Shown here: in pieces, positions 1 through 64,000 of the stretch | How the letters are laid out: each line of letters begins with the position of its first letter | Position numbering within the stretch: position 1 is the stretch's first letter | Source: Candidatus Micrarchaeota archaeon | Lineage (GTDB): Archaea > Micrarchaeota > Micrarchaeia > Norongarragalinales > SBBD01 | DNA length: 64,000 bases | Direction: 5' to 3' | NCBI GenBank assembly: GCA_018819225.1 | Contig: JAHJQN010000008.1 | Span: 1-64,000 of the forward strand | Made by a program: the position numbers and the translations under genes | Notes under the pieces: generated by a model | The model's input: only the letters and a program-made list of their open reading frames with translations | The model's database searches: none | What the model was told of the DNA's origin: nothing

Positions 1-12
1 GACGGCGTTCCG

Positions 13-266
13 CTTTCCCATGGTTGAAAAACCGTGGCTCCATTGAAGCCGTCTCTTGATTACAACAAGCAGGATGAATACAATAGTTTCCCATGGTTGA
101 AAAACCGTGGCTCCATTGAAGCCGTCTCTTGATTACAACAAGCAGGATGAATACAATAGTTTCCCATGGTTGAAAAACCGTGGCTCCATTGAAGCTTCTT
201 GGTTGGAATCGGGATGGCGTTTTACGCTTGTTTCCCATGGTTGAAAAACCGTGGCTCCATTGAAGC
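13..266 (+). CRISPR. CRISPR array (probably truncated by the window edge): 4 x 37-bp repeat GTTTCCCATGGTTGAAAAACCGTGGCTCCATTGAAGC, 3 complete spacers
   Basis: Repeats at 13-49 (first base C instead of G), 86-122, 159-195 and 230-266. Spacers at 50-85 (36 bp), 123-158 (36 bp, identical to the first) and 196-229 (34 bp). The repeat folds as CCATGGTT-GAAA-AACCGTGG and ends in ATTGAAGC, which sets the inferred orientation. Confidence 0.95.
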
Positions 267-393
267 CATTAAAGACGCTGCCGGAAGCAAATTACTGCTC
301 AAAATGCGGGCAGAATCTCAAGAAATAGTGGAAGTAGGCTTGCCAACGGTATTTAAAAGATAAAAAAGCGGTTAATGTAGCAAGGGTTGTGGA

Positions 394-2415
394 ATGAACA
401 ACATCAATCGCATGGTAGCCTTATTCCTTATTTTCTTTACCTTGACAACGGAGGGCAGTGTAAACGGAATCATTACCAATTTCACTTACGAGCCTTCAAA
501 TCCAACAGTTGGAGAATCAAATACCGTCACAATTCGCTTCATGCTTGCGAACGAAACCAACGCATCCCTAATATCCCTCTTCTTCCCAAGTCACCAATTC
601 AACATTTCGGACGCTTCGCTTGGAAACGTAACTGGAATAATGGGAAACATCTCCCTCTCCATCGACCCCAGCTGGCAGATAAACGTCAGCTTTCCAATAC
701 AAAGCATCCAGCCAAACACCCCCATTTCCATCGAATTAAATGACATTGTAAACCCTCAAACGGCTTCCGCTTACGCCGTATACATGGCAATAGGCAACAC
801 CAGCGGAAACATAACGACGTGGATCGATGAAGGCGAGTCCGCTCCATTCGAGATCCTTCCAGCACGAATTGTAACAATGCACTTTACCAACTCAACCCCA
901 TTAACGCAACCAGCTGGCGGATACTTTATCCTAACAGTCCATGGCCTCGACCAGTACGGCAACGAAAATTATAGCGGATACTCGTGGAATTCAAGTAATG
1001 AAAGCGTAGCGATCCTCGTCAACGAAACCAATATCAACACGTGGAACATTTCGGCTCAACAATCTGGAACCGCAAACATATCTGCAAGAAGTATTCAAGA
1101 TCCAAGCCTACAAGTATTTATAGAAGTCATAGTAGAGGATTCTCCCGCTCCACCTGAATGCGGGGGGTTTGGTCACGGCTATTGTGGAACCAATTGCGAG
1201 GCCCTCACTTTCCAATTAACAAAGAATATTATACGGCCGATAATCGATGGCGACCACTTCATCATCGGCGACTCAATCGGCCTTACTGCAGGAAATTTCA
1301 GCGTTGGAGGCTTTAGTTCACCGATTGTTGAGTTTATGACCAGAGTAGATGAAGGCGGCCAACCACTTGATGTAGTTTTGTTTAATGAAACCACTTGCCT
1401 TTACGAAAACGTCGGCAACGTTCCGGTCACATACACGTTCAACTATAACGAAAGCACAGAAATATTCGCTACCGAAATCGAGCCGAGTGGAATAGCCATC
1501 ATTTTTCCTGAAAAGATAACTAACGAAAGCCCAGGAAACGCGTCGTGGCAAAAAGACTATAGCTTGATCGTTCTTTATGACACTATCTTGGATCAATTTG
1601 TTAACCATTTGGGGTCCAACAAATTTGATAAGGTCGGTTACGGGGATAATAGCAGTTACCACTTTGCCAACGCCCTTTCTGGATACGTTACCCCGAGAGG
1701 AACATTGATTAGAGGCATGGGACCAAATTACTTTCAATTCTTTTTCAGTTCCGTTCTCTCGCCTCCTACTCCCGTAATCAACCCTGATTTCCATATGGAC
1801 GTGGGACAATATAGCGCGACCATTCGCTTCGAAGTCTACCCATACTCTACATTCATTTTGGAATTAGGCTGGACACAACATACCGTTAAGAGTACAATAC
1901 GGTATGGATTGACGACGAACTACACTTGGGAACAACCAGGAACTGGTGGAGGACTAAATACCGTTACGCTATCAAACCTTACCCCGAACACCACGTACCA
2001 TTACCAGATCGCGTCCTGTTCCACGGATGACCTCATCAAAATTACTTTTTGCTCCGAAACTGAAGATCTTCAATTTACGACGCTTGAAGTTCCGCCGCCT
2101 ACTTTAGCAGTAAGAGACCAAAGGATGGACGAACTGCCAGAACCAGTCGCTACCCTTCAAGTTACTATAACACCACAAGCCGAAAGAACTGAAACCATCG
2201 AAAACAAGATTTCACGTATACCAACACAAATATCAGATATACAAAAAAACAACATAGAAGTTGAGACACGCGTAGGCCTCCTTGAACAAACCGTTGTCGG
2301 CATCCAAGAAGTAATATCGGACATTCAACAACAGCTGGCAGCTCTTGTGGCCAGTGTTACTAACCTCATCACTAGCCAACAAGTAATTAATTCAATAGAC
2401 CGAAGAGGAAGGTAG
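394..2415 (+). CDS. Secreted/cell-surface protein with Ig-like domains, a fibronectin type III-like domain and a C-terminal coiled coil
   Basis: N-terminal signal peptide, many N-x-S/T sequons, FN3-like motif 'VTLSNLTPNTTYHYQIASC', heptad-rich C-terminus. N-terminal region resembles the 16426-18834 protein. Confidence 0.7.
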   Translation: MNNINRMVALFLIFFTLTTEGSVNGIITNFTYEPSNPTVGESNTVTIRFMLANETNASLISLFFPSHQFNISDASLGNVTGIMGNISLSIDPSWQINVSFPIQSIQPNTPISIELNDIVNPQTASAYAVYMAIGNTSGNITTWIDEGESAPFEILPARIVTMHFTNSTPLTQPAGGYFILTVHGLDQYGNENYSGYSWNSSNESVAILVNETNINTWNISAQQSGTANISARSIQDPSLQVFIEVIVEDSPAPPECGGFGHGYCGTNCEALTFQLTKNIIRPIIDGDHFIIGDSIGLTAGNFSVGGFSSPIVEFMTRVDEGGQPLDVVLFNETTCLYENVGNVPVTYTFNYNESTEIFATEIEPSGIAIIFPEKITNESPGNASWQKDYSLIVLYDTILDQFVNHLGSNKFDKVGYGDNSSYHFANALSGYVTPRGTLIRGMGPNYFQFFFSSVLSPPTPVINPDFHMDVGQYSATIRFEVYPYSTFILELGWTQHTVKSTIRYGLTTNYTWEQPGTGGGLNTVTLSNLTPNTTYHYQIASCSTDDLIKITFCSETEDLQFTTLEVPPPTLAVRDQRMDELPEPVATLQVTITPQAERTETIENKISRIPTQISDIQKNNIEVETRVGLLEQTVVGIQEVISDIQQQLAALVASVTNLITSQQVINSIDRRGR

Positions 2416-2497
2416 AGCGGGGCATCGTGATAGGTTCAAGTCCTGGCCTAGGAGTTGAACTCGAATTAGATGCAGATGGAAATCGGCAATCAAGCGG

Positions 2498-3241
2498 TCA
2501 GAGGTTTGACAATTCTCCCTTAGTGAAGCCCATTTTCCTCAATTCCGTTAACGCAGCCTCACGATCCATGCCGGACTTTATCCGCCTTCCGAAAGCTTCT
2601 CTAACAACCGACTCGCGGTCGAGCCTGCAGACTTCGCGGCGGATTGGTGCGTCAATCCCGTGCTTTTCCGCCAGCTCGTTGAACTTGTTGCATACCAGTC
2701 CGTGCCAGGAGCGTTTTGCACTCTGAAGCTGGCATTCCTCCAAAATGACCTTCCAATCAATTTTTGAGGTCCTTACGATGGCAGCTATGTCGTCCACGTC
2801 GTCAGGGCGCTCGGTAATCGACTTGAAAAGTATTACGTCCTCGTTGGAAACCGTTCGCACCTTCAACCTGCCGAACTCGCCAAAGACCTCAGCCCGCTTT
2901 TCGATTGAAGGCATCAATTCAAGGCAACCACACACGACACGCACGAAAAGGTCAAACCTGAAACCGTTCTTGTCGTGCCAGATGCCTGCGGCCTCCATTT
3001 TCAGATACGCGGTTTCAAGGCCATCGGCAGGTTTGAACCCGATTTTCTCGATTGCCGAAATGAAAGCCTTACAGTCGACATCAGTCACGAAAACGAGATC
3101 GAGATCCTTCGTAGCGGTCTTCTGGTCTCGGAACACCATCGCCCCACCGCCCAAGAGAAAAACCTCAATGGGTTTGGAAAGGACGGAGCCGATTTGCTCC
3201 AAAACGGCGGTCAAATCTCTTTTCTCAAAGGCCTTTCTCAT
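2498..3241 (-). CDS. Nucleotidyltransferase (DUF6036/AbiEii-like)
   Basis: Pol-beta-type signature 'LLGGGAM...TKDLDLV' and 'LFKSITERPDDVDD'. ATGA overlap with the upstream HTH gene. Confidence 0.8.
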   Translation of the reverse strand: MRKAFEKRDLTAVLEQIGSVLSKPIEVFLLGGGAMVFRDQKTATKDLDLVFVTDVDCKAFISAIEKIGFKPADGLETAYLKMEAAGIWHDKNGFRFDLFVRVVCGCLELMPSIEKRAEVFGEFGRLKVRTVSNEDVILFKSITERPDDVDDIAAIVRTSKIDWKVILEECQLQSAKRSWHGLVCNKFNELAEKHGIDAPIRREVCRLDRESVVREAFGRRIKSGMDREAALTELRKMGFTKGELSNL

Positions 3242-4140
3242 GGAGCTAACCCCTTTTGGTGGTAGCTTGCAACGTTGCGCATGAGCTCGACCTCCTTTTC
3301 CAAGTCCACCGCAACGCCTTCCACAAGGTATTTCTTGGCCAAGCCGCGCAGCATGCTGGACCTCAATTTCTGCCCATTCTTGATCAAAAACGACGTCAGC
3401 ACGGGCCGATCCTGGTGCTGCTGCAGAGTAGTAAGCAACAAAGCGTGGATGAACGCCTCTTCAGTCGAAATATCGCGTTTTACCCTGCCTAGGTCGAAGT
3501 AGTAGTCGTCATAAGAGGTCTTGACCGCTTCAAGACCTTTTTCCATCAGCTTGTTAATGCCCGTCTTGTTGAAAAAATCGGGAACCGCCTTGGCATCCGT
3601 GCGCACAACGACGTGCTTGCGGACTCGGATAGAAACGTTGTAGCCCTTAGACCCGGTTAGCAAAACGTCGGCAAGCGAGTTGGCGTATGCTGCAGCAAAA
3701 AACGCAGCGAACTGATCGGTTATCGTGATATTCCTCCCGTTCTTTGCAACAAGCCCTGCAGAATACAGCGTTTTTAGCGCTTTGAAAACCGTAGCGCGTG
3801 AACAGTCGGCCTCTTCAACAATCGCATCAAGCCCAACACCCTCTTCCGAACCAGCTAGAATCAGAAGGACATCCATTGCGCTGCCCCATAACGCCTCCTC
3901 GATTTTCGCGTTTGGCCTGGAATCGTAAAGGCGTTTGAACGCCTGGGCGTGGCCTGCGGGGGACAATTTAACTAACCGACCATTCCGAAGAATTAGTCCC
4001 TTTTCTTCCAGTTTTCCAAGCACTCTTGAAACGAAGCTTGCGTTCTTGCGCAAGGCAACGGCTAAACCCTTGGGCGTCTGTTCGCCAACGCACAGGGCTT
4101 CCAAGGCAAACAATTCAGTTTTAGTAAAACTAAACCACAT
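3238..4140 (-). CDS. Tandem winged-helix DNA-binding protein, putative antitoxin/regulator of the adjacent nucleotidyltransferase
   Basis: Two wHTH units ('SFVSRVLGKLEEKGLI', 'SRATVFKALKTLYSAGLV'). Start placed at ATG 4140, downstream of AT-rich TATA-like sequence. Confidence 0.7.
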   Translation of the reverse strand: MWFSFTKTELFALEALCVGEQTPKGLAVALRKNASFVSRVLGKLEEKGLILRNGRLVKLSPAGHAQAFKRLYDSRPNAKIEEALWGSAMDVLLILAGSEEGVGLDAIVEEADCSRATVFKALKTLYSAGLVAKNGRNITITDQFAAFFAAAYANSLADVLLTGSKGYNVSIRVRKHVVVRTDAKAVPDFFNKTGINKLMEKGLEAVKTSYDDYYFDLGRVKRDISTEEAFIHALLLTTLQQHQDRPVLTSFLIKNGQKLRSSMLRGLAKKYLVEGVAVDLEKEVELMRNVASYHQKGLAP

Positions 4141-4515
4141 AGTATAATTTAAGGCAATAAAGTATTTAAATTTATCTATTTCCATACAATAACTATGATT
4201 GTTGCGATACCAGACTGTTGGCAATGCGCCCCAAGCAACACGTAAGGGGGGCAAATACGCTTAGTTTTACACCTTTATGAAGAGGCAAATATACCTTCAA
4301 AACACCAGTATATCCGTTTTAGGGCAGTGAGTTCATTTCCTATTTCCTATCGAGCTATAGAGGGAAAGATAGGAAAGGATAGGAAATGGCGGGCAACGAA
4401 AAGGCCCTCGTCAATGACCGGAAGGGGCAGCGTTTATATAGCTCTGAGCCAGAAGAGCTGCGCCAGAGGTGAAAAATGCCGATTTTCAGGTGAGGGAGTC
4501 TAGCCTACGGTTAGA

Positions 4516-4649
4516 CGCCTTGGCCGGGAATCGAACCCGGGTCTAGGGCTGTTTGCCCGACCTCTTTTCTTTCTAGTCGAGTTCTTTCTTTTCCCAAAAG
4601 AAAGAAGTCGGTCGACAAGCCCCAATGCTAACCACTACACCACCAAGGC
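4516..4649 (-). tRNA. tRNA-Asp(GTC) with 62-nt canonical 37/38 intron (4551-4612)
   Basis: Acceptor stem GCCTTGG/CCAAGGC, T-arm CCGGGTTCGATTCCCGG, anticodon GTC at 4614-4616, BHB with TTGT/GCAA central helix and CCGAC/GTCGG helix. Confidence 0.95.
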
Positions 4650-4730
4650 ATTTGATGGGCGCTAAAAACGCGCTATTCCTTTGGCATGAAAGGAATAAAA
4701 AAGGGGAACCCAAGGCAAAAAAAAAGAAAG

Positions 4731-4869
4731 TCCCGCAGGCCGGATTTGAACCAGCAACCGTCTGATATCAATTTGGCGTACGCTTCGCCTAAAAAAAACG
4801 GCGTTTCCAAGCTACAGTTTCGTCCCTCTGAAAGAGGACAGACGCTCTGCCAAATTGAGCTACTGCGGG
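4731..4869 (-). tRNA. tRNA-Tyr(GTA) with two introns: 20 nt at 30/31 (4819-4838) and 45 nt at 37/38 (4767-4811)
   Basis: Acceptor stem CCCGCAG/CTGCGGG (C1-G72 as in archaeal Tyr). Removing both introns gives a 74-nt tRNA with TCTGA-CTGTAGA-TCAGA anticodon arm. Intron 1 has a CGTC/GACG BHB helix. Confidence 0.92.
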
Positions 4870-4957
4870 GCCCAATAATTAGAAAACTCAGCTTTTAAAG
4901 CAATTCCATCAAATTCAACGCTTCCAAACACCCGGACCGTAATGATTTAAACCCTTT

Positions 4958-6433
4958 ATGATTAATCATGCCATGAAATCCCACGTTAGGCTACTAATCG
5001 CGTGCGCCCTATTGATAGGAGTCCTCATGCCGGTCGCGGAAGCCGCCACCATCGAAAACAAGATCTCACAGTTTCGTTTAAAAAACGAAACCGCGGAATA
5101 CGCGGAAGTCACTTCCGGGGAAAAAGCGTATTATATTGTCAAGTTCGAAAGCGAACTCTCCCTCATCTTCGAAAAAGAGTCTTTGGAACTCGTCGAAGAC
5201 GATTTGGTGCTCCAACAAGTCATCTACGACTTCTTTGACAGCACGGGACAACTCGGATTCAGCGACGTGACCGCGCAAGAAATCAACAACTCGTTCTACG
5301 AAGCGTACCATTCCTACGGAATCTGCAGCGACCTATTTTATGAATATGTTGAAAATAATTTCTTCGTGCGCGACTACCAGTGCATTGAAACGAATACAGG
5401 AAAAGCGTGCGATATCGCGTTCTCTTACCGGGCCAACCTCACCGACCAATGGCGGGACTTGAAAACCGAAGTGGATAAGATTATTCCGCTGTCATTGGGA
5501 GGCGAAACCGATGAGATCACGCTCGTGCTGACATCAATTCGCGACCGCTCAAAAGCCATTGAAACGGACGTCTCGGGATTCGATAGTTATTACAGTTTCT
5601 TCCGAGGATACTTTTTAGCCGACGATCCCGAATGCGGCTATTCGGCCGCGCCCTTGAGGGCGACAAAAACGAAGGCTGAAAACAGCATAGAAGCAGGGAT
5701 TACGGACATCAAAGGAGAAGCCTCGCGAATCAAAAGCCTCTATGAATTGCGTAGAGATATTTCCGTCGTCAAAGACATTCAAGGCCGGGGAGATGCGGTC
5801 ATGGAGGAAGCGCAAACCTTCGCAAACGAAGTGGAAGAAATGTATCTAGTGGATGCGGTGCGCACGAAGATGGTGCGTCTGGATGACGCATTCGACGCGC
5901 TGCGCAATACCACGAACAAGGAGGATGCAGAAAATGCGTACGCGAACATGAACACGATCTTAACTGAAATGAAATCCTTCCTGGAAACGATCCGAAGCGA
6001 TTTAGAGGTATACAGCCAAGCGGCGGCCATCATGCAGAATGCGAGCACGTCCATCAGCCGAGCGAAAACCAAGTTTGGAAGCGGGGATTTGCGCGTCAAG
6101 GAAATGGAGACACAGTACTTGGATCTCGGACAACGCTTGGACAACGAACGAAGCGAGCTGGAAATCGGGAATCTGGCGAACCGTACGCAAAATCTGCAAA
6201 TCATTCGCGATGAAGCGCAAGCAATTGATGCGCGAGCGCGAACGCTGCCGGCTCCCGAAAGCGAAATCGACCCGCTCATTATTGCCACCGTCGTCGTCCT
6301 CGTACTCTCGATGCTGGGACTCATATACATTTTCCGCATCCGAAAGCCGCCCAAGGAAGTCGACATTAAGGAGTTGTATGCGAGAAGGGAAGAACAGCAC
6401 CGGGACGTCGTGATGCCTTCCACTAAAAAGTAA
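4958..6433 (+). CDS. Hypothetical secreted helical/coiled-coil protein with C-terminal membrane anchor
   Basis: Signal peptide, long helical acidic body, C-terminal TM 'LIIATVVVLVLSMLGLIYIF' followed by a basic tail. Confidence 0.7.
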   Translation: MINHAMKSHVRLLIACALLIGVLMPVAEAATIENKISQFRLKNETAEYAEVTSGEKAYYIVKFESELSLIFEKESLELVEDDLVLQQVIYDFFDSTGQLGFSDVTAQEINNSFYEAYHSYGICSDLFYEYVENNFFVRDYQCIETNTGKACDIAFSYRANLTDQWRDLKTEVDKIIPLSLGGETDEITLVLTSIRDRSKAIETDVSGFDSYYSFFRGYFLADDPECGYSAAPLRATKTKAENSIEAGITDIKGEASRIKSLYELRRDISVVKDIQGRGDAVMEEAQTFANEVEEMYLVDAVRTKMVRLDDAFDALRNTTNKEDAENAYANMNTILTEMKSFLETIRSDLEVYSQAAAIMQNASTSISRAKTKFGSGDLRVKEMETQYLDLGQRLDNERSELEIGNLANRTQNLQIIRDEAQAIDARARTLPAPESEIDPLIIATVVVLVLSMLGLIYIFRIRKPPKEVDIKELYARREEQHRDVVMPSTKK

Positions 6434-6549
6434 TGCATGCATTTATATTTTTTCATTCATTTTGTTTGGATAACGAAGTTCGTGGGTTCTTCGATCCGGA
6501 ACTTGTTCTGGCCGCGAAACAAATAGACTACCGAAGGTGATCTGGATAT

Positions 6550-7425
6550 ATGCATACGCCGGATGGATTCATTAGTAGCTGGATTTGCGTCTTACTTCTC
6601 ACGGTTTACGGAGGCGCGATAGGAATCGCATGGAAAGCCCGAAACGCGTGGTTAAATCAGCAAACCCTATCCAAAATGGCGTTTGCGGCCGCCGCCATAT
6701 TCCTACTTCAAATGCTTAACGTTCCCGTGGCAAGCGGTACCAGCGGACATTTCCTGGGCGCCGCGTTCGCCGTCCTGTTTCTCGGCCTTTATCCCGCCGT
6801 AATGGTGATGGGATTCGTGCTCCTCGTACAAACCCTCGTATTCGGGGACGGGGGATTTATTGCATACGGAGCCAACGCGTTCAACATGGCCATCGTGGCA
6901 ACGTATGCCGCGCACTACGCCCGCCAATGCAGTCAACACCTCCCGAAAACATTTTCTTATTCGTTAAGCGGAATTGCCAGCATGATCGCAGCTACCTTCG
7001 TGTTATCACTTGAACTCGCGGTCAGCGGGACGACTGCGCTTGCAAGCGTATTACCGGCGATGTGGGCAGTACATGCTTTCGCCGCGATCGGAGAAGCCGC
7101 GTTAACCATTGGACTCGTGTACGCGCTGTCCGGAACGTTCGCGCGCAGTCCCTGGAAAAGCGGGCTCGCGTTCTTCATAGCCGTGTTCGCGTTCTCCGCC
7201 ATCGCATTACCGTTTGCATCCGCATTACCGGACGGACTGCAAAGCGTATCCCTTCAATTGGGCTTTTTCTCGCAGGCAACAATCGTTTACCAAGCCCCGT
7301 TAAACGGATATTCAATGGCGGCACTTAATGGACTCGTTTCAACAGCAGGAATTGCCTTAATGGGAGCCACGCTTTGTTTCGCTGTATTCGGTGCATGGAA
7401 GTGGAGCGTTCCTTCAAAAGCTTGA
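6550..7425 (+). CDS. cbiM: ECF-type Ni/Co transporter substrate component (CbiM/NikMN)
   Basis: N-terminal 'MHTPDGF' motif, 'GTSGHFLGA', 'LLVQTLVFGDGG', and C-terminal 'LPDGLQ' (PDGLE-like) segment. Confidence 0.9.
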   Translation: MHTPDGFISSWICVLLLTVYGGAIGIAWKARNAWLNQQTLSKMAFAAAAIFLLQMLNVPVASGTSGHFLGAAFAVLFLGLYPAVMVMGFVLLVQTLVFGDGGFIAYGANAFNMAIVATYAAHYARQCSQHLPKTFSYSLSGIASMIAATFVLSLELAVSGTTALASVLPAMWAVHAFAAIGEAALTIGLVYALSGTFARSPWKSGLAFFIAVFAFSAIALPFASALPDGLQSVSLQLGFFSQATIVYQAPLNGYSMAALNGLVSTAGIALMGATLCFAVFGAWKWSVPSKA

Positions 7426-7427
7426 AT

Positions 7428-8219
7428 ATGGACAAAGTGATTGCCCTCAGAAAACAATTGCGGGAATTGAAGGGCGTACTCGTCGCGTACTCCGGTGGCG
7501 TGGATAGTACGTTCTTGTTATCCGAAGCCCGTAACGTGCTGGGAGAAAAAGTCATCGCGTGCACGAACGCAACGAGTTCCACGCCCAAACGACAACTCGA
7601 AATCGCTCAACGCATTACCCGGCAATTAGGCATAAGACACCGAATCATCCACGCGGAAGAACTGCAAGTGAAGGAATACGCGGCAAACCCCGCAAACCGT
7701 TGTTATTTCTGCAAGAATTCCCTGTACGCGAACTTGAAACGAATCGCACAAGAAGAAGGCATCCCCAACGTTCTCGATGGCACGAACGCGGATGACCTGA
7801 AGGAGTTCAGGCCGGGAAGAAAAGCAGCGGAAGAACACGGAATTAAAAGTCCGTTAGCAGAACTCGGATTTACAAAAAATGAAATTCGGGAGTACTCCAA
7901 GGAAAACGACTTACCGACTTGGAACATGCCGGCGTCCCCGTGCCTGGCGTCGAGAATTCAGCACGGTACCCCCATACAAAAAAATCAATTGATTGCGGTG
8001 GATGAAGCCGAGGAATTCATTCGATCGAAAGGGATGCCGATTGTTCGCGTGCGCATGCTCGGACACGAGGCGCGCATCGAGGTCCCGAAACAAGACGTCA
8101 AGAAAGTAATCGAACATCAATCCCACGTTAAGAAATTACTTGAAAAGATTGGAATCACCCGCGTATCAGTGAATCCGGAAGGCTATTGCTCCGGAAGCAT
8201 GAACGAGGCGCTGACATGA
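7428..8219 (+). CDS. larE: ATP-dependent sulfur transferase LarE
   Basis: PP-loop 'VAYSGGVDST', 'NRCYFCK', 'DGTNADD..RPG', 'PCLASRI'. Confidence 0.93.
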   Translation: MDKVIALRKQLRELKGVLVAYSGGVDSTFLLSEARNVLGEKVIACTNATSSTPKRQLEIAQRITRQLGIRHRIIHAEELQVKEYAANPANRCYFCKNSLYANLKRIAQEEGIPNVLDGTNADDLKEFRPGRKAAEEHGIKSPLAELGFTKNEIREYSKENDLPTWNMPASPCLASRIQHGTPIQKNQLIAVDEAEEFIRSKGMPIVRVRMLGHEARIEVPKQDVKKVIEHQSHVKKLLEKIGITRVSVNPEGYCSGSMNEALT

Positions 8220-8893
8220 ATAAAAAGAAAACGTTATTCGAAGAACTCGGATTCAGTAAAGTGGATCACGCGCGCACTAAAGTCAAAGGGTGGCCCGAAG
8301 TCATTTACTGTCCTGGAAAAACGCCGGCACAAATCACGGCCATCTCAAAAAGCCTGCTAAAGAAAGGAAGTAACGTCATAGCCACGCGCGCAAACCGGAA
8401 AGCGTATCAAGCCCTGAAGAACGCGAGCCCTCAAGCAAAATACGACAAGGAAGCACGCATCGCATTCATCCAGAAAATGAGACTACCTCGAAAAGGACGC
8501 GTCCTCGTGTTAAGCGCGGGCTCCTCCGACCAATCCGTGGCAAAAGAAGCCGTTCGAACCGCTGAGTTGCTGGGATGCAACGTGGAAAGCACGCAAGACG
8601 TGGGAATCGCGGGCATTCATCGGCTGTTATCAAAAATGGATCAGTTGAGGGAAGCCGATGTCGTCATCGTGGTGGCGGGCATGGACGGAGCACTCGCAAG
8701 CGCGGTTGCCGGACTCACCCCCAAGCCCGTGGTCGCCGTTCCCACCAGCGTAGGCTATGGAGCCAGCTTCAAGGGACTCGCAGCGTTATTAACCATGCTC
8801 AACGCCTGCGCACCCGGAGTCGCCGTCGTGAATATCGACAACGGATTCGGGGCCGGCTATTTTGCTGCCAGCATCATACGGGGAAAAACATGA
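8216..8893 (+). CDS. larB: Nickel-pincer cofactor biosynthesis protein LarB (PurE-like)
   Basis: 'PEVIYCPGKT', 'DVGIAGIHRL', 'AGMDGALAS', 'PTSVGYGASF', 'VVNIDNGFGA'. Confidence 0.95.
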   Translation: MNKKKTLFEELGFSKVDHARTKVKGWPEVIYCPGKTPAQITAISKSLLKKGSNVIATRANRKAYQALKNASPQAKYDKEARIAFIQKMRLPRKGRVLVLSAGSSDQSVAKEAVRTAELLGCNVESTQDVGIAGIHRLLSKMDQLREADVVIVVAGMDGALASAVAGLTPKPVVAVPTSVGYGASFKGLAALLTMLNACAPGVAVVNIDNGFGAGYFAASIIRGKT

Positions 8894-10011
8894 AAACCGT
8901 TTACTTGGATTGCGCGTCCGGAATCAGCGGGGACATGACTATCGCGGCTTTCTTGGACGCGCAACTCATCACGCCCAAATCATTACTCAACGAATTAAGA
9001 AAATTAAGATTGCCAGCCACTTACTCTTTAAAGAAAGTAAGAAAGAACGGTTTTCAAGCCACGCAGTTTCAAGTGAAAGAAAACAAGGGAAAACGCATAC
9101 CTGCAACGTATAGAGACATTAAGCAATTATTGGCGCGTTCTCACCTTGAGAAAGCCACGAAACGAAACGCGGACGCGATATTGCTCGCACTCGGAAAAGC
9201 GGAGGCAACCGCGCACGGAATTTCAATTGAAAGCGTTCATTTTCACGAAGTAGGAGCGGTTGACTCGATAGCGGACATTGTAGGTGCCGCGCACTGCTTT
9301 GCGAGCGCTAAGGCGACCATCTATTGCTCGCGCGTGAACGTGGGAGGAGGCATGACGCGCATTCAACACGGGTCCATGAACGTCCCGGCTCCCGCCACCG
9401 CGGAATTATTGAAAAGCTTTGAATGCTATTCGCACGGAAACCACGAGCTGACGACTCCCACTGGAGCCGCCATCCTTCACGCGTTAACGCAACAAGCGGT
9501 CATGCCGCCCATGAAATTACTTAAGACAGGGAAAGGGGCCGGAACGCTGACTTGGGAAGAACCCAACCTGCTACGCGTTTACTACGGAGAGGTAAGGAAC
9601 CAATGGCTGGAGGATAGTGTGCTCGTCATCGAGGCTAGCGTGGACGATATGAATCCCGAATACTTGCCGCTCTCCATGGAAAAATTGATGAAGGCAGGCG
9701 CATTGGACGCGTTCGTACAACCCATTGGAATGAAGAAAGGGAGAATGGGGATCAAGTTGACGGCATTATGCGCACTGGAATCCCGAGAAAAAGTCATGGA
9801 AGCGTTCTTTCGAAACACCACGACTATTGGTTTACGATACTATGTTGCGCAACGCGGAAAACTGTATCGGAGAAAAGAAGACATAGGTATAGGAGGCGGC
9901 AAACTGAAAGGAAAACGGAGCTGGATGTTCGGGGAAGAAGGAAACGTGAAGCCCGAGTACAACGAAGTGAAAAAGCAATTGAATAAAAAGAGGCCCGATG
10001 TACGCAAATAA
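8890..10011 (+). CDS. larC: Nickel insertase LarC
   Basis: 'DCASGISGDM', 'VHFHEVGAVDSIADIVG', 'VPAPATAELL', 'ELTTPTGAA', 'MKKGRMG', 'TTTIGLR'. ATGA overlap with larB. Confidence 0.95.
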   Translation: MKTVYLDCASGISGDMTIAAFLDAQLITPKSLLNELRKLRLPATYSLKKVRKNGFQATQFQVKENKGKRIPATYRDIKQLLARSHLEKATKRNADAILLALGKAEATAHGISIESVHFHEVGAVDSIADIVGAAHCFASAKATIYCSRVNVGGGMTRIQHGSMNVPAPATAELLKSFECYSHGNHELTTPTGAAILHALTQQAVMPPMKLLKTGKGAGTLTWEEPNLLRVYYGEVRNQWLEDSVLVIEASVDDMNPEYLPLSMEKLMKAGALDAFVQPIGMKKGRMGIKLTALCALESREKVMEAFFRNTTTIGLRYYVAQRGKLYRRKEDIGIGGGKLKGKRSWMFGEEGNVKPEYNEVKKQLNKKRPDVRK

Positions 10012-10022
10012 GGAGGGAAAGC

Positions 10023-10301
10023 ATGGCATCGCTTCGGAAACTAGAGAAAGAGGTTGAAGCGCTCAAGAAACGAAACGAGCGAGTGGAAACCGACAAGGGA
10101 TGGGAAACGAGCTTCTCGAGACGAGTCCTACTCATCCTATTTACGTATATTGCGATCGGCATTTACTTGGAAGCCATCGCGGTAAAGGACGCGTGGGTAC
10201 ACGCAATAGTGCCTGCCGTCGCGTTCATGCTCTCCACGCTCTCGCTGCCCTTCTTCAAGAGAGTATGGATTAAGTACAAGACCAAGGAATACGACGATTA
10301 A
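10023..10301 (+). CDS. Small hypothetical membrane protein
   Basis: GGAGG SD, basic N-terminus 'KRNERVETDKGWETS', two TM helices. Confidence 0.7.
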   Translation: MASLRKLEKEVEALKKRNERVETDKGWETSFSRRVLLILFTYIAIGIYLEAIAVKDAWVHAIVPAVAFMLSTLSLPFFKRVWIKYKTKEYDD

Positions 10302-10328
10302 GAAGTACGGCAACCATTTAGTCTTAAA

Positions 10329-11039
10329 TTATTTCGATCGCCTGAAGAATGCGCGCATCTTTTTCTCTTGAACTGGATCCAATCCCGAAACCAATCCGCG
10401 AACGTCCGATTGTTGTTCTCGTGAAATCAAGTACTTCCGAGTGGAGGCGTCGGGAGCGAATCGCTCTGCGTTCGCGACGTGAGCCGCACCCAAAATGGAA
10501 ACGTGCAATCGGCAAGTCAAGGTATCATTCAGCAAGTTGGCTGCTTTTTGGGCGGCTCGGACTTGGTATTGACGCCAAATAGCTGCTCGATCCGTCGGAT
10601 CCGTTGCTTGTTCATGTTTGATCTGCAGCAATCCAAGCGCCTCGTTATCCTGATGACGCATAATAGGTAATACGTGTGCCCCTTTATTCAACAAGGCATC
10701 AATAACGCGGAGAAAGAATCGGTGGTCCGGGGAAGCACGGCTCAATTGTCCAATTTCGTTCAAACGATTTCGAAAGATAAGCGAGTATCTCTCTGGATCC
10801 GTATTTTGTAAACGTTTAATCTCGGGAAGTTCTTCTTTGCGAAAAAGATGAGTAGACGGGGGCAGATCCAATCCGACTCGCATTCCGGGCTCAACGTTCG
10901 AATCAATCCAATGAAGCGTTCTGTCCAGGCTGTAGCTGCTGCGGTCGTGGTGGAGAACCCCCAACAAGATCGGCTGCTCAATCTTTTCCCCGCGATGAGG
11001 GTGAACCATTCTTTCAATGGCTTTCTTGCGGGAAGGCAT
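10329..11039 (-). CDS. Hypothetical protein, possibly TraB/EreA/ChaN superfamily fold
   Basis: Motif order 'LLGVLHH' ... 'VGLDLP' ... 'ILGAAHV' resembles that superfamily. Family call is weak. Confidence 0.45.
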   Translation of the reverse strand: MPSRKKAIERMVHPHRGEKIEQPILLGVLHHDRSSYSLDRTLHWIDSNVEPGMRVGLDLPPSTHLFRKEELPEIKRLQNTDPERYSLIFRNRLNEIGQLSRASPDHRFFLRVIDALLNKGAHVLPIMRHQDNEALGLLQIKHEQATDPTDRAAIWRQYQVRAAQKAANLLNDTLTCRLHVSILGAAHVANAERFAPDASTRKYLISREQQSDVRGLVSGLDPVQEKKMRAFFRRSK

Positions 11040-11144
11040 AAGACGATCAACCGGGGTATTGGAAGAAGTACAGGAAGCTCCGGACATTTAAATATTTCGA
11101 CTACAGTGTTAGGCACCGAAGGTGAGTACACCAAACGAAATCGC

Positions 11145-11417
11145 CTAAGCTAGGATCCCCAATAATAGAAGAACGCCTGCGAAAAATCCAAAGGTTACTA
11201 TTCCCTCAATCGAAGCCCAGTATTGCTTCAGGAAATACCCCATTCCAACGAATAAAGCAGTGACCTCCAACCCACCCAACATTTCACTTCCCCTCAAGAA
11301 GCTCAGTAGCCCTTCACCGGGAAGTCCCAACTGAGTCAGAACCATGAACATGACTAATAACATGATCATCCAATCCAAGAATCCTGTTCCGGTTCCAATA
11401 CGGGTTGACCCGCTCAT
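11145..11417 (-). CDS. Small membrane protein
   Basis: Three hydrophobic segments. Lies 1 bp after the upstream small membrane ORF. Confidence 0.6.
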   Translation of the reverse strand: MSGSTRIGTGTGFLDWMIMLLVMFMVLTQLGLPGEGLLSFLRGSEMLGGLEVTALFVGMGYFLKQYWASIEGIVTFGFFAGVLLLLGILA

Positions 11418-11418
11418 G

Positions 11419-11646
11419 TTAACTCACCAACGCAATAACTCCAAAGAACCATAAAGCAATCCATGCCTCCCGCACTTGGCTCCATACGGCGGGTATGACC
11501 AACGATATCGCGAAAAAACTTGCCAATCGCGCATGGGTCAACACGTGAACGATGCCTCCAATCATTGAAATATTTCCCGCGTATGAGAAAAGGATTCCCA
11601 TTAGGAAGAGGACGACGACGGCGATCTCAACGGCAGTATCCATCAT
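11419..11646 (-). CDS. Small membrane protein
   Basis: Three hydrophobic segments, divergent from trmB. Confidence 0.6.
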   Translation of the reverse strand: MMDTAVEIAVVVLFLMGILFSYAGNISMIGGIVHVLTHARLASFFAISLVIPAVWSQVREAWIALWFFGVIALVS

Positions 11647-11692
11647 GTTTCAGCTCTGAATACTTAACACCAATGACATTCAAATAGACTAC

Positions 11693-11710
11693 TGTCCCCC
11701 TAGGGGGTCA
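11693..11710. promoter_or_regulatory. Palindromic putative operator (core CCCCCTAGGGGG) in the divergent promoter upstream of the TrmB regulator
   Basis: Perfect 12-bp palindrome at 11696-11707, just upstream of TATA-like TTTTATATA (~11721-11729). Confidence 0.45.
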
Positions 11711-11750
11711 TAATAGAACATTTTATATAGGATATGGAAGAAAGCATACC

Positions 11751-12530
11751 ATGGAACCCAAGCTGTTGGAGCGATTTGGCTTAACTCCCGGCGAAGTCCG
11801 CGTATACCTTGCCCTTCTTTCACTCGGCGATAGCACGACGGGTCCGCTCGCACAGGAATCCCGCGTGTCCTCATCGAAAGTATACAAAGTACTTGGAAGG
11901 CTTCAGCGCAAGGGCCTTTGTGGCCATATCCTTAAAGGAGGAGTCAAACGATTCCGGGCCACCGACCCTACCCGACTGTTGGACTACCTGGAGGAAAAAG
12001 AATCCGAGCTGGAGAAGCAACGAATACTGGCCCAGCAACTCATTCCGGAACTGGTTCGCCTCCATCAAACCGCGCCTCAACCCGCTCAAGCCACGGTTCT
12101 TTATGGCTTGCGGGCCGTCACCAATTTCTTCCGCAACATACTCGACGAATTGCATTCCGGGGAGACGTACCACGTGCTCGGCGGGGGCTATGGACAAGAG
12201 GCTTCAGGACTCCGAGAATTCTTTCACGCGTTCCATCACCGCCGGGCAAAAAAGAAGATTCGCGTCATGATCCTGGCCAATCATTCCGTAAAGGGAAAAA
12301 TGGTTCCCACGTCGCTGCGCTGTTCTCAAATTCGCGTCATGCCGCGTCCCCTCATTTCCAATATGCAGATCACGTTCTATCACAACAAGGCATTGATCTC
12401 CCTTTGGACGAAGGAGCCGATGGGCTTCTACATTGAAAACGAGGAGGCCGTCCGAAGCTTCCGAACGTACTTCGACGATTATTGGAAGAGAGCCCCAGTA
12501 TACCCAGGCTCGAAACGCGATCGCTTCTAG
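11751..12530 (+). CDS. TrmB-family transcriptional regulator
   Basis: 'GLTPGEVRVYLALL', 'SSKVYKVLGRLQRKGL' wHTH, and C-terminal 'SFRTYFDDYWKRA'. Confidence 0.9.
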   Translation: MEPKLLERFGLTPGEVRVYLALLSLGDSTTGPLAQESRVSSSKVYKVLGRLQRKGLCGHILKGGVKRFRATDPTRLLDYLEEKESELEKQRILAQQLIPELVRLHQTAPQPAQATVLYGLRAVTNFFRNILDELHSGETYHVLGGGYGQEASGLREFFHAFHHRRAKKKIRVMILANHSVKGKMVPTSLRCSQIRVMPRPLISNMQITFYHNKALISLWTKEPMGFYIENEEAVRSFRTYFDDYWKRAPVYPGSKRDRF

Positions 12531-12617
12531 AATAAGATGCAGGGGGAGTATGCGTAGACGGGCTTTAAAAGCATCCGATATTAAATGCGTTTTGACTGAG
12601 TTCGTTTCCTAGGAAAG

Positions 12618-13142
12618 TTAGCTCTCAATTAATTCGGTTTCAAGTTGTATTGGCTTCGTCAAGCAGTATACCCCAGGACACCGTTCTCTGGCTATTTGCT
12701 CTATTTCCTTTAGCTTGGAATCGTCGCCGCTTGCTGAAGCGGTTACCGTGATTTTAACCGATTCGACAATTGGTTCGTCACTTAAACCAAGCGACTTTGA
12801 CAAGTTGACTTTGTTTTCCGCTGATACGCTCAGCTCGGTTAACTTAACTCCTTTTTCGGCTGCAACAGAAGCAAACGTTTGCGCAAAACAAGCCGATAAA
12901 CCAAACAAGCAATACTGCACAGGGTCCGGCTTTTGTCCCGAACCCCCCAAGAACGGAGGCGCATCAGATTCGAGGCTCGTGTTTCCTTGAGCGTGCCCTA
13001 AAACAGCAGAAAACTGCGGCTTGCCATCCTCCAAATTCCAGCTTCCCTTGATTTTCTTGACTTTAACCGCTTGGTTATGGTCTTGCTCAACTTCTTGTAC
13101 AAAGGCCATTACTTTATCCAGTTCGACATTGTTCACGTTCAT
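12618..13142 (-). CDS. OsmC/Ohr-family protein
   Basis: 'SDAPPFLGGSGQKPDPVQYCLFGLSAC' and distal 'RCP' cysteine. Confidence 0.85.
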   Translation of the reverse strand: MNVNNVELDKVMAFVQEVEQDHNQAVKVKKIKGSWNLEDGKPQFSAVLGHAQGNTSLESDAPPFLGGSGQKPDPVQYCLFGLSACFAQTFASVAAEKGVKLTELSVSAENKVNLSKSLGLSDEPIVESVKITVTASASGDDSKLKEIEQIARERCPGVYCLTKPIQLETELIES

Positions 13143-13155
13143 TCGCGTCACCCAT

Positions 13156-13476
13156 TCATCCAAAAGATATTAGTTTCTCGGATTCGTTGATTAAAGCAAG
13201 CAAATCATCCATTGAAGAAACGCTGCAAACCCGGGTTTGTTGTTTTCTCGAGTACAGGCAAGTTCCGCACGCCAGAATCCGCCCGCCGTTTTCCTTAAAG
13301 GAATTCAATTCATTTTGTACATCGAAGTTTTCATCTTGAATTGATTCGCATTCCACGCCCTTGCCTAGCAAGAAAACCGCGGCTCCATCGTTGTTTTTTA
13401 AAGCGGCTACGCCAAGCCTGAAGGCATTCCACACCGTTTCAGGCTCGCGGGTATTCAACACGATTCCAAGCTTCAC
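13156..13476 (-). CDS. DsrE/DsrF-like sulfur-relay protein
   Basis: 'ETVWNAFRLG', 'VFLLGKGVE', 'ILACGTCL'. Confidence 0.85.
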   Translation of the reverse strand: MKLGIVLNTREPETVWNAFRLGVAALKNNDGAAVFLLGKGVECESIQDENFDVQNELNSFKENGGRILACGTCLYSRKQQTRVCSVSSMDDLLALINESEKLISFG

Positions 13477-13482
13477 TTGCGA

Positions 13483-14106
13483 TCACCGTAGTTCTTTCTT
13501 CATTTCTTTAAACTCTTTCAGAGTTATCTCGCCGCCTGCGAACCTGCGCTTCAAAACGGTTAGAGGATCTTCGCGTGCCGTCTGACTCAAAGTGCGTTTG
13601 TAAAACCAAATCACCAAGAGAATCAAGGCGGTTATTGCGAGAAGCCATAAGGTATAGCCAATAACGTTCCAACCCCCAAACGTTCCGTAATCACCCATCA
13701 TTCCCTGCGTCATGTCCGTTTGTATGGGAGTTTGTCCGCCCATCATCCCCGAACTAGGCATATTGCCGTCCATCATGTTCATCATCGGCATCATGCCCAT
13801 CGTGCCTCCAGAACCCATCATTCCGCTGCCCCCGCAGTACATCATTCTAGCCATTTGAATGTGCATCTGCCTCAAACTTACGGAGCCCTCTCCGCCCATC
13901 GTTTCATCCATCGCCTTATGGCTCTCGCCGGGATGCATTTGCTCCATGTAATAGTCTCCAATTGCTTCAAGCTGTTCGTCGGAAAGGCGGTCACAGTTTA
14001 CCCCCGAATCGATTAACTGCCTTGCTTCAGCAAAATGATCGTGCGCAGAGACCGAAACGGCTCCAAACACCAGAATAAGCGCTACAAGAAACGGCAACGG
14101 GTTCAT
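13483..14106 (-). CDS. Met/His-rich membrane protein with C-terminal SHOCT domain
   Basis: Signal peptide, 'MEQMHPGESH..MD..MGGEGS', Met-Gly-rich linker, TM helix, 'LKRRFAGGEITLKEFKEMKKEL'. Confidence 0.8.
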   Translation of the reverse strand: MNPLPFLVALILVFGAVSVSAHDHFAEARQLIDSGVNCDRLSDEQLEAIGDYYMEQMHPGESHKAMDETMGGEGSVSLRQMHIQMARMMYCGGSGMMGSGGTMGMMPMMNMMDGNMPSSGMMGGQTPIQTDMTQGMMGDYGTFGGWNVIGYTLWLLAITALILLVIWFYKRTLSQTAREDPLTVLKRRFAGGEITLKEFKEMKKELR

Positions 14107-14441
14107 TTCTTTCCACCTTCTAATGGATTTGTAAACCTCAGCTCATCTCTCAGACGATCCCTCAAAACATTCCTCATTAAATCAAATGCACGAATTATCT
14201 TCGGGTTTGAAACCTTGTAGAAAACGTTTTTTCCCCGCCTCGTCGCAACGACCACCCTCTTCTGTTTCATCAGCGACAAATGCTGGGAAATATTGGCTTG
14301 GCTTAATCCCGTCTTTTTTATCAATTCACTAACAGACCGCTCCCCATCCCTCAAAAGGTCTAAAATCTCCAGCCGTACGTGGTTGGAAAGAACCTTGCAT
14401 ACATCGGCATGCATCAAGTAAAGCCTCTTTTCCATAAACAT
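14103..14441 (-). CDS. ArsR/SmtB-family transcriptional repressor
   Basis: 'VCKVLSNHVRLEILDLL', 'SQANISQHLSLMK', 'RRGKNVFY'. Confidence 0.92.
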   Translation of the reverse strand: MFMEKRLYLMHADVCKVLSNHVRLEILDLLRDGERSVSELIKKTGLSQANISQHLSLMKQKRVVVATRRGKNVFYKVSNPKIIRAFDLMRNVLRDRLRDELRFTNPLEGGKK

Positions 14442-14446
14442 ATTAC

Positions 14447-14460
14447 AATATTCGAATATT
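14447..14460. promoter_or_regulatory. Perfect 14-bp palindrome AATATTCGAATATT, putative ArsR operator
   Basis: Lies between the TATA-like TTTAAA (14459-14464) and the arsR start codon (14441). Confidence 0.6.
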
Positions 14461-14707
14461 TAAATGCTTTGCACAACTTAGTGAACAAAGTAAAAGAATC
14501 AAGAGAACGGGTAGAGCCTCAAATAAGCCTCGTGTAAAATCCTGCGTTTTCGTGCATAATTCAACCTAGCATCGACGGTTCTCGGCGTACTGCGATAAGG
14601 ATTCCGTTGTGCACCGAATGGGGCAGACCATAATAATCGAAAATGATACGTTATTGTGCGAGTATGGGCATGAAAACGTGCCGCCCTGCACCTAGACGTG
14701 GTCTTAA

Positions 14708-14729
14708 TGCAGGGGAAGGGATTTCGAAC
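14708..14729 (-). repeat. Degenerate direct copy of the tRNA-Leu 3' end (att-like)
   Basis: TGCAGGGGAAGGGATTTCGAAC versus tRNA TGCAGGGAGAGGGATTTGAAC (14811-14831). Confidence 0.6.
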
Positions 14730-14808
14730 GACCTTTCTTGGGAAGGAAACTCGACCAAAGAATGAATGATGAGCGACTTTTTGATCGACCTTTTTTGAAA
14801 AAGGTCGG
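14729..14808. repeat. Two oppositely oriented copies of a tRNA-associated hairpin element
   Basis: 14729-14761 (reverse) and 14778-14808 (TTTTTGATCGACCTTTTTTGAAAAAGGTCGG). A near-identical copy lies at 51930-51958. Confidence 0.65.
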
Positions 14809-14810
14809 AG

Positions 14811-14895
14811 TGCAGGGAGAGGGATTTGAACCCCCGAACCCCTAAGGGACAGGGTCCTAAACCCTGCGCATTTGACCATGCTCTGCCACCCCTGC
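14811..14895 (-). tRNA. tRNA-Leu(TAG)
   Basis: 85 nt. Acceptor GCAGGGG/TCCCTGC, anticodon arm CAGGG-TTTAGGA-CCCTG, long variable arm, T-loop GGTTCAAATCC. Confidence 0.95.
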
Positions 14896-14957
14896 GCATT
14901 GTTCGGGGAAGAATACGTTAATTAAGGTTTTTCAGGACAAGTTAATCGATTAACACC

Positions 14958-16424
14958 ATGCAAATGAAACAACGCGAATTCAAAATCGATAAAGAAACCA
15001 ATTTCTCGGAATGGTATAACACGATCATTTACGGCGCCGAACTAGCGGACATCCGCTATAACGTGAAAGGATTCGTGGTGTTTCGCCCTTGGGCAGTCGC
15101 CGCCATGAAGCGCATGTACGCGGCATACGAGAAAGAACTCGAAAAAACAGGTCATGGACCGGCATGGTTCCCGGCCCTCATCCCCGAAAAGAATTTGATG
15201 AAGGAAGCAAAACACGTGGAAGGATTCGTACCCGAAGTGTTCTGGGTGGAAAAAGCGGGGGAAACGAAACTGGAAGAAAGGCTGGCGATGCGACCCACAT
15301 CCGAAACCGCCATGTATCCCATGTACGCGCTTTGGATTCAAAGCGCGAGCGACTTGCCGTTGAAAATCTATCACAGTTCGCAAGTGTGGAGGCACGAAAC
15401 CAAGGCCACGAAACCATTCATTCGCAGCCGCGAGTTCTACTGGATTGAAGCGCATGACGTGTACGCCACGCGCGAAGAATCCGAGGCGCAGGTCCGGGAA
15501 GACATGCAGATCGCACGCAAAGTCATTACGCAGAAATTAGGGGTTCCGTTCGTGTTCTTCCAAAGACCGCAATGGGACAAGTTTCCGGGCGCTCTGCATA
15601 CGTTTGCCGCAGACACCCTCATGCCCGACGGAAAAGTCATTCAACAACCGTCTACGCATTTATTGGGACAGAATTTCTCGAAAGCATTCGATATTTCTTT
15701 CACCGATGAAAAGGGGAATAAACAATTCGGGTGGCAGACGTGTTACGGACCGGCCATCTCCCGCATTTACGCCAGCGTCATCAGCATGCACGGAGACTCG
15801 AAAGGACTCGTTCTACCGCCCATAATTGCACCCATTCAAATCGTGATCGTGCCCATCGCGCGAAAAGGGAGTGGAGACCCGCTTGTGAAAAAAGCGCTTC
15901 AAATCAAGGAAGCGTTAGAGCAAAAAGACTGGCGCGTGCACATAGACTCCAGAGACAAAACGCCGGGGTTCAAGTTTAATGACTGGGAAATGAAAGGCGT
16001 TCCCATGCGCATTGAAATGGGTGAACGCGAACTCGAGAAACTAAGCGTCACGCTCGCCTTAAGGGATTCGGGAGAAAAACGTACGGTTCTGGAAAAGGAC
16101 TTGGAAAAACGCGTTATGCAGGAAGCCGAGGCAATGACCAAGCGCATGCTGGAGAAAGCCGAAAAATGGTTCACCGCCCGTTTAAACACGGCGTCTACGG
16201 AAAAAGATCTCGTGAAACGCTTGGATAAAGGCGGGATGGTGCGTATTCCGTTTTGCACGCTGGAAATGAATGGAATGCCTTGCGCGGAATCCCTTAAAAA
16301 AAAGCACGCAATAGACGTGAGGGGAACGCGTTACGATCAAAAGGAAAAACCGAGCGGGAAGGAAACGTGCGTCATGTGCGGAAAGACTGCCGCGGTCTAC
16401 GTTTTCGCGGGAAGACAGTACTAA
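14958..16424 (+). CDS. proS: Prolyl-tRNA synthetase (archaeal/eukaryotic type)
   Basis: 'RPTSETAMY', 'WRHETKATKPFIRSREFYWIEAH', 'THLLGQNFSKAF', C-terminal Zn-site Cys residues and terminal Tyr. Confidence 0.97.
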   Translation: MQMKQREFKIDKETNFSEWYNTIIYGAELADIRYNVKGFVVFRPWAVAAMKRMYAAYEKELEKTGHGPAWFPALIPEKNLMKEAKHVEGFVPEVFWVEKAGETKLEERLAMRPTSETAMYPMYALWIQSASDLPLKIYHSSQVWRHETKATKPFIRSREFYWIEAHDVYATREESEAQVREDMQIARKVITQKLGVPFVFFQRPQWDKFPGALHTFAADTLMPDGKVIQQPSTHLLGQNFSKAFDISFTDEKGNKQFGWQTCYGPAISRIYASVISMHGDSKGLVLPPIIAPIQIVIVPIARKGSGDPLVKKALQIKEALEQKDWRVHIDSRDKTPGFKFNDWEMKGVPMRIEMGERELEKLSVTLALRDSGEKRTVLEKDLEKRVMQEAEAMTKRMLEKAEKWFTARLNTASTEKDLVKRLDKGGMVRIPFCTLEMNGMPCAESLKKKHAIDVRGTRYDQKEKPSGKETCVMCGKTAAVYVFAGRQY

Positions 16425-16425
16425 A

Positions 16426-18834
16426 TTACGTCTTGTCCAACCGGGATTGTTTTTCCTGCTTCTTCTGCCACCACGGCGGCAAGTTCAAAGGTTTAATTGA
16501 ATCCTTGGGGGTCGCAGAAGTTCCGGATTGTTGTAGCGGTTGTTTCGGGGGTTGGGGCTTCTGAATGTTCTCGGGCGTAATGCGTTTACCCGCCAATTTA
16601 CCGTATGCGAACACGCCGCCCACCAGAATAACCACGATAACCATAACCAAAAGGAAATTCATGCCTCCAGACGCCGTAAATGCGGCGACATCTTCATCGA
16701 ACGCCGAAACCGGTTCCGCTGAAGGAGATGCATCCGATTTCAAGCGCAAATTCGGAGCGGGGAATGCGTCCAATACGCTGGCTTCCATGGGAGTCAACAC
16801 TTCAACGAAAACCGAGAATTCTTCGGTGGATGCAAGGGAAAGATCGTTCCAAATGGCGATCACGCTGCCGCGTTCCACCAAAGAGGGTTCGGGATCAAAA
16901 CCAATCAAACCATTCAAATAATCATCATAATTGAAAGGAAACGCGAATTCCAAATCCCCTTCAAACCCGCCTTCCGGAGCCTTGAACACGAGAGTAAACG
17001 TTGCGGAATTGGATTCAAAAACAGCGCGGACTGTTGATTGATCGGAAAGCGTACGCTCCAGAACGGAAACCGATACCGTGGGAACCGGTGTTGACGTGGG
17101 AACGGAAGTCGGAGTAGGAGTCGGCGTCGGAATTGTCGAAGGGAGAGGAGTCGGAGTCGCCGTGGAAGAACTCGAACAATCCGATACAAAATTGAAATCG
17201 CGACTATTTTGAATGTTCGTATACTGGACGCGCACCGTGACCGTTGCCGTACCCGTACCCGAAAACGCTTGCGAAGATGAATACGAGCCATCCACAGCCG
17301 TAATCGTCGAGCCGACTGCGGCGCCGGAAAAGAGAATGGTCTTTGAACCTAAATAAGCTGATCCTGCAGCCGCTGTACCGGAAATCGTGATAGAGTCTCC
17401 GGAACAAATGGCGTAAGTGGATAACGTCAACGTCACATCGCCGATTAGATCGCGCAACTCGATCTGGAGCGCGTTCGTTTCCGTGGATACGTGTCCCAAC
17501 AAATCCGTAAATGAAAAGTCGACCGTGTAATTGTTTGCGGGCGTCGTCGTGTTCGTTTCCCAGACCCATTTGTAAACCAGGGAATTGACTTGCGTCGCCG
17601 GCGAAAGCGTGGATGCAACGGTTCCATTGGAGTACTTGATGGTCGCGATATAAGCGAAAAGATTGGGATACGACTCGGAAACATTGGCATACAAGAAGAC
17701 GTGAGCGCCACGGTATGTTGAAACATTCGTATCGGAGGTAATCGCTTCCACGGGCGTTAAAGCCACTGAAAAGTTGTTCGCATCCGGAACCACCGCATCT
17801 ATCGCAAAGCTTCCGGAAGCCGTTCCCTGGTTGGAATGCGAGTCATTACCATAGAAAACAAAAGAATAATTGCCGCTTCCGCTCGCCGACAAATCGGCCG
17901 ACTTGGAATAATATATTCCCGAAGAATTCGCGAACGACGCGTTGACGTACCGCATGACTAAACCCGTCGCGTTCGAAATCTCTAGAACAATGGATGACAG
18001 GATTTCCGTCGAAGAAACATTGAGTAATACGGTTGCGTTCGGGTACCAGATCACGGAAGGGGATTTGATGGAAAGAACGGGAGCGGTCGTATCCGGCAGC
18101 ACCATTACTACCGTACTATTTGAAAGCGCTGGATTCAAAACCGGTTTGCCCGTAATCAATGCGGCACCCGAAGACACGGCGTCAAACGTTCCCGTTTGCG
18201 TCGCGTTACCCGAAACGTAGGAAACCACGGAGGAATTCGCTACCCAATTGAAGCCACCGGCTGTGTTCGGATTCCCGTATTGGTCCCAACCCGTAAGCGT
18301 CAAAGTAAACCGGCTGCCCACACTTTGCGTCAACGCACTCGAGGAAGTCAAATTGACGCTCACCATATCGTCCGCTATGAACGTGACGGGACTCGTAATC
18401 CCCGAATCCAGTACCTCGAAACCCGACGTATAGTTACCCGTCTGAATTTCGACGAAGTATCCTTGAGCGGCCGTCGGATTAATCACGCTTTGGAAATCGA
18501 TGAAGACGTCCGTCACGGGATCCAACGGCTCCGGAGAAGAAAGGTTGACGATGACTTTTTGGCCGACAATCGTGGGATCCGGCAAGAAATTGTTAAGGCC
18601 CGAAATAGGTCCCAACGTGACCGGCGTTGATAAGATGAATTCGTCTGCAAAAATGACCGTAACGAAGGAAAGGTTATGGAGTTCAGCTGCTTTGAAATGA
18701 ACGGTGATCGTTTCGAGCGCGCCCACCGTGTAATTCGAAGGGGAATAGTCCAAGGTACTGATCGTTCCAGCCGAAACAGAATAGGAAAACAATACGAGAC
18801 ATGCGAACGAAAGGAATCCAAGCGAACGACTCAT
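16426..18834 (-). CDS. Cell-surface glycoprotein with Ig-like domains, Thr/Pro linker and C-terminal TM anchor
   Basis: Signal peptide, many sequons, 'TATPTPLPSTIPTPTPTPTSVPTSTPVP', C-terminal TM helix. Confidence 0.8.
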   Translation of the reverse strand: MSRSLGFLSFACLVLFSYSVSAGTISTLDYSPSNYTVGALETITVHFKAAELHNLSFVTVIFADEFILSTPVTLGPISGLNNFLPDPTIVGQKVIVNLSSPEPLDPVTDVFIDFQSVINPTAAQGYFVEIQTGNYTSGFEVLDSGITSPVTFIADDMVSVNLTSSSALTQSVGSRFTLTLTGWDQYGNPNTAGGFNWVANSSVVSYVSGNATQTGTFDAVSSGAALITGKPVLNPALSNSTVVMVLPDTTAPVLSIKSPSVIWYPNATVLLNVSSTEILSSIVLEISNATGLVMRYVNASFANSSGIYYSKSADLSASGSGNYSFVFYGNDSHSNQGTASGSFAIDAVVPDANNFSVALTPVEAITSDTNVSTYRGAHVFLYANVSESYPNLFAYIATIKYSNGTVASTLSPATQVNSLVYKWVWETNTTTPANNYTVDFSFTDLLGHVSTETNALQIELRDLIGDVTLTLSTYAICSGDSITISGTAAAGSAYLGSKTILFSGAAVGSTITAVDGSYSSSQAFSGTGTATVTVRVQYTNIQNSRDFNFVSDCSSSSTATPTPLPSTIPTPTPTPTSVPTSTPVPTVSVSVLERTLSDQSTVRAVFESNSATFTLVFKAPEGGFEGDLEFAFPFNYDDYLNGLIGFDPEPSLVERGSVIAIWNDLSLASTEEFSVFVEVLTPMEASVLDAFPAPNLRLKSDASPSAEPVSAFDEDVAAFTASGGMNFLLVMVIVVILVGGVFAYGKLAGKRITPENIQKPQPPKQPLQQSGTSATPKDSIKPLNLPPWWQKKQEKQSRLDKT

Positions 18835-18898
18835 AGAACCAAAAACCTCTTTTGTGGGTATGAAAAAATAAACCGGAATAGTATAAAAGGCTATTTTT

Positions 18899-19390
18899 TT
18901 AGAGCAGTTGACGGTATTCCTCCTTAATCACGTTCAAAATGACGTGGGTATTGCTGCGTTCCACTTGATCCAAAGACAGAATTTGCTTTACAATCTTGCT
19001 GAACTCGCCGCGATTTCGAGCGCGAACCAAAACCATGGAATCACTTAACCCCGTGACGTCATAGACGGCGACGACGCCCGGCAGATTCGAAATCTGCCTC
19101 TGAACTTCCAGCAACGCCCCCTTGCGAATCGTGACTTCAATCAAACCTGTGAATTCGTACCCCAAACGAGCATGATTCAACAACGGAGAGTAGCCGTTAA
19201 TGATGCCCTCGGATTCCAGACGCTTGACGCGCTGAACCACCGTCGACGTCGAAACCTTCAGACGGCGGGCAATCTCGCGAAACGAATCCCGTGCATTTCG
19301 AGAAAGCTCTCTCAATATGCGCTCGTCCAGCTTATCCGCAACATACGACTCTTGAGCGGGCTCCTTTTTCACCAAGTTCATTGCAAGCAT
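18899..19390 (-). CDS. Lrp/AsnC-family regulator
   Basis: 'LDERILRELSRNARDSFREIARRL...RVKRLESEGIINGY', 'YDVTG'. Confidence 0.93.
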   Translation of the reverse strand: MLAMNLVKKEPAQESYVADKLDERILRELSRNARDSFREIARRLKVSTSTVVQRVKRLESEGIINGYSPLLNHARLGYEFTGLIEVTIRKGALLEVQRQISNLPGVVAVYDVTGLSDSMVLVRARNRGEFSKIVKQILSLDQVERSNTHVILNVIKEEYRQLL

Positions 19391-19450
19391 AAGCGTCCAA
19401 TAGGTTAAAAATATTGCTCTGCTAACCCCATTTCCCGAAGGCGATCACTC

Positions 19451-20728
19451 ATGCTGGACATGCGGTACGTGCGAACGCACGAAAACGAAGTCAGAAAAAA
19501 CCTCGAAAGGCGTCAAGACCCCCGCGTCATGACCCGATTCGAAGCCCTCATCGAAAAAGACCGGTCCTGGCGGGAACAAAAACAGCTAGCGGAAAAACTC
19601 AAAGCGCAACGCAACGTGCTCTCCCGAGAAATCACGGCTCTCAAGAAACAAAAAAAAGATGCGCAAACGAAAATCGATGAAGCGGCATCGATTCCCTCAA
19701 AAATCAAGGCGGCGGACGCCCAACGCATGAAATTAGAAAAAGAAACGAATGATCTCTTGATGCGGATCCCCAATTTACTTGCAAACGATGTACCGACCGG
19801 TAAAGGAGAGGAAGACAACGCGGTGATCCGAACGTGGGGAAAACGCGCCTCGTATGCATTTGAACCCAAAAGCCACGTCGACCTGATTGCGGATCTCGAT
19901 ATAGCGGACATTCCACGAGCCGCCAAAATCGCGGGCGCACGATTCTATTTTCTCAAGAACGAACTCGTGGTATTGGACATGGCTTTGCAGCGCATGGCAC
20001 TCGATTTGCTCATGAAAAAAGGATTCGTGCCCGTTATTCCCCCGTTGTTAATGCACCGGAAGCCGTATGAAGGCGTCACCGACCTCAAAGATTTCGAGGA
20101 CGTCATGTACAAGGCCGAAGGCGAGGACTTGTACTTGATTGCGACTAGCGAGCACCCCCTCGCCGCCATGCACGGGAATGAAATTCTGGATGGTAATAAA
20201 CTCCCCTTGAAATATGCGGGGGTGAGCACGTGCTTCCGCCGGGAAGCCGGCGCCCACGGAAGAGACACCAAAGGCATATTTCGAGTGCACCAATTCACGA
20301 AAGTCGAACAGTTCGTGTACTGCAAGCCCGCGGACTCTCCCGCCATACTCGAAGACCTGTTAAAGAACGCGGAAACGGTTTTTCAGAAGCTTGAAATTCC
20401 CTACCGCATTGTTAACATCTGCACGGGAGAAATTGGAACCGTCGCCACAAAAAAATACGATATCGAGGCATGGATGCCGGCTCAAAACGCATTCCGGGAG
20501 GTTGTCAGCGCCAGCAACTGCTCCTCTTACCAAGCCAATCGATTAAGCATTCGGTACCGGAAAGACTTTCAGTTCGAAGAAAAAGAAGCCGTGCACACGC
20601 TGAATGCCACTGCCGTAGCCAACCCGCGAGCCATCGTAGCCATCCTTGAAAATCACCAAAACACAGACGGAAGCATCTCCATACCGAAAGCCCTGCAGCC
20701 GTACGCCGGATTCAAAGAAATCAAGTAA
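19451..20728 (+). CDS. serS: Seryl-tRNA synthetase
   Basis: 'YLIATSEHPL', 'CFRREAGAHGRDTKGIFRVHQFTKVEQF', 'HTLNATA'. Confidence 0.97.
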   Translation: MLDMRYVRTHENEVRKNLERRQDPRVMTRFEALIEKDRSWREQKQLAEKLKAQRNVLSREITALKKQKKDAQTKIDEAASIPSKIKAADAQRMKLEKETNDLLMRIPNLLANDVPTGKGEEDNAVIRTWGKRASYAFEPKSHVDLIADLDIADIPRAAKIAGARFYFLKNELVVLDMALQRMALDLLMKKGFVPVIPPLLMHRKPYEGVTDLKDFEDVMYKAEGEDLYLIATSEHPLAAMHGNEILDGNKLPLKYAGVSTCFRREAGAHGRDTKGIFRVHQFTKVEQFVYCKPADSPAILEDLLKNAETVFQKLEIPYRIVNICTGEIGTVATKKYDIEAWMPAQNAFREVVSASNCSSYQANRLSIRYRKDFQFEEKEAVHTLNATAVANPRAIVAILENHQNTDGSISIPKALQPYAGFKEIK

Positions 20729-20812
20729 TTATCCGTTAACGGCGACACCCGCTCAAACGGCACAAATAAAAAGCGGTTTCCTAATGATAATACGTCGAAG
20801 GCGAACCCATTA

Positions 20813-21244
20813 ATGAATTTGAAGATTTTAGCCAAGGCATTCGTAGCGCTCCTAGCCACTAGCTTAATTGCCTATTCCTTTTCGATCATCGGCGTTCCGG
20901 GGACGCCTGTAGACTCCTTCTGGAAGTTATTCGCGCTCGTGCTCGGCGTATCCATTGTAACGGGATACGCTTGGCCGCAACTTCGAGGAGTGCGGAAAGG
21001 AGACATGCTCATGGTCGTGGAACGGCGGCACCAACACGAAGGCGATTTCATACAAAACATTATTGATAGTTACCTCGTAACGGCTCTCGAGGACGGACGA
21101 ATCGGAAACAAAATAAAAGTGCGTATCTCCAACCAGCGAAACAACAACCTTAAAGGAGAAGGGGTCATCATTTCATACGCGGAAACGCTAAGACCCGCCC
21201 GCATTCGGCTCACTGAAAGCGAAGTGCAAGTCAAATGGTCATGA
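20813..21244 (+). CDS. Hypothetical membrane protein (two TM plus beta-rich domain)
   Basis: Two N-terminal TM helices. ATGA overlap with the downstream protease. Confidence 0.65.
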   Translation: MNLKILAKAFVALLATSLIAYSFSIIGVPGTPVDSFWKLFALVLGVSIVTGYAWPQLRGVRKGDMLMVVERRHQHEGDFIQNIIDSYLVTALEDGRIGNKIKVRISNQRNNNLKGEGVIISYAETLRPARIRLTESEVQVKWS

Positions 21245-21807
21245 AAACCGATTACGTCGAAATACTGCACATCGTCGTATCCGTCATCACCATCTCAATA
21301 GCTTTTTCCTTGTTTAGCGGCCAGTTTTGGCTCATACTGATCACGCTGGGGCTTGGATTCGTGCTTCATGAACTCGCGCACAAGTTCGTGGCACAAGGCT
21401 ATGGCGCGATTGCGTATTATCGAGCGTGGACATTCGGACTCGTTTTGGCGCTCGTGCTCGCTGTCGTCACCGGCGGCGGATTCGTGTTTGCCGCGCCCGG
21501 AGCCGTCATGATCCACGGACCGCATTTGACTCGGAGCCAAAACGGAAAGATCGCGATTGCAGGCGCCATGATGAATTTTTTCCTCGCCCTCGGGTTCATC
21601 ATGTTGGGCACCTTAACGCAATACCGGGAACTCGCGTATTGGGGAGCGTATATTAACGCGTTCCTTGGCGCGTTCAACTTAATTCCTATTTATCCGCTTG
21701 ACGGACAAAAAGTGAAGGCCTGGAATCCGTTATGGTGGAGTGTCGCAGCCGTCATCCTCTTCGGGTTACTTATCAGTATTATGTTCAACATCATCCCGTT
21801 GAGATAA
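21241..21807 (+). CDS. Site-2 (M50) intramembrane metalloprotease
   Basis: 'HELAH' and 'FNLIPIYPLDG'. Confidence 0.92.
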   Translation: MKTDYVEILHIVVSVITISIAFSLFSGQFWLILITLGLGFVLHELAHKFVAQGYGAIAYYRAWTFGLVLALVLAVVTGGGFVFAAPGAVMIHGPHLTRSQNGKIAIAGAMMNFFLALGFIMLGTLTQYRELAYWGAYINAFLGAFNLIPIYPLDGQKVKAWNPLWWSVAAVILFGLLISIMFNIIPLR

Positions 21808-21811
21808 AGCG

Positions 21812-24800
21812 CTAGAGCTTCCTAAATCGCGCCGTAACCGTGAGCTTACCGAACGCTGCCTTCGCCGACGCATCGCCTTTCAAACCACGTTCCGAATCGA
21901 CGAGAAGGATCTTGGACGCTCCGACTTCTTCCTTCAATTCGGCTATCTTGCTTTTCAAAACGTTCGAAGCTTCCTCCGAACCGTAAAGAGTCAGCTCAAC
22001 ATGGTTTTGAACCTGCAACTTATTCTTTTTACGCGAATCTTGAATCGCGCGCACTAACTCTCGGAAGAACGCCTCCTTTTCGAGCTCGGGAGTTAACGTC
22101 TTCGGTACGAAAACCGATCCGCCCTTAAACTCCTTTGAATGCATGCCGGATGGCTTTTGCTTGGAAAAGCGTACGGATAACGCGTTACATGAACGCATTA
22201 ATACCGCCTGCAATTCGGATACGGCGTTCTCAACGGATTCATGGCCTGAAAACACGATTTCTTGAACGGGCCACCGACGCTTCAACTGCATTTCCTGACG
22301 CGCGGCGTTCACGGTCTCCACCATTCTTTCCGATAGCACGAACACGTTCTCCAAATCTCTTTTAATGCGCTTGTGGTCCGGTTTCGGCCAATCCTCGTAA
22401 TGGACACTCTCCTTCGAAGACGCATCGTTCAACTCGCGGTACATGAACTCCGATAGAAACGGGGAAATCGGCGCCAACAATTTCGAATACGTCAATAAAG
22501 TGTAACGCATGACCGCCAGAGCGGTTTTCCGACTTTCCGGTTCAGCGGTCAGCGAAACACGGTCGCGCACCAACTTGATGTAAACCCGCGAAAACTCATT
22601 GACCGCAAAATGCACGAGCGAACGACCCGCCAAATGCCGTTCGAACGCATCCATGTGCCTCGTCACCGCCTGAACCACGGATTCCAGACGACTAATAATC
22701 CACGCATCCTCTTTCTCCAAATTCAACGCATCCAAAGAACGGGGAACGCGTACGCCTTGAGCATACGTTTCATAGAAGGAAAGCGTATTATACAGAATCG
22801 TGAACGCCTTCTGAACTTCCCCAGCCGTCCTAAACGAAAACTTTTGCACCTCCCAAGGGGCAATCTCGAAACAATAATACATGCGGATCACATCCGCCGA
22901 AAGCTGTTCAATGGCATCACGCGCGGGCACCACGTTCCCAAGACTCTTGCTCATCTTCTCTCCTTTCTCGTCCAAAACCCAGCCATTCATCGCCACCGCC
23001 AAATACGGCGTTTTTCCGAATACTCCAACCGAAGCAAACATGAGAGAATCAAACCAGCCGCGAATCTGATCCTGACTTTCATTGATGAGGTTTGCCGGAA
23101 ACATGCGTTCAAACAATTCCTTATTCTTGAAAGGATAACCCAGGGAAGCCCAAGGCGCAATACCCGAATCAAACCACACATTCAAAATGTCCTTGATGCG
23201 GACCGCCGATCCTTTACAGCGACTGCACTTCAATTGGATGGCGTCTACGGTATGACGGTGAAGATCCGTCAAGTCCTTCAACCGAACGCCCCCCAACGCT
23301 TTTTCAACCAATTCCGATCGACTGCCAATGACCTGGTAATCCCCACACTCCGAACAAACCCAGATGGGTAACGGGATACCCCAATAACGCTGTTGGGAAA
23401 TGCACCAGTCTTCCCGGTCCACCAACCAATTGTGAAACTTTTCCTTACCGTAGGGGGGCATCCATTTCACATGCTGTTCATTCTCCTCCAGCATTTTCCC
23501 CTTAACCGATTCAACTGAAAGATACCACTGGTCACTCAAGCGGAAAATGAGCTGCGATTTGCATCGCCAGCACAACGCCACGCGATGCGTCACCCTTTCG
23601 GCATGCAATAAATGGCCCGTCTCGTCCAATTTTGCTACAATCAATGGATCCGCCTTTTTCACGAACTGGCCTTTAAACCAATCCACCTCGTCCGTATACC
23701 GGCCTTTTTCATCCAACGGCGACGGCGAAGGCAATTGGTAATGCTTACCAACAAAATGATCCGTTTGACCGTGACCCGGAGCACAATGAACGAGCCCCGT
23801 TCCATCCTCCAGGTTCACGAACTCAGTATACTCCTCTTTTTCTTGCGTGCCCGTCACCTCATCGAGTTTTTTCTCGCTTTCCGCCTCGCTTTTACTCTTG
23901 TGCTTGATTTTATGCTTCTTGTACTTTTTATGCGTCATAATGGGAATGCTCATGAGCACTTTCCGCGCATTCGAAGGAAGTTTTCTTTGCACGCCCACAT
24001 CCAAAACCGGCTCGTACTCCCACTGATCCATTTTTTTTCCAGGAAATGTTTCCAAGACGATGAGATCAGTTTTCAGTTTTTCTTTCAGAAATTCCAACCG
24101 TTTCTCTCCGAATACGAGTACTTCTTTCCCACTTTGCGCGCGCACATACTTTTCTTTCGGATGCGCAATGACGGAAACATTGCTCGCTAGCGTCCAAGGC
24201 GTCGTCGTCCACACCAGCAGAAACTCGTTTGATTTGTTCTTTAACTTAAATTTTATATAAATACTCGGGTCCGACAAATCCTTGTACGAATCACTCACTT
24301 CATATCCAGATAACGAGGTCTCGCAATGCGGACACCAATACGTGGATTTTTGACCCCGCGTCAACAGTCCTTTGTCCTCCATCTGTTTAAGCGTCCACCA
24401 TCCACTTTCAATATAATAATCCTTGTAAGTAAAATACGGTTCGGAGTAAAAGCGCCATGCTCCGAGCAAGCGATAGTACGCCATCCAATTCTTTTCCGTA
24501 TTCACCACTTTTTCCAAGCATTTAGCATCAAATTTTTGAATCCCGATTTTCTCGATATCTTGTTTATTCTTGATCCCCAACTCTTTTTCCACCATGACCT
24601 CCGTTGGCAGTCCATGGCAGTCAAATCCCGGTTGAAAGAAGCTGGAAAAACCCTTCATTTGCATGTAACGGCTCCAGATATCCTTGCTGGCCGTGGTCTT
24701 TACATGTCCAACGTGAGCATCCGCATTCGCGTACGGAGGCCCATCCAGCAAATAAAAAGGCTTGGCGTCAGGGCGTTGCCTGGAAAGATTCTGAGGCACC

Positions 24801-24862
24801 CGATTCTTTTCCCAAAACTCAAGAATTTCGGCTTCAATGCGTTTCTGGTCGTACGGCTTCAT
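21812..24862 (-). CDS. ileS: Isoleucyl-tRNA synthetase
   Basis: 'DGPPYAN..HVGH', 'WTTTPWTL', 'GTGLVHCAPGHG', 'DWCISQQRYWG', 'KMSKS'. AAGGTG SD before ATG 24862. Confidence 0.97.
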   Translation of the reverse strand: MKPYDQKRIEAEILEFWEKNRVPQNLSRQRPDAKPFYLLDGPPYANADAHVGHVKTTASKDIWSRYMQMKGFSSFFQPGFDCHGLPTEVMVEKELGIKNKQDIEKIGIQKFDAKCLEKVVNTEKNWMAYYRLLGAWRFYSEPYFTYKDYYIESGWWTLKQMEDKGLLTRGQKSTYWCPHCETSLSGYEVSDSYKDLSDPSIYIKFKLKNKSNEFLLVWTTTPWTLASNVSVIAHPKEKYVRAQSGKEVLVFGEKRLEFLKEKLKTDLIVLETFPGKKMDQWEYEPVLDVGVQRKLPSNARKVLMSIPIMTHKKYKKHKIKHKSKSEAESEKKLDEVTGTQEKEEYTEFVNLEDGTGLVHCAPGHGQTDHFVGKHYQLPSPSPLDEKGRYTDEVDWFKGQFVKKADPLIVAKLDETGHLLHAERVTHRVALCWRCKSQLIFRLSDQWYLSVESVKGKMLEENEQHVKWMPPYGKEKFHNWLVDREDWCISQQRYWGIPLPIWVCSECGDYQVIGSRSELVEKALGGVRLKDLTDLHRHTVDAIQLKCSRCKGSAVRIKDILNVWFDSGIAPWASLGYPFKNKELFERMFPANLINESQDQIRGWFDSLMFASVGVFGKTPYLAVAMNGWVLDEKGEKMSKSLGNVVPARDAIEQLSADVIRMYYCFEIAPWEVQKFSFRTAGEVQKAFTILYNTLSFYETYAQGVRVPRSLDALNLEKEDAWIISRLESVVQAVTRHMDAFERHLAGRSLVHFAVNEFSRVYIKLVRDRVSLTAEPESRKTALAVMRYTLLTYSKLLAPISPFLSEFMYRELNDASSKESVHYEDWPKPDHKRIKRDLENVFVLSERMVETVNAARQEMQLKRRWPVQEIVFSGHESVENAVSELQAVLMRSCNALSVRFSKQKPSGMHSKEFKGGSVFVPKTLTPELEKEAFFRELVRAIQDSRKKNKLQVQNHVELTLYGSEEASNVLKSKIAELKEEVGASKILLVDSERGLKGDASAKAAFGKLTVTARFRKL

Positions 24863-25399
24863 GGATGACACCTTCAGCAAGTTGCTGTTGGCTTAACGTA
24901 TGAGAGCAATAGCCCTTTTGGAAAGGATATCAGCTCTTTCGCTAAGGAATCACGTCACGTGATTAATACAAGCTAAGGAAAAGCAGGGTTTTTAAGTGCT
25001 ATGAAGCCTCAAACATTTAAGACAAAAGGATGGGGGAGGGGGAAGAAGGACAGCGGCAAACAAACCGATGGAGGCAAAGAGAATCCGAAGCCCTTCTATT
25101 GAACCTTCCCCACCCATATCATGGCCTCATAAATAAGAAACTCGTGAAATAACCGAGAATAAATCCCGCGATAATAACCAGCCTCCACTTCACGGTTTCG
25201 ATGCGCTTCCAATGATCTCTTTGTAACCCGTTCGATGTAATTTCCATCCACATCCCCGGGAAAGCTATCTCGAAATTGGATGTAATATTTGTTTGGTAGA
25301 AACGAAATCAACTAATAGTTGATATTTCGTAGGTACATAAATCTACGTAATGTACGGGGTTTATATTTCACGAAATAGGGTACGTTATCAAGTGAACAA

Positions 25400-26251
25400 A
25401 TGATTCAACAAGGAATGATCCCTCAAATTTTTGGGGATGAAAATACCAAGCAGAACATAATAGAAATATTAAGCCACCGCTGGCCTTTGTGAGCTAAACA
25501 AATATATAGAGAAATTAGAAAAATAAAGCTAATAATTTCGTATCAAGGGGTACATAAAGCATTGACACAACTTGTTGATTCCGGAGTTATCGGAAAAAAA
25601 GATTCAAAATATTTATTGAAATCAAGTTGGCTGATAAATCTAGACGAATATGCATTTATGACAAAAGAAAGATATTCGGGCCGTTCTCCTACGTTAAACC
25701 AGCAAACACAATATCTCACATTTCAAAATATGTTTGAAGTAGATAAATTTCTAATTTCATTCGCAAAAAAAGCAAAAACTAAACAGTCTGAAATACTCTG
25801 TCTCCAGTGGAATCACTTCTGGATTCCGTTATTTTTTCCAAGAGAAGAATATGCCAATATGAAAAAAATTCTTGGAATGTGTCAAACGTATGCTACCACA
25901 GGAAGCAATACAATAATTGATCAATGGTGTGCAGCATTTTGGAAAGAAAAAGGTTTTCATAAAAAAACAGGTGTGAAACCGATCAGTCCTGGAGATGTCG
26001 TCGTTCTTCGAGACACCGTAATTCAAGTGTTTTATCCTTCTCGATTAATTGCGGTTATTGATAAAACATATCAAAAAACTAAGTCGATTTCAAAACTTGA
26101 TGCGAATACGCTTTTCGATAACGTGTTTATTCAAAAAGCGAATATTCCATGTGCAATAATGAGAAACCCAATACTGGCACAGCAATTACGAAACGAGATA
26201 ATAATGGCTACAAAACATAATAACAAATTCAAACGGGATCATAAGGCTTAA
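25400..26251 (+). pseudogene. wHTH transcriptional regulator interrupted by an in-frame TGA at 25490-25492 (paralog of 31116-31985)
   Basis: From ATG 25400 the frame reads '...IIEILSHRWPL*AKQIYREIRK...SYQGVHKALTQLV', aligning with 'VIRVLSKTYPLNAKQIFRAIQK...TYQAVHKSIRSLV'. Confidence 0.8.
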
Positions 26252-26308
26252 AAAGAAGATTTGGGAGACGTTATACTAGGTGAGAAACCCACCAGAACGT
26301 GAAGCAAC

Positions 26309-26917
26309 ATGCTTAGTACACCGGACTTATATACGTTTCAGAATCTTATTTTCGTACTTGCTTACGCATTTCTCGGTGGCGGCATTAAGTACATCGACCA
26401 AGTGTTCGACGAGAAGATTTTCAACCGCAAGGCCGCGTTCATTTTATCGATTCTTGCAGGATTAATCATGGGATACCTCATTGCAATGGATCCTCCTTCT
26501 GCAACCATTTTTATCGCAATTGTTCTGGGAGTGGCCATCACAAAAAAAATCGATAACATTGCGTTCTATTTAGGGGTTTTGCTTGTTTTGGCTGCTCCAT
26601 TGTTCTTCAGGCTATCGCAGACCGGCACGATTGCGCTCGATATGTTTTCAATATTTTTCCTTACAGTGGCCGCATTAATTGATGAGTGGGGAAATGATGA
26701 AGTCGATCGTTGGAATCGTGTTAATGGGGTTGTGAAAAAGTTCTTTTATTACCGTTTCACGATGAAGATTATGATGGCGGCACTGGTGTTGACGGGTACG
26801 TTCGAGATGATTTACTTGATTGCGTTTCTTGCATTTGATGGCGCATACGGATTCGTGGACTGGTACTCCCAGCGCATGATACGGAACCGTAAAGGGCTCG
26901 CTTATTCTTGGCTTTAG
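26309..26917 (+). CDS. Uncharacterised archaeal polytopic membrane protein
   Basis: About 6-7 TM helices with acidic motifs 'KYIDQVFDE', 'KIDN', 'IDEWGND'. Confidence 0.7.
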   Translation: MLSTPDLYTFQNLIFVLAYAFLGGGIKYIDQVFDEKIFNRKAAFILSILAGLIMGYLIAMDPPSATIFIAIVLGVAITKKIDNIAFYLGVLLVLAAPLFFRLSQTGTIALDMFSIFFLTVAALIDEWGNDEVDRWNRVNGVVKKFFYYRFTMKIMMAALVLTGTFEMIYLIAFLAFDGAYGFVDWYSQRMIRNRKGLAYSWL

Positions 26918-26999
26918 GGGTTTTACCAGCAACTTAGACCGTACGGGGGGGTGCTAAGAAACGAATAAATAGTGCTAATGTGTACTGGCTTCGAGATCC

Positions 27000-27389
27000 A
27001 TGGAGGCTAAGTTCGAACGCATAGTCAAAGTGCTTGAAGACTTATTACGTGAAGAGGACGTGTTAGCCGTTCGAATCGCTTCAGCTTCCGGAGGTAGTAT
27101 TGGTCCACCTCAATCCTTGTTAAAAATTAAGGATATGGGAGTCTGGAATATGGTGAATAATACGGTGAACGAGGCATTCACCATATTCACAAAATTCGGG
27201 CCATACGGAATTGATAAAATGTATTTGGAACTTGGAGAATACGAGATTATTTTCTTTCGAGTAGATCGTCGAACGCTTTTAATTGCTGTTATTCCCACTC
27301 TTGCAAACAAAGGATTGCTAGAAGTTGAAATTGAAAACACGCGTCGAGAAACAATTAATATATTAAAATCATCCGGGCCTGAACAGTAA
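27000..27389 (+). CDS. Roadblock/LC7 (profilin-like) domain protein
   Basis: 129 aa with a helix-strand-strand-helix-three-strand-helix pattern and 'ANKGLLEVEIE' before the terminal helix. Confidence 0.6.
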   Translation: MEAKFERIVKVLEDLLREEDVLAVRIASASGGSIGPPQSLLKIKDMGVWNMVNNTVNEAFTIFTKFGPYGIDKMYLELGEYEIIFFRVDRRTLLIAVIPTLANKGLLEVEIENTRRETINILKSSGPEQ

Positions 27390-28849
27390 TGCAAAAAGAG
27401 ATGGGACCAGGCAATTTAGAAGATGATCTTACAGAAGAACTAATGGGATCTCAAGCAAAAGAAAAATCAGATTATTCTCTAGATAATTCAGCAACGCATA
27501 AAAATGAAATTAACGGAGTAGGTGTAGGAAAACCAATTATTAAATCAAACTATTCTGAAGAATTTAAAATTAATGAAAAAAATTGTGAAGTTGTTGTTGT
27601 TACAAGTAGAAAATGGAATTCGCAAGAAGCCGGAAAAGATATCGCACTCAAATTAATGGAAAAGCTTGAGCATCAGCCAAAATTCATATTACTTTTTTCA
27701 ACAATTCATTATGAAAATAACGGAGGATTCCAACCCATATTAGATGAAATATATTTACATTTTCCAAACAATGTCAATTTGATAGGGGGCACTATATCGG
27801 GATTTATCAATTCCGACGGAATTTTTTCCAGAGGAATAACTGCGATGGCAGTATATAAAAAAAACATGCAAGTTACTACAGCTATTGGAAAACATACAAA
27901 AAGAACACCTACGTTTGCAGCTAGAGAATGTGCAAAAGCAATAAAAAAAAGGATTCAGACTCCGGATTTTATTTTTTCAATGATACCGGCAGGTACAGTC
28001 CCCCGATTACCATTCATGAAAAGAAGAAGAATTATACCAATTCCAAGTATTGTTAACAAGACAATAATGACAATTATGTCCGGTATTTTTAATTTAGCAG
28101 AATATGGTGTTGGTAGAGAAGACGAAATTCTTGAATCGTTTAGTAAGGAATTTCAAAGGACCAAGGTCGCAGTTGGAAATAGTTACGATAATAATAATTC
28201 GTTCACTAATTATCAATTCAATAATAGAAAAATATATACAACCTCGATGATTGCACTTGCCTTATCAAATGTTTCAGAATCAGATCTAATTCACACAACA
28301 AAGTTTTCATGTAGTAGTCCTACTTTTTCAATAGGAGATATAAATATGAACGGATGCTCCATTGGTTCCATTAATTCAAAGAATAGTTTAGATGAAATCC
28401 TAAGAATTTTAAGTTGGCCAAAAGAATATTTAAATGAAAGGATTTACCGAAAAACATACTATTATCCAGTTGGATATATTGAAAAGGGTTTAGCACATAC
28501 TCATGTAATGGGCTTATTTATTGGAAATCACATAGCCTTTACTCACAAATTAAAAAAGAAAGAAATGTGCATTCTAACTCAGTCAGGGAAAGAATATTAT
28601 GAAGATATCCAGAAGAAAATTTACCAAATAAAAAATAAAAAGAATAAAATATTTCTCGGGGTGTTATGTACATCCCAATTGGAAACTTTGGGAAGTAAAA
28701 ATTTAAAAATTAAAGAAATTTTGGAAAATAAATTCTTCAATAATGGTTTTATAGTTATATTTGCAGGTGGAGAAGGGAGTATTTTAAATGGCAATTATAA
28801 TTATTTAAATTGTTCAGCTGTTTTATCAACAATTGGAATAAATGATTAA
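27389..28849 (+). CDS. FIST-domain sensory protein
   Basis: 'PKFILLFSTIHY', 'LIGGTISGFI...GITAMA', 'GNSYDNN..FTNYQF', C-terminal 'FAGGE'. TAATG overlap with the Roadblock gene. Confidence 0.7.
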   Translation: MQKEMGPGNLEDDLTEELMGSQAKEKSDYSLDNSATHKNEINGVGVGKPIIKSNYSEEFKINEKNCEVVVVTSRKWNSQEAGKDIALKLMEKLEHQPKFILLFSTIHYENNGGFQPILDEIYLHFPNNVNLIGGTISGFINSDGIFSRGITAMAVYKKNMQVTTAIGKHTKRTPTFAARECAKAIKKRIQTPDFIFSMIPAGTVPRLPFMKRRRIIPIPSIVNKTIMTIMSGIFNLAEYGVGREDEILESFSKEFQRTKVAVGNSYDNNNSFTNYQFNNRKIYTTSMIALALSNVSESDLIHTTKFSCSSPTFSIGDINMNGCSIGSINSKNSLDEILRILSWPKEYLNERIYRKTYYYPVGYIEKGLAHTHVMGLFIGNHIAFTHKLKKKEMCILTQSGKEYYEDIQKKIYQIKNKKNKIFLGVLCTSQLETLGSKNLKIKEILENKFFNNGFIVIFAGGEGSILNGNYNYLNCSAVLSTIGIND

Positions 28850-28851
28850 TT

Positions 28852-30054
28852 ATGGGTAAAAAAATCGTAATTGGAGCTGGATTAACGGGATTAGTTGCAT
28901 CATACTACAATCAGGATGCAATAGTTTACGAAAGCTCCGATAGAATCGGCGGACGGATATTTTCTATCAATGATAACAACAATATTGATATGGGGGCTCA
29001 GTTTTTTTCCGAGTACGATAGAAATATTATGGACTTTATAGATAGTTTAAATTTATCTCATCAGTTAAAAGAATTTCAATTAAAAAATTTTAGTGCAATA
29101 AATCGGGAAAAAAACTTTGAAAGACACTTGACTGATTTCTCTGATGAAGAGAAAATCGAGTTAAAAAAATTTAAAGATATTACAGAAATAATAGAAGAAT
29201 TCGAAAACGATGAATTGATATCATCATATTTCAAGGATTGGTATAACAGACAAGTTGGTAGTGAAGCAGATTGGTTTATTGATGCGCTTATTAGAATGAT
29301 AACTTTTTCAGATTCAACAAAAATATCAGCGATATATGGAATAGCGGTAATTAATAGTTTTTTTGAAACATGCTTCTCTTTTTCAAATGGACTCAGTGAG
29401 ATTATATCAACTATTCACAATATTAGAAGTCACAATATTTACGCTAAAAACCGTATAACTAATTTGAAAATTAAAAAAAGGCATATCACATCAATTAACA
29501 TTAATGGTAAAAAAATGGATATCAATAAAAACGATAAAATCATATCGACTATTCCTGCCCAGGCACTTGAAGACATATTAGAAAATAAGGACGATCAATT
29601 AAATAAAACATTAAAAGAAATTCGATACGTTTCATGTACGACTGCCGTCTTCAATACTAAAAAAACATGCTTTCCAAATACAACTGGATCTGTTTTTCTA
29701 AACACCAAAATTACAGCGGCATATGAAAATAAAAATAAATTTACAATGAATAAATTAGAAAATGAAAACGGAACGATAGTCTCGTTTATTCCAGATTATT
29801 CACATAATGAATATCAAAGTAATAATATTGCTAAAAAAGAATTGATAAATATTTATCCCGATCTCGATAATAATATTACAGAGAGAAATGTGATGCATTG
29901 GAAGTATGGTCTTCCAATATGTTCTCCAAATTTATTTAAAAATCAAAAAATAATTATGGAGTATAAACCAAAGAATTTAGAAATTTGCGGCGATTTCATG
30001 GGGCTTCCATCACTTGATGCATGTGTTGAGACGGTAAGGAAAGTAAACGTTTAA
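28852..30054 (+). CDS. FAD-dependent oxidoreductase (amine oxidase/protoporphyrinogen oxidase-like)
   Basis: 'IVIGAGLTGLVA', 'ESSDRIGGRI', 'DMGAQFF', C-terminal 'CGDFMGLPSLDACV'. Confidence 0.85.
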   Translation: MGKKIVIGAGLTGLVASYYNQDAIVYESSDRIGGRIFSINDNNNIDMGAQFFSEYDRNIMDFIDSLNLSHQLKEFQLKNFSAINREKNFERHLTDFSDEEKIELKKFKDITEIIEEFENDELISSYFKDWYNRQVGSEADWFIDALIRMITFSDSTKISAIYGIAVINSFFETCFSFSNGLSEIISTIHNIRSHNIYAKNRITNLKIKKRHITSININGKKMDINKNDKIISTIPAQALEDILENKDDQLNKTLKEIRYVSCTTAVFNTKKTCFPNTTGSVFLNTKITAAYENKNKFTMNKLENENGTIVSFIPDYSHNEYQSNNIAKKELINIYPDLDNNITERNVMHWKYGLPICSPNLFKNQKIIMEYKPKNLEICGDFMGLPSLDACVETVRKVNV

Positions 30055-31129
30055 AGAAACTTAAAGACATATCCTCATTCTTCATTTGAACAAACTCAGA
30101 TCTAATTTTTCTAGCGTTTTTATTTTCTTTCAAAATTGGAGTCACCATATTTTTATAAGAAGATAATACAATTGCATTATCGTTAAAATTAGTTGCTATT
30201 GCATTCGCGGAATGATATCCACTATAAATTGCTTGACGAACACCATACCCAAAAAGAGGATCAAGTAAACCTGCAGCATCACCTACAAATAAGACGTTAC
30301 TATTTGAGGTTAACGACGTACATAGCGCTGTAGAGGATCCAGCAACAAATTTTTTATTTTCAACTTTGGCAATCATATTCGCTAAACTATTATTTTTAAT
30401 GAAATTATTAAAATATTCTGACACTGAAATATTTTCTAGTTTGTTTTTTTCAAGAACTATAGATGAAAAACAAATGTCAGGGGTTGAAATAAAATAAAAA
30501 TATCCGCCCGGTAAATAGTTATTATCGAAAAACACATGAGTAGTATTTTCTGGAATATTTAATTTATTTGATATAAAACCATACGCTATAATTGATATCG
30601 GAGGGCAGTTATCAGATTGATTCGTTGAATGAATAAATTTATTAAAAGACGATCGATGACCTTCAGCAATTATAATATATCTTGGATAAATAGTAATTTT
30701 TTTTGAATCATCTTTTTTAATCGATACTCGCTTAACATCGTTACCAATTACTTCGACATTATCAATATTGGAATTTAATAATAAATCGCAACCTCCATCT
30801 TGTGCATTTTTTAATGTAATACTATCAAAAGAATCACTTTCCGAACCTCGTTTAATAAAATAATCCTTAATATCCGATTTTAATGTAAATGAAACTTTCG
30901 GAGAAAACCACTTCGATAACGACGATTCTCCAATTATTGGAAGTCGAAAATCGCGTACGATATCATCAATCAAATAACTTTCAGTGACATCAATTTTTGT
31001 TGGAATATTTAATGCAGGCGATTTACTTTTTTCGATTAATATTGTCGAATAGCCTTTTTTCGATAATACTAGTGAAGCAACGGCCCCAGAAGCTCCACCA
31101 CCAACTACTAATACATCACATTTTATCAA
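29996..31129 (-). CDS. Geranylgeranyl reductase-family flavoprotein
   Basis: 'DVLVVGGGASG', 'PGGYFY', 'VGDAAGLLDPLFGYGVRQAIYSG'. Confidence 0.85.
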   Translation of the reverse strand: MIKCDVLVVGGGASGAVASLVLSKKGYSTILIEKSKSPALNIPTKIDVTESYLIDDIVRDFRLPIIGESSLSKWFSPKVSFTLKSDIKDYFIKRGSESDSFDSITLKNAQDGGCDLLLNSNIDNVEVIGNDVKRVSIKKDDSKKITIYPRYIIIAEGHRSSFNKFIHSTNQSDNCPPISIIAYGFISNKLNIPENTTHVFFDNNYLPGGYFYFISTPDICFSSIVLEKNKLENISVSEYFNNFIKNNSLANMIAKVENKKFVAGSSTALCTSLTSNSNVLFVGDAAGLLDPLFGYGVRQAIYSGYHSANAIATNFNDNAIVLSSYKNMVTPILKENKNARKIRSEFVQMKNEDMSLSFFKRLLSLPSQHMHQVMEAP

Positions 31130-31985
31130 ATTTATCTACCAAACCAAATGTAATGGCTTTATCAAAAATATTTTTTGATATATTTCTATTTTTCATTAAA
31201 ATTGCGGTAAGTCCTGAATTCTTTTGAGATATTAAATCATATAATTCAGCCAAATCTTTTCCTTCCAAACTCTTTGTATTTGAATATATGCGATCAAATT
31301 CGAGTATCATTTTTTTTGGAATATAAACTTCAAGAACGTAATCGTCAACAATAAAATAGTCAGGAAATACATCATATTTTAATCCAAATTTAGTTTTTTT
31401 TCCAAACTTTGAAAAAAAGTCAGCTAATAAAAGATCAAGAGGAGTAGTCTTATTACATATTATATAGTGCCGACCTGTCGACATAACATTTTTAAGAATT
31501 TGAAATTGTTCTTGTGAAATATTTACAATTGGCCAAATGTGACGTAGCCAACCTAGCGTTGTTAGATTTTTTTTTGATAAGCTAGTCAAATAGGTTTCCT
31601 GAAGCCCCCAATAACAGTATTGCAAATAGGTATCAAAAGATACTGTTATCGACTCGCCTTCCTGGATATCGGAAAAATGAGGAAGGTTATTACCGGCGTA
31701 CTTCGCCTCAACGTCCTCTCCAAACCGCTTGATTTGCCTCGCCCACTCTAAATCTAAAAGATACGCGCCACCTTCATTCTTTGAAACAATTTTTTTTTCA
31801 ACCAATGACCGAATGGATTTATGAACCGCTTGATACGTCAGATCCGACGACTGCGATTTCTGAATGGCTCTAAAGATCTGCTTCGCATTCAACGGATACG
31901 TCTTTGAAAGAACGCGAATAACCTGAGACCTCGCATCCTTACCCCCCGATATCAGGGGAACCCCATCATCCAACGAAAGCACCAT
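31116..31985 (-). CDS. wHTH transcriptional regulator with C-terminal putative sensor domain
   Basis: N-terminal 'LNAKQIF...LTYQAVHKSIRSLVEKKIV...YLL' winged helix. Confidence 0.75.
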   Translation of the reverse strand: MVLSLDDGVPLISGGKDARSQVIRVLSKTYPLNAKQIFRAIQKSQSSDLTYQAVHKSIRSLVEKKIVSKNEGGAYLLDLEWARQIKRFGEDVEAKYAGNNLPHFSDIQEGESITVSFDTYLQYCYWGLQETYLTSLSKKNLTTLGWLRHIWPIVNISQEQFQILKNVMSTGRHYIICNKTTPLDLLLADFFSKFGKKTKFGLKYDVFPDYFIVDDYVLEVYIPKKMILEFDRIYSNTKSLEGKDLAELYDLISQKNSGLTAILMKNRNISKNIFDKAITFGLVDKFDKM

Positions 31986-32068
31986 AACGAGACACCCTAC
32001 GAAATGACCTTCATGCCAACCAAACTAGTAAAAAACAGATAATATAAACTTTTTGTTGATCAAGAGAC

Positions 32069-32620
32069 TTATAACGCTTTGAGCAAGTCTGACTTCGTCA
32101 CGATGCCGTACGGCTTGTCTTTCCTTAAAACGAGGACCGCTTGGGCGTCATGCAATAACGATGCCACCGCCGAAATGGGAGTCGACTCCGAAACCGACGG
32201 AAACGGGTCATCCAACACCTCCGACACCACCATATGCTTCGAATCCAAGTTCCCACGCTCAAACGATTCCACGACTACGCGCTCGGAAAGGCTGCCCACG
32301 ATCCGACCGAAAGCATCTTCCACCGGAAGCTGGGAAAACCCGTTGCGACGCATCTTCGAAACAGCCCGCGAAAGCAGATCCGTCGACTTCACCGAAATAA
32401 TCGGGGAGTGCATCACGTCCCGCGCCTTCTTCTCCGCATGACGCTGCAAGTGATCCAACGTATCCATCACCTGCTTCGCCTTCGAATACGCCGGATCCAC
32501 CCGACCCGCCTCAACCTTGGCCACCAACGACTGCGATACGCGAGACAAACGCGCCAACTCCGACTGCGTCAAACCCAAGCGGCGACGGATACGAAGAATG
32601 GAAGAAAGTTCCGGCAGCAT
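32069..32620 (-). CDS. XRE-HTH plus CBS-pair regulator
   Basis: 'RRRLGLTQSELARLSRVSQSLVAKVEAGRVDP', 'FSQLPV', 'GIVTKSDLL'. Confidence 0.92.
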   Translation of the reverse strand: MLPELSSILRIRRRLGLTQSELARLSRVSQSLVAKVEAGRVDPAYSKAKQVMDTLDHLQRHAEKKARDVMHSPIISVKSTDLLSRAVSKMRRNGFSQLPVEDAFGRIVGSLSERVVVESFERGNLDSKHMVVSEVLDDPFPSVSESTPISAVASLLHDAQAVLVLRKDKPYGIVTKSDLLKAL

Positions 32621-32742
32621 ACCAATCCAAAGCCAACCGCCCTATAAAAATATTCCGAATGGAATAAATTAAGCATAAAATATTAATAACGCAAGGGTTC
32701 AGATAGGGGTATACGGGACAATAGCTCATTGAGGGATACCGA

Positions 32743-33933
32743 ATGGATCGAAACATTAACGTAGAAAAAACACTGCACAAAGCCGTATACGGGGATACGG
32801 AAATCGTCGAACGAAAAGGAATCGGGCACCCCGACAGCCTCTGCGATGGAATCGCCGAGCAAATATCCGTCGCGTTGTGCAAACACTACCAAAAAGAAAC
32901 GGGAACCATATTGCATCACAATACGGATAAAGTGCTACTCAACGCGGGACAAGCGGAGGTACGATTCGGATACGGAAAAATCACGAAACCCATTCACATC
33001 GTACTCAGCGGGAATGCCACGTTTAAAACAGACCAGCACGAAATCGATGTCCCCCACGTGGCGACGAAGACCACGAAAGAATACCTCAATAACGTTTTAC
33101 GGTACTTGGACGTAAAAAACGACGTGGAAATCGACTGTCGGATTGCCAGTGGAAGCGTCGACCTCGCCGAAATATATAAAAGAAAGGGCAAGAAAAGCAG
33201 CAACGATACGAGCTTCGGATGCGGATACGCGCCGCTATCACCCCTCGAACAAAAAGTGTTGAGCATCGAAAGGCATTTGAACTCTAAAGAATTCAAGCAA
33301 CGCGTTCCCGCAAGCGGGGAAGACGTGAAGGTCATGGGCCTGCGAAAAAATAACCGATTGCGCGTCACCATCGCCGCAGCCGTCGTCGGAAGCCAAGTCG
33401 CCCATCTGGAAGCCTATCAGGACGTGATGGCAAGAGTCAAAGAAGAAGCTCATAAAATCGCCGGGGACGGAGATACCGAAATTGTGGTGAACACGGGCGA
33501 CGACTACGAAAAACAGTCCGTGTTCATTACCGCGACCGGTACCTCGGCAGAACACGGAGACCCCGGAGAAGTCGGCAGAGGCAATCGAGTCAATGGGCTC
33601 ATCACCCCGTTCAAACCCATGAGCCTGGAAGCCGCTGCCGGAAAAAATCCGGTGACGCATATCGGAAAAATCTACAATATTGCAAGCATGTTGCTCGCAA
33701 ACCAAATCGTGAAAGAAAATACGGAAGTCGAGTTCTGTGAAGTGTATTTGCTATCACAGATCGGAAGCCCCGTGGACCAACCCAAAGCAGCCGACGTGCA
33801 AATCCGCACGAAGCTCGAAGGCGCCGAATATGACACGCTGAAGAAACGCATCGGAGACCTCGTAGACCATCATCTCGAAACCATCGAAGAGACCACGACG
33901 CTCATCATCAATCAAAAGGTCAGCGTGTTCTAG
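32743..33933 (+). CDS. mat: Archaeal S-adenosylmethionine synthetase
   Basis: 'EIVERKGIGHPDSLCDG', 'NDTSFG', 'GEDVKVMG', 'GRGNRVNGLITP', 'AGKNPVTHIGKIYN'. Confidence 0.96.
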   Translation: MDRNINVEKTLHKAVYGDTEIVERKGIGHPDSLCDGIAEQISVALCKHYQKETGTILHHNTDKVLLNAGQAEVRFGYGKITKPIHIVLSGNATFKTDQHEIDVPHVATKTTKEYLNNVLRYLDVKNDVEIDCRIASGSVDLAEIYKRKGKKSSNDTSFGCGYAPLSPLEQKVLSIERHLNSKEFKQRVPASGEDVKVMGLRKNNRLRVTIAAAVVGSQVAHLEAYQDVMARVKEEAHKIAGDGDTEIVVNTGDDYEKQSVFITATGTSAEHGDPGEVGRGNRVNGLITPFKPMSLEAAAGKNPVTHIGKIYNIASMLLANQIVKENTEVEFCEVYLLSQIGSPVDQPKAADVQIRTKLEGAEYDTLKKRIGDLVDHHLETIEETTTLIINQKVSVF

Positions 33934-33976
33934 ACCGGGCACCAACGCTTTTAAAAGAACCGCGCCTAATTCGCGA

Positions 33977-34435
33977 ATGGTTATTGAACAAATCGTTGCC
34001 CCATACGTTTGGCACATCAACTTGTTCATTGCCACCCTACTATCCGCAAGCATCGTCCCCCTGCCGTCCGAACCCGCCATCATCCTGACCATGAAATTCC
34101 TGGATCCCATCACCGTATTCATCATCGCCATGCTGGGCTCCACGCTCGGAAGCATCACGAACTACTACATCGGAGCCAAAGGCATCCGGAACATGATCAT
34201 CACGAGGCACGATGGTTACGAGAAACGAGCGCACGAACTCGTCGACCAATACGGGTTCACCATGCTCCTGATCTTCCCTTGGATTCCATTCGTCGGGGAC
34301 CCCATCCTCATCGTCGCCGGCGTACTGCGAATGAACTTCGAGCGATTCATGACCTGGATCATCATTGCGAGAGCCATTAAAATCATTGCCATCATCATGG
34401 TCGGCCCACCCATACTCGACTTTCTCGGCATCTGA
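33977..34435 (+). CDS. DedA/YqaA (VTT-domain) membrane protein
   Basis: 'SASIVPLPSE', 'GSTLGSITNYYIG', 'WIPFVGDP..AGVLRM'. Confidence 0.88.
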   Translation: MVIEQIVAPYVWHINLFIATLLSASIVPLPSEPAIILTMKFLDPITVFIIAMLGSTLGSITNYYIGAKGIRNMIITRHDGYEKRAHELVDQYGFTMLLIFPWIPFVGDPILIVAGVLRMNFERFMTWIIIARAIKIIAIIMVGPPILDFLGI

Positions 34436-34437
34436 CG

Positions 34438-35487
34438 CTATTCAAGAATACCGGTGCCGCGCTTCCGTGCGACATAAATATCCGCGTCCAGCATTTCCCC
34501 TTCTTTGAAAAAGTGATGCACAAAGTAAATATTGCCTTGCGCATCCAACGAAGGTTCTGCAGCAAACTGGGAAAGAATGAGCTCCGGATCCGACCACGAA
34601 CCGTTCACAAAAAGAGAGCGGTAAATAGAGGGCGCTCCCAAACGACGACGCGTAAACCACAATTCCTTTCCATCCTCGGAAAGAAAAGGCCAGCCCTCCA
34701 CTTCCACCGTATTCAAAGCAGTCAATTCCTCGGGCTCCTGCCACACCCCATTCAACAAACGGGACGAGTACAAATCATAACCGCCCTTACCACGGTTTCG
34801 AGGCGAATGGAAATACAACGTCTGGCCATCCGAAGAAAGATGCATTTCCCCAAGCTCGAAATGCTCGTTCAAACGCGGTCCGACATTCTCCCAAAGACCC
34901 CATTCTCCTTCAATGAATCGAGCCGTATACATGTCGACCTCGCGGTAGTTCCCAATACGCGCAGAACAAAACCACATCGTGTCCCCGTGAACGTAAGGAC
35001 AGCCATCCAACGACGCGTTATCCGGAAAATGCAAGAAAATACGCTGGGGGTCCTGCCATTCTCCTCCAGCATTGCGAGAAACATAGATGCCGGTCGCACC
35101 ATCCGTTAACTGTTGATGAGGAGGAACTGCGGGATCCGGAGTAAACCAAAAGTATAAAGTCTGGCCATCCGAAGTCACGAAAGCAGAATCTTCTGCTCCC
35201 GCCGTATTGATCACTGAAGAGAGAGGCTCGGGAGGCAGCCAACCCCCCGAATGAAGCAACGGAGGGTATTCATCGGTATCCGGAGACATCTTAATCGCGG
35301 AAGAAGGAATGGATTTCAGGCGCGGCACCACAAAATGCGAGGGAATAGGCGCGGGAGTCGGCGTGGGATCAATGAAAGGACGCGAAGGCGTAGGAGTCGA
35401 AGCGTACATGTTCCGTGCTTCCTCGAGCTGCGTGCAACCCGAAAGTAAAAGGGACGCAATGACCAACAAGCCAACCAAAAGACGCAT
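34438..35487 (-). CDS. Lipoprotein with PD40/TolB-like beta-propeller repeats
   Basis: Lipobox 'LLSGC', repeats of 'SDGQTLYF' and 'SEDGKELWF'. Confidence 0.8.
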   Translation of the reverse strand: MRLLVGLLVIASLLLSGCTQLEEARNMYASTPTPSRPFIDPTPTPAPIPSHFVVPRLKSIPSSAIKMSPDTDEYPPLLHSGGWLPPEPLSSVINTAGAEDSAFVTSDGQTLYFWFTPDPAVPPHQQLTDGATGIYVSRNAGGEWQDPQRIFLHFPDNASLDGCPYVHGDTMWFCSARIGNYREVDMYTARFIEGEWGLWENVGPRLNEHFELGEMHLSSDGQTLYFHSPRNRGKGGYDLYSSRLLNGVWQEPEELTALNTVEVEGWPFLSEDGKELWFTRRRLGAPSIYRSLFVNGSWSDPELILSQFAAEPSLDAQGNIYFVHHFFKEGEMLDADIYVARKRGTGILE

Positions 35488-35515
35488 AAGAAAAAAAATA
35501 ACTCATCAAATAATA

Positions 35516-35529
35516 AGCCTCCGGCGGGA
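35516..35529. repeat. 14-bp direct repeat AGCCTCCGGCGGGA (left copy)
   Basis: Identical copy at 37412-37425. The pair flanks an AT-rich gene. Confidence 0.7.
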
Positions 35530-35598
35530 CTCGGCCAAAAGGTGCAAAGCCCTCAGGTCACAATAGATAGTAACTAACATACGCATTGAAAGATTTTT

Positions 35599-37317
35599 CT
35601 AATTGAATTCCACATTACGGTTTTTGATTAATACTCTATTTACTTTGTACAAACGCCATTGGGATCCTATATCTTTGATAGGTTCAAGATTTACATGATA
35701 TGATTCGGGATTCTTGTACTGGAAATATACTTCCGCATGTTCTTCGAACGTATTACTTTTTCCAAGGTAATATTTTCCACAGCTAAAATCGTTCTCAAAA
35801 TGATACCCGTTGTACGGATTAACGATTCGACCACCTTCCTTGAGCATTTCGTGAGTTAACAATCCATCTATATAAACTTCTTTCGAAAGAAATATCCAAT
35901 CGTTATGGGTTTCTGCAATAACCTTATTTGCTATTTGATTCTTCTCCTCCGAATATGCAGGAATTTCTTGGGGAAAACTATTCATCATTATCGTAAATAT
36001 AAGCAAGCTGCCAAATAGGGATATCCCCGCAATAAATTTTGTTTTATTTAGGGAATTTGAAGTGAAAAATAAGTATATTGAGGTAACTACTACTGTAACG
36101 GCGAGAAATACGGTGCCTATTGATGGAAAAAGCTGGAGGCTGAAAATAAACATTACTGCAGCAAATTCAATTACCGCAAATGCGAATATGAACGAAATCG
36201 CGAAATCATGTTCTTTCTTTTTTATTAATGAATCCAGTCCACTAACCGCAAGTAAAATAAGGAATAGGTTCAACATGATGATTGCTCTCTCCATATCTGG
36301 GAAAAATCCCGTTAAACCAAAAGTCAGAATGATATCGTTTAGAATGTTTCCATATTCTTGAGAGTAAATGAGGAAAAAGAACATAGACAATACTGCCCAA
36401 TGCCATCTTAATGCGGTTACTCCAACAACTGCTAACGCCAAGATAATAAGACCTAAAGAAATGTATTCGGGACTTAATGGTCCGGGAACGTGGTGAACAA
36501 CTAATTCATATGGGTTGATTGTGCGTTCAACGACTTCAAGTACGGGTACTGCTCCCCTATGAACATTATTTCTAATCATTTCAATTTGATATATAAAAAT
36601 AGAGGCAATTTTCCATCCAATAATAATTAAAAATGAAATACTCAGCCCAATTATAGCTTTTAGATTTAGTGTTTTTCTTTTTCTAAAGTAAGAAAATCCC
36701 ATAATTATGAATGCGACAAATATACCCCAATAAATTGCGTACCAAGCTCCTGCAAGTCCTATAAGTCCTAATATCGTACCCGCTTTTATTCCCTCTTTCC
36801 AACTATTTTTTTCAATGCTTCTTGATAAAAAGTGCAGGAATAAGGGTAGCAATGCATACGCTGCAAACATGTCCATTGGCCCCCAACTAAGGAGCCATAA
36901 CGCGATGCCTGAACTTGAGTAAGTCAAAGATCCAAACAATCGAATATATTTATCTGAACTGAACGTTTTACTTAAAATCCAGAAAGATATCGCGGATAAG
37001 GCGACGTGAAACAATATGAATAATCGGTACGCGATTGATTCTGAAAATAGATTAAATATAATGAAAATAGGCGGATACCATATGCCAGATAGTGGTGAAA
37101 TGTATTCGGGATAGTTTCCGCAGTATATTTGATCATTATATATTGGCAGTTCACCCTGTCTTAGTTGTTGGATGTCGTGCTGTATCCAATTTAGGTAGGG
37201 ATATAGGTCGCCTCCTCCGAATGGAAGTGTATTCCAATCTGTAAGGAGGATTCCTGAATATGCGATGGTAAGAAATAGAAAAGTGAATATTATTAGTAAA
37301 TACGTTTTCTTATTCAA
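35599..37317 (-). CDS. Polytopic membrane protein, GT-C/YfhO-like glycosyltransferase candidate
   Basis: More than 10 TM helices, first loop 'GGGD...GELPIYNDQIYCGNYP...GIWYPP'. Markedly AT-rich relative to flanks. Confidence 0.6.
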   Translation of the reverse strand: MNKKTYLLIIFTFLFLTIAYSGILLTDWNTLPFGGGDLYPYLNWIQHDIQQLRQGELPIYNDQIYCGNYPEYISPLSGIWYPPIFIIFNLFSESIAYRLFILFHVALSAISFWILSKTFSSDKYIRLFGSLTYSSSGIALWLLSWGPMDMFAAYALLPLFLHFLSRSIEKNSWKEGIKAGTILGLIGLAGAWYAIYWGIFVAFIIMGFSYFRKRKTLNLKAIIGLSISFLIIIGWKIASIFIYQIEMIRNNVHRGAVPVLEVVERTINPYELVVHHVPGPLSPEYISLGLIILALAVVGVTALRWHWAVLSMFFFLIYSQEYGNILNDIILTFGLTGFFPDMERAIIMLNLFLILLAVSGLDSLIKKKEHDFAISFIFAFAVIEFAAVMFIFSLQLFPSIGTVFLAVTVVVTSIYLFFTSNSLNKTKFIAGISLFGSLLIFTIMMNSFPQEIPAYSEEKNQIANKVIAETHNDWIFLSKEVYIDGLLTHEMLKEGGRIVNPYNGYHFENDFSCGKYYLGKSNTFEEHAEVYFQYKNPESYHVNLEPIKDIGSQWRLYKVNRVLIKNRNVEFN

Positions 37318-37411
37318 TGCCTTTCCCTTACGTTCTTTAATTTTAACTATTTCGTATATGGATCAGGTTGGAATATTATAAAAAGGGATTCTTATCCTGG
37401 AAAATTAAAGG

Positions 37412-37425
37412 AGCCTCCGGCGGGA
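37412..37425. repeat. 14-bp direct repeat AGCCTCCGGCGGGA (right copy), tRNA 3'-end-like
   Basis: Extended reverse complement GGTACGATTCCCGCCGGAGGCT resembles a T-loop plus acceptor 3' strand. Confidence 0.7.
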
Positions 37426-37569
37426 ATCGTACCTTAGCATAACCGCACGATATAACAAGCAACCGGAGGATACTCTAAAAGGGAAAAAGAATAAGGAAAA
37501 GAGTAATGGTGATAATAAAAAGACGGAGGGAAAAATAAGAAAAGAAGAAAAAAAAGAAAAAAAGAGAGC

Positions 37570-38649
37570 TCAGAAGCGCATGCGCTCGAGCTCCATGGCG
37601 GTTTCTCGCTTGGCCGACTTTTGCGGTTTCGTGCGACCCATCACGTGCGGAGACGATACGCCCGTGACCACAGCCGTCACCACCATTCGATCGCCCAACT
37701 CCGGATTAATGCGCGCGCCCCATTTCACGTACGCATTATTGTCGAACGCTTCCGTAATCCCTTCGCCGACCTTCACCGCCTCCCCGAGAGACAGTTGAGG
37801 CCCTCCGTGAATCAAGATTAACGCGCCCTTCGCGCCCGTATAATCCACTTCCAACAAGGGATGCTCCAACGTGCTCTTCACGGCTTGCTCCACGCGATTC
37901 GAGCCCGACGCTTCACCAATTGAAATCACGGAACTACCCGCATTACCCATAATCATGCGCAAGTCCGCGAAATCGATGTTCATCAACGAAGGCAGCATCA
38001 CCGTATCCGAAATGCCTTTGACCGCACGCGCCACTAATTGATCTGCAACGGCAAACGCCTGGTTCATCGGAAGATTCGGGACATAGCTAACCAATCGGTT
38101 ATTATCAATCAAAACCATGGAATCGCACTTCTCACGCAACGCCTCCATGCCCCAATCCGCCTTATCCAAACGCGCTCGCTCCAACGCGAACGGATACGTC
38201 ACCATAGCAACGGTAATGGCCCCCTGCTCCTTCGCAATCTCGGCAACCACTGGTGCAGCACCAGTACCCGTTCCACCACCCATACCCGCGGTAATGAAAA
38301 CGAGTTCCGCCTCACCAATAACTTCCTTCAGCTTCTCACGCGATTGCTCGGCCGCCTTCAGTCCCACTTCAGGAAATCCGCCTGCGCCTAAACCGCGCGT
38401 CATCGCCGCGCCCATCAACAACTTTCGATCGGCTTCGCAAAGCATCAAATGCTTCTTATCCGTATTCAACGCAATCGTTTCCGCGCTCTTAATGCCCATT
38501 TTCTTAAGCCGCGTGACACAATTCGTGCCTGCTCCTCCTACTCCAATGACTTTCACACGAATATCGCTTGGAGTCCAGTTCTTTGCAGCCTCTTCGGGAG
38601 TCTGCTGTCCGGCGCTGTGCTTAAGCGCGTCTGCAATCAAGGTGTCCAT
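37570..38649 (-). CDS. ftsZ: Cell division protein FtsZ (FtsZ2-like)
   Basis: 'GVGGAG', 'GMGGGTGTGAAP', 'PFALERAR', 'DNNRL..VPNLP', 'NIDFAD'. Confidence 0.96.
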   Translation of the reverse strand: MDTLIADALKHSAGQQTPEEAAKNWTPSDIRVKVIGVGGAGTNCVTRLKKMGIKSAETIALNTDKKHLMLCEADRKLLMGAAMTRGLGAGGFPEVGLKAAEQSREKLKEVIGEAELVFITAGMGGGTGTGAAPVVAEIAKEQGAITVAMVTYPFALERARLDKADWGMEALREKCDSMVLIDNNRLVSYVPNLPMNQAFAVADQLVARAVKGISDTVMLPSLMNIDFADLRMIMGNAGSSVISIGEASGSNRVEQAVKSTLEHPLLEVDYTGAKGALILIHGGPQLSLGEAVKVGEGITEAFDNNAYVKWGARINPELGDRMVVTAVVTGVSSPHVMGRTKPQKSAKRETAMELERMRF

Positions 38650-38773
38650 ATCGTCTCATCTCGGGGGGGGTTTACACTCGAGGGGACCTAGAAAAAACAA
38701 CTGCTGCCTTAAGGCTGCTCTTGCCATTCACGATCCTCTGCGGGGTGGGTGGTTATTACGACGAAAGCGAGCT

Positions 38774-39838
38774 TCAGCCAATAATCTCGATATCGTAGCC
38801 CTTCTCTTTTACAGGCTCTTTATCGAAATGATGGACTTTCCCCACGATTTGAGGTGAAGTCACTCCCGTAATAATCGCAACAATTTCCAGGCGGCCGGCG
38901 TAGTCCTCCACTAGTCGCGCGCCCCACTTGACGCTTGCCCGCGGGTCCATTTGCTCCGTCAGCATCTCGCCCGCGCGAATCGCTTCTCCCAACGTGAGAT
39001 CGCCACCGCCCGCGATGTGGATTAACGCGCCCTTCGCGCCCACAAAATCAACATCCAGCAAACGGTTCTTCAATACTCCGTTAACGGCTTCATCCACCTT
39101 GTTCGCGCCCTTACCACTTCCAACAGCAATCATTCCAACGTCTCCCTGGCCCATGATCGCTCGAACGTCCGCAAAGTCAATGTTCACCAAAGAAGGCTGC
39201 GTTATCGTGAACACGAGTCCTCCGATCGCCTTCGCCAGAATTTCATCCGCGACCAAAAACGCTTGGTTCATCGGAAGATTCGGCACGATTTGAACCAGGC
39301 GGTTGTTATCCAAAATAATGACCGAATCAGAAACGTTCCTCAAGTTCTCGATTCCGGTATCCGCTTTCTTTACGCGAGCGCGTTCCAACGCAAACGGATA
39401 GGAGACCATGGATACGACGATGGCACCCATGCCCTTAGCAATTTCAGCAAAAACCGGGGCCGCACCGGTTCCCGTGCCGCCACCCATTCCAGCGCAAATG
39501 AAAACCAAATGAGCGCCCTCCAACTTCTTTTCAATGGCCGCACGATCCACTTCCGCGCACTTCGCACCCACTTCCGGATAGCCTCCGGCACCCAATCCTT
39601 TCGTGACCGATTTGCCAATCAACATTTTAGAAATGCCTTCCTCCATAATGTTCAAGTGCTGACGGTCCGTGTTAGCCGCAACCAACTCCGCGCCTTGAAC
39701 GCCCAAGCGCTTCAAGCGGTTCACCGTATTGTTCCCGCTTCCCCCGATTCCAATGACGGCAATTTTAATGCCATCGAAGTCATTCGAAGTCTGCTGCGTG
39801 CTTCTGGTTTGCAGAGCCGATTTGATGATGCTCTCCAT
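38774..39838 (-). CDS. ftsZ: Cell division protein FtsZ (FtsZ2-like), tandem paralog
   Basis: Same motifs as the downstream copy. GGAGG SD before ATG 39838. Confidence 0.96.
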   Translation of the reverse strand: MESIIKSALQTRSTQQTSNDFDGIKIAVIGIGGSGNNTVNRLKRLGVQGAELVAANTDRQHLNIMEEGISKMLIGKSVTKGLGAGGYPEVGAKCAEVDRAAIEKKLEGAHLVFICAGMGGGTGTGAAPVFAEIAKGMGAIVVSMVSYPFALERARVKKADTGIENLRNVSDSVIILDNNRLVQIVPNLPMNQAFLVADEILAKAIGGLVFTITQPSLVNIDFADVRAIMGQGDVGMIAVGSGKGANKVDEAVNGVLKNRLLDVDFVGAKGALIHIAGGGDLTLGEAIRAGEMLTEQMDPRASVKWGARLVEDYAGRLEIVAIITGVTSPQIVGKVHHFDKEPVKEKGYDIEIIG

Positions 39839-40032
39839 GTGATTTCGCCTCCGGTTGGTGGTTCTAATCAAGCGTATGTTTAACAAAACAGCCTCAGCTA
39901 TATAAATTTTTCGGCGATTTCAGCCAGAAACGGGCTGGAAAACCCCTAATCCGAACCGCAGCACCCTGAAAATCGCTCCAGCGCACAGAAAAAGGTCCCG
40001 AATGGGGTAAAAGAAGGCCGCTCAATGCTCCA

Positions 40033-41280
40033 TCAATTCTGCTTTACGATGCGGGGTTTCGCCTTGGACCCCCCATTTTTCGGCGCCGCATGCGAATCCT
40101 CGGCCTCATTCGAGCGCGCCGCGAAAATACCCGCCGTTGCAATCACGTTCGTTATCAAAATGATCAGCAACGCCGATTGCGCAAAATGCTGGATGTCCAA
40201 ACCGAATGTCAACGGATACGACGCAAGAACCGCCGCGGCGAGACCGCGCGGCATCATCGTCGTCAGCAACACCTTATGATCCTGCAGCTGCGGATTCATG
40301 CGCGAAATAATTTCCACTCCGATATAACGAGCGACAATAATTCCGACCAACGAAACCACGGCAATCAAAATCACGGCCGTATCGAGGGAAAACAAGTTGA
40401 AGAGCGTTCCCAAATACACGAAGAAAAAAGTGCGGACAAAAAACGTGATCTCCAACTGAAACTCGCGAAACGTTTTATCAATATGGAAATTCGCGTCCAT
40501 CTGCATGCGCTTCGCGACGGCTTGCGCATTCCCGATCACCAAGCCGAAAACCAGTACCGCAATGGCTCCGCTCGCCTGGACGGCTTCCACTAACGAATAC
40601 AAGAGGAACACGATCGCAAGAGAAAGCAAATACCCGTACGGCTTCTGGTAAAAATTGCGTAGAATGCCGACCCAAATCATGCCGACAATCAAGCCCACCA
40701 TCGCCGCAATCGAAAACGCGCCCAACAACGCATTACCAGCCGAAGAAAGATTGACCGCACTATTCACAATCAAACCCACCAACGTCACGGACACCACGAT
40801 ACAGAGCGCATCCGTCAAAGCCGATTCTAACGTCAGCAATGTTTTGACGCTCTCCGAAGTTTTAACGCGCGAAATCACCGTCAGCACGATCGATGACGAG
40901 GTACCGCCGATGACGGCTCCGAACAAGAGCCCGTAAGAAAACGGCCAGCCAAACGCAACCGTCATGGCAATTCCGACGGTAAAAATCGTGAAAATGAATG
41001 CGATGAAGGTGAACAAGGTCGCGTCCGACAACTCATTCAGTACCCTAAAGAAATTCAGATTGATGCCGCCATCGAATAACAGAATGATGAGCGCAATGGT
41101 TCCCACAAACGGTACGGCAGAAGAAAAGAGCGCGAGATCCACGAGATTCAAACCCGGGCCGATCACGATCCCGATGAACATGAGAATGAGCACGTCCGAA
41201 ATACCCGTGCGTTCAAACAAAATCGACGCAAAGAACCCGACGAGTATGATGACGCCTATCAGCATGAACTGTTCCAGCAT
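40033..41280 (-). CDS. CPA1/NhaP-type cation:proton antiporter
   Basis: 'LFDGG', 'GGTSSSIV', 'LESALTD', 'FFVRTFFFVYLG', 'PRGLAAAVLA'. Confidence 0.9.
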   Translation of the reverse strand: MLEQFMLIGVIILVGFFASILFERTGISDVLILMFIGIVIGPGLNLVDLALFSSAVPFVGTIALIILLFDGGINLNFFRVLNELSDATLFTFIAFIFTIFTVGIAMTVAFGWPFSYGLLFGAVIGGTSSSIVLTVISRVKTSESVKTLLTLESALTDALCIVVSVTLVGLIVNSAVNLSSAGNALLGAFSIAAMVGLIVGMIWVGILRNFYQKPYGYLLSLAIVFLLYSLVEAVQASGAIAVLVFGLVIGNAQAVAKRMQMDANFHIDKTFREFQLEITFFVRTFFFVYLGTLFNLFSLDTAVILIAVVSLVGIIVARYIGVEIISRMNPQLQDHKVLLTTMMPRGLAAAVLASYPLTFGLDIQHFAQSALLIILITNVIATAGIFAARSNEAEDSHAAPKNGGSKAKPRIVKQN

Positions 41281-41344
41281 AACGATCCCTTCGATCTCGA
41301 AACATTAAACCTGCAAACATTTAAAGCCTTTAGAAACGGGGGGT

Positions 41345-42298
41345 TTATCCGAACGGCATCCCGAACAAAGACGGGAACTCCAAGAACGTTTCCACGAGCA
41401 AGAATAGGCCGTATGCCACCAACAACATGAGCGCATGTTTCCGCTGAATCGTGACGTGACGACGCACGAAATACAACAGCAACGCGTTTATGGCGAACGC
41501 AAACACGATCAAACTGAAAAACGGGGTCAACTGAACCGCCAACGGATTAATGAGTGCCGCCAAACCCAATATCAACGTGAGATTCGTGAGCGCGCTCCCC
41601 AAAATGTTGCCGAGCGCCAAGGAAGAATGATGCGTGCGAATCGCCTGCAGGTTTACCGCCAGCTCAGGAACCGTCGTTCCCCACGCAATCACGGTGGCCC
41701 CAATAACCGATTTCGAAATGCTTAACATTCCCGCCAATAACACCGCCGAACGCACGACGAACTGCGCCGAAACCACTACGATCGCCAAACCCAACGAAAA
41801 CAAGAACGCGCTAAACACCGCGGAACGCGCGTCCACATGATGGCGGGAACTGGACGGCGAGCGTTTCTGCAGCGTCATGTAAGCGTACAGCAAGAAAATG
41901 CCGATTAAAATCAATCCGTAAAACGCGCTCAAGAAACCCGTCAACATAAACAAGGGGAGCAACGAGATAATGATCAGTAAAATGATGATGTCATTGACGT
42001 CCTGACGTCGAATCGTCACGGTTCCAACCAGCGCAGTTATACCAAGAACTAAAGCGACATCTGCAATGTTCGCGCCCAACACATTACCGACCGTAATGGC
42101 GACTTCGTCACTGAACGCGGAGGTTAACGCAATGGAAAGTTCCGGCAACGAAGTCGCAACCGAAAGCAAGAGAAATCCAACCGCGATTTCGGATAAATGA
42201 AAGAACGCGGCTAAACGTAAAGCGCTTTGAATCATCCACTCCGCCGCTTTCGCGAGCACGAGAACACTCAGAATCAGAATGAGCAACTGGTCAATCAT
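41345..42298 (-). CDS. Na+/Ca2+ exchanger (CaCA) family protein
   Basis: Alpha repeats 'ATSLPEL...GNVLGAN' and 'GTTVPEL...GNILGS'. Confidence 0.92.
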   Translation of the reverse strand: MIDQLLILILSVLVLAKAAEWMIQSALRLAAFFHLSEIAVGFLLLSVATSLPELSIALTSAFSDEVAITVGNVLGANIADVALVLGITALVGTVTIRRQDVNDIIILLIIISLLPLFMLTGFLSAFYGLILIGIFLLYAYMTLQKRSPSSSRHHVDARSAVFSAFLFSLGLAIVVVSAQFVVRSAVLLAGMLSISKSVIGATVIAWGTTVPELAVNLQAIRTHHSSLALGNILGSALTNLTLILGLAALINPLAVQLTPFFSLIVFAFAINALLLYFVRRHVTIQRKHALMLLVAYGLFLLVETFLEFPSLFGMPFG

Positions 42299-42470
42299 GC
42301 ATAAAGGAAAGTGAACGTCATTTTAATGCTTTCGAAACCCGTTCGCTAAAGGACCGCTCGCAAAAAAATCGGGAAAAGGAATATAAATCCGATCCGCGTT
42401 ACAGAAACGTTCCTCACAGAACACGCACTCGATTCACGCAATGGGTTGAATAGGCTTTCGAAGTGAACGC

Positions 42471-42593
42471 ATGAACAAGGCAGACTTTACTGTATTCATA
42501 TTGCTGATGACCATCATCATCACGCTCAAAGTGCACTGGATCTTGGGCATCACGTTCTTCCTCGCCAGCTACAGCTTCATCGCAAAGGAATAG
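42471..42593 (+). CDS. Putative 40-aa two-helix membrane microprotein (below the ORF-track cutoff)
   Basis: MNKADFTVFILLMTIIITLKVHWILGITFFLASYSFIAKE*. Codon usage resembles host genes, and it lies directly upstream of polB. Confidence 0.5.
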   Translation: MNKADFTVFILLMTIIITLKVHWILGITFFLASYSFIAKE

Positions 42594-42642
42594 CGTGATA
42601 ATTTCCGAACCCTTTTTATTCCTGCAACGCCTGCAAGCCTTC

Positions 42643-45090
42643 ATGCACCACACGGCATTCCTACTGGATGTCAACTACGTCATGAAAGAGCAGCGCAGCA
42701 TGCTCCGGCTTCTCCTGAAAGACGAGAAAACCCAGAAAACCATTCGGGCATACGATGCGGATTACGCCCCCTACTTTTACTTGCACGCGAACGCCGAAAA
42801 AGAAACCGAAACAAAATTGGTGGAAGAACTCAAGCGGTTGAAGGTATACGGTCGCGAAGGCGAAGCGAAAATCATGGACGTGAAAATGGAAGAACGCCTG
42901 CTCCTCGGGAAAAAAACGAGGCTCTTGCGCATCACGTGCCAACACCCGTCACACGTACCCAAGCTGCGAGAAGAAGTCAAACGCTTCGGAACCACGTACG
43001 AGGACGCGATCCAATTCACGAAACGGTACATGATAGATAAAAAATTGTATCCGTGCCAGCTCGTCCAATTAAACGTGAATGAAAAAAAGGAGGCGACGGA
43101 ACTCGCGCCCCAAGAAACACCCGCCAATACCACGATGCCCATCGAAGTCACGGCGTTCGATATTGAAACGTATAATCCGCAGGGCATGCCAAGACCGGAA
43201 GTGGATCCGTGCCTCATGATCGGGTACGCGGACAAAACAGGCAGCCAATTGCTCACGTACTCCAAACCCATTGCCGTACCGAATGTGCACAATTACGGTA
43301 GCGAAAAAGACATGCTGGAAGCCTTTTCCAAACTGCTTAAACTAAAGAAAGCGGATCTCGTGTGCACGTATAATGGAGACTCGTTCGACTTACCGTACTT
43401 GAGAGAACGCGCAAAAAAAACGCATGCCGTCATGCACCTGGGACGGGATACCTCCCCCCCGAACAGTCGCCAAACGGGCTTGCGCGTGCGCACCTCGCTC
43501 ATCGGAAGAATTCATTTCGACGTCTTTCCCGTGGTTTCACTGCTCAGTTACATCGGCGCCTACAAAATGCAGCGCCTGACCCTCAAAGCCGTTTACAAGG
43601 AAATACTGGGAGGCAAAAAAGAAGATATCGAGAAATACGAGATCTGGAAAACATGGGATCAGGGAACCGAAGAAGAAATGAAGCACTTGTTCAAGTACTG
43701 CCGCGTCGACGCGGAAGCCGCGTACCAGCTCGCGGACCACCTGCTCCCCTTGGAGATTGAATTGTCGCGAATCACCGGAAACACGTTGTTTGAAACCGCG
43801 CGGGCCACTCCCGGACAACTCGTTGAATCCCTGCTCATGCGAAGAGCATTCGAAGGCGGCGAAATCATATTGAACAAGCCCGATTACGAAGAAGTCAAAC
43901 AACGCTCCGAGAATCCGGTGGAAGGCGCGTTCGTCCAATTGCCTTCCCCAGGCATCTACGACCACATCGCCGTACTGGACTTCCGGTCGCTGTATCCCAG
44001 CATCATCATCTCGCACAACATCGATCCCTCCACCATTAACTGCAGTTGCTGCACGGAAAAAGAAGCGTATCTATCGCCGAAAGGCCACCGGTTCTGCAAA
44101 AAACGAAAAGGCCTGATCCCGAAAACGCTTCAGCACGTCCTCGAAGCACGAATCGCCATCAAACAGCAAATGAAAACGCTCAAAAAAGAAGGAAAAACCG
44201 ATTCCACATTATTTAAGCAATTGGATGCACGACAAACCGCGCTCAAGATTCTGGCGAATAGCACGTACGGCTACTTGTTGTATGCGCGCTCACGATATTA
44301 CTCGCGCGAATGCGGGGAAAGCGTGACCGCATGGGGCCGCCATTACGTACAAGAAACTTTGAAAAAAGCCGGCGAAGCCGGATTGAAACCGTTGTACGCC
44401 GATACCGATAGTGCCTTTCTGCTCTACGGAAAACCGGAGAATGAAAATAAAGTCACGGCATTCCAAAAGCGCATCAACGCCGAACTGCCTGAAAGCATGG
44501 AACTCGAACTCGAAGACATTTACCCCAGAGGCATATTCGTCAGCAAAAAACAAGAGGAAAAAGGCGCGAAAAAGAAGTACGCCCTCATCAACCGCGAAGG
44601 AAAAATCAAGATCAGGGGCTTCGAACTCGTGCGAAGGGACTGGAGCCGCATCGCGAAAGAAACGCAGCGAGAAGTGATTCAGATATTGCTCGGGGAAGGA
44701 GACGTGGAGAAAGCGCGCCAAATCGTGCGCGAAGTCGTGGAGCGCCTGAAAGAAGGCAAGGTGCCCCTCGAAGAACTCGCGATTTACACGCAATTGAAAA
44801 AGAAAGCGAAAAGTTACGAAATCATGTCCCCGGAAGTCAGCGCGTTTCTGAAAGCGCAGAAAGCCGGCGTACGCATGGATGAGAAAAGCGTGATCGCGTA
44901 CGTGATTACCAAGAAAGGAAAAAGCATTTCCGACCGAGCGGAAATTCTGGAGAGAGCCAAAGACTACGACCCCGAGTATTACATTAACAATCAAGTGCTT
45001 CCCGCCGTATTGCGCATCATGGGCGCCATGGGCTTCGAGAAAGAAGACTTGAAAACCAAGGGGAGACAGAAAAGCCTGGGAGACTGGTAG
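42643..45090 (+). CDS. polB: Family B DNA polymerase
   Basis: Exonuclease 'FDIETY', 'YNGDSFD', polymerase 'DFRSLYPSII', 'KILANSTYGY', 'YADTDS', 'KKYA'. No intein. Confidence 0.97.
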   Translation: MHHTAFLLDVNYVMKEQRSMLRLLLKDEKTQKTIRAYDADYAPYFYLHANAEKETETKLVEELKRLKVYGREGEAKIMDVKMEERLLLGKKTRLLRITCQHPSHVPKLREEVKRFGTTYEDAIQFTKRYMIDKKLYPCQLVQLNVNEKKEATELAPQETPANTTMPIEVTAFDIETYNPQGMPRPEVDPCLMIGYADKTGSQLLTYSKPIAVPNVHNYGSEKDMLEAFSKLLKLKKADLVCTYNGDSFDLPYLRERAKKTHAVMHLGRDTSPPNSRQTGLRVRTSLIGRIHFDVFPVVSLLSYIGAYKMQRLTLKAVYKEILGGKKEDIEKYEIWKTWDQGTEEEMKHLFKYCRVDAEAAYQLADHLLPLEIELSRITGNTLFETARATPGQLVESLLMRRAFEGGEIILNKPDYEEVKQRSENPVEGAFVQLPSPGIYDHIAVLDFRSLYPSIIISHNIDPSTINCSCCTEKEAYLSPKGHRFCKKRKGLIPKTLQHVLEARIAIKQQMKTLKKEGKTDSTLFKQLDARQTALKILANSTYGYLLYARSRYYSRECGESVTAWGRHYVQETLKKAGEAGLKPLYADTDSAFLLYGKPENENKVTAFQKRINAELPESMELELEDIYPRGIFVSKKQEEKGAKKKYALINREGKIKIRGFELVRRDWSRIAKETQREVIQILLGEGDVEKARQIVREVVERLKEGKVPLEELAIYTQLKKKAKSYEIMSPEVSAFLKAQKAGVRMDEKSVIAYVITKKGKSISDRAEILERAKDYDPEYYINNQVLPAVLRIMGAMGFEKEDLKTKGRQKSLGDW

Positions 45091-45204
45091 TCGAAAGGAT
45101 CATGCATCAACCAGAAAACCATCGTCTGACCTTTTTTAATGACCGGAACGTTGAATACCGAAAGACTAAAAGGGAGACTATGCGTGAGCCTTTGGGGGTA
45201 AACC

Positions 45205-45849
45205 GTGACGCGACTCGCAGTCTTTGATTTGGATAGCACGCTCATACACGAGGAAATGATCAATGAGTTTGCGAGCGTCGCAGGGAAGCGTAAAACCATT
45301 GAACGCATGACGAGAAACGCGAACCTTCGGGCCGAACAGAAAGAAGCGTTGAAGAAACGCGTACGGTTATTGAAAGGAGCGCGCGTCGAAGACATCAAGG
45401 CGAAAGCCCGATCCTTGCGGTTTCGAAAGCATTTCCCCGAAATGGTGCAGTGGTTTGAATCCAGGGGATTCCGAATGGCGCTGATAACCGGTGCGTTCTG
45501 GATGGGCATTCAAGAACTCAAGCGAAAGCACAAGGAACTGGAACACTTCGATTACATTGAATGCAATCACTTGCAGATCCGTCAAGGAAAGTTGACTGGA
45601 AAAGTGCTATCCAATGTTTCGGGAAACAAGGAAAAACTCCTCTTGAAACTCCAGAAGAAAACGGGCGCCACGAAACAAAATACGCTCGTTATGGGAGACA
45701 GCATGTCCGACGCGCGAATGTTCAAGCATGCGAAAATAGGGATCGCTTTCCAGCCCGCGAATCCGCGAGTAAAAAAAGCGGCCTCCCACGTCATTGAAAG
45801 CGGGGACCTCCTCGACGTAATAAAAATCGCGGAGAAAGAATACGCATGA
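45205..45849 (+). CDS. serB: HAD phosphoserine phosphatase (SerB-like)
   Basis: 'FDLDSTLIHEE', 'LITGAF', 'MGDSMSD'. Confidence 0.8.
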   Translation: MTRLAVFDLDSTLIHEEMINEFASVAGKRKTIERMTRNANLRAEQKEALKKRVRLLKGARVEDIKAKARSLRFRKHFPEMVQWFESRGFRMALITGAFWMGIQELKRKHKELEHFDYIECNHLQIRQGKLTGKVLSNVSGNKEKLLLKLQKKTGATKQNTLVMGDSMSDARMFKHAKIGIAFQPANPRVKKAASHVIESGDLLDVIKIAEKEYA

Positions 45850-45927
45850 AAAAATCGTTCGATTACGCGAAGGGGTCGGCTATACATTAAGTAAATGGAA
45901 CGGACGAGTCGAATAAGGTGGGAAAGA

Positions 45928-46185
45928 TCACGCCAGGTTCCGGCGGTCCACGACCATGACATCCTTCACGTCTAGAACGGACGCGTACGGAATCGTGACG
46001 AGTCCGCCGCCTTCCTTCTTCGCCTTGACCGCCAACGCCGAATCCGGATTGGGTTCCACGAGAACGCCTTCCAACTTGCCGGTGAGCTCGTTGACAAACA
46101 AGTCGACCACGCGGCCCAACTCCTCCCCATCCGTGGTAATCACGCGTTTTCCAGCCAGTTGCTTAGCAATAGCATATTTGACCAT
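45928..46185 (-). CDS. PRC-barrel protein (CdpB-like)
   Basis: 'LAGKRVITTDGEELGRVVDL...TGKL...IPYASVLDVKDVMVV'. GGTGA SD. Confidence 0.88.
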   Translation of the reverse strand: MVKYAIAKQLAGKRVITTDGEELGRVVDLFVNELTGKLEGVLVEPNPDSALAVKAKKEGGGLVTIPYASVLDVKDVMVVDRRNLA

Positions 46186-46266
46186 GCGAATGTCACCCAA
46201 AAAACGATCCCTTTCGAGACTATTGAACTCGTTTGATTTAAATAGCTTTCGTTCTCTCGAGCCATC

Positions 46267-49200
46267 TCATTCGTTCAACTTAACTTCCACTAGCTTCGAT
46301 CCCTGACGGGTCATCGCCACTCCAATCAACGCCTCCGCATGCTGGTACACGGAAGGATTATGCGTGACCACAATGAATTGCGTCGTCTTACTGAGCTGAA
46401 TAAGCAGCTCGGCCAGCTTAAGCGAGTTTTGCTGGTCTAACGCGGCGTCCGCCTCATCCAATACATAGATGCTGGAAGGCGAATAACTTTGAATCGCGAA
46501 CAAGAATAAAACCGCAATCAAGGATTTCTCTCCGCCGGACATGAGCTCCAAATACTTAACGGACTTGCCCTCCAACTGCGCCTTAATCGTCAACCCCCCC
46601 TCGAACGGGTTGGAAGGGGTTTCCAAGACCAACGAGCCTTCACCCCTGAAAATCTGGGAAAAGAGTTTCCGGAAGGATTCGTTCACGTGATTGAATGATC
46701 GCATAAACGTCGCGATCTTCTTGCCTTCAATCTCCTGAATCATCGTAATAACCGCTTGCTTCTCATTCGAAAGCTGCCGTATCTTGTCCTGCTGTCGATC
46801 CAAGTCCTTCGCGCGCTCCTCGTACTCCTCCACCGCCTTCAAGTTCACGTTCCCTAAACCGCTCAACTCCTCCTCCGCTTTGTAACTTAAGAGCGTCAAC
46901 TTCGCCTTATCCTCCATTTTGAGCAGCTCCGTATCCTTGTACGGCTCGAATTCTGCCTTCAAATTCGAAAGATTCGTTTCCGAAACCGCCTTACCCACTT
47001 CCTTCTTCTGCAAATCCCCTGCAATCTTCTCGCGCTCGAACTCCAACTTTCCCTTCTGGTTCGCCAAATTGTATACCTTGCCCTCCAATTTCTCGCGCTC
47101 GCTCACCAAATCCTCCATCGCCGAAGACATCCCTTTCAGTTCCTGCGTCTTCTCCTTCAACAACTTTTGGTCCCTCGAAAGCGTTTCCTTGCACTCCTTC
47201 ATGACGCGCTTCGCTTCCCCTTCCTGCAGTTCCAACTCCTTCTCCGCCTTCGCAATCCCATCGTGCTCGCGCGAGTACGCCTTCAATTGAGCGGCCAAGC
47301 TGTCAAACTGATTCTTGTAATCACTCAACGAAAGCCGCAAATCGGAAACCTTTTTCTCCTTCTCCTTCAGCGAGACCCCGAATTTCTGCTCTTTTTCAAC
47401 ATCGATCTTGCCCTTGACCTCCAGCGATCTAATATTCAAATCCGAGAGCGAGCGAATCAAATCCGAACGCTCTTCCTCAATTTTTGCAGAACGCTCCTGA
47501 GATATATTGACTTCCTTCTTGAGCTCCGCCGCGGCCGCACGCACATTCTTGAACTTCTCCTCCTCCACATCCTGCGAATTCTTCAAATTCTGGATTTCAA
47601 GCTCGCACGCCTTCAACTGCACTTCCGCCTCCGCCTTTTTCTTCCGTGCTGACGACATGTCCTCCTGAATCGAGTACAAACGCTTTAACAAATCATCCTT
47701 GGTCTGTTTTGCTTTCTTCCAACGCGCGTCCCACTCGTCCAACTGCTCCTTCTCCTTCTTCACGTTAATGCGAGCTGAAAACGAGCCGCCCGTAATCAAT
47801 GCCGACTGCTCCACCAACTCCCCGTCCTCCGTCACCAAACGGGCTTTCCCCACCAACGTGGCCGCCTCACTCAGCCCTTTCACGAGCAACGTATTCTGGC
47901 AAACAAACTGAAACGCTTTCTGAAACCGGGTCTCGAACTCCAACAAGTGAACCAGAAAGTCAACGGCCGCCGGATGATCTTTCAACCTCAATTCATCGGG
48001 CTTGAACGCATGAGGACGGATGCGGTCCAACGGAATAAACGAGACGCGCCCCAACTTCCGCATCTTCAACTGACGCACCATCTTCTCCGCCGTATGAATG
48101 TTATTGACGACCAAGAAATTCAAGCGACCACCCAAAGCCACCTGCACGGGAACCGAATACATCGAATCGTATTGGCACAATTGCTCCACGGTACCGAAAA
48201 TGCCGGGGGTTTTCTCCTTCTGGCTCAACACGTACTCCACGCCTTGCGAAAGCTGGATTTCACGCAAGTTCTGCAAGCGCGTGGAAATCTCCACCGTCTT
48301 GATTTTAGCGGCAGTGGTCTCACTCTCCGCCAAAGAAAGCGCGCCATTCAAACGCTTTTCTTCCGCAAACAGCTTGCTCGCTACGTCATCCGCTTCCCTG
48401 ACTTTCTGCGTCCACTCCTTCAACCGCTTACTCGCGGAAGCCTGAGCGTCCTTGTGATCATTCCATTTTCCGCCCAACAAGCGATGCAACTCGCCTTCCT
48501 TCAGCCTCATCACTTCCGAAAGAGTTTTCTCCTCCGCCTGCAACTCGTTCAAATGCTCTTTCGCGGACATCATTTGCTGTTGAAGCTGTTCATACAATTT
48601 GCGTGCATCAAAGAACTGCGAAGAAAACTGCGTGCTCGCCTCCAAGACCTCATTCAACTTGCGTTGCTCTTCCTTCAACAACGTCTCAACGGCTTTCAAT
48701 TCGCGTTCCACATCCGAGGCGCGCGCACGAATGCCCTTCACTTCATCGCCCGCGCGCACGCGCTCCAACTTCAACTCCTTGGCCTTGCCCGTCAAACGCT
48801 CGAGCTCCGACTCCTTCTCTTTCGTCAGCGTCCGGCAACGCTCCATCTCCGCCTTCAATTCATCGGACTCTTTCTCCAACACCAATTGCTTTCCTTCACT
48901 GCGCTCCGAAATGCGTTTATTCACATCGTCTTTCTGCTTCTGAATCGCATCAATCTGATCCTGTAGATCGTTCGCCTTCCGATGCAACTGCTCGATCTTG
49001 GACGTTAAGTCCAGAACCGTATTCACCGAGTTCTCGAACTCCACTTCCAATTCGCGCAAATTCAAGTAAAGCAACGTCGCCTTCATCTGGTCGACTTCCT
49101 TCTTCAAACCCAGATAGCGCTCCGCATCCACCTTATCCTTCTTCAATTGATCCAGAAAACCCGCTTTTTCACCCAATTTCGCGGAATTCTCGCGAATCTT

Positions 49201-49716
49201 CTCATCCACGTGATCCAACTCCGAAAGAGCTTCCTTCTTCTTCTGCTCGTACTCGAGCACGTTCGCGATATTGTCAATCAAGGCCCGCCGATCCTTCGAA
49301 CTCATCTCGACAATGCGCTGCACTTCCCCTTGTTGAATGATATTGTACGTGCTGATCTGGTTCGCACGCAAGAAATCCTCGATCACGTAACGATGAGAGC
49401 GCTTGCCATTCATCGCATACTTCATTTTCCCGTCCCGGCGCAACGCCCGAGAAATCCACGTGCGCTCCTTCTCTTTTTCATTGCGGAGTTCCAGCTTCGC
49501 CTCCGCAATACGCGCGTCCTTATAGATCAAGTCAGGCGTCTTTTTTGCGCGCAACGAACGAATACGGCTTTCTCCCAAAGAGAATAGAAGAGCGTCCACA
49601 ATATTGGTTTTACCGCTTCCATTCGGGCCCACGATGGCATTAAACCCTTTGACGAAGCGTAAGTCGCACTCACGGAACGACTTGAAGTTTTTGAGACTCA
49701 GTTTTTCGACGAACAT
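46267..49716 (-). CDS. smc: Chromosome segregation protein SMC
   Basis: Walker A 'GPNGSGKTN', coiled coils, hinge '[21 protein letters not shown]', 'MSGGEKS', 'LDEADAALD'. Confidence 0.97.
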
Positions 49717-49854
49717 GCGAATCCGGGAATAGAAACGAATGCGCTTAAGTACGAATGCAGCTTTTATAAACGATATGGAGGGAATGTCGACGCCGGGAAA
49801 TGCCCGTACGCTGAGACGAAGGCTTAAAAAATAACGAAACCCTCAAAAGCGTTC

Positions 49855-50859
49855 ATGATATTGGACGCGCCCACGTACAAGCTCGTGCTCACCCCCGAAG
49901 CCGCCATGGGCATCGTGCAGAAAGAGCTCGCGAGAAGGGGCTGGAGAAAATTCGAAATCGAGAACGTGCGCCTCGTGTACACGCCCTATTACACGTTCAG
50001 TTTTGACGTCAGCGCGGAAACCGCGGGCCCCATAACGGGCAAGGCGGCCTTGAACGCGTATACTGGAGACGTGGACGAGTTCGTACCCATGCTCCTCGAA
50101 CGCCCGCTAGACAAGCTCAAGAAAGCAGAAGACAATGCGGAAATCGAGGAAACCAGCGTTCCGAAAATTGAGGCAAAAGGAGCGGCACGCGACAAAATTG
50201 CAGTGCAAACAGCCGTAAAACGGGACCGCGTATCCGTATCCGCCATCAACAAAGTGTACATTCCGTATTACCGCATTTGGGTGAACCTGCCCACGCAACA
50301 ACTCCGCGCGCAAGTGGACGCGCTCGTTGGAAGCGTGGTGGGCCTGGAAGGCGTGCACGCAAAACCGAAAACGTTCGGGGAAAGCGCTCGCGACACCGTC
50401 AAAAAACTGGCGTCGCCGTCCGGAATCGCGGAGCTCGGAGGCAAGGCCGTGGGATCCATCGCAGGAGGAAAAGGCGGAGGCAGCAGCGGAAGCCCTTTTG
50501 AACGAAAAGAATTTCGTTGGGCCGGAATCGGACTCGTCATACTCGTTTTGTTGTACTTGACCACGATGCAGGGATCGCCGGACGCGGATTGTTCCGGAAC
50601 CATTACGCAAGTGGGCATGGAGTGCAAGCTGGAAGGCGAGTGCGGGTTCAATAACCCTAAAGCCGAGCAAGACTACGTGACGGCTCACATCACCATTTAC
50701 CAGAAAGGCATCGAACGCCCGGAATACGGAAGCATCGTCGGATTGCTCGTGGATTCCAAAGGAAAACCGGATGCGTGGAGGAAAACCTTTGAAGTGACGT
50801 GGGAATCCGAGGGACTCGATTGCGAAAAAGACTTCTCGTGGAAAGCCGGAAAAATCTAA
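49855..50859 (+). CDS. Hypothetical single-pass membrane protein
   Basis: Internally duplicated 'LVYTPYY..A..NAYTG' / 'KVYIPYY..VDALVG' domain, one TM helix, Cys-containing outer domain. Confidence 0.7.
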   Translation: MILDAPTYKLVLTPEAAMGIVQKELARRGWRKFEIENVRLVYTPYYTFSFDVSAETAGPITGKAALNAYTGDVDEFVPMLLERPLDKLKKAEDNAEIEETSVPKIEAKGAARDKIAVQTAVKRDRVSVSAINKVYIPYYRIWVNLPTQQLRAQVDALVGSVVGLEGVHAKPKTFGESARDTVKKLASPSGIAELGGKAVGSIAGGKGGGSSGSPFERKEFRWAGIGLVILVLLYLTTMQGSPDADCSGTITQVGMECKLEGECGFNNPKAEQDYVTAHITIYQKGIERPEYGSIVGLLVDSKGKPDAWRKTFEVTWESEGLDCEKDFSWKAGKI

Positions 50860-51032
50860 AGCGGTTCACCGGAAATCAGCCGCCCCGAACTTGTTATTAG
50901 CGAGTTCTGATTTCGCAAGGAATAGGGAAGAAAAGCCTTTCAAGCAAGCATGCGGGGTACCGACCCAAAGGAGGCTATCCTAAAAAAAACGGCTCCGCCG
51001 ATGCGGAAAGCGCTTTTTCTCTCCCGGCTTTT

Positions 51033-51905
51033 TTATTTAAACTTCATGTAAAAAGCGAGCAAGGAAACGAACGAGGCCTGCAAAACAATGCTGACTACCG
51101 CAGGCAAGCTGGCGAGGGGAGTAAAGAGCGCTAATGCGAAATAGAGAGCTAAACCGTTATTGCGAATGACGCTAAACAAATAAAGACTGGTTCGCTCTCG
51201 TCGATCCCAATGCGCCCATCTAGCATAAGCAACTGCTAATAGAAATGGAATGAGTATTCGAACCGCCATTAGCAGAGAGATGAATAAGATGAGCGAGGTT
51301 TGTCCAAGTAGTTCACCTTGGTTCGCGGAAATCGCGGCGTAAATGATGATGAAGAACGAGGAGACCACGAGACCGCGGCGAGGTGTTTTATCGAAACGCA
51401 TCCATCGAGAGAGCACGAACGGAACAAAAACGAATAAGGCCATGATTTCCACAATGTGAAGCAAATCAACCGAAGTGGAAAGAAAAACCGCTAGCAATAG
51501 AGGAACAATCGCAATGGCAAGTAAATGACCTAATGCGACTCCAAAAAAAGAAGAACGGACATCTCCTTTCAATAAAAAGGAGACTCCAATCACTGCAATT
51601 CCAGGAGGAACTGCAGCCACCAGAAGAAAACCGTTGAATAAATCGCCTTCCAAAAAAAGAAAAGCAAGTACAATAGCAATTAAGGTAGATAAAACGTAAC
51701 TGAAGAACAGAAAAATCAGCGTGATTCGTTTCTTCGCGCGAGCTACTTGTAAATCAAAGGAGTAATCTTTCAAGGAAAAGGTGAACGCCACGAGAAGTGC
51801 TGGGAGAACCAAGAGGTTCGCGATTTCGGAGTAGTGAGGGTAAATGAATCCCGTAGAGAGGGCGATTAAATAAATAAGAGCAGTTGAGCCCGCGCGGAAT
51901 TCCAT
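51033..51905 (-). CDS. Bile acid:Na+ symporter/Acr3-like transporter
   Basis: About 10 TM helices, 'AAVPPG', 'LKGDV', 'RNNGLA'. Confidence 0.8.
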   Translation of the reverse strand: MEFRAGSTALIYLIALSTGFIYPHYSEIANLLVLPALLVAFTFSLKDYSFDLQVARAKKRITLIFLFFSYVLSTLIAIVLAFLFLEGDLFNGFLLVAAVPPGIAVIGVSFLLKGDVRSSFFGVALGHLLAIAIVPLLLAVFLSTSVDLLHIVEIMALFVFVPFVLSRWMRFDKTPRRGLVVSSFFIIIYAAISANQGELLGQTSLILFISLLMAVRILIPFLLAVAYARWAHWDRRERTSLYLFSVIRNNGLALYFALALFTPLASLPAVVSIVLQASFVSLLAFYMKFK

Positions 51906-51929
51906 TCACTATTCCTTAATAAACACGAG

Positions 51930-51958
51930 TTTTGATCGACCTTTTTGAAAAGGTCGGA
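51930..51958. repeat. tRNA-associated hairpin element (TTTTGATCGACCTTTTTGAAAAGGTCGGA)
   Basis: Nearly identical to 14779-14809 and abuts the tRNA-Val 3' end. Confidence 0.7.
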
Positions 51959-51959
51959 A

Positions 51960-52114
51960 TGGGCCCGCGGAGAATCGAACTCCGGATCTTCAGTGTTTTC
52001 CCGGACGATAGTCCACGCAGACAAAAGCGTTTCTTTTTCTGGTGGAGCTCTTTTTCTTTACAAAGAAAAAGAGGTCCAGTGAGACTGACGTCTTAACCAC
52101 TCGACTACGGGCCC
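51960..52114 (-). tRNA. tRNA-Val(CAC) with 82-nt intron at 36/37 (51997-52078)
   Basis: Acceptor GGGCCCG/CGGGCCC, T-arm CGGAGTTCGATTCTCCG. Splicing gives a 73-nt tRNA with TCAGT-CTCACAC-ACTGA. BHB helices TCTC/GGGA and GGAC/GTCC. Confidence 0.92.
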
Positions 52115-52304
52115 TGGATAATTATTAGACAACAGTATTTTAAAAATCATTATCGGGGGTAGAGGCGACATGCGTAGGGGGCAGAGCCCCCTGAAGGTGC
52201 CCTTGACTTCGGGTCCCCATAAATGGAGAGGAAATCAACCTAAAAAACGTTCATAAGAAGGGGAGGGTTCTGCCGGAACCAGGAGAATACTTCCCCGACT
52301 AGGG

Positions 52305-52625
52305 TTAATCGTACCGGGGTTGTCCGTGCGAACGCCGCGTGTGGGCACCCGTACTCGGATCCAAGGGACGGTAACCACCAAAGCGCTTCTTTTCGCGTGC
52401 GCGCTCCGCCATCTTCTTCTTTTTATCGAAGACGCGCAAGTGCTTTCCGCACGAAATGCAGTAGCAGACTTCACGCGTGATGCGCGGTACCCACTGGTCG
52501 TCGTACGCGTCCTGGCGTTCAACGGGGTTCTGAATCATGACCTTCTCGATGAAAACCGCTTTGTCTTTGCGCACGGCTCGGCCGCATTTGCTGCAATGAA
52601 CGAGCCGTTCTCTTCCTCTACCCAT
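52305..52625 (-). CDS. rps26e: Ribosomal protein S26e
   Basis: 'GRERLVHCSKCGRAVRKDKA' and 'YCISCGKH' zinc finger. Confidence 0.88.
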   Translation of the reverse strand: MGRGRERLVHCSKCGRAVRKDKAVFIEKVMIQNPVERQDAYDDQWVPRITREVCYCISCGKHLRVFDKKKKMAERAREKKRFGGYRPLDPSTGAHTRRSHGQPRYD

Positions 52626-52694
52626 AAAATAACCCTTTCAAATCAGAAGAAGAAGTATTCACTTAAAACGCTTATAAATGTTTCACTCGGGAGG

Positions 52695-54074
52695 CTAGTG
52701 CGAGTTATTGAGGAGTTCCAAGCGGATCTTGGAGAGCAACCGCTGTTTTTTCTGGCCCGGCTTTAATGCATGTTTGAGCACGTCATGCCAGGTACGCACG
52801 GGAATGATTTCCACTTGCTTCCGTTGCTGATCATCCAACACCAGGTCCCCAACCGTAGTTTCCGGTACGATAACGCGTTTGATGCCTGCTTCAATACACG
52901 CCTCCACTTTCTGCGTGACGCCTCCGATGGGAAGCACTTCCCCGCGAACGGAAAGAGAGCCGGTCATGCCCACGCTCTGATCAATCGGCACTTCCTCTAA
53001 AGCGGAAATGACGGCCGTTGCAACGGAGATGCTGGCGCTATCCCCTTCCACGCCTTCATACGTCTGCAAGAATTGAACGTGAATATCGTAACGGGAAATA
53101 TCCTTTCCAATATGCTTCTTGATTAACGCCGAAACATTTTCGACGGCTTCTTTCGCGATGTCTCCCAGCTTACCCGTGGCAATAATGCGCCCTTCCTCTC
53201 GGGAAGACGACGGAGCAACCTCCGCTACAATAGGCAATATAATACCGGAATCACCCATGACCGCCAGACCATTCACGCGGCCGACCTCATAGCCGTTCAC
53301 GAGAAACACGCGATAATCCTTTTTCACGTCGATGAATTGTTGCGCGCCCTGTTGTTCGAGCGTGCGCGCCAAGCGCCTCGCATCCTTCACTTGTTGACCG
53401 GAAACCATTTTGCTGTCTTGCTCGCGAGCCAAATCCCCGGCTGCGCGCACCAAACCCCCCAGGTCCCGCAGCTTAAGCGTCAACCGGTTTTTCCGACCGG
53501 CACGCTTGCGGGCCTCGTAAATGATTTCTTGAATCGCGTCTTGATCAAAATGAGGAATCTTGCCGTCCTTGCGAACCTCTTGAGCAATGAATTGAACGAT
53601 CTTGAACTGGTTCTCTGGCGTATCCGGAACGCTCTCCTCCATATATACTTCATAACCGTACCCGCGAATACGAGAACGCAACGCGGGATGCATGCGACGC
53701 AAATCCCGGTAATTACCCGCTGCAATCAAAACGAAATCGCACGGAACCGGATCCGTCTTGACTTGAGCACCAGAGGACATCTCGCTTTGACCCGTAATGC
53801 TGAATTTCTTCTCCTGAATGGCGGTCAATAGTTCCTGCTGCGCTTTCGGTCGAAGCATCGACACTTCATCAATAAAGAGAACGCCTTTGTTCGCACGGTG
53901 AATCGCTCCCGCCTCAATGCGCAAGTGCGCGGGAGTCCCTAAACCACCCGAATTGTGCATTAAGATGCCATTCGCGAAATAGTTGCCCGTAGACGTCGTC
54001 GCATTGTATACAAAACCATCGAATCGCCTGGACTGCTTGGATTCCACGCGAACGGATTGGACCTTTCGAGGCAT
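52695..54074 (-). CDS. lonB: C-terminal half of archaeal Lon protease (LonB) preceded by a split-intein C-fragment
   Basis: After residue 41: '[27 protein letters not shown]' (Walker B), '[16 protein letters not shown]', catalytic 'GDSAS' and 'GGVTQK'. No Walker A or TM region. Confidence 0.93.
53952..54074 (-). mobile_element. Split intein C-terminal fragment (IntC, 41 aa)
   Basis: Intein blocks F/G '[21 protein letters not shown]' ending His-Asn, followed by +1 Ser (53949-53951). Confidence 0.9.
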
Positions 54075-54152
54075 AACGCAGAGAACACCTTACTAGAAAC
54101 TGACGCCAAACAGATTTATAAAGCGGCGCAGTAAAGGTTAAAGGAAAAGCTT

Positions 54153-54533
54153 ATGGCTATTGTCATTGAGGCGGGAATCCCGTTCGATTTCCTATTCTCC
54201 GTGTTATCGTTCGCGTTCTTCGGCATACTATCATTGTACTCGCTGCGCACCTATATATTCTTTAAAGAAAGCAGTCTCGCGCACCACCTGAAAATCATGT
54301 CCATAGGGCTCGCGTTGTTTACCTTCGCTAAAGCCGTGGAATTCAGCGAGTACATTTGGGGGGTATACCATTTACAGATCGTGAACGTGGTGTGGATGCT
54401 GGGCGCGCTCGTCATGTTATTCGGAATACTGGACTTCCGGAGAGAATTCCTGCGCTTCAAGTGGTTGAAGGAAATCCAGGACGAAATTGCGGTTGAAAAG
54501 AAGCGCTGGAGAAAAAACGAGAAAACCGACTAA
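54153..54533 (+). CDS. Hypothetical three-TM membrane protein
   Basis: Three hydrophobic helices. Shares the TTTATAAA box (54115-54122) with the divergent lon fragment. Confidence 0.7.
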   Translation: MAIVIEAGIPFDFLFSVLSFAFFGILSLYSLRTYIFFKESSLAHHLKIMSIGLALFTFAKAVEFSEYIWGVYHLQIVNVVWMLGALVMLFGILDFRREFLRFKWLKEIQDEIAVEKKRWRKNEKTD

Positions 54534-54608
54534 CCGCTTTTCCTTGAACAGGTGTGTCGGATCACGGATATATCGAATAAAGATACGGGTCGGCAAGACG
54601 AGACCGGT

Positions 54609-55499
54609 TCAGATCAAGATTTCCTTGCCCGCCTCGGCAATATCCACATTCGGAAACACTTCCTTCGCTTCGGCCAGCAACACGCTGAGATCCGCATACC
54701 GGTTGCTGAAATGCGTCAGTAAGAGCGCCTTCACTTTGGCCTTGCGTGCAGACTCGGCCGCCTGGCGGGCCGTCGAATGATATTTCTTTTTCGCCAACGA
54801 CTGGGAATCATCCGCAAACGTCGAATCGTGCACCAACAATTCCGCATCCTTTGCCGCGCGCTCAATCGCAGAACATGGAAGCGAATCCCCGGTGTAGACG
54901 ACGCGCTTGCCTTTTTTGACGTACGTCACATCCTCCAGCTTGATTTTCTTGCGGCCGATTTTCACGAATCCGTTATCCTGGATTTCCCGGAATAACTTCC
55001 CTTTGATGCCCAAGTCCTTGGCCTTCTTCTCATAAAACTTGTTGATCGGCTGTTCCTCAATGACGTAACCGAGCGCCTCGACCTTGTGATCGACTTTGAA
55101 AGCGGATACGCGAATCAGTTTATCCTCGAACACGCGCTTGCTCGAAGTCACTTCCACGATGCGGACCGGAAACTTCGGACGCAAATACCGCAGGGAAAGC
55201 ACGGTTCCCATCAATTCCTTGATCCCGTGCGGTCCGAACAGCAGCAATTCGTCGGTACGGTCATGCAAGTTCATCGTCTGAATGAGCCCAAAAATGCCCA
55301 GAATGTGATCGGCGTGCAAATGGGAAAAGAAAATAGCATTCACTTTCGCATACGAAATGCGGTACTTCATCATTTGACGTTGCGCGCCCTCACAACAGTC
55401 AAACAAGAACGTATTCCCACTCTTGATCGCAAAACACGAAGGCACCCGGCCCGGAGCCGGTACCGCACCCGAGTTTCCAAGAACCACCAAACGAAGCAT
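54609..55499 (-). CDS. rnz: Ribonuclease Z
   Basis: 'FDCCEGAQRQ', 'SHLHADHILG', exosite arm, 'VYTGDS', 'HDSTF', 'HST', 'THFSNRY'. Confidence 0.95.
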   Translation of the reverse strand: MLRLVVLGNSGAVPAPGRVPSCFAIKSGNTFLFDCCEGAQRQMMKYRISYAKVNAIFFSHLHADHILGIFGLIQTMNLHDRTDELLLFGPHGIKELMGTVLSLRYLRPKFPVRIVEVTSSKRVFEDKLIRVSAFKVDHKVEALGYVIEEQPINKFYEKKAKDLGIKGKLFREIQDNGFVKIGRKKIKLEDVTYVKKGKRVVYTGDSLPCSAIERAAKDAELLVHDSTFADDSQSLAKKKYHSTARQAAESARKAKVKALLLTHFSNRYADLSVLLAEAKEVFPNVDIAEAGKEILI

Positions 55500-55510
55500 A
55501 TGCAAAAACC

Positions 55511-56794
55511 TCAAGCGATTCCGATCACGATGTCACACGCATTGGTACCCGTAGGACCCGTCACGATCACGTCCCCGGTTTTCTTCAAGAATGAGTGGGA
55601 GTCATTGTTCTTTAAATACTTGGCGGGTTTCAAGCGCTTTTTAGAGGCGCGGTCATTCGTGGAAGAATCCACGATGGCTCCGGCTGACGGACTCGATCCA
55701 TCTATTCCATCGGTTCCGGCACTTAATAGCACGCCGTTTTTCAACCAGGAGAGCGCGCTCAGGCAAAGCTCTTGATTCCGACCGCCGATCCCGTTTCCGG
55801 ACACCGTCACCGTCGTTTCACCGCCCGCAACAAACGTCAAGTTACGGTTGAGTAAATTCGCAAAGCGCTTTCCATGATCGCGGGCATCCCCAGTCAAACC
55901 GCGAAACACCCATGGACGCATGCCCTGCCGACGCAAAAAAGATGACGCCGCATCAATCACCGTATTATTGTCGCCGAGAACAAACGAGTGCGAGGAAACG
56001 CGAACGGATTGTTTGGAAGGAAAGCGCATTAATGTTTTCATGATGGGATCATTCGAGGAAAGATGCAAATAGCGTTTCAATAATAATCGCGCGCGCTGAT
56101 AATGATGCGTGCTGGAAACCGTGGGACCTGACGCGATATCCGCCAGAGAACCATGGACGACATCCGAAAGCACGAGATTCACTATCTTCGCGTTTTTGAA
56201 CGCCAGACCCAATTGACCGCCCTTGACTTGAGACAAACAGCGGCGCACTTCATTCAATTCGGATATCGAGGCGCCGCCACGCATTAATCCCTCGGAAATC
56301 CGTTGAACATCTTTCAATGAAAGGCCTTCCCGGGGAAGGGTCAACAAAGAGGAACCGCCTCCCGAAATTAAACAGACCACCACATCCTCTTTGGTTACTT
56401 CCGATGCAAGCGCAAGAATCTTTTGCGTCGCCGACACATTTTCTTTCGAAGGAAACGGGTGCGTACCCTCCAACAATTGAATTTTTTTCGTGCGAAAACG
56501 TTTTCGAGTTCCTTTTGGAACGATCACGATACCGGAAGTCACCGGCACCAATCGTTCAAAGGTTTCCGCCATGGCCCCCGATGCTTTCCCGAAACCGATC
56601 ACGAACACGCGCCCAACCGGAAACGGGTGGCCACGCACGACGAATTCGTTTCGCTTGAATTGAACAGAGGAACGCATCAATTGATCCGGCGAAATGCTTT
56701 CGAGACCAAGCTCAAAAGCCCTCAAAGCCAATTCCCGTCGCTTTCGATCGCCGTGCAATAGGGTTCCGCGAGAGCGGATGCTCATAATCTTCAC
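55511..56794 (-). CDS. Glycerate 2-kinase (MOFRL family)
   Basis: 'GFGKAS', 'LISGGGSSL', 'VKGGQL', 'IASGPT', 'GGETTV..GGRNQE', 'GTDGIDG', 'TGTNACD'. Confidence 0.93.
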   Translation of the reverse strand: MKIMSIRSRGTLLHGDRKRRELALRAFELGLESISPDQLMRSSVQFKRNEFVVRGHPFPVGRVFVIGFGKASGAMAETFERLVPVTSGIVIVPKGTRKRFRTKKIQLLEGTHPFPSKENVSATQKILALASEVTKEDVVVCLISGGGSSLLTLPREGLSLKDVQRISEGLMRGGASISELNEVRRCLSQVKGGQLGLAFKNAKIVNLVLSDVVHGSLADIASGPTVSSTHHYQRARLLLKRYLHLSSNDPIMKTLMRFPSKQSVRVSSHSFVLGDNNTVIDAASSFLRRQGMRPWVFRGLTGDARDHGKRFANLLNRNLTFVAGGETTVTVSGNGIGGRNQELCLSALSWLKNGVLLSAGTDGIDGSSPSAGAIVDSSTNDRASKKRLKPAKYLKNNDSHSFLKKTGDVIVTGPTGTNACDIVIGIA

Positions 56795-56796
56795 GA

Positions 56797-57402
56797 TTAC
56801 GCATGTTGAATGCTTTTCAACGTGATGTCAAATATCAACGACTTTCCGGCCAAACGGTGATTAAAATCGATCGTGACGGACGTGTCGTTAACGGACGTTA
56901 TCACGCCCGATAAACCATTCGCCGCACGGACCGTCAAACCCACCTCGGCAGGCGCGCCAATGCCTTCCAGCTCGGATAACGGGAACGCGCGAATTAATCC
57001 GTCATTGTATTCGCCGTACGCCTCCTCGGGAGGAAGTTCGACGGTTTTAGTTTCCCCGACACGCATGCCTACGAGAGCACGGTCAAAACCAGCAATCATT
57101 TGACCCGCTCCCACTTGAAACTGAAGGGGCTCGTAAGCAGGGCGCGACATGCCGGCTTTCTCCGCCTCTTCCTTAATATTCGTGTCAAAAACCGTTCCGT
57201 TCTCTAGACGACCTAAATAGTCAACTGAAACGACATCGCCGGCTTTCACGAGAGGCTCTCCAGAATCCATATCGCTGGGAACCGATGAAACCGGAACATC
57301 CGTTGGCATCGGCGTTGGCGTCTCCGTGGCACCACCGCCCATTTGAAGACAACCGAATAGCATAAACGCAAGGATAACCACGAAGGCACTGTCCAAGTTC
57401 AA
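56797..57402 (-). CDS. FKBP/SlyD-type peptidyl-prolyl isomerase, lipoprotein
   Basis: Lipobox 'LFGC', 'VDYLGRLENGTVFDT', 'LPPEEAYG', 'DFNHRLAGKSL'. Confidence 0.92.
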   Translation of the reverse strand: MNLDSAFVVILAFMLFGCLQMGGGATETPTPMPTDVPVSSVPSDMDSGEPLVKAGDVVSVDYLGRLENGTVFDTNIKEEAEKAGMSRPAYEPLQFQVGAGQMIAGFDRALVGMRVGETKTVELPPEEAYGEYNDGLIRAFPLSELEGIGAPAEVGLTVRAANGLSGVITSVNDTSVTIDFNHRLAGKSLIFDITLKSIQHA

Positions 57403-57551
57403 GAATCCCCACCCCTCAAATAGAACCAGTAAAGGTGTTCGAGAGTTAAAACGAGTTGCAAGTATAAAAAGGATGCGGTCAGGTGTAACAAAGAAAATAA
57501 TCCACCAAATAGGAAAAGGATTTTAATGCAGTATACGAAAGAAGAAAGAAT

Positions 57552-58091
57552 ATGGGCGTAAAACCACTTGAAGAACTGCGGATAGGCGTCTACCACTTGA
57601 GATGGGGGGAAAAAAGTATTAGACCCAACGAACACGCTATATCGTTCTCCGTTGCACGTTCCCGAAACGCTTTTAAAAAAACCGAAGGAGCTAAACGCAT
57701 CGATATTAGACGCGTCCCCCCTGCCTTGAGATCTGCCGTATTAATTCGATTATCTGAACGGAATGATCATGAGGAACCATTGGGACAGATATGGTTTTCA
57801 CGAAAGGGTAACCATGTCGAAACCGATGGTTTGAGGTTATCGGCCGTAAAAAGCACTCGAAATAGGCCGCGCTCAATACGACCAGATGCCTCGACCGAAT
57901 GGCGGCTTCGGAATCTTCTACACGGTATCGCGGCGCACTACCTGCAAACTCGTGAAGGAGTCACGCATATTGGTACCAGTAATAAACCGAAAGCGGGATG
58001 GACCAGAGAACTTAACGAATTGGGCCTACCCGCCAAACAAAAAGTGGAGATCGCCGAATGGAAGAAAAAGATCTTGAAGGGGATGCGGTGA
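57552..58091 (+). CDS. Hypothetical basic protein
   Basis: 179-aa ORF filling the gap upstream of tldD. No recognised motif. Confidence 0.55.
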   Translation: MGVKPLEELRIGVYHLRWGEKSIRPNEHAISFSVARSRNAFKKTEGAKRIDIRRVPPALRSAVLIRLSERNDHEEPLGQIWFSRKGNHVETDGLRLSAVKSTRNRPRSIRPDASTEWRLRNLLHGIAAHYLQTREGVTHIGTSNKPKAGWTRELNELGLPAKQKVEIAEWKKKILKGMR

Positions 58092-58122
58092 CAAGGGAAT
58101 ACAGAATGAAGGAAATAGTAAT

Positions 58123-59457
58123 ATGAAATCCATCCATAAGCTGCTGGATCCATACCGGTATGCCGATGCCCGCATTACGCGAAGCCGTTATTCAAGAGCC
58201 GTACTCAAAGACAAGGAATTTGACTCCGTGAGGCAAGGAACCACCGAAAGCGTAGCGTGCCGTGTTCTCGTCAACGGAGCCATGGGATTCGCATCCAGCA
58301 ACCGGGTCAACGAGCTCCCGCTCCTCTTGAAAGAAGCGGAAAAACTGGCGCGCGTCCAGCCCGGAAAAATGATGCTCGCAGAGCCGGAGGTTCATCAAGC
58401 GCGATCGATAGGACCTGGCAAGAAATCACCTGAAAATATTGACATCGAAGAAAAACTGAGCCGACTGAAAGCGTACGAAAAACGAGCCCGGAAAAAAAAG
58501 ATTCACCGCGTCCAAGTGAATTATGCCGATGGAACGTATGATAGCGAATTGTATGGTTCGACGGGAGCGCACGTCATCGATCACGAACACCGCGTCCTCA
58601 CACAAATATTCGTTTACGCCAAGGAGAACGGAAGAACCGAACATTCCTTCGATCAAGTCAAGGCCCGAGGCGGAATGGAAGCACTCAAAGGAATGCATGA
58701 GAAAATTGACCGCGCAGTGAACGAAGCGTTGTTGATGTTGAAAGCCGAGCACGGACCAAAAGGAAAGATGAACGTGATTCTCGATCCTGAAATTGCAGGC
58801 GTGTTAGCCCATGAAGCCGTAGGGCATGCGTGCGAAGCCGACGAAATTCAATCCGGAGGATCCTGTTTGCAAGGAAAACTCGGAAATCGCATTGGAAGTG
58901 AAACGGTCAACATTTCCGATTCTCCTGTTTATGACGATGCGTTGTGGGGATCGTATGCATACGATGACGAAGGAACGAAAACCAAGAAAACGGAACTCGT
59001 AAAAAAAGGAGTTCTAAACAACTACCTCACCTCGCTATCGACCGCAAAACAAAACCTGGGACGGTTAAGCGGAAACGCCAGGGGGGAAAGCGACTCCCGG
59101 CCCATTGTACGAATGAGCAACACGTACTTTGAAAAAGGAAGCGAAAAAAAGGAAGCGTTATTTAGCGAGTTAAAGAACGGAGTTTATTTAGTGGGATGCA
59201 AGGAAGGCCAAGTGTCACCCAAAACCGGGAATTTCACGTTCGCGGCACGGTATGGATACGTCGTGAAGAATGGGAAACAAACGAAACGGATGAAAAACTG
59301 CAGTATCAACGGAAATATTCTGGAAGCGCTTCATCACATAAAGCAGGTGGCAAACGACATGGCATTTACCCCCGGAACATGCGGGAAATACGCGCAGGAA
59401 GCGCCCGTGACCACGGGAAGTCCGCATCTGATCATTAACGACATTCTCGTGGGATGA
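58123..59457 (+). CDS. tldD: TldD-family metalloprotease
   Basis: 'HEAVGHACEAD', 'YDDEG', 'VRMSNTY', 'GTCGK'. Confidence 0.93.
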   Translation: MKSIHKLLDPYRYADARITRSRYSRAVLKDKEFDSVRQGTTESVACRVLVNGAMGFASSNRVNELPLLLKEAEKLARVQPGKMMLAEPEVHQARSIGPGKKSPENIDIEEKLSRLKAYEKRARKKKIHRVQVNYADGTYDSELYGSTGAHVIDHEHRVLTQIFVYAKENGRTEHSFDQVKARGGMEALKGMHEKIDRAVNEALLMLKAEHGPKGKMNVILDPEIAGVLAHEAVGHACEADEIQSGGSCLQGKLGNRIGSETVNISDSPVYDDALWGSYAYDDEGTKTKKTELVKKGVLNNYLTSLSTAKQNLGRLSGNARGESDSRPIVRMSNTYFEKGSEKKEALFSELKNGVYLVGCKEGQVSPKTGNFTFAARYGYVVKNGKQTKRMKNCSINGNILEALHHIKQVANDMAFTPGTCGKYAQEAPVTTGSPHLIINDILVG

Positions 59458-59488
59458 ACAGGAGCGTTATAGAGACATCGCGCCCGAG

Positions 59489-60889
59489 TTAAGGATGCAT
59501 GCGAATGGAACCGGTTTTTCCATCCATTATTAGCGTTCTCCCTTGAATCAACGACGAAATATTATGCGTTTGAACAATGCAGGGAATTCGGAGTTCACGA
59601 GCAATGATCGCTGAATGCGAGAGAGCTCCCCCGGTTTCACTCACGACGCCGACGGCATCCTTGAATAACGTCGAAAGACGCGGGGAAAACGAATGCGATA
59701 CGATGATCTTTCCATTAACGTTCTTCTCGTAATCCGAATCCTCGTTAACGAAAACGCATTCGGCCGTTACCGAAAAAGGAGCGCCTGCGGGCTTGCCACT
59801 CACCACCCCATCAGAATGCGGCAAATCAAACCATTTTTTATCTGAAAAAACGAGTACAGCCGGAGTGGATTGCCAAGAGTGAGCGTCAAATCGCTTTTTT
59901 CGCTCGGCTAATACGTCAGACCACTTACTTGAATCACCGAGGATTAGCGGGAGTTCAGAAATACGCGCGTGGAAAACGGGGGTTCCGACACCCGTCCGAT
60001 GGCTCACTTCAATATAGGTGTTTCGAAGCACGCTTAAATAGCGTGAGCAAACCATTTTCGCATTCTCACGCCAGCGAGCATATTTATCCTTGGGAGCCGG
60101 CTGCATCAATCGCATAGCAGAAGCCGGATTTTCTTGAAAACGGGGAATCGAAACGTCATAAGGAGATTCGGAATGAAAACCAAACCGTTCAACCGCTTCA
60201 TCCACCTTATTTTCAGAAAGAAGAGCGTACAATTGCTCGGCCTCACAAGATTGCCAAGCGGATGAAGTAACGAGAGGGGTCTTGAATGCGGAGGCCAGCG
60301 AAGAAACAAAAGAATATTGCATGGAACGAACGGCTCCCTCTTGAGCGGCTTCCGAAACGGCCACCGGATTCGATATGCGTCCGGCATGTTCTGAAACGAA
60401 ATGAGTCGCTTGTTGAGAAAAGGAAGGAAATGCGCGCAGCTTTTGTTCCGCGTACAAGGCGAATAACGCCATGTCGATTGCCTGACCAACGGCATCAAAG
60501 GGAAAGCTGGCCATCAATAAAAGATTTTCAATCGACAACGGACTCGTTTCGACCAAACCGTTTTTAGAATGCCAAGAAAACGTTTTTTCAATTCCGGGAT
60601 TGCGCATGAAGCGCTTTTCAACGTTACGAGAAAAATACATGCGGCCGGCCACAAAATGAACGTGCTTTGAATTAAAAGGCCGAACCCCCATCCGTGTTTC
60701 ATCGTACGTGCGCCACAATGGTCCGTTCGCGTCAAAAACGTTTTCGAAAAACTCTTGCGAGCATTCCTTGGAAAGCGGCAGCAAATCCGAGTTTTCATTG
60801 CGGGCAATGACGAGAGTCTGACCCGAAAACAAGGGCTGGGAGTGCACTACTGAAACCAGATCCCTTTCAAGAAAAAGCGGAAGATCCAT
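59489..60889 (-). CDS. Protein with C-terminal PEP-utilising phospho-histidine swivel domain
   Basis: 'VVSETGGALSHSAIIARELRIPCIV...MDGKTG'. No recognisable ATP-grasp or TIM-barrel domain. Confidence 0.85.
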   Translation of the reverse strand: MDLPLFLERDLVSVVHSQPLFSGQTLVIARNENSDLLPLSKECSQEFFENVFDANGPLWRTYDETRMGVRPFNSKHVHFVAGRMYFSRNVEKRFMRNPGIEKTFSWHSKNGLVETSPLSIENLLLMASFPFDAVGQAIDMALFALYAEQKLRAFPSFSQQATHFVSEHAGRISNPVAVSEAAQEGAVRSMQYSFVSSLASAFKTPLVTSSAWQSCEAEQLYALLSENKVDEAVERFGFHSESPYDVSIPRFQENPASAMRLMQPAPKDKYARWRENAKMVCSRYLSVLRNTYIEVSHRTGVGTPVFHARISELPLILGDSSKWSDVLAERKKRFDAHSWQSTPAVLVFSDKKWFDLPHSDGVVSGKPAGAPFSVTAECVFVNEDSDYEKNVNGKIIVSHSFSPRLSTLFKDAVGVVSETGGALSHSAIIARELRIPCIVQTHNISSLIQGRTLIMDGKTGSIRMHP

Positions 60890-60895
60890 AATCAA

Positions 60896-61825
60896 TCACG
60901 AGGAAATGCGTTCAAAACCGGTATCTGAAATAAAAACGGTTCCACGATCCGAACAAGATCCCGAAGCTACAAACGCAACGGAACCGCGAACAGTCAATTC
61001 GTCGGAAGATACAGAAACAGGGCAGAAAATGCGTTTTCGCGCGCCGTCTTCCTCCGATTGACAAGCGAATAAGGGATGGATGGTTTTTTCTAATGCGCCG
61101 ACGCGAATACGACATTCTCCATCCGATGACGGTTGGAACCACATCCGAGTAAAAGCAGTCGTAATCACGTCCATTTTCGCTTCGGCCAATGCATCGTCTT
61201 CTCGACCCAGAATCTCTGAAGGCTCAGACGGCGCTTGAGCCATGCCTTTTGAAGCGTCTAAGTCAGGCAACCATCCATCTGGAATCAAAGAATTGGGCGA
61301 GGATTCTTGATAGGCCGAAACATATTCAATGCGTTCATCCGTATTCACTACGATCACATCCATTGCGAGCACGGACGAGACCCCCGTAGCGAATGCAATA
61401 AAGAGGGCCAGCAGTACCCATGAGCTCACTAAAGAGGTTTTCGTATGCGAGGGAACGTTCCGGTAAGCACGGAACGCGGAAACCCATTTTAAAATCAAGA
61501 AAAGAACTCCAGCTGATAACGCGGATAGGGCTGCGGATTCATAATCTAAAGGGTAAATCAAGAACGCGGAGACGAGCATGGCCGACAATGCGAGAAAAGC
61601 CGTTCCCAACGCGGAAACCCCCGAACTCAATAAATGAAAAACGCTTTTTCCGAAATAAGTTCGGTTCGTAAAACCTTTTAATGCTCCAAACAACAGCAAG
61701 GAAACAACCGCATTGACAAGAAAAGAGCTAATGGAAAGCGTGAGGAAAAAAACAGTCGGCGGAACGACAACCAATGCATGAGCCCATGAGAACAAAAAAA
61801 CGAAAAAAACCAATGCGCGTCTCAT
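60896..61825 (-). CDS. Hypothetical multi-pass membrane protein with Cys-containing C-terminal domain
   Basis: About 5 hydrophobic segments. ATGA overlap with the upstream lipoprotein. Confidence 0.65.
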   Translation of the reverse strand: MRRALVFFVFLFSWAHALVVVPPTVFFLTLSISSFLVNAVVSLLLFGALKGFTNRTYFGKSVFHLLSSGVSALGTAFLALSAMLVSAFLIYPLDYESAALSALSAGVLFLILKWVSAFRAYRNVPSHTKTSLVSSWVLLALFIAFATGVSSVLAMDVIVVNTDERIEYVSAYQESSPNSLIPDGWLPDLDASKGMAQAPSEPSEILGREDDALAEAKMDVITTAFTRMWFQPSSDGECRIRVGALEKTIHPLFACQSEEDGARKRIFCPVSVSSDELTVRGSVAFVASGSCSDRGTVFISDTGFERISS

Positions 61826-62631
61826 GAACGAATCCACTCTAGCAATTGGGTATACGCACGATCTGCCGGCGAGTCTCCTTTACCGCACGTATTAATTTCG
61901 GCGTATTGCTCGCCGTCACTGGCTTCGATATAAGAATAAACGTATCCGTCGCGAGAGCAATCATCAAAATCAACGGATGAATCAAAAAATCCGTCCAGTA
62001 ACAAAGGCAACGGTTCGGGATCTATTCGGAATACATGGGCTTCCAACAATTCCCCATCCAAGTCGCCGAACGCTTCATAGACGACGGTGCCATCCTCAAA
62101 TAAATGGTAATCGATCGCGGGCTGGCCGCGTTTTCGATAAATTAAGTGAATGAAGAAAGGAGTTTGAGAAACCGCGCCATCATATAGCGCCATCGTGCGT
62201 TCTTGAATACCGAGAACGACCGCATACGAATGATAAGCCGACGGCTTATCGACTTGCACGGCCAAATAATTCGTCTCGTTTTCATCGTGGTAAAACGCGT
62301 GGTAAACGGAGCACTCCGCACAATTCACATCCCGGCCTTGAACCAATTGCTCTTTAACGTATGCGAGCTCGGCAACGACGAGCGCTCGGTCCACTTTTCG
62401 AAGCGTAATAGACGGCGTTTTTCGCGTCGGAGCATTAAACGATTTGCGGAGAATCAAACCGTTGTCAACGACCAAATACTCAATAAAGCACGGCTTGGGA
62501 CCGGAATCACATTGCGGCGTTTGCTCGGTAATCTCATAATAGGATCCTTCCGACGGATCGGAAGCAGGCAAAGTCGTACAACCGATCAGTAGGATAAAAG
62601 CGAACGCAATGAATGAAACCCACTTTTCCAT
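61822..62631 (-). CDS. Hypothetical lipoprotein with an internal two-fold repeat
   Basis: Lipobox 'LLIGC'. 'IEYLVVDNGLIL' versus 'IDYHLFEDGTVV', each half followed by paired Cys residues. Confidence 0.7.
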   Translation of the reverse strand: MEKWVSFIAFAFILLIGCTTLPASDPSEGSYYEITEQTPQCDSGPKPCFIEYLVVDNGLILRKSFNAPTRKTPSITLRKVDRALVVAELAYVKEQLVQGRDVNCAECSVYHAFYHDENETNYLAVQVDKPSAYHSYAVVLGIQERTMALYDGAVSQTPFFIHLIYRKRGQPAIDYHLFEDGTVVYEAFGDLDGELLEAHVFRIDPEPLPLLLDGFFDSSVDFDDCSRDGYVYSYIEASDGEQYAEINTCGKGDSPADRAYTQLLEWIRS

Positions 62632-63035
62632 ATGGCAGTATAACGATTCCAGGCTATATAAAAACAAGGGAATCATTAAGTGAAAAAAAGCCGCGAACCT
62701 GAATGCACTAAAACGGGCGAGAAACGAATATAAACGTTTGTTGCATAATGGGCCCACACCACTTTCAAGAGGGGATCCGAGGAAAAAAATTAAGTACACG
62801 TTAGTTATCAGTCGTACAAATAATGCGCCCGTTGCCTTCCGAAAACCGCTTTCGCCTCATGGGGAGCACATTCTAATCCTTACGCATTAGGGTTTGCCGC
62901 CTACTCGAAGGAATCGAATCCGTTATCCGTCAGGCGATCAAAGGATTCGCAGATGGGTAATCTGCAATGGTAGGGTCTAGCGAAAGCTCGAACCCATGGA
63001 ATCAATGCGCGCAAAAAACCGAGGTGCCAAAACGA

Positions 63036-63476
63036 ATGAACGAAAAAATCAGGTATGCAATCGTGGGTTTCAAAGCCGGAGTCTGGGAAAAAAAGGGGGA
63101 GTTGGAACAACTCGTTGAGAAGCCGAGCATAAAAAGAACAGTGATCGCATTCTCGGGATATGCGGCAACGGCTGCACTCGTCATGGGATACCATATGGCT
63201 CAAACGGCTATGCTGGAGCGTAGTCTCACGCTGCCTATTCACTTGGGGGCAGCCGTAGCCACACCCATTATCCTGTTCGCATATGCCGCGCATACGAGTT
63301 ACTATCTACAAAACCGCTTGAATGTCGCATCCATCGCCGGATTGATCGGGCGATCTTCCCCGTATTTCGTTCTCGCCATTGCAATGGGAGGCGAAATATT
63401 GTTGGGATTGAACTTCGCGTTGGCCGCCCAAACGGCGAGCGAACTCGTGTTCCTCAAACTGCATCGCATGATCTAA
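63036..63476 (+). CDS. Hypothetical membrane protein
   Basis: GAGGTG SD before ATG 63036, 3-4 TM helices. Confidence 0.6.
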   Translation: MNEKIRYAIVGFKAGVWEKKGELEQLVEKPSIKRTVIAFSGYAATAALVMGYHMAQTAMLERSLTLPIHLGAAVATPIILFAYAAHTSYYLQNRLNVASIAGLIGRSSPYFVLAIAMGGEILLGLNFALAAQTASELVFLKLHRMI

Positions 63477-63580
63477 GTCTCAAGAGACATGGGCGAAAAC
63501 GATGTCAGGGATATTAGTGCAAACTTGGAACAAGGGGGTATCCCGGTGGAAAGATAGAGGGTATAACCCTTGCTGCAAGC

Positions 63581-64000
63581 CTATTTCTTTTCCTTGAATA
63601 CCTCCCGTATTTCTTTCCCGAGATGATTGAAAAAGTCCTCGACTTCGTCACCCCATGCTTCCATTCGCTCTTCAAACGATGAATGGCTGGAGGAACGCGA
63701 ACGACGAGACCCATGGCGTTGCTTGTTACGAAAATGGGTTTTATCGCTTGAAACCCCATGCGGATGGATCGCACGATAAAAAATCGCGGCATACCCCACG
63801 AGTAGAATGATCAAGAAAACAGCTAAAATGGCCCATTCCATAAACGGCAATAAACGGTGCATGAATACACGATTCGAAAGCGACTCGGCCAACCCCATAA
63901 TGTTGAAAACGAAATAAACGAATAGGGCACCGCCTAACGCGTGAAACAACGGGGAAGGCAAGTTGAAAGGAAACGGAAACACGCCAAACAATTCCCCCAA
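63581..64000 (-). CDS. Hypothetical membrane protein, 5' end outside the window
   Basis: Open to the window edge, with TM helices and a charged C-terminal helix. Confidence 0.55.
   Translation of the reverse strand: MGELFGVFPFPFNLPSPLFHALGGALFVYFVFNIMGLAESLSNRVFMHRLLPFMEWAILAVFLIILLVGYAAIFYRAIHPHGVSSDKTHFRNKQRHGSRRSRSSSHSSFEERMEAWGDEVEDFFNHLGKEIREVFKEKK

Follow-up and report, generated by a model that had tools for sequence, protein, structure and literature searches.

The five short hairpins at tRNA genes in the window (the whole stretch of 64,000 nucleotides that was analysed) are true members of a large repeat family, short and non-coding, of tiny Micrarchaeota archaea. This genome of 1.37 Mb has at least 35-45 copies, and the element makes up the core of seven of its tRNA introns and of one mini-intron in 16S rRNA. 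Its architecture, covariation, enrichment at stable-RNA genes, presence or absence between relatives and the gene-end duplications that accompany it are all directly observed. We give a probability of roughly 0.55 to the reading that the copies form one family across Micrarchaeota of DNA modules, protein-free and either mobile or recombinogenic, which survive where RNA processing removes them. We found no description of such an element in archaea in the literature. The original prediction had no place for the mirror-image purine tail, for the gene ends duplicated beside flanking copies, or for copies that lie upstream of tRNAs or at rRNA genes.

The five copies of the window

A sequence check recovered all five hairpins that had been predicted (Table 1) and, in agreement with the earlier claim, no sixth copy within the 64 kb. 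Two of them lie in introns, where the foot of the element begins at intron nucleotide 3 (tRNA-Asp) and nucleotide 1 (tRNA-Val). Against dinucleotide shuffles, the two strands of the Asp copy fold with z-scores of -2.9 and -5.1, and those of the Val copy with -4.3 and -5.8; the reversed purine arm matches the tail at 10/10 and 11/11 positions, respectively. Both introns are true intervening sequences by comparison with intronless orthologs (G001, G020, G024 and others). For tRNA-Val(CAC), aragorn gives the span and miscalls the anticodon, and the identity and exon junction were taken from orthologs. Drawn by hand, the Asp splice sites fit a canonical bulge-helix-bulge (a 4-bp helix with one G-T pair, 3-nt bulges and a 5-bp outer helix) and the Val sites only its relaxed form, a kind of motif that Micrarchaeota EndA is reported to tolerate (PMC3239211).

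The two trailer-type copies begin 2-3 nt past the discriminator base. The copy after tRNA-Val (first nucleotide 2 nt past the 3' end, fold z -4.6) carries a T-run that is likely the terminator of this gene, and its unit recurs twice elsewhere in the genome, each time after tRNA-Val(GAC). The copy after tRNA-Leu begins 2-3 nt past the 3' end (fold z -5.2). The fifth copy, described originally as inverted, has decayed arms and a fold z of about 0; its hairpin end touches a displaced tRNA 3' fragment, the final 15 nt of which are identical to the 3' end of the tRNA-Leu ortholog in G003. As single strands, four of the five copies fold far better than dinucleotide shuffles (z -2.9 to -5.8), and the degenerate one does not.

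Table 1. Positions in the window of the five copies, their parts and the neighbouring tRNA genes
Feature	Position	Strand	Basis
tRNA-Asp(GTC) gene	4516..4649	-	Rfam tRNA match; aragorn with introns
tRNA-Asp intron, 62 nt, between positions 37 and 38	4551-4612	-	Junction from intronless orthologs G001, G020, G023, G034, G040
Element copy 1, sense, in Asp intron	4562..4610	-	Sequence, DNA fold, covariance-model match
Copy 1: foot; pyrimidine arm; loop; purine arm; foot/linker; mirror purine tail	4607-4610; 4596-4606; 4593-4595; 4582-4592; 4575-4581; 4562-4574	-	
Displaced imperfect tRNA-Leu segment, T-loop to 3' end	14708..14728	-	Sequence; comparison with L024
Short-type copy, antisense to tRNA-Leu	14727..14762	+	Best-class covariance-model match, 58.7 bits
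Trailer-type copy after tRNA-Leu	14775..14809	-	Sequence; covariance-model match, E 0.01
tRNA-Leu(TAG) gene, intronless	14811..14895	-	Rfam
Trailer-type copy after tRNA-Val(CAC), perfect T/A-run hairpin with A-run tail	51928..51958	-	Sequence
tRNA-Val(CAC) gene	51960..52114	-	aragorn with introns; ortholog comparison
tRNA-Val(CAC) intron, 82 nt	51997-52078	-	Same intron in G002; G001, G024 intronless
Element copy 2, sense, in Val intron	52030..52078	-	Sequence, DNA fold
Copy 2: foot; pyrimidine arm; loop; purine arm; foot/linker; mirror tail	52075-52078; 52062-52073; 52060-52061; 52048-52059; 52041-52047; 52030-52040	-	

Covariation and the mirror-image tail

The unit is 35-55 nt long. A covarying foot of 3 bp is followed by one C-C mismatch, a pyrimidine:purine hairpin and a linker of 7-9 nt; last comes a purine tail that mirrors the purine arm and varies along with it. 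Our covariance model was built from nine equal-length copies (a MAFFT alignment of 23 length-variable copies misplaced the arms and was left out). Placed on this model, 40 distinct copies bear out both the mismatch and the pairing of the foot (CGA/TCG in some copies, GGA/TCC in others) that had been proposed from the window. In the resulting alignment, which is fitted to the model, 99% of cells are paired, compensatory changes occur in 9 of the 10 pairs, and 70 cells show double changes, compared with 17 in shuffles and at most 7 when the partners were slid. G-U pairs are very rare (about 3/387 cells), as expected if both strands, or DNA, must pair.

The mirror relation was evaluated on two sets. 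Among 33 elements picked by their foot only, the tail matched the arm better as a mirror than as a direct repeat in 27, equally well in six and worse in none; for 20 distinct arms from the model matches, the figures were 11, nine and none, with a perfect mirror in 15. Perfect mirrors were observed 31 times; after shuffling of the tail window they averaged 1.5 and never exceeded 4. The arm and tail patterns vary between copies and genera, yet they remain matched, and the mirror is kept in relatives that have a different foot and linker, even a linker of about 60 nt. The signal is clear-cut only with elements chosen by their foot and read on the C-mismatch strand: a mirror-versus-direct sign test on every pyrimidine/purine hairpin strand in the data, most of them tail-less, gave p 0.28, and the A-run tail of the trailer type is uninformative for this comparison.

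By its tract order and triple covariation, the element is a class II intrastrand triplex motif, the triplex itself being predicted; the folding tool handles Watson-Crick pairs only. In bacteria, this class comprises the PIT elements, BoxC and TMECO (Holder et al., 2015, PMC4666352), which have in common with our element the order pyrimidine stem-loop-purine stem-loop-mirror purine stem, as well as multiple non-coding copies without a linked transposase, often in inverted pairs and at variable loci. The bacterial repeats are G/C-rich, with fixed 9-nt stems and a near-invariant sequence, and purely intergenic (PMC4666352), whereas the Micrarchaeota element is A/T-rich, has covarying arms of 5-16 nt and an extra mismatched foot helix, and lies in archaeal tRNA and rRNA introns and at gene ends, with duplicated ends. 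Purine-motif triplexes rich in A/T are weaker than their G-rich counterparts in bacteria, which counts against a DNA module whose triplex is predicted. We also considered that the mirror tail could be a direct repeat in a "minor-groove code" read by a DNA-binding protein, which leaves the strictly all-purine composition of the tail unexplained.

The same tracts could act in RNA, where a U-A-U triplex on the pyrimidine-headed strand would protect or mark processed leaders, trailers or circular intron RNA, by analogy with ENE/MALAT1-type helices, in which an RNA triple helix stands next to a tRNA-like structure. The pyrimidine-headed strand is indeed the one transcribed downstream of tRNAs, its head matches the purine arm in parallel, exactly what triples of the U-A-U and C+-G-C kinds need, and its orientation to transcription is constant. 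We nevertheless regard this as very unlikely. The intron copies are oriented oppositely and would give the purine-motif form, and such a triplex made of RNA alone is not expected to be stable. Moreover, the tail in a bulge-helix-bulge precursor has to return to the splice site and could not also be part of a triplex, the T-runs would end transcription ahead of a downstream hairpin, and G-U pairs are nearly absent.

Genomic placement and duplicated gene ends

The covariance model has 34 matches in the genome, and 23 of the 26 outside the tandem array lie inside a stable RNA gene or within 200 nt of one (chance 1.9%; P about 1e-36). This supports the dispersed repeat family linked to stable-RNA genes that the original prediction foresaw. 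A general intrinsic terminator, expected after all kinds of genes, was rejected, as only three of the 26 matches lie away from stable RNA genes. Restriction to tRNA loci, as claimed, holds within the window and fails genome-wide: one copy breaks a conserved 16S stretch within the Rfam SSU match, others flank a 5S gene, a 47-nt tandem array of the element stands beside the PCNA gene, and one decayed copy lies between protein genes. Further copies follow tRNA 3' ends or precede 5' ends. The copies do sit in sequence discarded by splicing or end-trimming, as had been supposed, and they are sense to the RNA gene in all seven intron copies here and in at least 14 in relatives. Within the phylum, 23 of the 151 sampled genomes gave matches, in introns and tRNA flanks.

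These positions could also be those of a module that serves the host in the expression or processing of stable RNAs, either as a portable promoter or terminator or, within introns, as a hairpin that lets the pre-tRNA fold cleanly, and that spread by gene duplication and gene conversion rather than as selfish DNA. The loops of upstream copies are TATA-like and lie about 40 nt ahead of the mature 5' end, downstream copies have T-runs directly past the 3' end, the subtypes match tRNA families, and intron copies are invariably sense. We find this explanation unlikely in either form, given that many tRNA genes, and orthologs in relatives, function without the element, decayed copies occur, a tandem array lies away from RNA genes, the element adjoins useless displaced gene fragments, and neither a promoter nor a terminator has a use for the mirror tail.

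Comparison of orthologs confirmed the suspected gain or loss between relatives. The tRNA-Asp and tRNA-Val genes are intronless in some genera and element-bearing in others, and the trailer copy after tRNA-Val is missing after the ortholog in G002. In addition, a single subtype occurs in the non-homologous Asp, His, Gly, Leu and Trp genes, at intron positions in the anticodon loop, D-loop and T-loop. Its spread over five tRNA types and three positions makes the proposed link to intron gain plausible.

Using blastn-short, we found displaced gene ends beside copies: 3' ends for Trp, Arg, Glu, Leu, Val, Pro and 5S, and 5' ends for Thr (three times) and Leu-CAA. These flanking repeats are gene ends of variable length (11-27 nt), and their polarity is constant, with the hairpin side touching the displaced end and the tail side facing the intact gene. 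The geometry of tRNA-Leu, with the module between the gene and the displaced end, recurs at about 11 other genes. Splicing of the intact gene, module and displaced end as an intron was rejected: the junctions are identical, not complementary, and no bulge-helix-bulge is evident.

Such repeats, spanning the T-loop to the exact 3' end, resemble those of tRNA-targeting integrative elements, in which a displaced tRNA end likewise adjoins inserted DNA (PMC3293823). The copies could thus be collapsed relics of integration at tRNA genes, with the hairpins as arm or recognition sites of mini integrative cassettes, a tyrosine recombinase acting in trans and the duplicated ends as attL/attR. The genome does have one integrase-like gene (C2:97226-98146), in an element of roughly 2 kb that stretches from tRNA-Ser(CGA) to a repeat of that gene's 3' end. 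Intron gain by insertion of such an element was proposed in the tRNA-disruption model (Sugahara et al., 2012, PMC3293823). Several observations make this origin quite improbable. The sole integrase element lacks the family hairpin at both ends, and its recombinase resembles archaeal XerA weakly (55 bits, cut-off 220). The inserts, unlike integrative elements, are gene-less units of 40-90 bp without a recombinase, too small for double-stranded circles; the intron copies have no flanking repeats; and it would be unusual for integrases of this kind to duplicate 5' ends or to target 5S rRNA. The genome also contains a Cas1 gene.

Possible routes of movement and intron gain

The imperfect, mismatched hairpin on its short conserved foot, present in dispersed non-coding copies, had suggested substrates of an HUH Y1 transposase (RAYT or IS200/IS605 TnpA) of the REP/PATE type. 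This connection found no support: neither Y1_Tnp (PF01797) nor TnpB (PF07282) was matched in the 90%-complete genome, with control genomes positive, nor was a reverse transcriptase gene found there. Furthermore, the foot is no fixed tetranucleotide but covaries, Y1 transposases do not make long gene-end duplications, and the ends of their substrates carry no mirror tail, so that we consider this origin extremely improbable. The broader comparison to REP/MITE-like repeats stands in part. Like MITEs and REP/REPIN, the element is a small, structured, non-autonomous and dispersed repeat, and the composite trailer-plus-antisense units have inverted terminal units as MITEs do. In contrast to them, no fixed short target-site duplication (only variable 11-27-nt gene ends), cognate transposase or parent transposon was seen, which led us to reject a MITE proper, and it is the structure, not the sequence, that is conserved.

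Triplex formation, movement at the DNA level and a moving enzyme are the parts of the DNA-module reading that we infer. Either single strand is predicted to fold back into a three-stranded helix, the tail strand as a purine-motif and the opposite strand as a pyrimidine-motif triplex, and the duplex module could form a cruciform or H-DNA. Modules, moved by something other than a Y1 transposase, would enter where a stable-RNA gene is broken, be it in the D-loop/D-arm, the anticodon loop, the T-loop or at the gene ends. They would persist only where the cell removes them from the RNA, having become introns of the bulge-helix-bulge type, 5' leaders or 3' trailers. Where a gene end has been rebuilt, the T-runs and the AT-rich loop of the module may serve the gene as terminator and TATA box, respectively. 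A bolder and tentative extension makes this protein-free, triplex-coded module the very vehicle by which archaeal tRNA and rRNA genes gain introns. At stable-RNA genes with high transcription, its non-B structure would induce breaks or template switches, and the module would copy itself into loops and ends using host repair enzymes only, sometimes duplicating the gene end and becoming fixed as an intron where the splicing endonuclease can excise it. Because the subtypes follow tRNA families (Val-type, Leu-type and Thr-type flanks), gene duplication or gene conversion, and not transposition, could account for some of the spread. The intron copies are strictly sense, which points to some constraint at the RNA level that a purely DNA-level model leaves unexplained.

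The route by which archaeal tRNA introns arrive is an open question, and a 2026 census of Asgard tRNA introns gave no general route (10.64898/2026.10.13.758758). In Thermoproteales, transposed tRNA introns of the bulge-helix-bulge type (Fujishima et al., 2010, summarised in PMC4090602) imply spread at the DNA level by an unknown mechanism. Compared with them, the Micrarchaeota unit also occurs outside introns (leaders, trailers, a 5S flank, a tandem array), has a three-tract architecture and lies near duplicated gene ends. A single recognisable unit is thus caught in several states, as introns at several positions, as a 16S intron and as free leaders and trailers by duplicated gene ends, and together with orthologs that have or lack it, this makes it a concrete, testable candidate for the moving part. 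Our findings also extend intrastrand-triplex repeats, so far only curiosities of bacterial intergenic regions, to archaea, where the triplex is predicted and the covariation adds evolutionary support for a three-stranded fold.

A hairpin family at stable RNA genes

The source genome (1.37 Mb in 8 contigs, 50% GC) was scanned as a whole with a regular expression, nhmmer and a covariance model, the last of which gave 34 matches at E <= 1. All five hairpin copies originally noticed at tRNA loci were found present in the window, where three of the four tRNA genes carry the element; four of these copies fold much better than their shuffles and the fifth is decayed. In the Asp and Val introns, whose bounds were set by intronless orthologs, the foot of the element begins at nt 3 and nt 1, respectively, and the window's trailer copies begin 2-3 nt past the tRNA 3' end. 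Leaving out a tandem array of 47-nt units, 23 of 26 matches are inside a stable RNA gene or no more than 200 nt from one, against 1.9% by chance (P ~1e-36); two of the exceptions flank tRNA-Leu 3'-end relics, and the other is decayed and lies between protein genes. This siting rules out a general terminator, the outcome that would have refuted the original prediction.

Genome-wide, seven tRNA introns (Asp, Val, Thr, Leu-TAA, Lys, Leu-CAA) and a ~56-nt mini-intron of the 16S rRNA gene have the element as their core. Intron copies are sense in all 7 instances from the source genome and in at least 14 from relatives. Trailer copies directly follow Leu, Val, Ile and Pro tRNA genes, and copies also lie 3' of the 5S rRNA gene. 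Upstream copies with TATA-like loops precede three tRNA-Thr genes, tRNA-Leu-CAA and tRNA-Gly, and some copies are antisense to the gene, adjoining a displaced copy of its end. The array (at least seven units) separates an amidohydrolase gene, at its 3' end, from the PCNA gene start, and breaks the assembly at the C1/C6 junction.

Features of the window (C7:1-64000; plain positions) and of other contigs of the source genome (C1 to C6; L091 is a stretch of C3)
Feature	Position	Strand	Remark
tRNA-Asp	4516-4649	minus	carries element
Asp intron	4551-4612		
Fourth window tRNA, adjoins tRNA-Asp	4731-4869	minus	intron-bearing; Rfam 45.7 bits; without family copy
Decayed copy	14727-14762		
tRNA-Leu(TAG)	14811-14895	minus	carries element
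tRNA-Thr(GGT) 3'-end copies	35516-35529 and 37412-37427	minus	14/14 and 16/16 identical
tRNA-Val(CAC)	51960-52114	minus	carries element
Val intron	51997-52078		
G/C-rich repeat	52154-52200		upstream of tRNA-Val
G/C-rich repeat, examples of further copies	C2:201144, C2:242902, after C6:106805		
Tandem array	C1:268173-268309 and C6:1-165		
Recombinase mini-element	C2:96102-98253		~2 kb
Fragment similar to that at 35516-35529	C2:334842		
Intron-bearing tRNA genes	C3:46440-46620, C6:172440-172556	minus	one is tRNA-Leu with T-loop intron
Group I intron match	C3:98335-99104 (L091:3336-4105)		16S rRNA 3' end
Fragment of a different tRNA	C3:108357 onward		

Several other features of the RNA genes were observed. 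The intron (~67 nt) of the tRNA adjoining tRNA-Asp contains a T8 run and another hairpin that does not belong to the family, and the gene was not called by ARAGORN in bacterial mode; the two intron-bearing genes on C3 and C6 were reported by neither ARAGORN nor Rfam. The tRNA set of the source genome is under-called. The separate G/C-rich repeat has dozens of copies in five relatives (G001-G005), and in G002 tRNA-Leu genes it also lies within a T-loop intron and in the trailer. The Rfam group I intron match is near-threshold (48.3 bits vs 50), and the 23S gene is longer than expected (3732 nt vs 2987 in the model).

A covarying stem and a mirrored tail

On the intron-sense strand, the parts of the unit come in this order: 3-bp foot, single C-C mismatch, pyrimidine arm, short loop, purine arm, partner strand of the foot, linker of 3-5 nt, purine tail. 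The foot varies with its pairing kept (CGA/TCG, GGA/TCC, TGA/TCA, AAG/CTT, GAG/CTC, GAA/TTC). When 40 distinct copies from the source genome and relatives were fitted to the covariance model, a procedure that favours pairing, 99% of cells were paired, G-U pairs were nearly absent, and compensatory changes occurred in 9 of 10 pairs, far above shuffled and slid controls.

The tail is the purine arm reversed (a mirror, not a complement) with a one-base offset, and it tracks the arm (AAGAAAG/AAAGAA, AAAGAAG/AAGAAA, AAAAGAG/AGAAAA); in the Asp, Val, Lys and Leu introns, where arms measure 10-16 nt, the tail mirrors them likewise. Among 33 elements picked by foot alone, the mirror match exceeded the direct-repeat match in 27, with no losses, and the 20 distinct arms among model matches gave 11 wins, 9 ties and 0 losses. 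Perfect mirrors numbered 31, against a mean of 1.5 after shuffling of the tail window. The trailer type consists of pure T/A runs and is therefore uninformative as to whether the repeat is mirror or direct. The mirror relation is kept in relatives with other feet and linkers, including one linker of ~60 nt.

Gain, loss and duplicated gene ends

Orthologs differ in presence of the element. tRNA-Asp carries it in the source genome, G002, G003, G005-G007 and G009, and is intronless in G001, G020, G023, G034 and G040; the intron of the G035 and G039 genes is unrelated. tRNA-Val(CAC) carries it in the source genome, G002 and G003 and is intronless in G001 and G024; its trailer copy is absent in G002. 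Furthermore, one subtype with near-identical tracts occurs in six gene contexts: Asp (intron 37/38; source genome, G002), the anticodon-loop introns of His (G024), Gly (G030) and Leu-CAA (G008), a Leu D-loop intron (G012) and a Trp-like T-loop intron (G028). The same pattern has been described as intron transposition in Thermoproteales, which belong to another phylum (Fujishima et al., 2010, as cited in PMC4090602). Of 151 genomes sampled from across the Micrarchaeota, at least 23 have a match to the covariance model, which is sequence-specific; most of these matches lay in introns of the anticodon loop and T-loop or beside tRNA genes.

Downstream of Trp, Arg, two Glu-type, Ser-type, Leu-TAG, Leu-CAG, Val-GAC, Pro and 5S genes, the intact gene is followed by a 0-100-nt spacer, an antisense element and a second copy of the gene end, which for tRNAs spans the T-loop to the discriminator base and is often followed by a T-run terminator. 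The mirror arrangement (duplicate of tRNA positions 1 to ~26, sense element, spacer, intact gene) was seen on the upstream side of Thr-CGT, Thr-GGT (twice in tandem) and Leu-CAA. In all cases the displaced fragment adjoins the hairpin side, and the tail points towards the intact gene. Compared with the gene next to it, the displaced Leu-TAG fragment is the better match to the G003 ortholog's 3' end, and a fragment on C3 derives from a different tRNA altogether, so displaced fragments can be foreign or old. The duplications are consistent with recombination within conserved tRNA loops, and also with small cassettes bringing a replacement gene end.

The two tRNA-Thr(GGT) end copies, 1.9 kb apart and remote from any tRNA-Thr gene, look like att-type relics bounding a cassette; the motif preceding the first recurs before the similar fragment on C2.

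Enzymes and the triplex layout

The element had been proposed as an HUH/Y1 substrate (RAYT, IS200/605). Searches of the source genome, which is 90% complete, turned up no Y1 transposase, TnpB or reverse transcriptase, and we have dropped that part of the interpretation while retaining a tRNA-linked repeat, gained and lost, in RNA-processed sequence. The sole tyrosine-recombinase gene (306 aa, weakly XerA-like) sits in a mini-element with tRNA-Ser(CGA) on one side and, on the other, 13 nt repeated from the 3' end of that tRNA gene; the ends of this element bear no family hairpin. Another 50 nt along, the 3' end of tRNA-Ser(TGA) is present as a 16-nt copy.

A class II intrastrand triplex is defined by a purine-tract mirror repeat beside its hairpin partner. 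Judged by its sequence, the unit has this layout, with the corresponding pyrimidine-motif layout on the complementary strand. The bacterial TMECO repeat, which marks variable loci, has the same tract layout and forms a triplex in vitro (Holder et al., 2015, PMC4666352); for the Micrarchaeota unit a triplex is predicted. This kind of structure is already published for bacteria, and intron spread for Thermoproteales; our literature search found no publication on their combination in Micrarchaeota with end duplications. In a bulge-helix-bulge precursor, the tail would have to loop back to the 3' splice site. Based on this and on the near-absence of G-U pairs, we think that the unit is constrained as DNA, or in both of its strands, and not as intron RNA.

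Follow-up and report, generated by a model that had tools for sequence, protein, structure and literature searches.

The gene for the protease LonB is divided, in the genome under study, that of a small uncultured Candidatus Micrarchaeota archaeon, into a genuine pair of genes that carry the two parts of a naturally split intein and whose products are very probably trans-spliced into the cell's only LonB. Judged by its sequence, this is a class-1 intein, naturally split into parts of 119 and 41 aa, with serine both at position 1 and directly after the intein (Ser1/Ser+1) and free of cysteine. Splicing itself is what we infer from the gene structure, the complementary halves, conservation, selection and evolutionary intermediates. 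The C-terminal half lies in the window, by which we mean the whole 64,000-nucleotide stretch that was analysed (positions 1–64000 of contig C7), in a genome of 1.37 Mb in 8 contigs that is 90% complete.

Two half genes for one LonB

The C-half gene, IntC-LonC, is an open reading frame of 459 codons plus stop at 52695–54074 (-). Its first 41 codons (53952–54074 (-)) encode the intein fragment IntC with block F and block G (..LMHN), the leader being read from the sequence as 41 residues that end ...NGILMHN before SGGLGTP. The remaining 418 codons plus stop (52695–53951 (-)) encode the LonB C-extein, which starts at Ser+1 and continues with Walker B, the AAA lid and an S16 protease domain that includes the Ser and Lys. 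The LonB model TIGR00764 matches residues 39–451 of the protein with its positions 194–607 of 608 (664 bits, cut-off 516.6), Pfam finds Lon_C, LonB_AAA-LID and AAA_32 in the C-extein, and residues 180–594 of the Thermococcus onnurineus LonB (PDB ID: 3k1j) align with residues 41–454 with few gaps (E 5e-171). Compared residue by residue with 3k1j, the motifs are intact (Walker B VLFIDE, the DSAS serine and the TQK lysine), and the protein from Ser42 on corresponds to the C-terminal two thirds of LonB. An earlier note on this DNA had proposed a 41-residue IntC leader with a terminal His-Asn and Ser+1, followed by a C-terminal LonB half with Walker B and the Ser/Lys pair intact; the first is borne out by the sequence and by the Pfam, NCBIfam and profile matches given below, and the second by TIGR00764 and the 3k1j alignment.

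That note had also taken IntC-LonC to be a stand-alone gene, and all the signals on which it relied can be read in the sequence. An in-frame TAG TAA at 54090–54095 (-), five codons 5′ of the ATG, leaves an open frame of 464 aa and thus rules out a longer reading frame. A putative Shine-Dalgarno-like AAGGTG lies at 54086–54091 (-), 11 nt before the ATG, and a putative archaeal TATA-box-like element, TTTATAAA, at 54115–54122 (-), about 44 nt before it. On the 5′ side the gene is bounded by a divergent open reading frame for a 126-aa membrane protein (54153–54533 (+)), whose ATG at 54153 is 79 bp from the IntC-LonC ATG at 54074. This neighbour is a real gene; three other genomes of the family have a homologue of it (49–61% identity) next to their C-half. 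It is followed at 54609–55514 (-) by rnz, an RNase Z-like gene that we used in synteny comparisons to mark the ancestral lonB locus.

Walker A, the transmembrane hairpin and an IntN had been expected to be encoded elsewhere, and they were found outside the window on the same contig. In a search of the genome with the LonB model, positions 4–202 of TIGR00764 match C7:143490–144110 (+), within a gene that we call LonN-IntN (C7:143364–144449 (+); likely start ATG at C7:143364; 361 aa). Its LonN part contains Walker A (GTPGTGKS) and a two-helix membrane hairpin and ends ...GDVKHDPFQ; the IntN that follows starts Ser-Leu-Pro-Pro-Glu, passes through ...TTPEHAFLL... and LKKGEWLQSLNES, and reaches a stop codon after 119 intein residues. 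This stop codon is overlapped by the convergent aIF5A gene. LonN-IntN and IntC-LonC share one 241-kb contig but not its strand: they run in opposite orientations, and their starts are separated by 89 kb. The two halves jointly cover TIGR00764 (4–202 in the N-half and 194–607 in the C-half), and the feature set of an archaeal LonB (Walker A, hairpin, Walker B and Ser-Lys site) is complete only when both are taken together. The exteins sum to 242 + 418 = 660 aa, and the open frames of intein-free relatives have about 630–720 aa. The cut falls within the AAA+ module of LonB, after ...DPFQ and before SGGL...; as this places the split between Walker A and Walker B, neither half would be an ATPase alone.

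The earlier note had named a separate intact lonB as the finding that would speak against this reading, and no intact or contiguous lonB was found in this 90% complete genome. The other Lon-like matches are AAA-only or Lon_C-only: a 479-aa AAA-only paralogue on contig C5, which is without the protease domain and has a zinc ribbon in place of the LonB membrane hairpin, and two further proteins (674 and 256 aa) with the Lon_C domain only.

As the genome is a MAG in 8 contigs, the pair might be thought an artefact of assembly or binning, in which a chimeric join near 54075 broke a contiguous intein-bearing lonB. However, both junctions lie deep within the one 241-kb contig, the N-half ends at a proper stop, over which the convergent aIF5A gene extends, and the ATG of the C-half follows in-frame stops. 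Moreover, different studies have independently assembled at least 20 MAGs with the same boundaries, a comparison that excludes the assembly break near 54075 about which the earlier note had warned, and we find an artefact barely credible.

The intein halves

Each half matches a different stretch of the Pfam domain Intein_splicing, IntN over positions 21–92 (E 3.9e-6, 26.6 bits) and IntC (53952–54065) over positions 117–155 (E 0.064, 12.9 bits). Either score alone is below the gathering cut-off of 35.8 bits, each half spanning only part of the model, and in sequence terms the two matches are complementary parts of one domain. Intein-bearing NCBIfam models match residues 6–44 of IntC-LonC. A profile of 16 IntN sequences matches solved inteins, with Mja KlbA (PDB ID: 2jmz; E 5.7e-9) the best and Tvo VMA and Pab CDC21 also found, and a profile of 21 IntC leaders matches the PDB C-inteins of NrdJ-1 and of Nanoarchaeum NEQ528 (the latter with E 0.014). 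The end of IntN coincides exactly with the endonuclease insertion site of contiguous relatives (alignment A4).

A contiguous 161-aa relative from the genome G034 has 42% identity to IntN and 57% to IntC. Its AF2 model (mean pLDDT 90.1) has as its best structural matches, at TM 0.75–0.82, PhoCDC21-1, the RadA mini-intein, TvoVMA, the cysteine-less split intein Aes123 PolB1 and KlbA, and all matches above the Hedgehog autoprocessing domain (rank 31) are inteins or bacterial intein-like (BIL) domains. On the model of this relative, the predicted fold is the HINT fold. We also modelled the complex of IntN and IntC from the window's genome, with short exteins and their own alignments, which scored 0.83 compared to 0.00 for the best of 3 controls; the mark applied had been calibrated as one reached by 58 of 80 solved complexes and by 2 of 110 mismatched pairs. 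The runs agree in at least 89% of contacts, the pLDDT of the partner is at least 71, and the interface takes in IntC residues 2–42 as well as the N-terminal junction residues. The model supports the predicted binding of IntN to IntC, with the qualification that a pass may reflect likeness to solved split inteins, since such structures exist.

Conservation is strict at the residues of the splicing reaction. Of 16 split relatives, 15 begin the intein with Ser and one with Thr. Block B (N3; here TTPEH) keeps its Thr and His throughout 21 split and contiguous sequences, and every one of the 21 C-halves has the terminal Asn followed by Ser+1, the junction here being ..MHN/SGG. Within IntC, Y23, N24, T26, T27, G30 and N41 are invariant in 21 sequences (alignment A2). 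Between family members, IntN has a pS of 0.67–0.90, which is saturated, and a pN of 0.20–0.36, with dN/dS about 0.09–0.17 where computable; IntN is under purifying selection. From these alignments it would seem that a dead fragment or a docking tag would not retain exactly the residues that splicing uses.

The same positions bear on whether LonB could be a two-subunit protein that is never spliced, with intein halves that have lost catalysis and act as a docking module only, holding the subunits together non-covalently. For instance, the acidic residue of block F, which in class-1 inteins is mostly Asp, is absent; the block reads VYN.TT, with the Asn invariant. The penultimate His, present here, is lost in 7 of 21 relatives, where S, R, K or F stands instead. 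A third feature that would suit such a module concerns the NX histidine, a (K/R)-His between N1 and N3 described as the signature of Ser1 inteins (Pasch et al. 2023; PMC10189870): it was not found, IntN having one His, that of TPEH, and the IntN alignment no other conserved His column. However, docking needs neither Ser1, nor the block B Thr and His, nor the terminal Asn, nor Ser+1, all of which are invariant or nearly so despite saturated synonymous sites. The identical block F Asn is found in the contiguous inteins of the DPFQ/SGG site, and these must splice because LonB function needs it. In addition, a HINT domain of 160 aa kept in place would interrupt the AAA+ core between Walker A and Walker B. 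We thus hold a permanently unspliced, two-subunit LonB to be decidedly unlikely, and prefer trans-splicing.

The IntN region between N1 and N3 holds a conserved NRRPY stretch that is at most a candidate equivalent of NX; in the complex model it is predicted to pack against IntC residues 18–27.

The intein (119 + 41 aa) contains no cysteine, and its junction residues are Ser1 and Ser+1. It is also unusually charged: IntN has 27 K/R and 11 D/E (net +16), which makes it more basic than 98% of the ORFs of at least 200 aa in the window's genome, and IntC has 6 and 2 (net +4), a recount that agrees with the 6 Arg/Lys and 2 acidic residues given in the earlier note. Both parts are basic across the whole family, unlike two genomes of another family, in which IntN is acidic. 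The DnaE and gp41-1 split inteins have oppositely charged halves, and the charge-complementarity model for these is inapplicable here because IntN and IntC are both basic. Of the likeness to DnaE that the earlier note had drawn, the basic IntC stands, but a DnaE-like pairing does not, since IntN is the more basic of the two.

Distribution and history of the split

A survey of related genomes, which the earlier note had put forward as a check, finds the two-gene layout recurring, with 21 distinct C-half sequences from independently assembled MAGs. The LonN-IntN gene is present in all ten other genomes of the family, which fall into four genera, with an IntN of 114–163 aa that has Ser1 and TPEH. 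In the family the stop follows the LRKG strand, and the IntN of this genome ends ...LKKGEWL and then stops. IntC-LonC is seen in 8 of the 10, the remaining two genomes being incomplete; the halves lie on different contigs in the ten, and a contiguous lonB was not found in any of them. The start codon of the C-half lies 30–50 codons before the terminal Asn (20 ATG and one GTG among the 21 distinct sequences). The related loci belong to MAGs of Candidatus Micrarchaeota / Micrarchaeia that were obtained from groundwater, sediments and springs. When the IntN profile was run against 1.84 billion representative proteins, 32 clusters matched at E 1e-10 or better, and about half of these consist of proteins that end within 15 residues of the IntN end, i.e. 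of N-half genes.

Sequence comparison finds every intermediate within the order, from intein-free genes through mini-inteins, endonuclease-bearing inteins and fractured genes to dispersed halves. An intein-free lonB with DPFQ/SGG is found at 56 of 84 distinct loci of the order. Contiguous mini-inteins at the site have 161 aa (Ser1 type) or 165 aa (Cys1 type), and contiguous inteins with an endonuclease insert have about 430 aa (Cys1) or 497 aa (Thr1). The fractured state is seen in the genome G020, where LonN-IntN and IntC-LonC are on the same strand as a free-standing ORF of 344 aa that separates them. Compared with the insert that the 497-aa contiguous intein carries in frame, this ORF is 35% identical; it shares 41% and 31% identity with its positional counterparts in G031 and L068, respectively, and 27% with an RtcB intein insert. 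It has no Pfam match and no PDB sequence match; we call it an endonuclease because of its identity to the 497-aa intein insert and to the RtcB insert, together with LAGLIDADG-like motifs read by eye. A 70-aa remnant of the same type of ORF is retained in G039.

A tblastn search of the window's genome with the G020 ORF found no free-standing endonuclease gene related to it. This would agree with a decaying relic, in which a rearrangement within the intein broke lonB and left two non-functional pieces, and DPANN genomes are indeed reduced and lose genes. However, both frames are full-length, with Walker A and Walker B, the lid and the Ser-Lys motifs intact, the layout is kept in ten genomes of four genera, the identity of the C-exteins is 74–84% with an IntN dN/dS of about 0.1–0.2, and the genome has no other LonB that could serve as a replacement. 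Decay is thus very improbable, and a working gene pair the preferred reading.

In a tree of the C-exteins the window's family forms a single, all-split clade (9 rows, each a distinct C-extein; support 97). Over the whole tree the split state needs at least four changes, which fits a mobile fractured element that may have become fixed in some lineages. Where lonB is intein-free, carries a contiguous intein or is split in other genomes, rnz is its neighbour on the N-terminal side, whereas in the window's family it lies by the C-half in 6 of the 6 loci where it was found, and LonN-IntN adjoins aIF5A in 10 of the 11 N-half loci of the family. As far as gene order can be read, this synteny shows that the N-half moved once. 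A single inversion was considered as the cause of the relocation and rejected, as none fits rnz, aIF5A and the positions and orientations of the halves; given that no single inversion we constructed fits, the relocation needs at least two events.

The history might be read as a contiguous, endonuclease-bearing intein that would have given rise to a fractured gene with a free-standing endonuclease, followed by decay of the endonuclease and, as the last step, by the move of the N-half to a place beside aIF5A in the ancestor of the window's family.

Probable trans-splicing and known split inteins

The precursors of the proposed reaction would be a membrane-anchored LonN-IntN of 361 aa and a soluble IntC-LonC of 459 aa. 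IntN would dock with IntC and so complete the HINT fold, as the complex model predicts; an N-O acyl shift would follow at Gln(-1)-Ser1, then transesterification that passes the acyl group to Ser+1, cyclisation of the terminal Asn with release of the intein, and finally an O-N shift that makes the peptide bond. The product would be a LonB of 660 aa that reads DPFQ-SGGLGTP across the junction, exactly as intein-free LonB does in sister lineages.

It may be asked whether trans-splicing is also a control point, with LonB activity at the membrane set by separate expression of the halves and by a conditional docking of fragments that are both strongly basic. Anionic lipids or nucleic acid might then retain IntN, with its net charge, and later release it, the halves would associate by another route than the electrostatic capture known for DnaE and gp41-1, and the Ser1 active site would work without an NX histidine. 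We consider such control unlikely; should it be real, this would be a mechanistically distinct, orthogonal and cysteine-free split intein.

To our knowledge, natural split inteins are few, and those of cellular genomes are essentially the cyanobacterial DnaE and Nanoarchaeum PolB. Natural split inteins of this sort, fractured genes and contiguous Lon inteins are the known kinds, and a description of a split Lon was not found among them; full-text literature searches likewise found no paper on a split intein in Lon or in Micrarchaeota. The present pair would be the first split intein in a protease or in an AAA+ membrane machine, and its split layout has been kept through the diversification of a whole Micrarchaeota family. 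The presence of the stages within one order documents, as few natural cases do, the origin and fixation of a split intein. On the practical side, it provides a naturally cysteine-free Ser1/Ser+1 pair at the canonical split site, with dozens of diverged natural variants, and inteins of this kind are reported to be rare and in demand (PMC12707363, PMC11923092).

Fractured genes were described by Dassa et al. 2009 (PMC2677866), who reported the gp41-1, NrdJ-1 and IMPDH-1 split inteins with an endonuclease gene between the halves, and in whose paper Lon is not mentioned. Their exact layout (LonN-IntN, endonuclease ORF, IntC-LonC) is seen in the relatives G020, G031 and L068, and the split site is the endonuclease insertion site there as here. 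However, the known fractured genes are on phage-like metagenomic contigs, whereas the locus of the window's genome is on an archaeal chromosome, has lost the endonuclease and has its halves 89 kb from each other, one on either strand.

The Pyrococcus Lon inteins (Pab Lon and Pfu Lon; O'Brien et al. 2010, as cited in PMC4031507 and PMC3906313) are also in an archaeal LonB, but are contiguous and splice in cis. The cysteine-less split inteins Aes123 PolB1 and PolB16 OarG (PMC11923092, PMC10189870) have Ser1 with Ser or Thr at +1, as here, and the structure of the former (PDB ID: 9hth) compares with the model of the contiguous G034 relative at TM 0.74–0.79. Both belong to polymerase genes of phages or metagenomes, and PolB16, which has an atypical split, relies on the NX histidine that is absent here.

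The cyanobacterial DnaE inteins (Ssp and Npu) are likewise split at the canonical site, in a cellular gene, with dispersed halves on opposite strands. Their IntN has 102 aa and their basic IntC 36 aa, compared to 119 and 41 aa here, where IntC is likewise basic. They differ in having Cys1 and Cys+1 and an acidic IntN with a basic IntC, whereas the LonB intein has Ser1 and Ser+1 and two basic halves.

The PolB of Nanoarchaeum equitans (NEQ068/NEQ528; PDB IDs: 5oxx; 5oxz) is also a DPANN split intein with a Ser1 oxyester nucleophile, and its halves are far apart, as are those of LonB. Its His61 stands at the NX position, as quoted in PMC10189870, a histidine that the LonB IntN is without. Its IntC has 30 aa compared to 41 aa here, its block F has Asp where LonB has Asn, and its host is a DNA polymerase, whereas the intein described here sits in a membrane AAA+ protease.

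Genes related to or neighbouring the split LonB

Just downstream of the gene for the C-terminal half of LonB (the C-half), on the minus strand at 52305-52625 of the window, lies a gene for a 106-aa zinc-ribbon protein (CSKCGR...CISCGKH), which looks like a putative ribosomal protein eS26 and keeps its position downstream of the C-half in three other genomes of the same family. A LonB-like AAA+ protein of 479 aa is encoded elsewhere in the genome, on contig C5 (locus L002, 841-2280, plus strand). It has a CxxC...CxxC zinc ribbon at the place of the LonB membrane hairpin, lacks the protease domain and matches DUF7130 weakly, and a copy of this type, of about 480-530 aa, is found in nearly all of the 40 related genomes searched.

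Variation in the N-terminal half and between the halves

The N-half gene of the closest relative (G002 contig C39, locus L030, 2167-2679, plus strand) encodes 163 intein residues compared with the 119 of our genome, running 44 codons beyond the usual end of the N-terminal intein fragment (IntN); the additional tail is low in complexity and could reflect read-through or a shifted stop. Two proteins matched by the IntN profile, P0002 (745 aa) and P0004 (802 aa), both terminate in a LonB IntN, are twice the normal N-half length and were each matched over two stretches; possible readings are N-halves with an additional intein, or pieces of a three-piece LonB layout.

In relatives, ORFs also occur between the halves. 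One, free-standing and of 344 aa (G020 contig C14, locus L139, 1813-2847, plus strand), shares 4 nt with the start region of the C-half gene and contains LAGLIDADG-like motifs, and searches of Pfam and PDB sequences gave no match. Another, in G039 (contig C10, locus L140, 1817-2191, minus strand), encodes a cysteine-rich protein of 124 aa with a hydrophobic N-terminus and adjoins an endonuclease remnant.

Inteins in other genes

Contig C5 of our genome also carries two genes with contiguous inteins. Judged from their N-terminal residues, the 1390-aa ORF at 10669-14841 (minus strand) is putatively Cdc48-like, and the 1645-aa ORF at 92570-97507 (plus strand), with two intein matches, looks like a putative ribonucleotide reductase. 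In a related genome, an intein interrupts an RtcB-like gene (G009 contig C27, locus L036, 2785-3981, plus strand) after ...GYDINC, and the LAGLIDADG insert of this intein shares 27% identity with the free-standing ORF of the fractured LonB genes.
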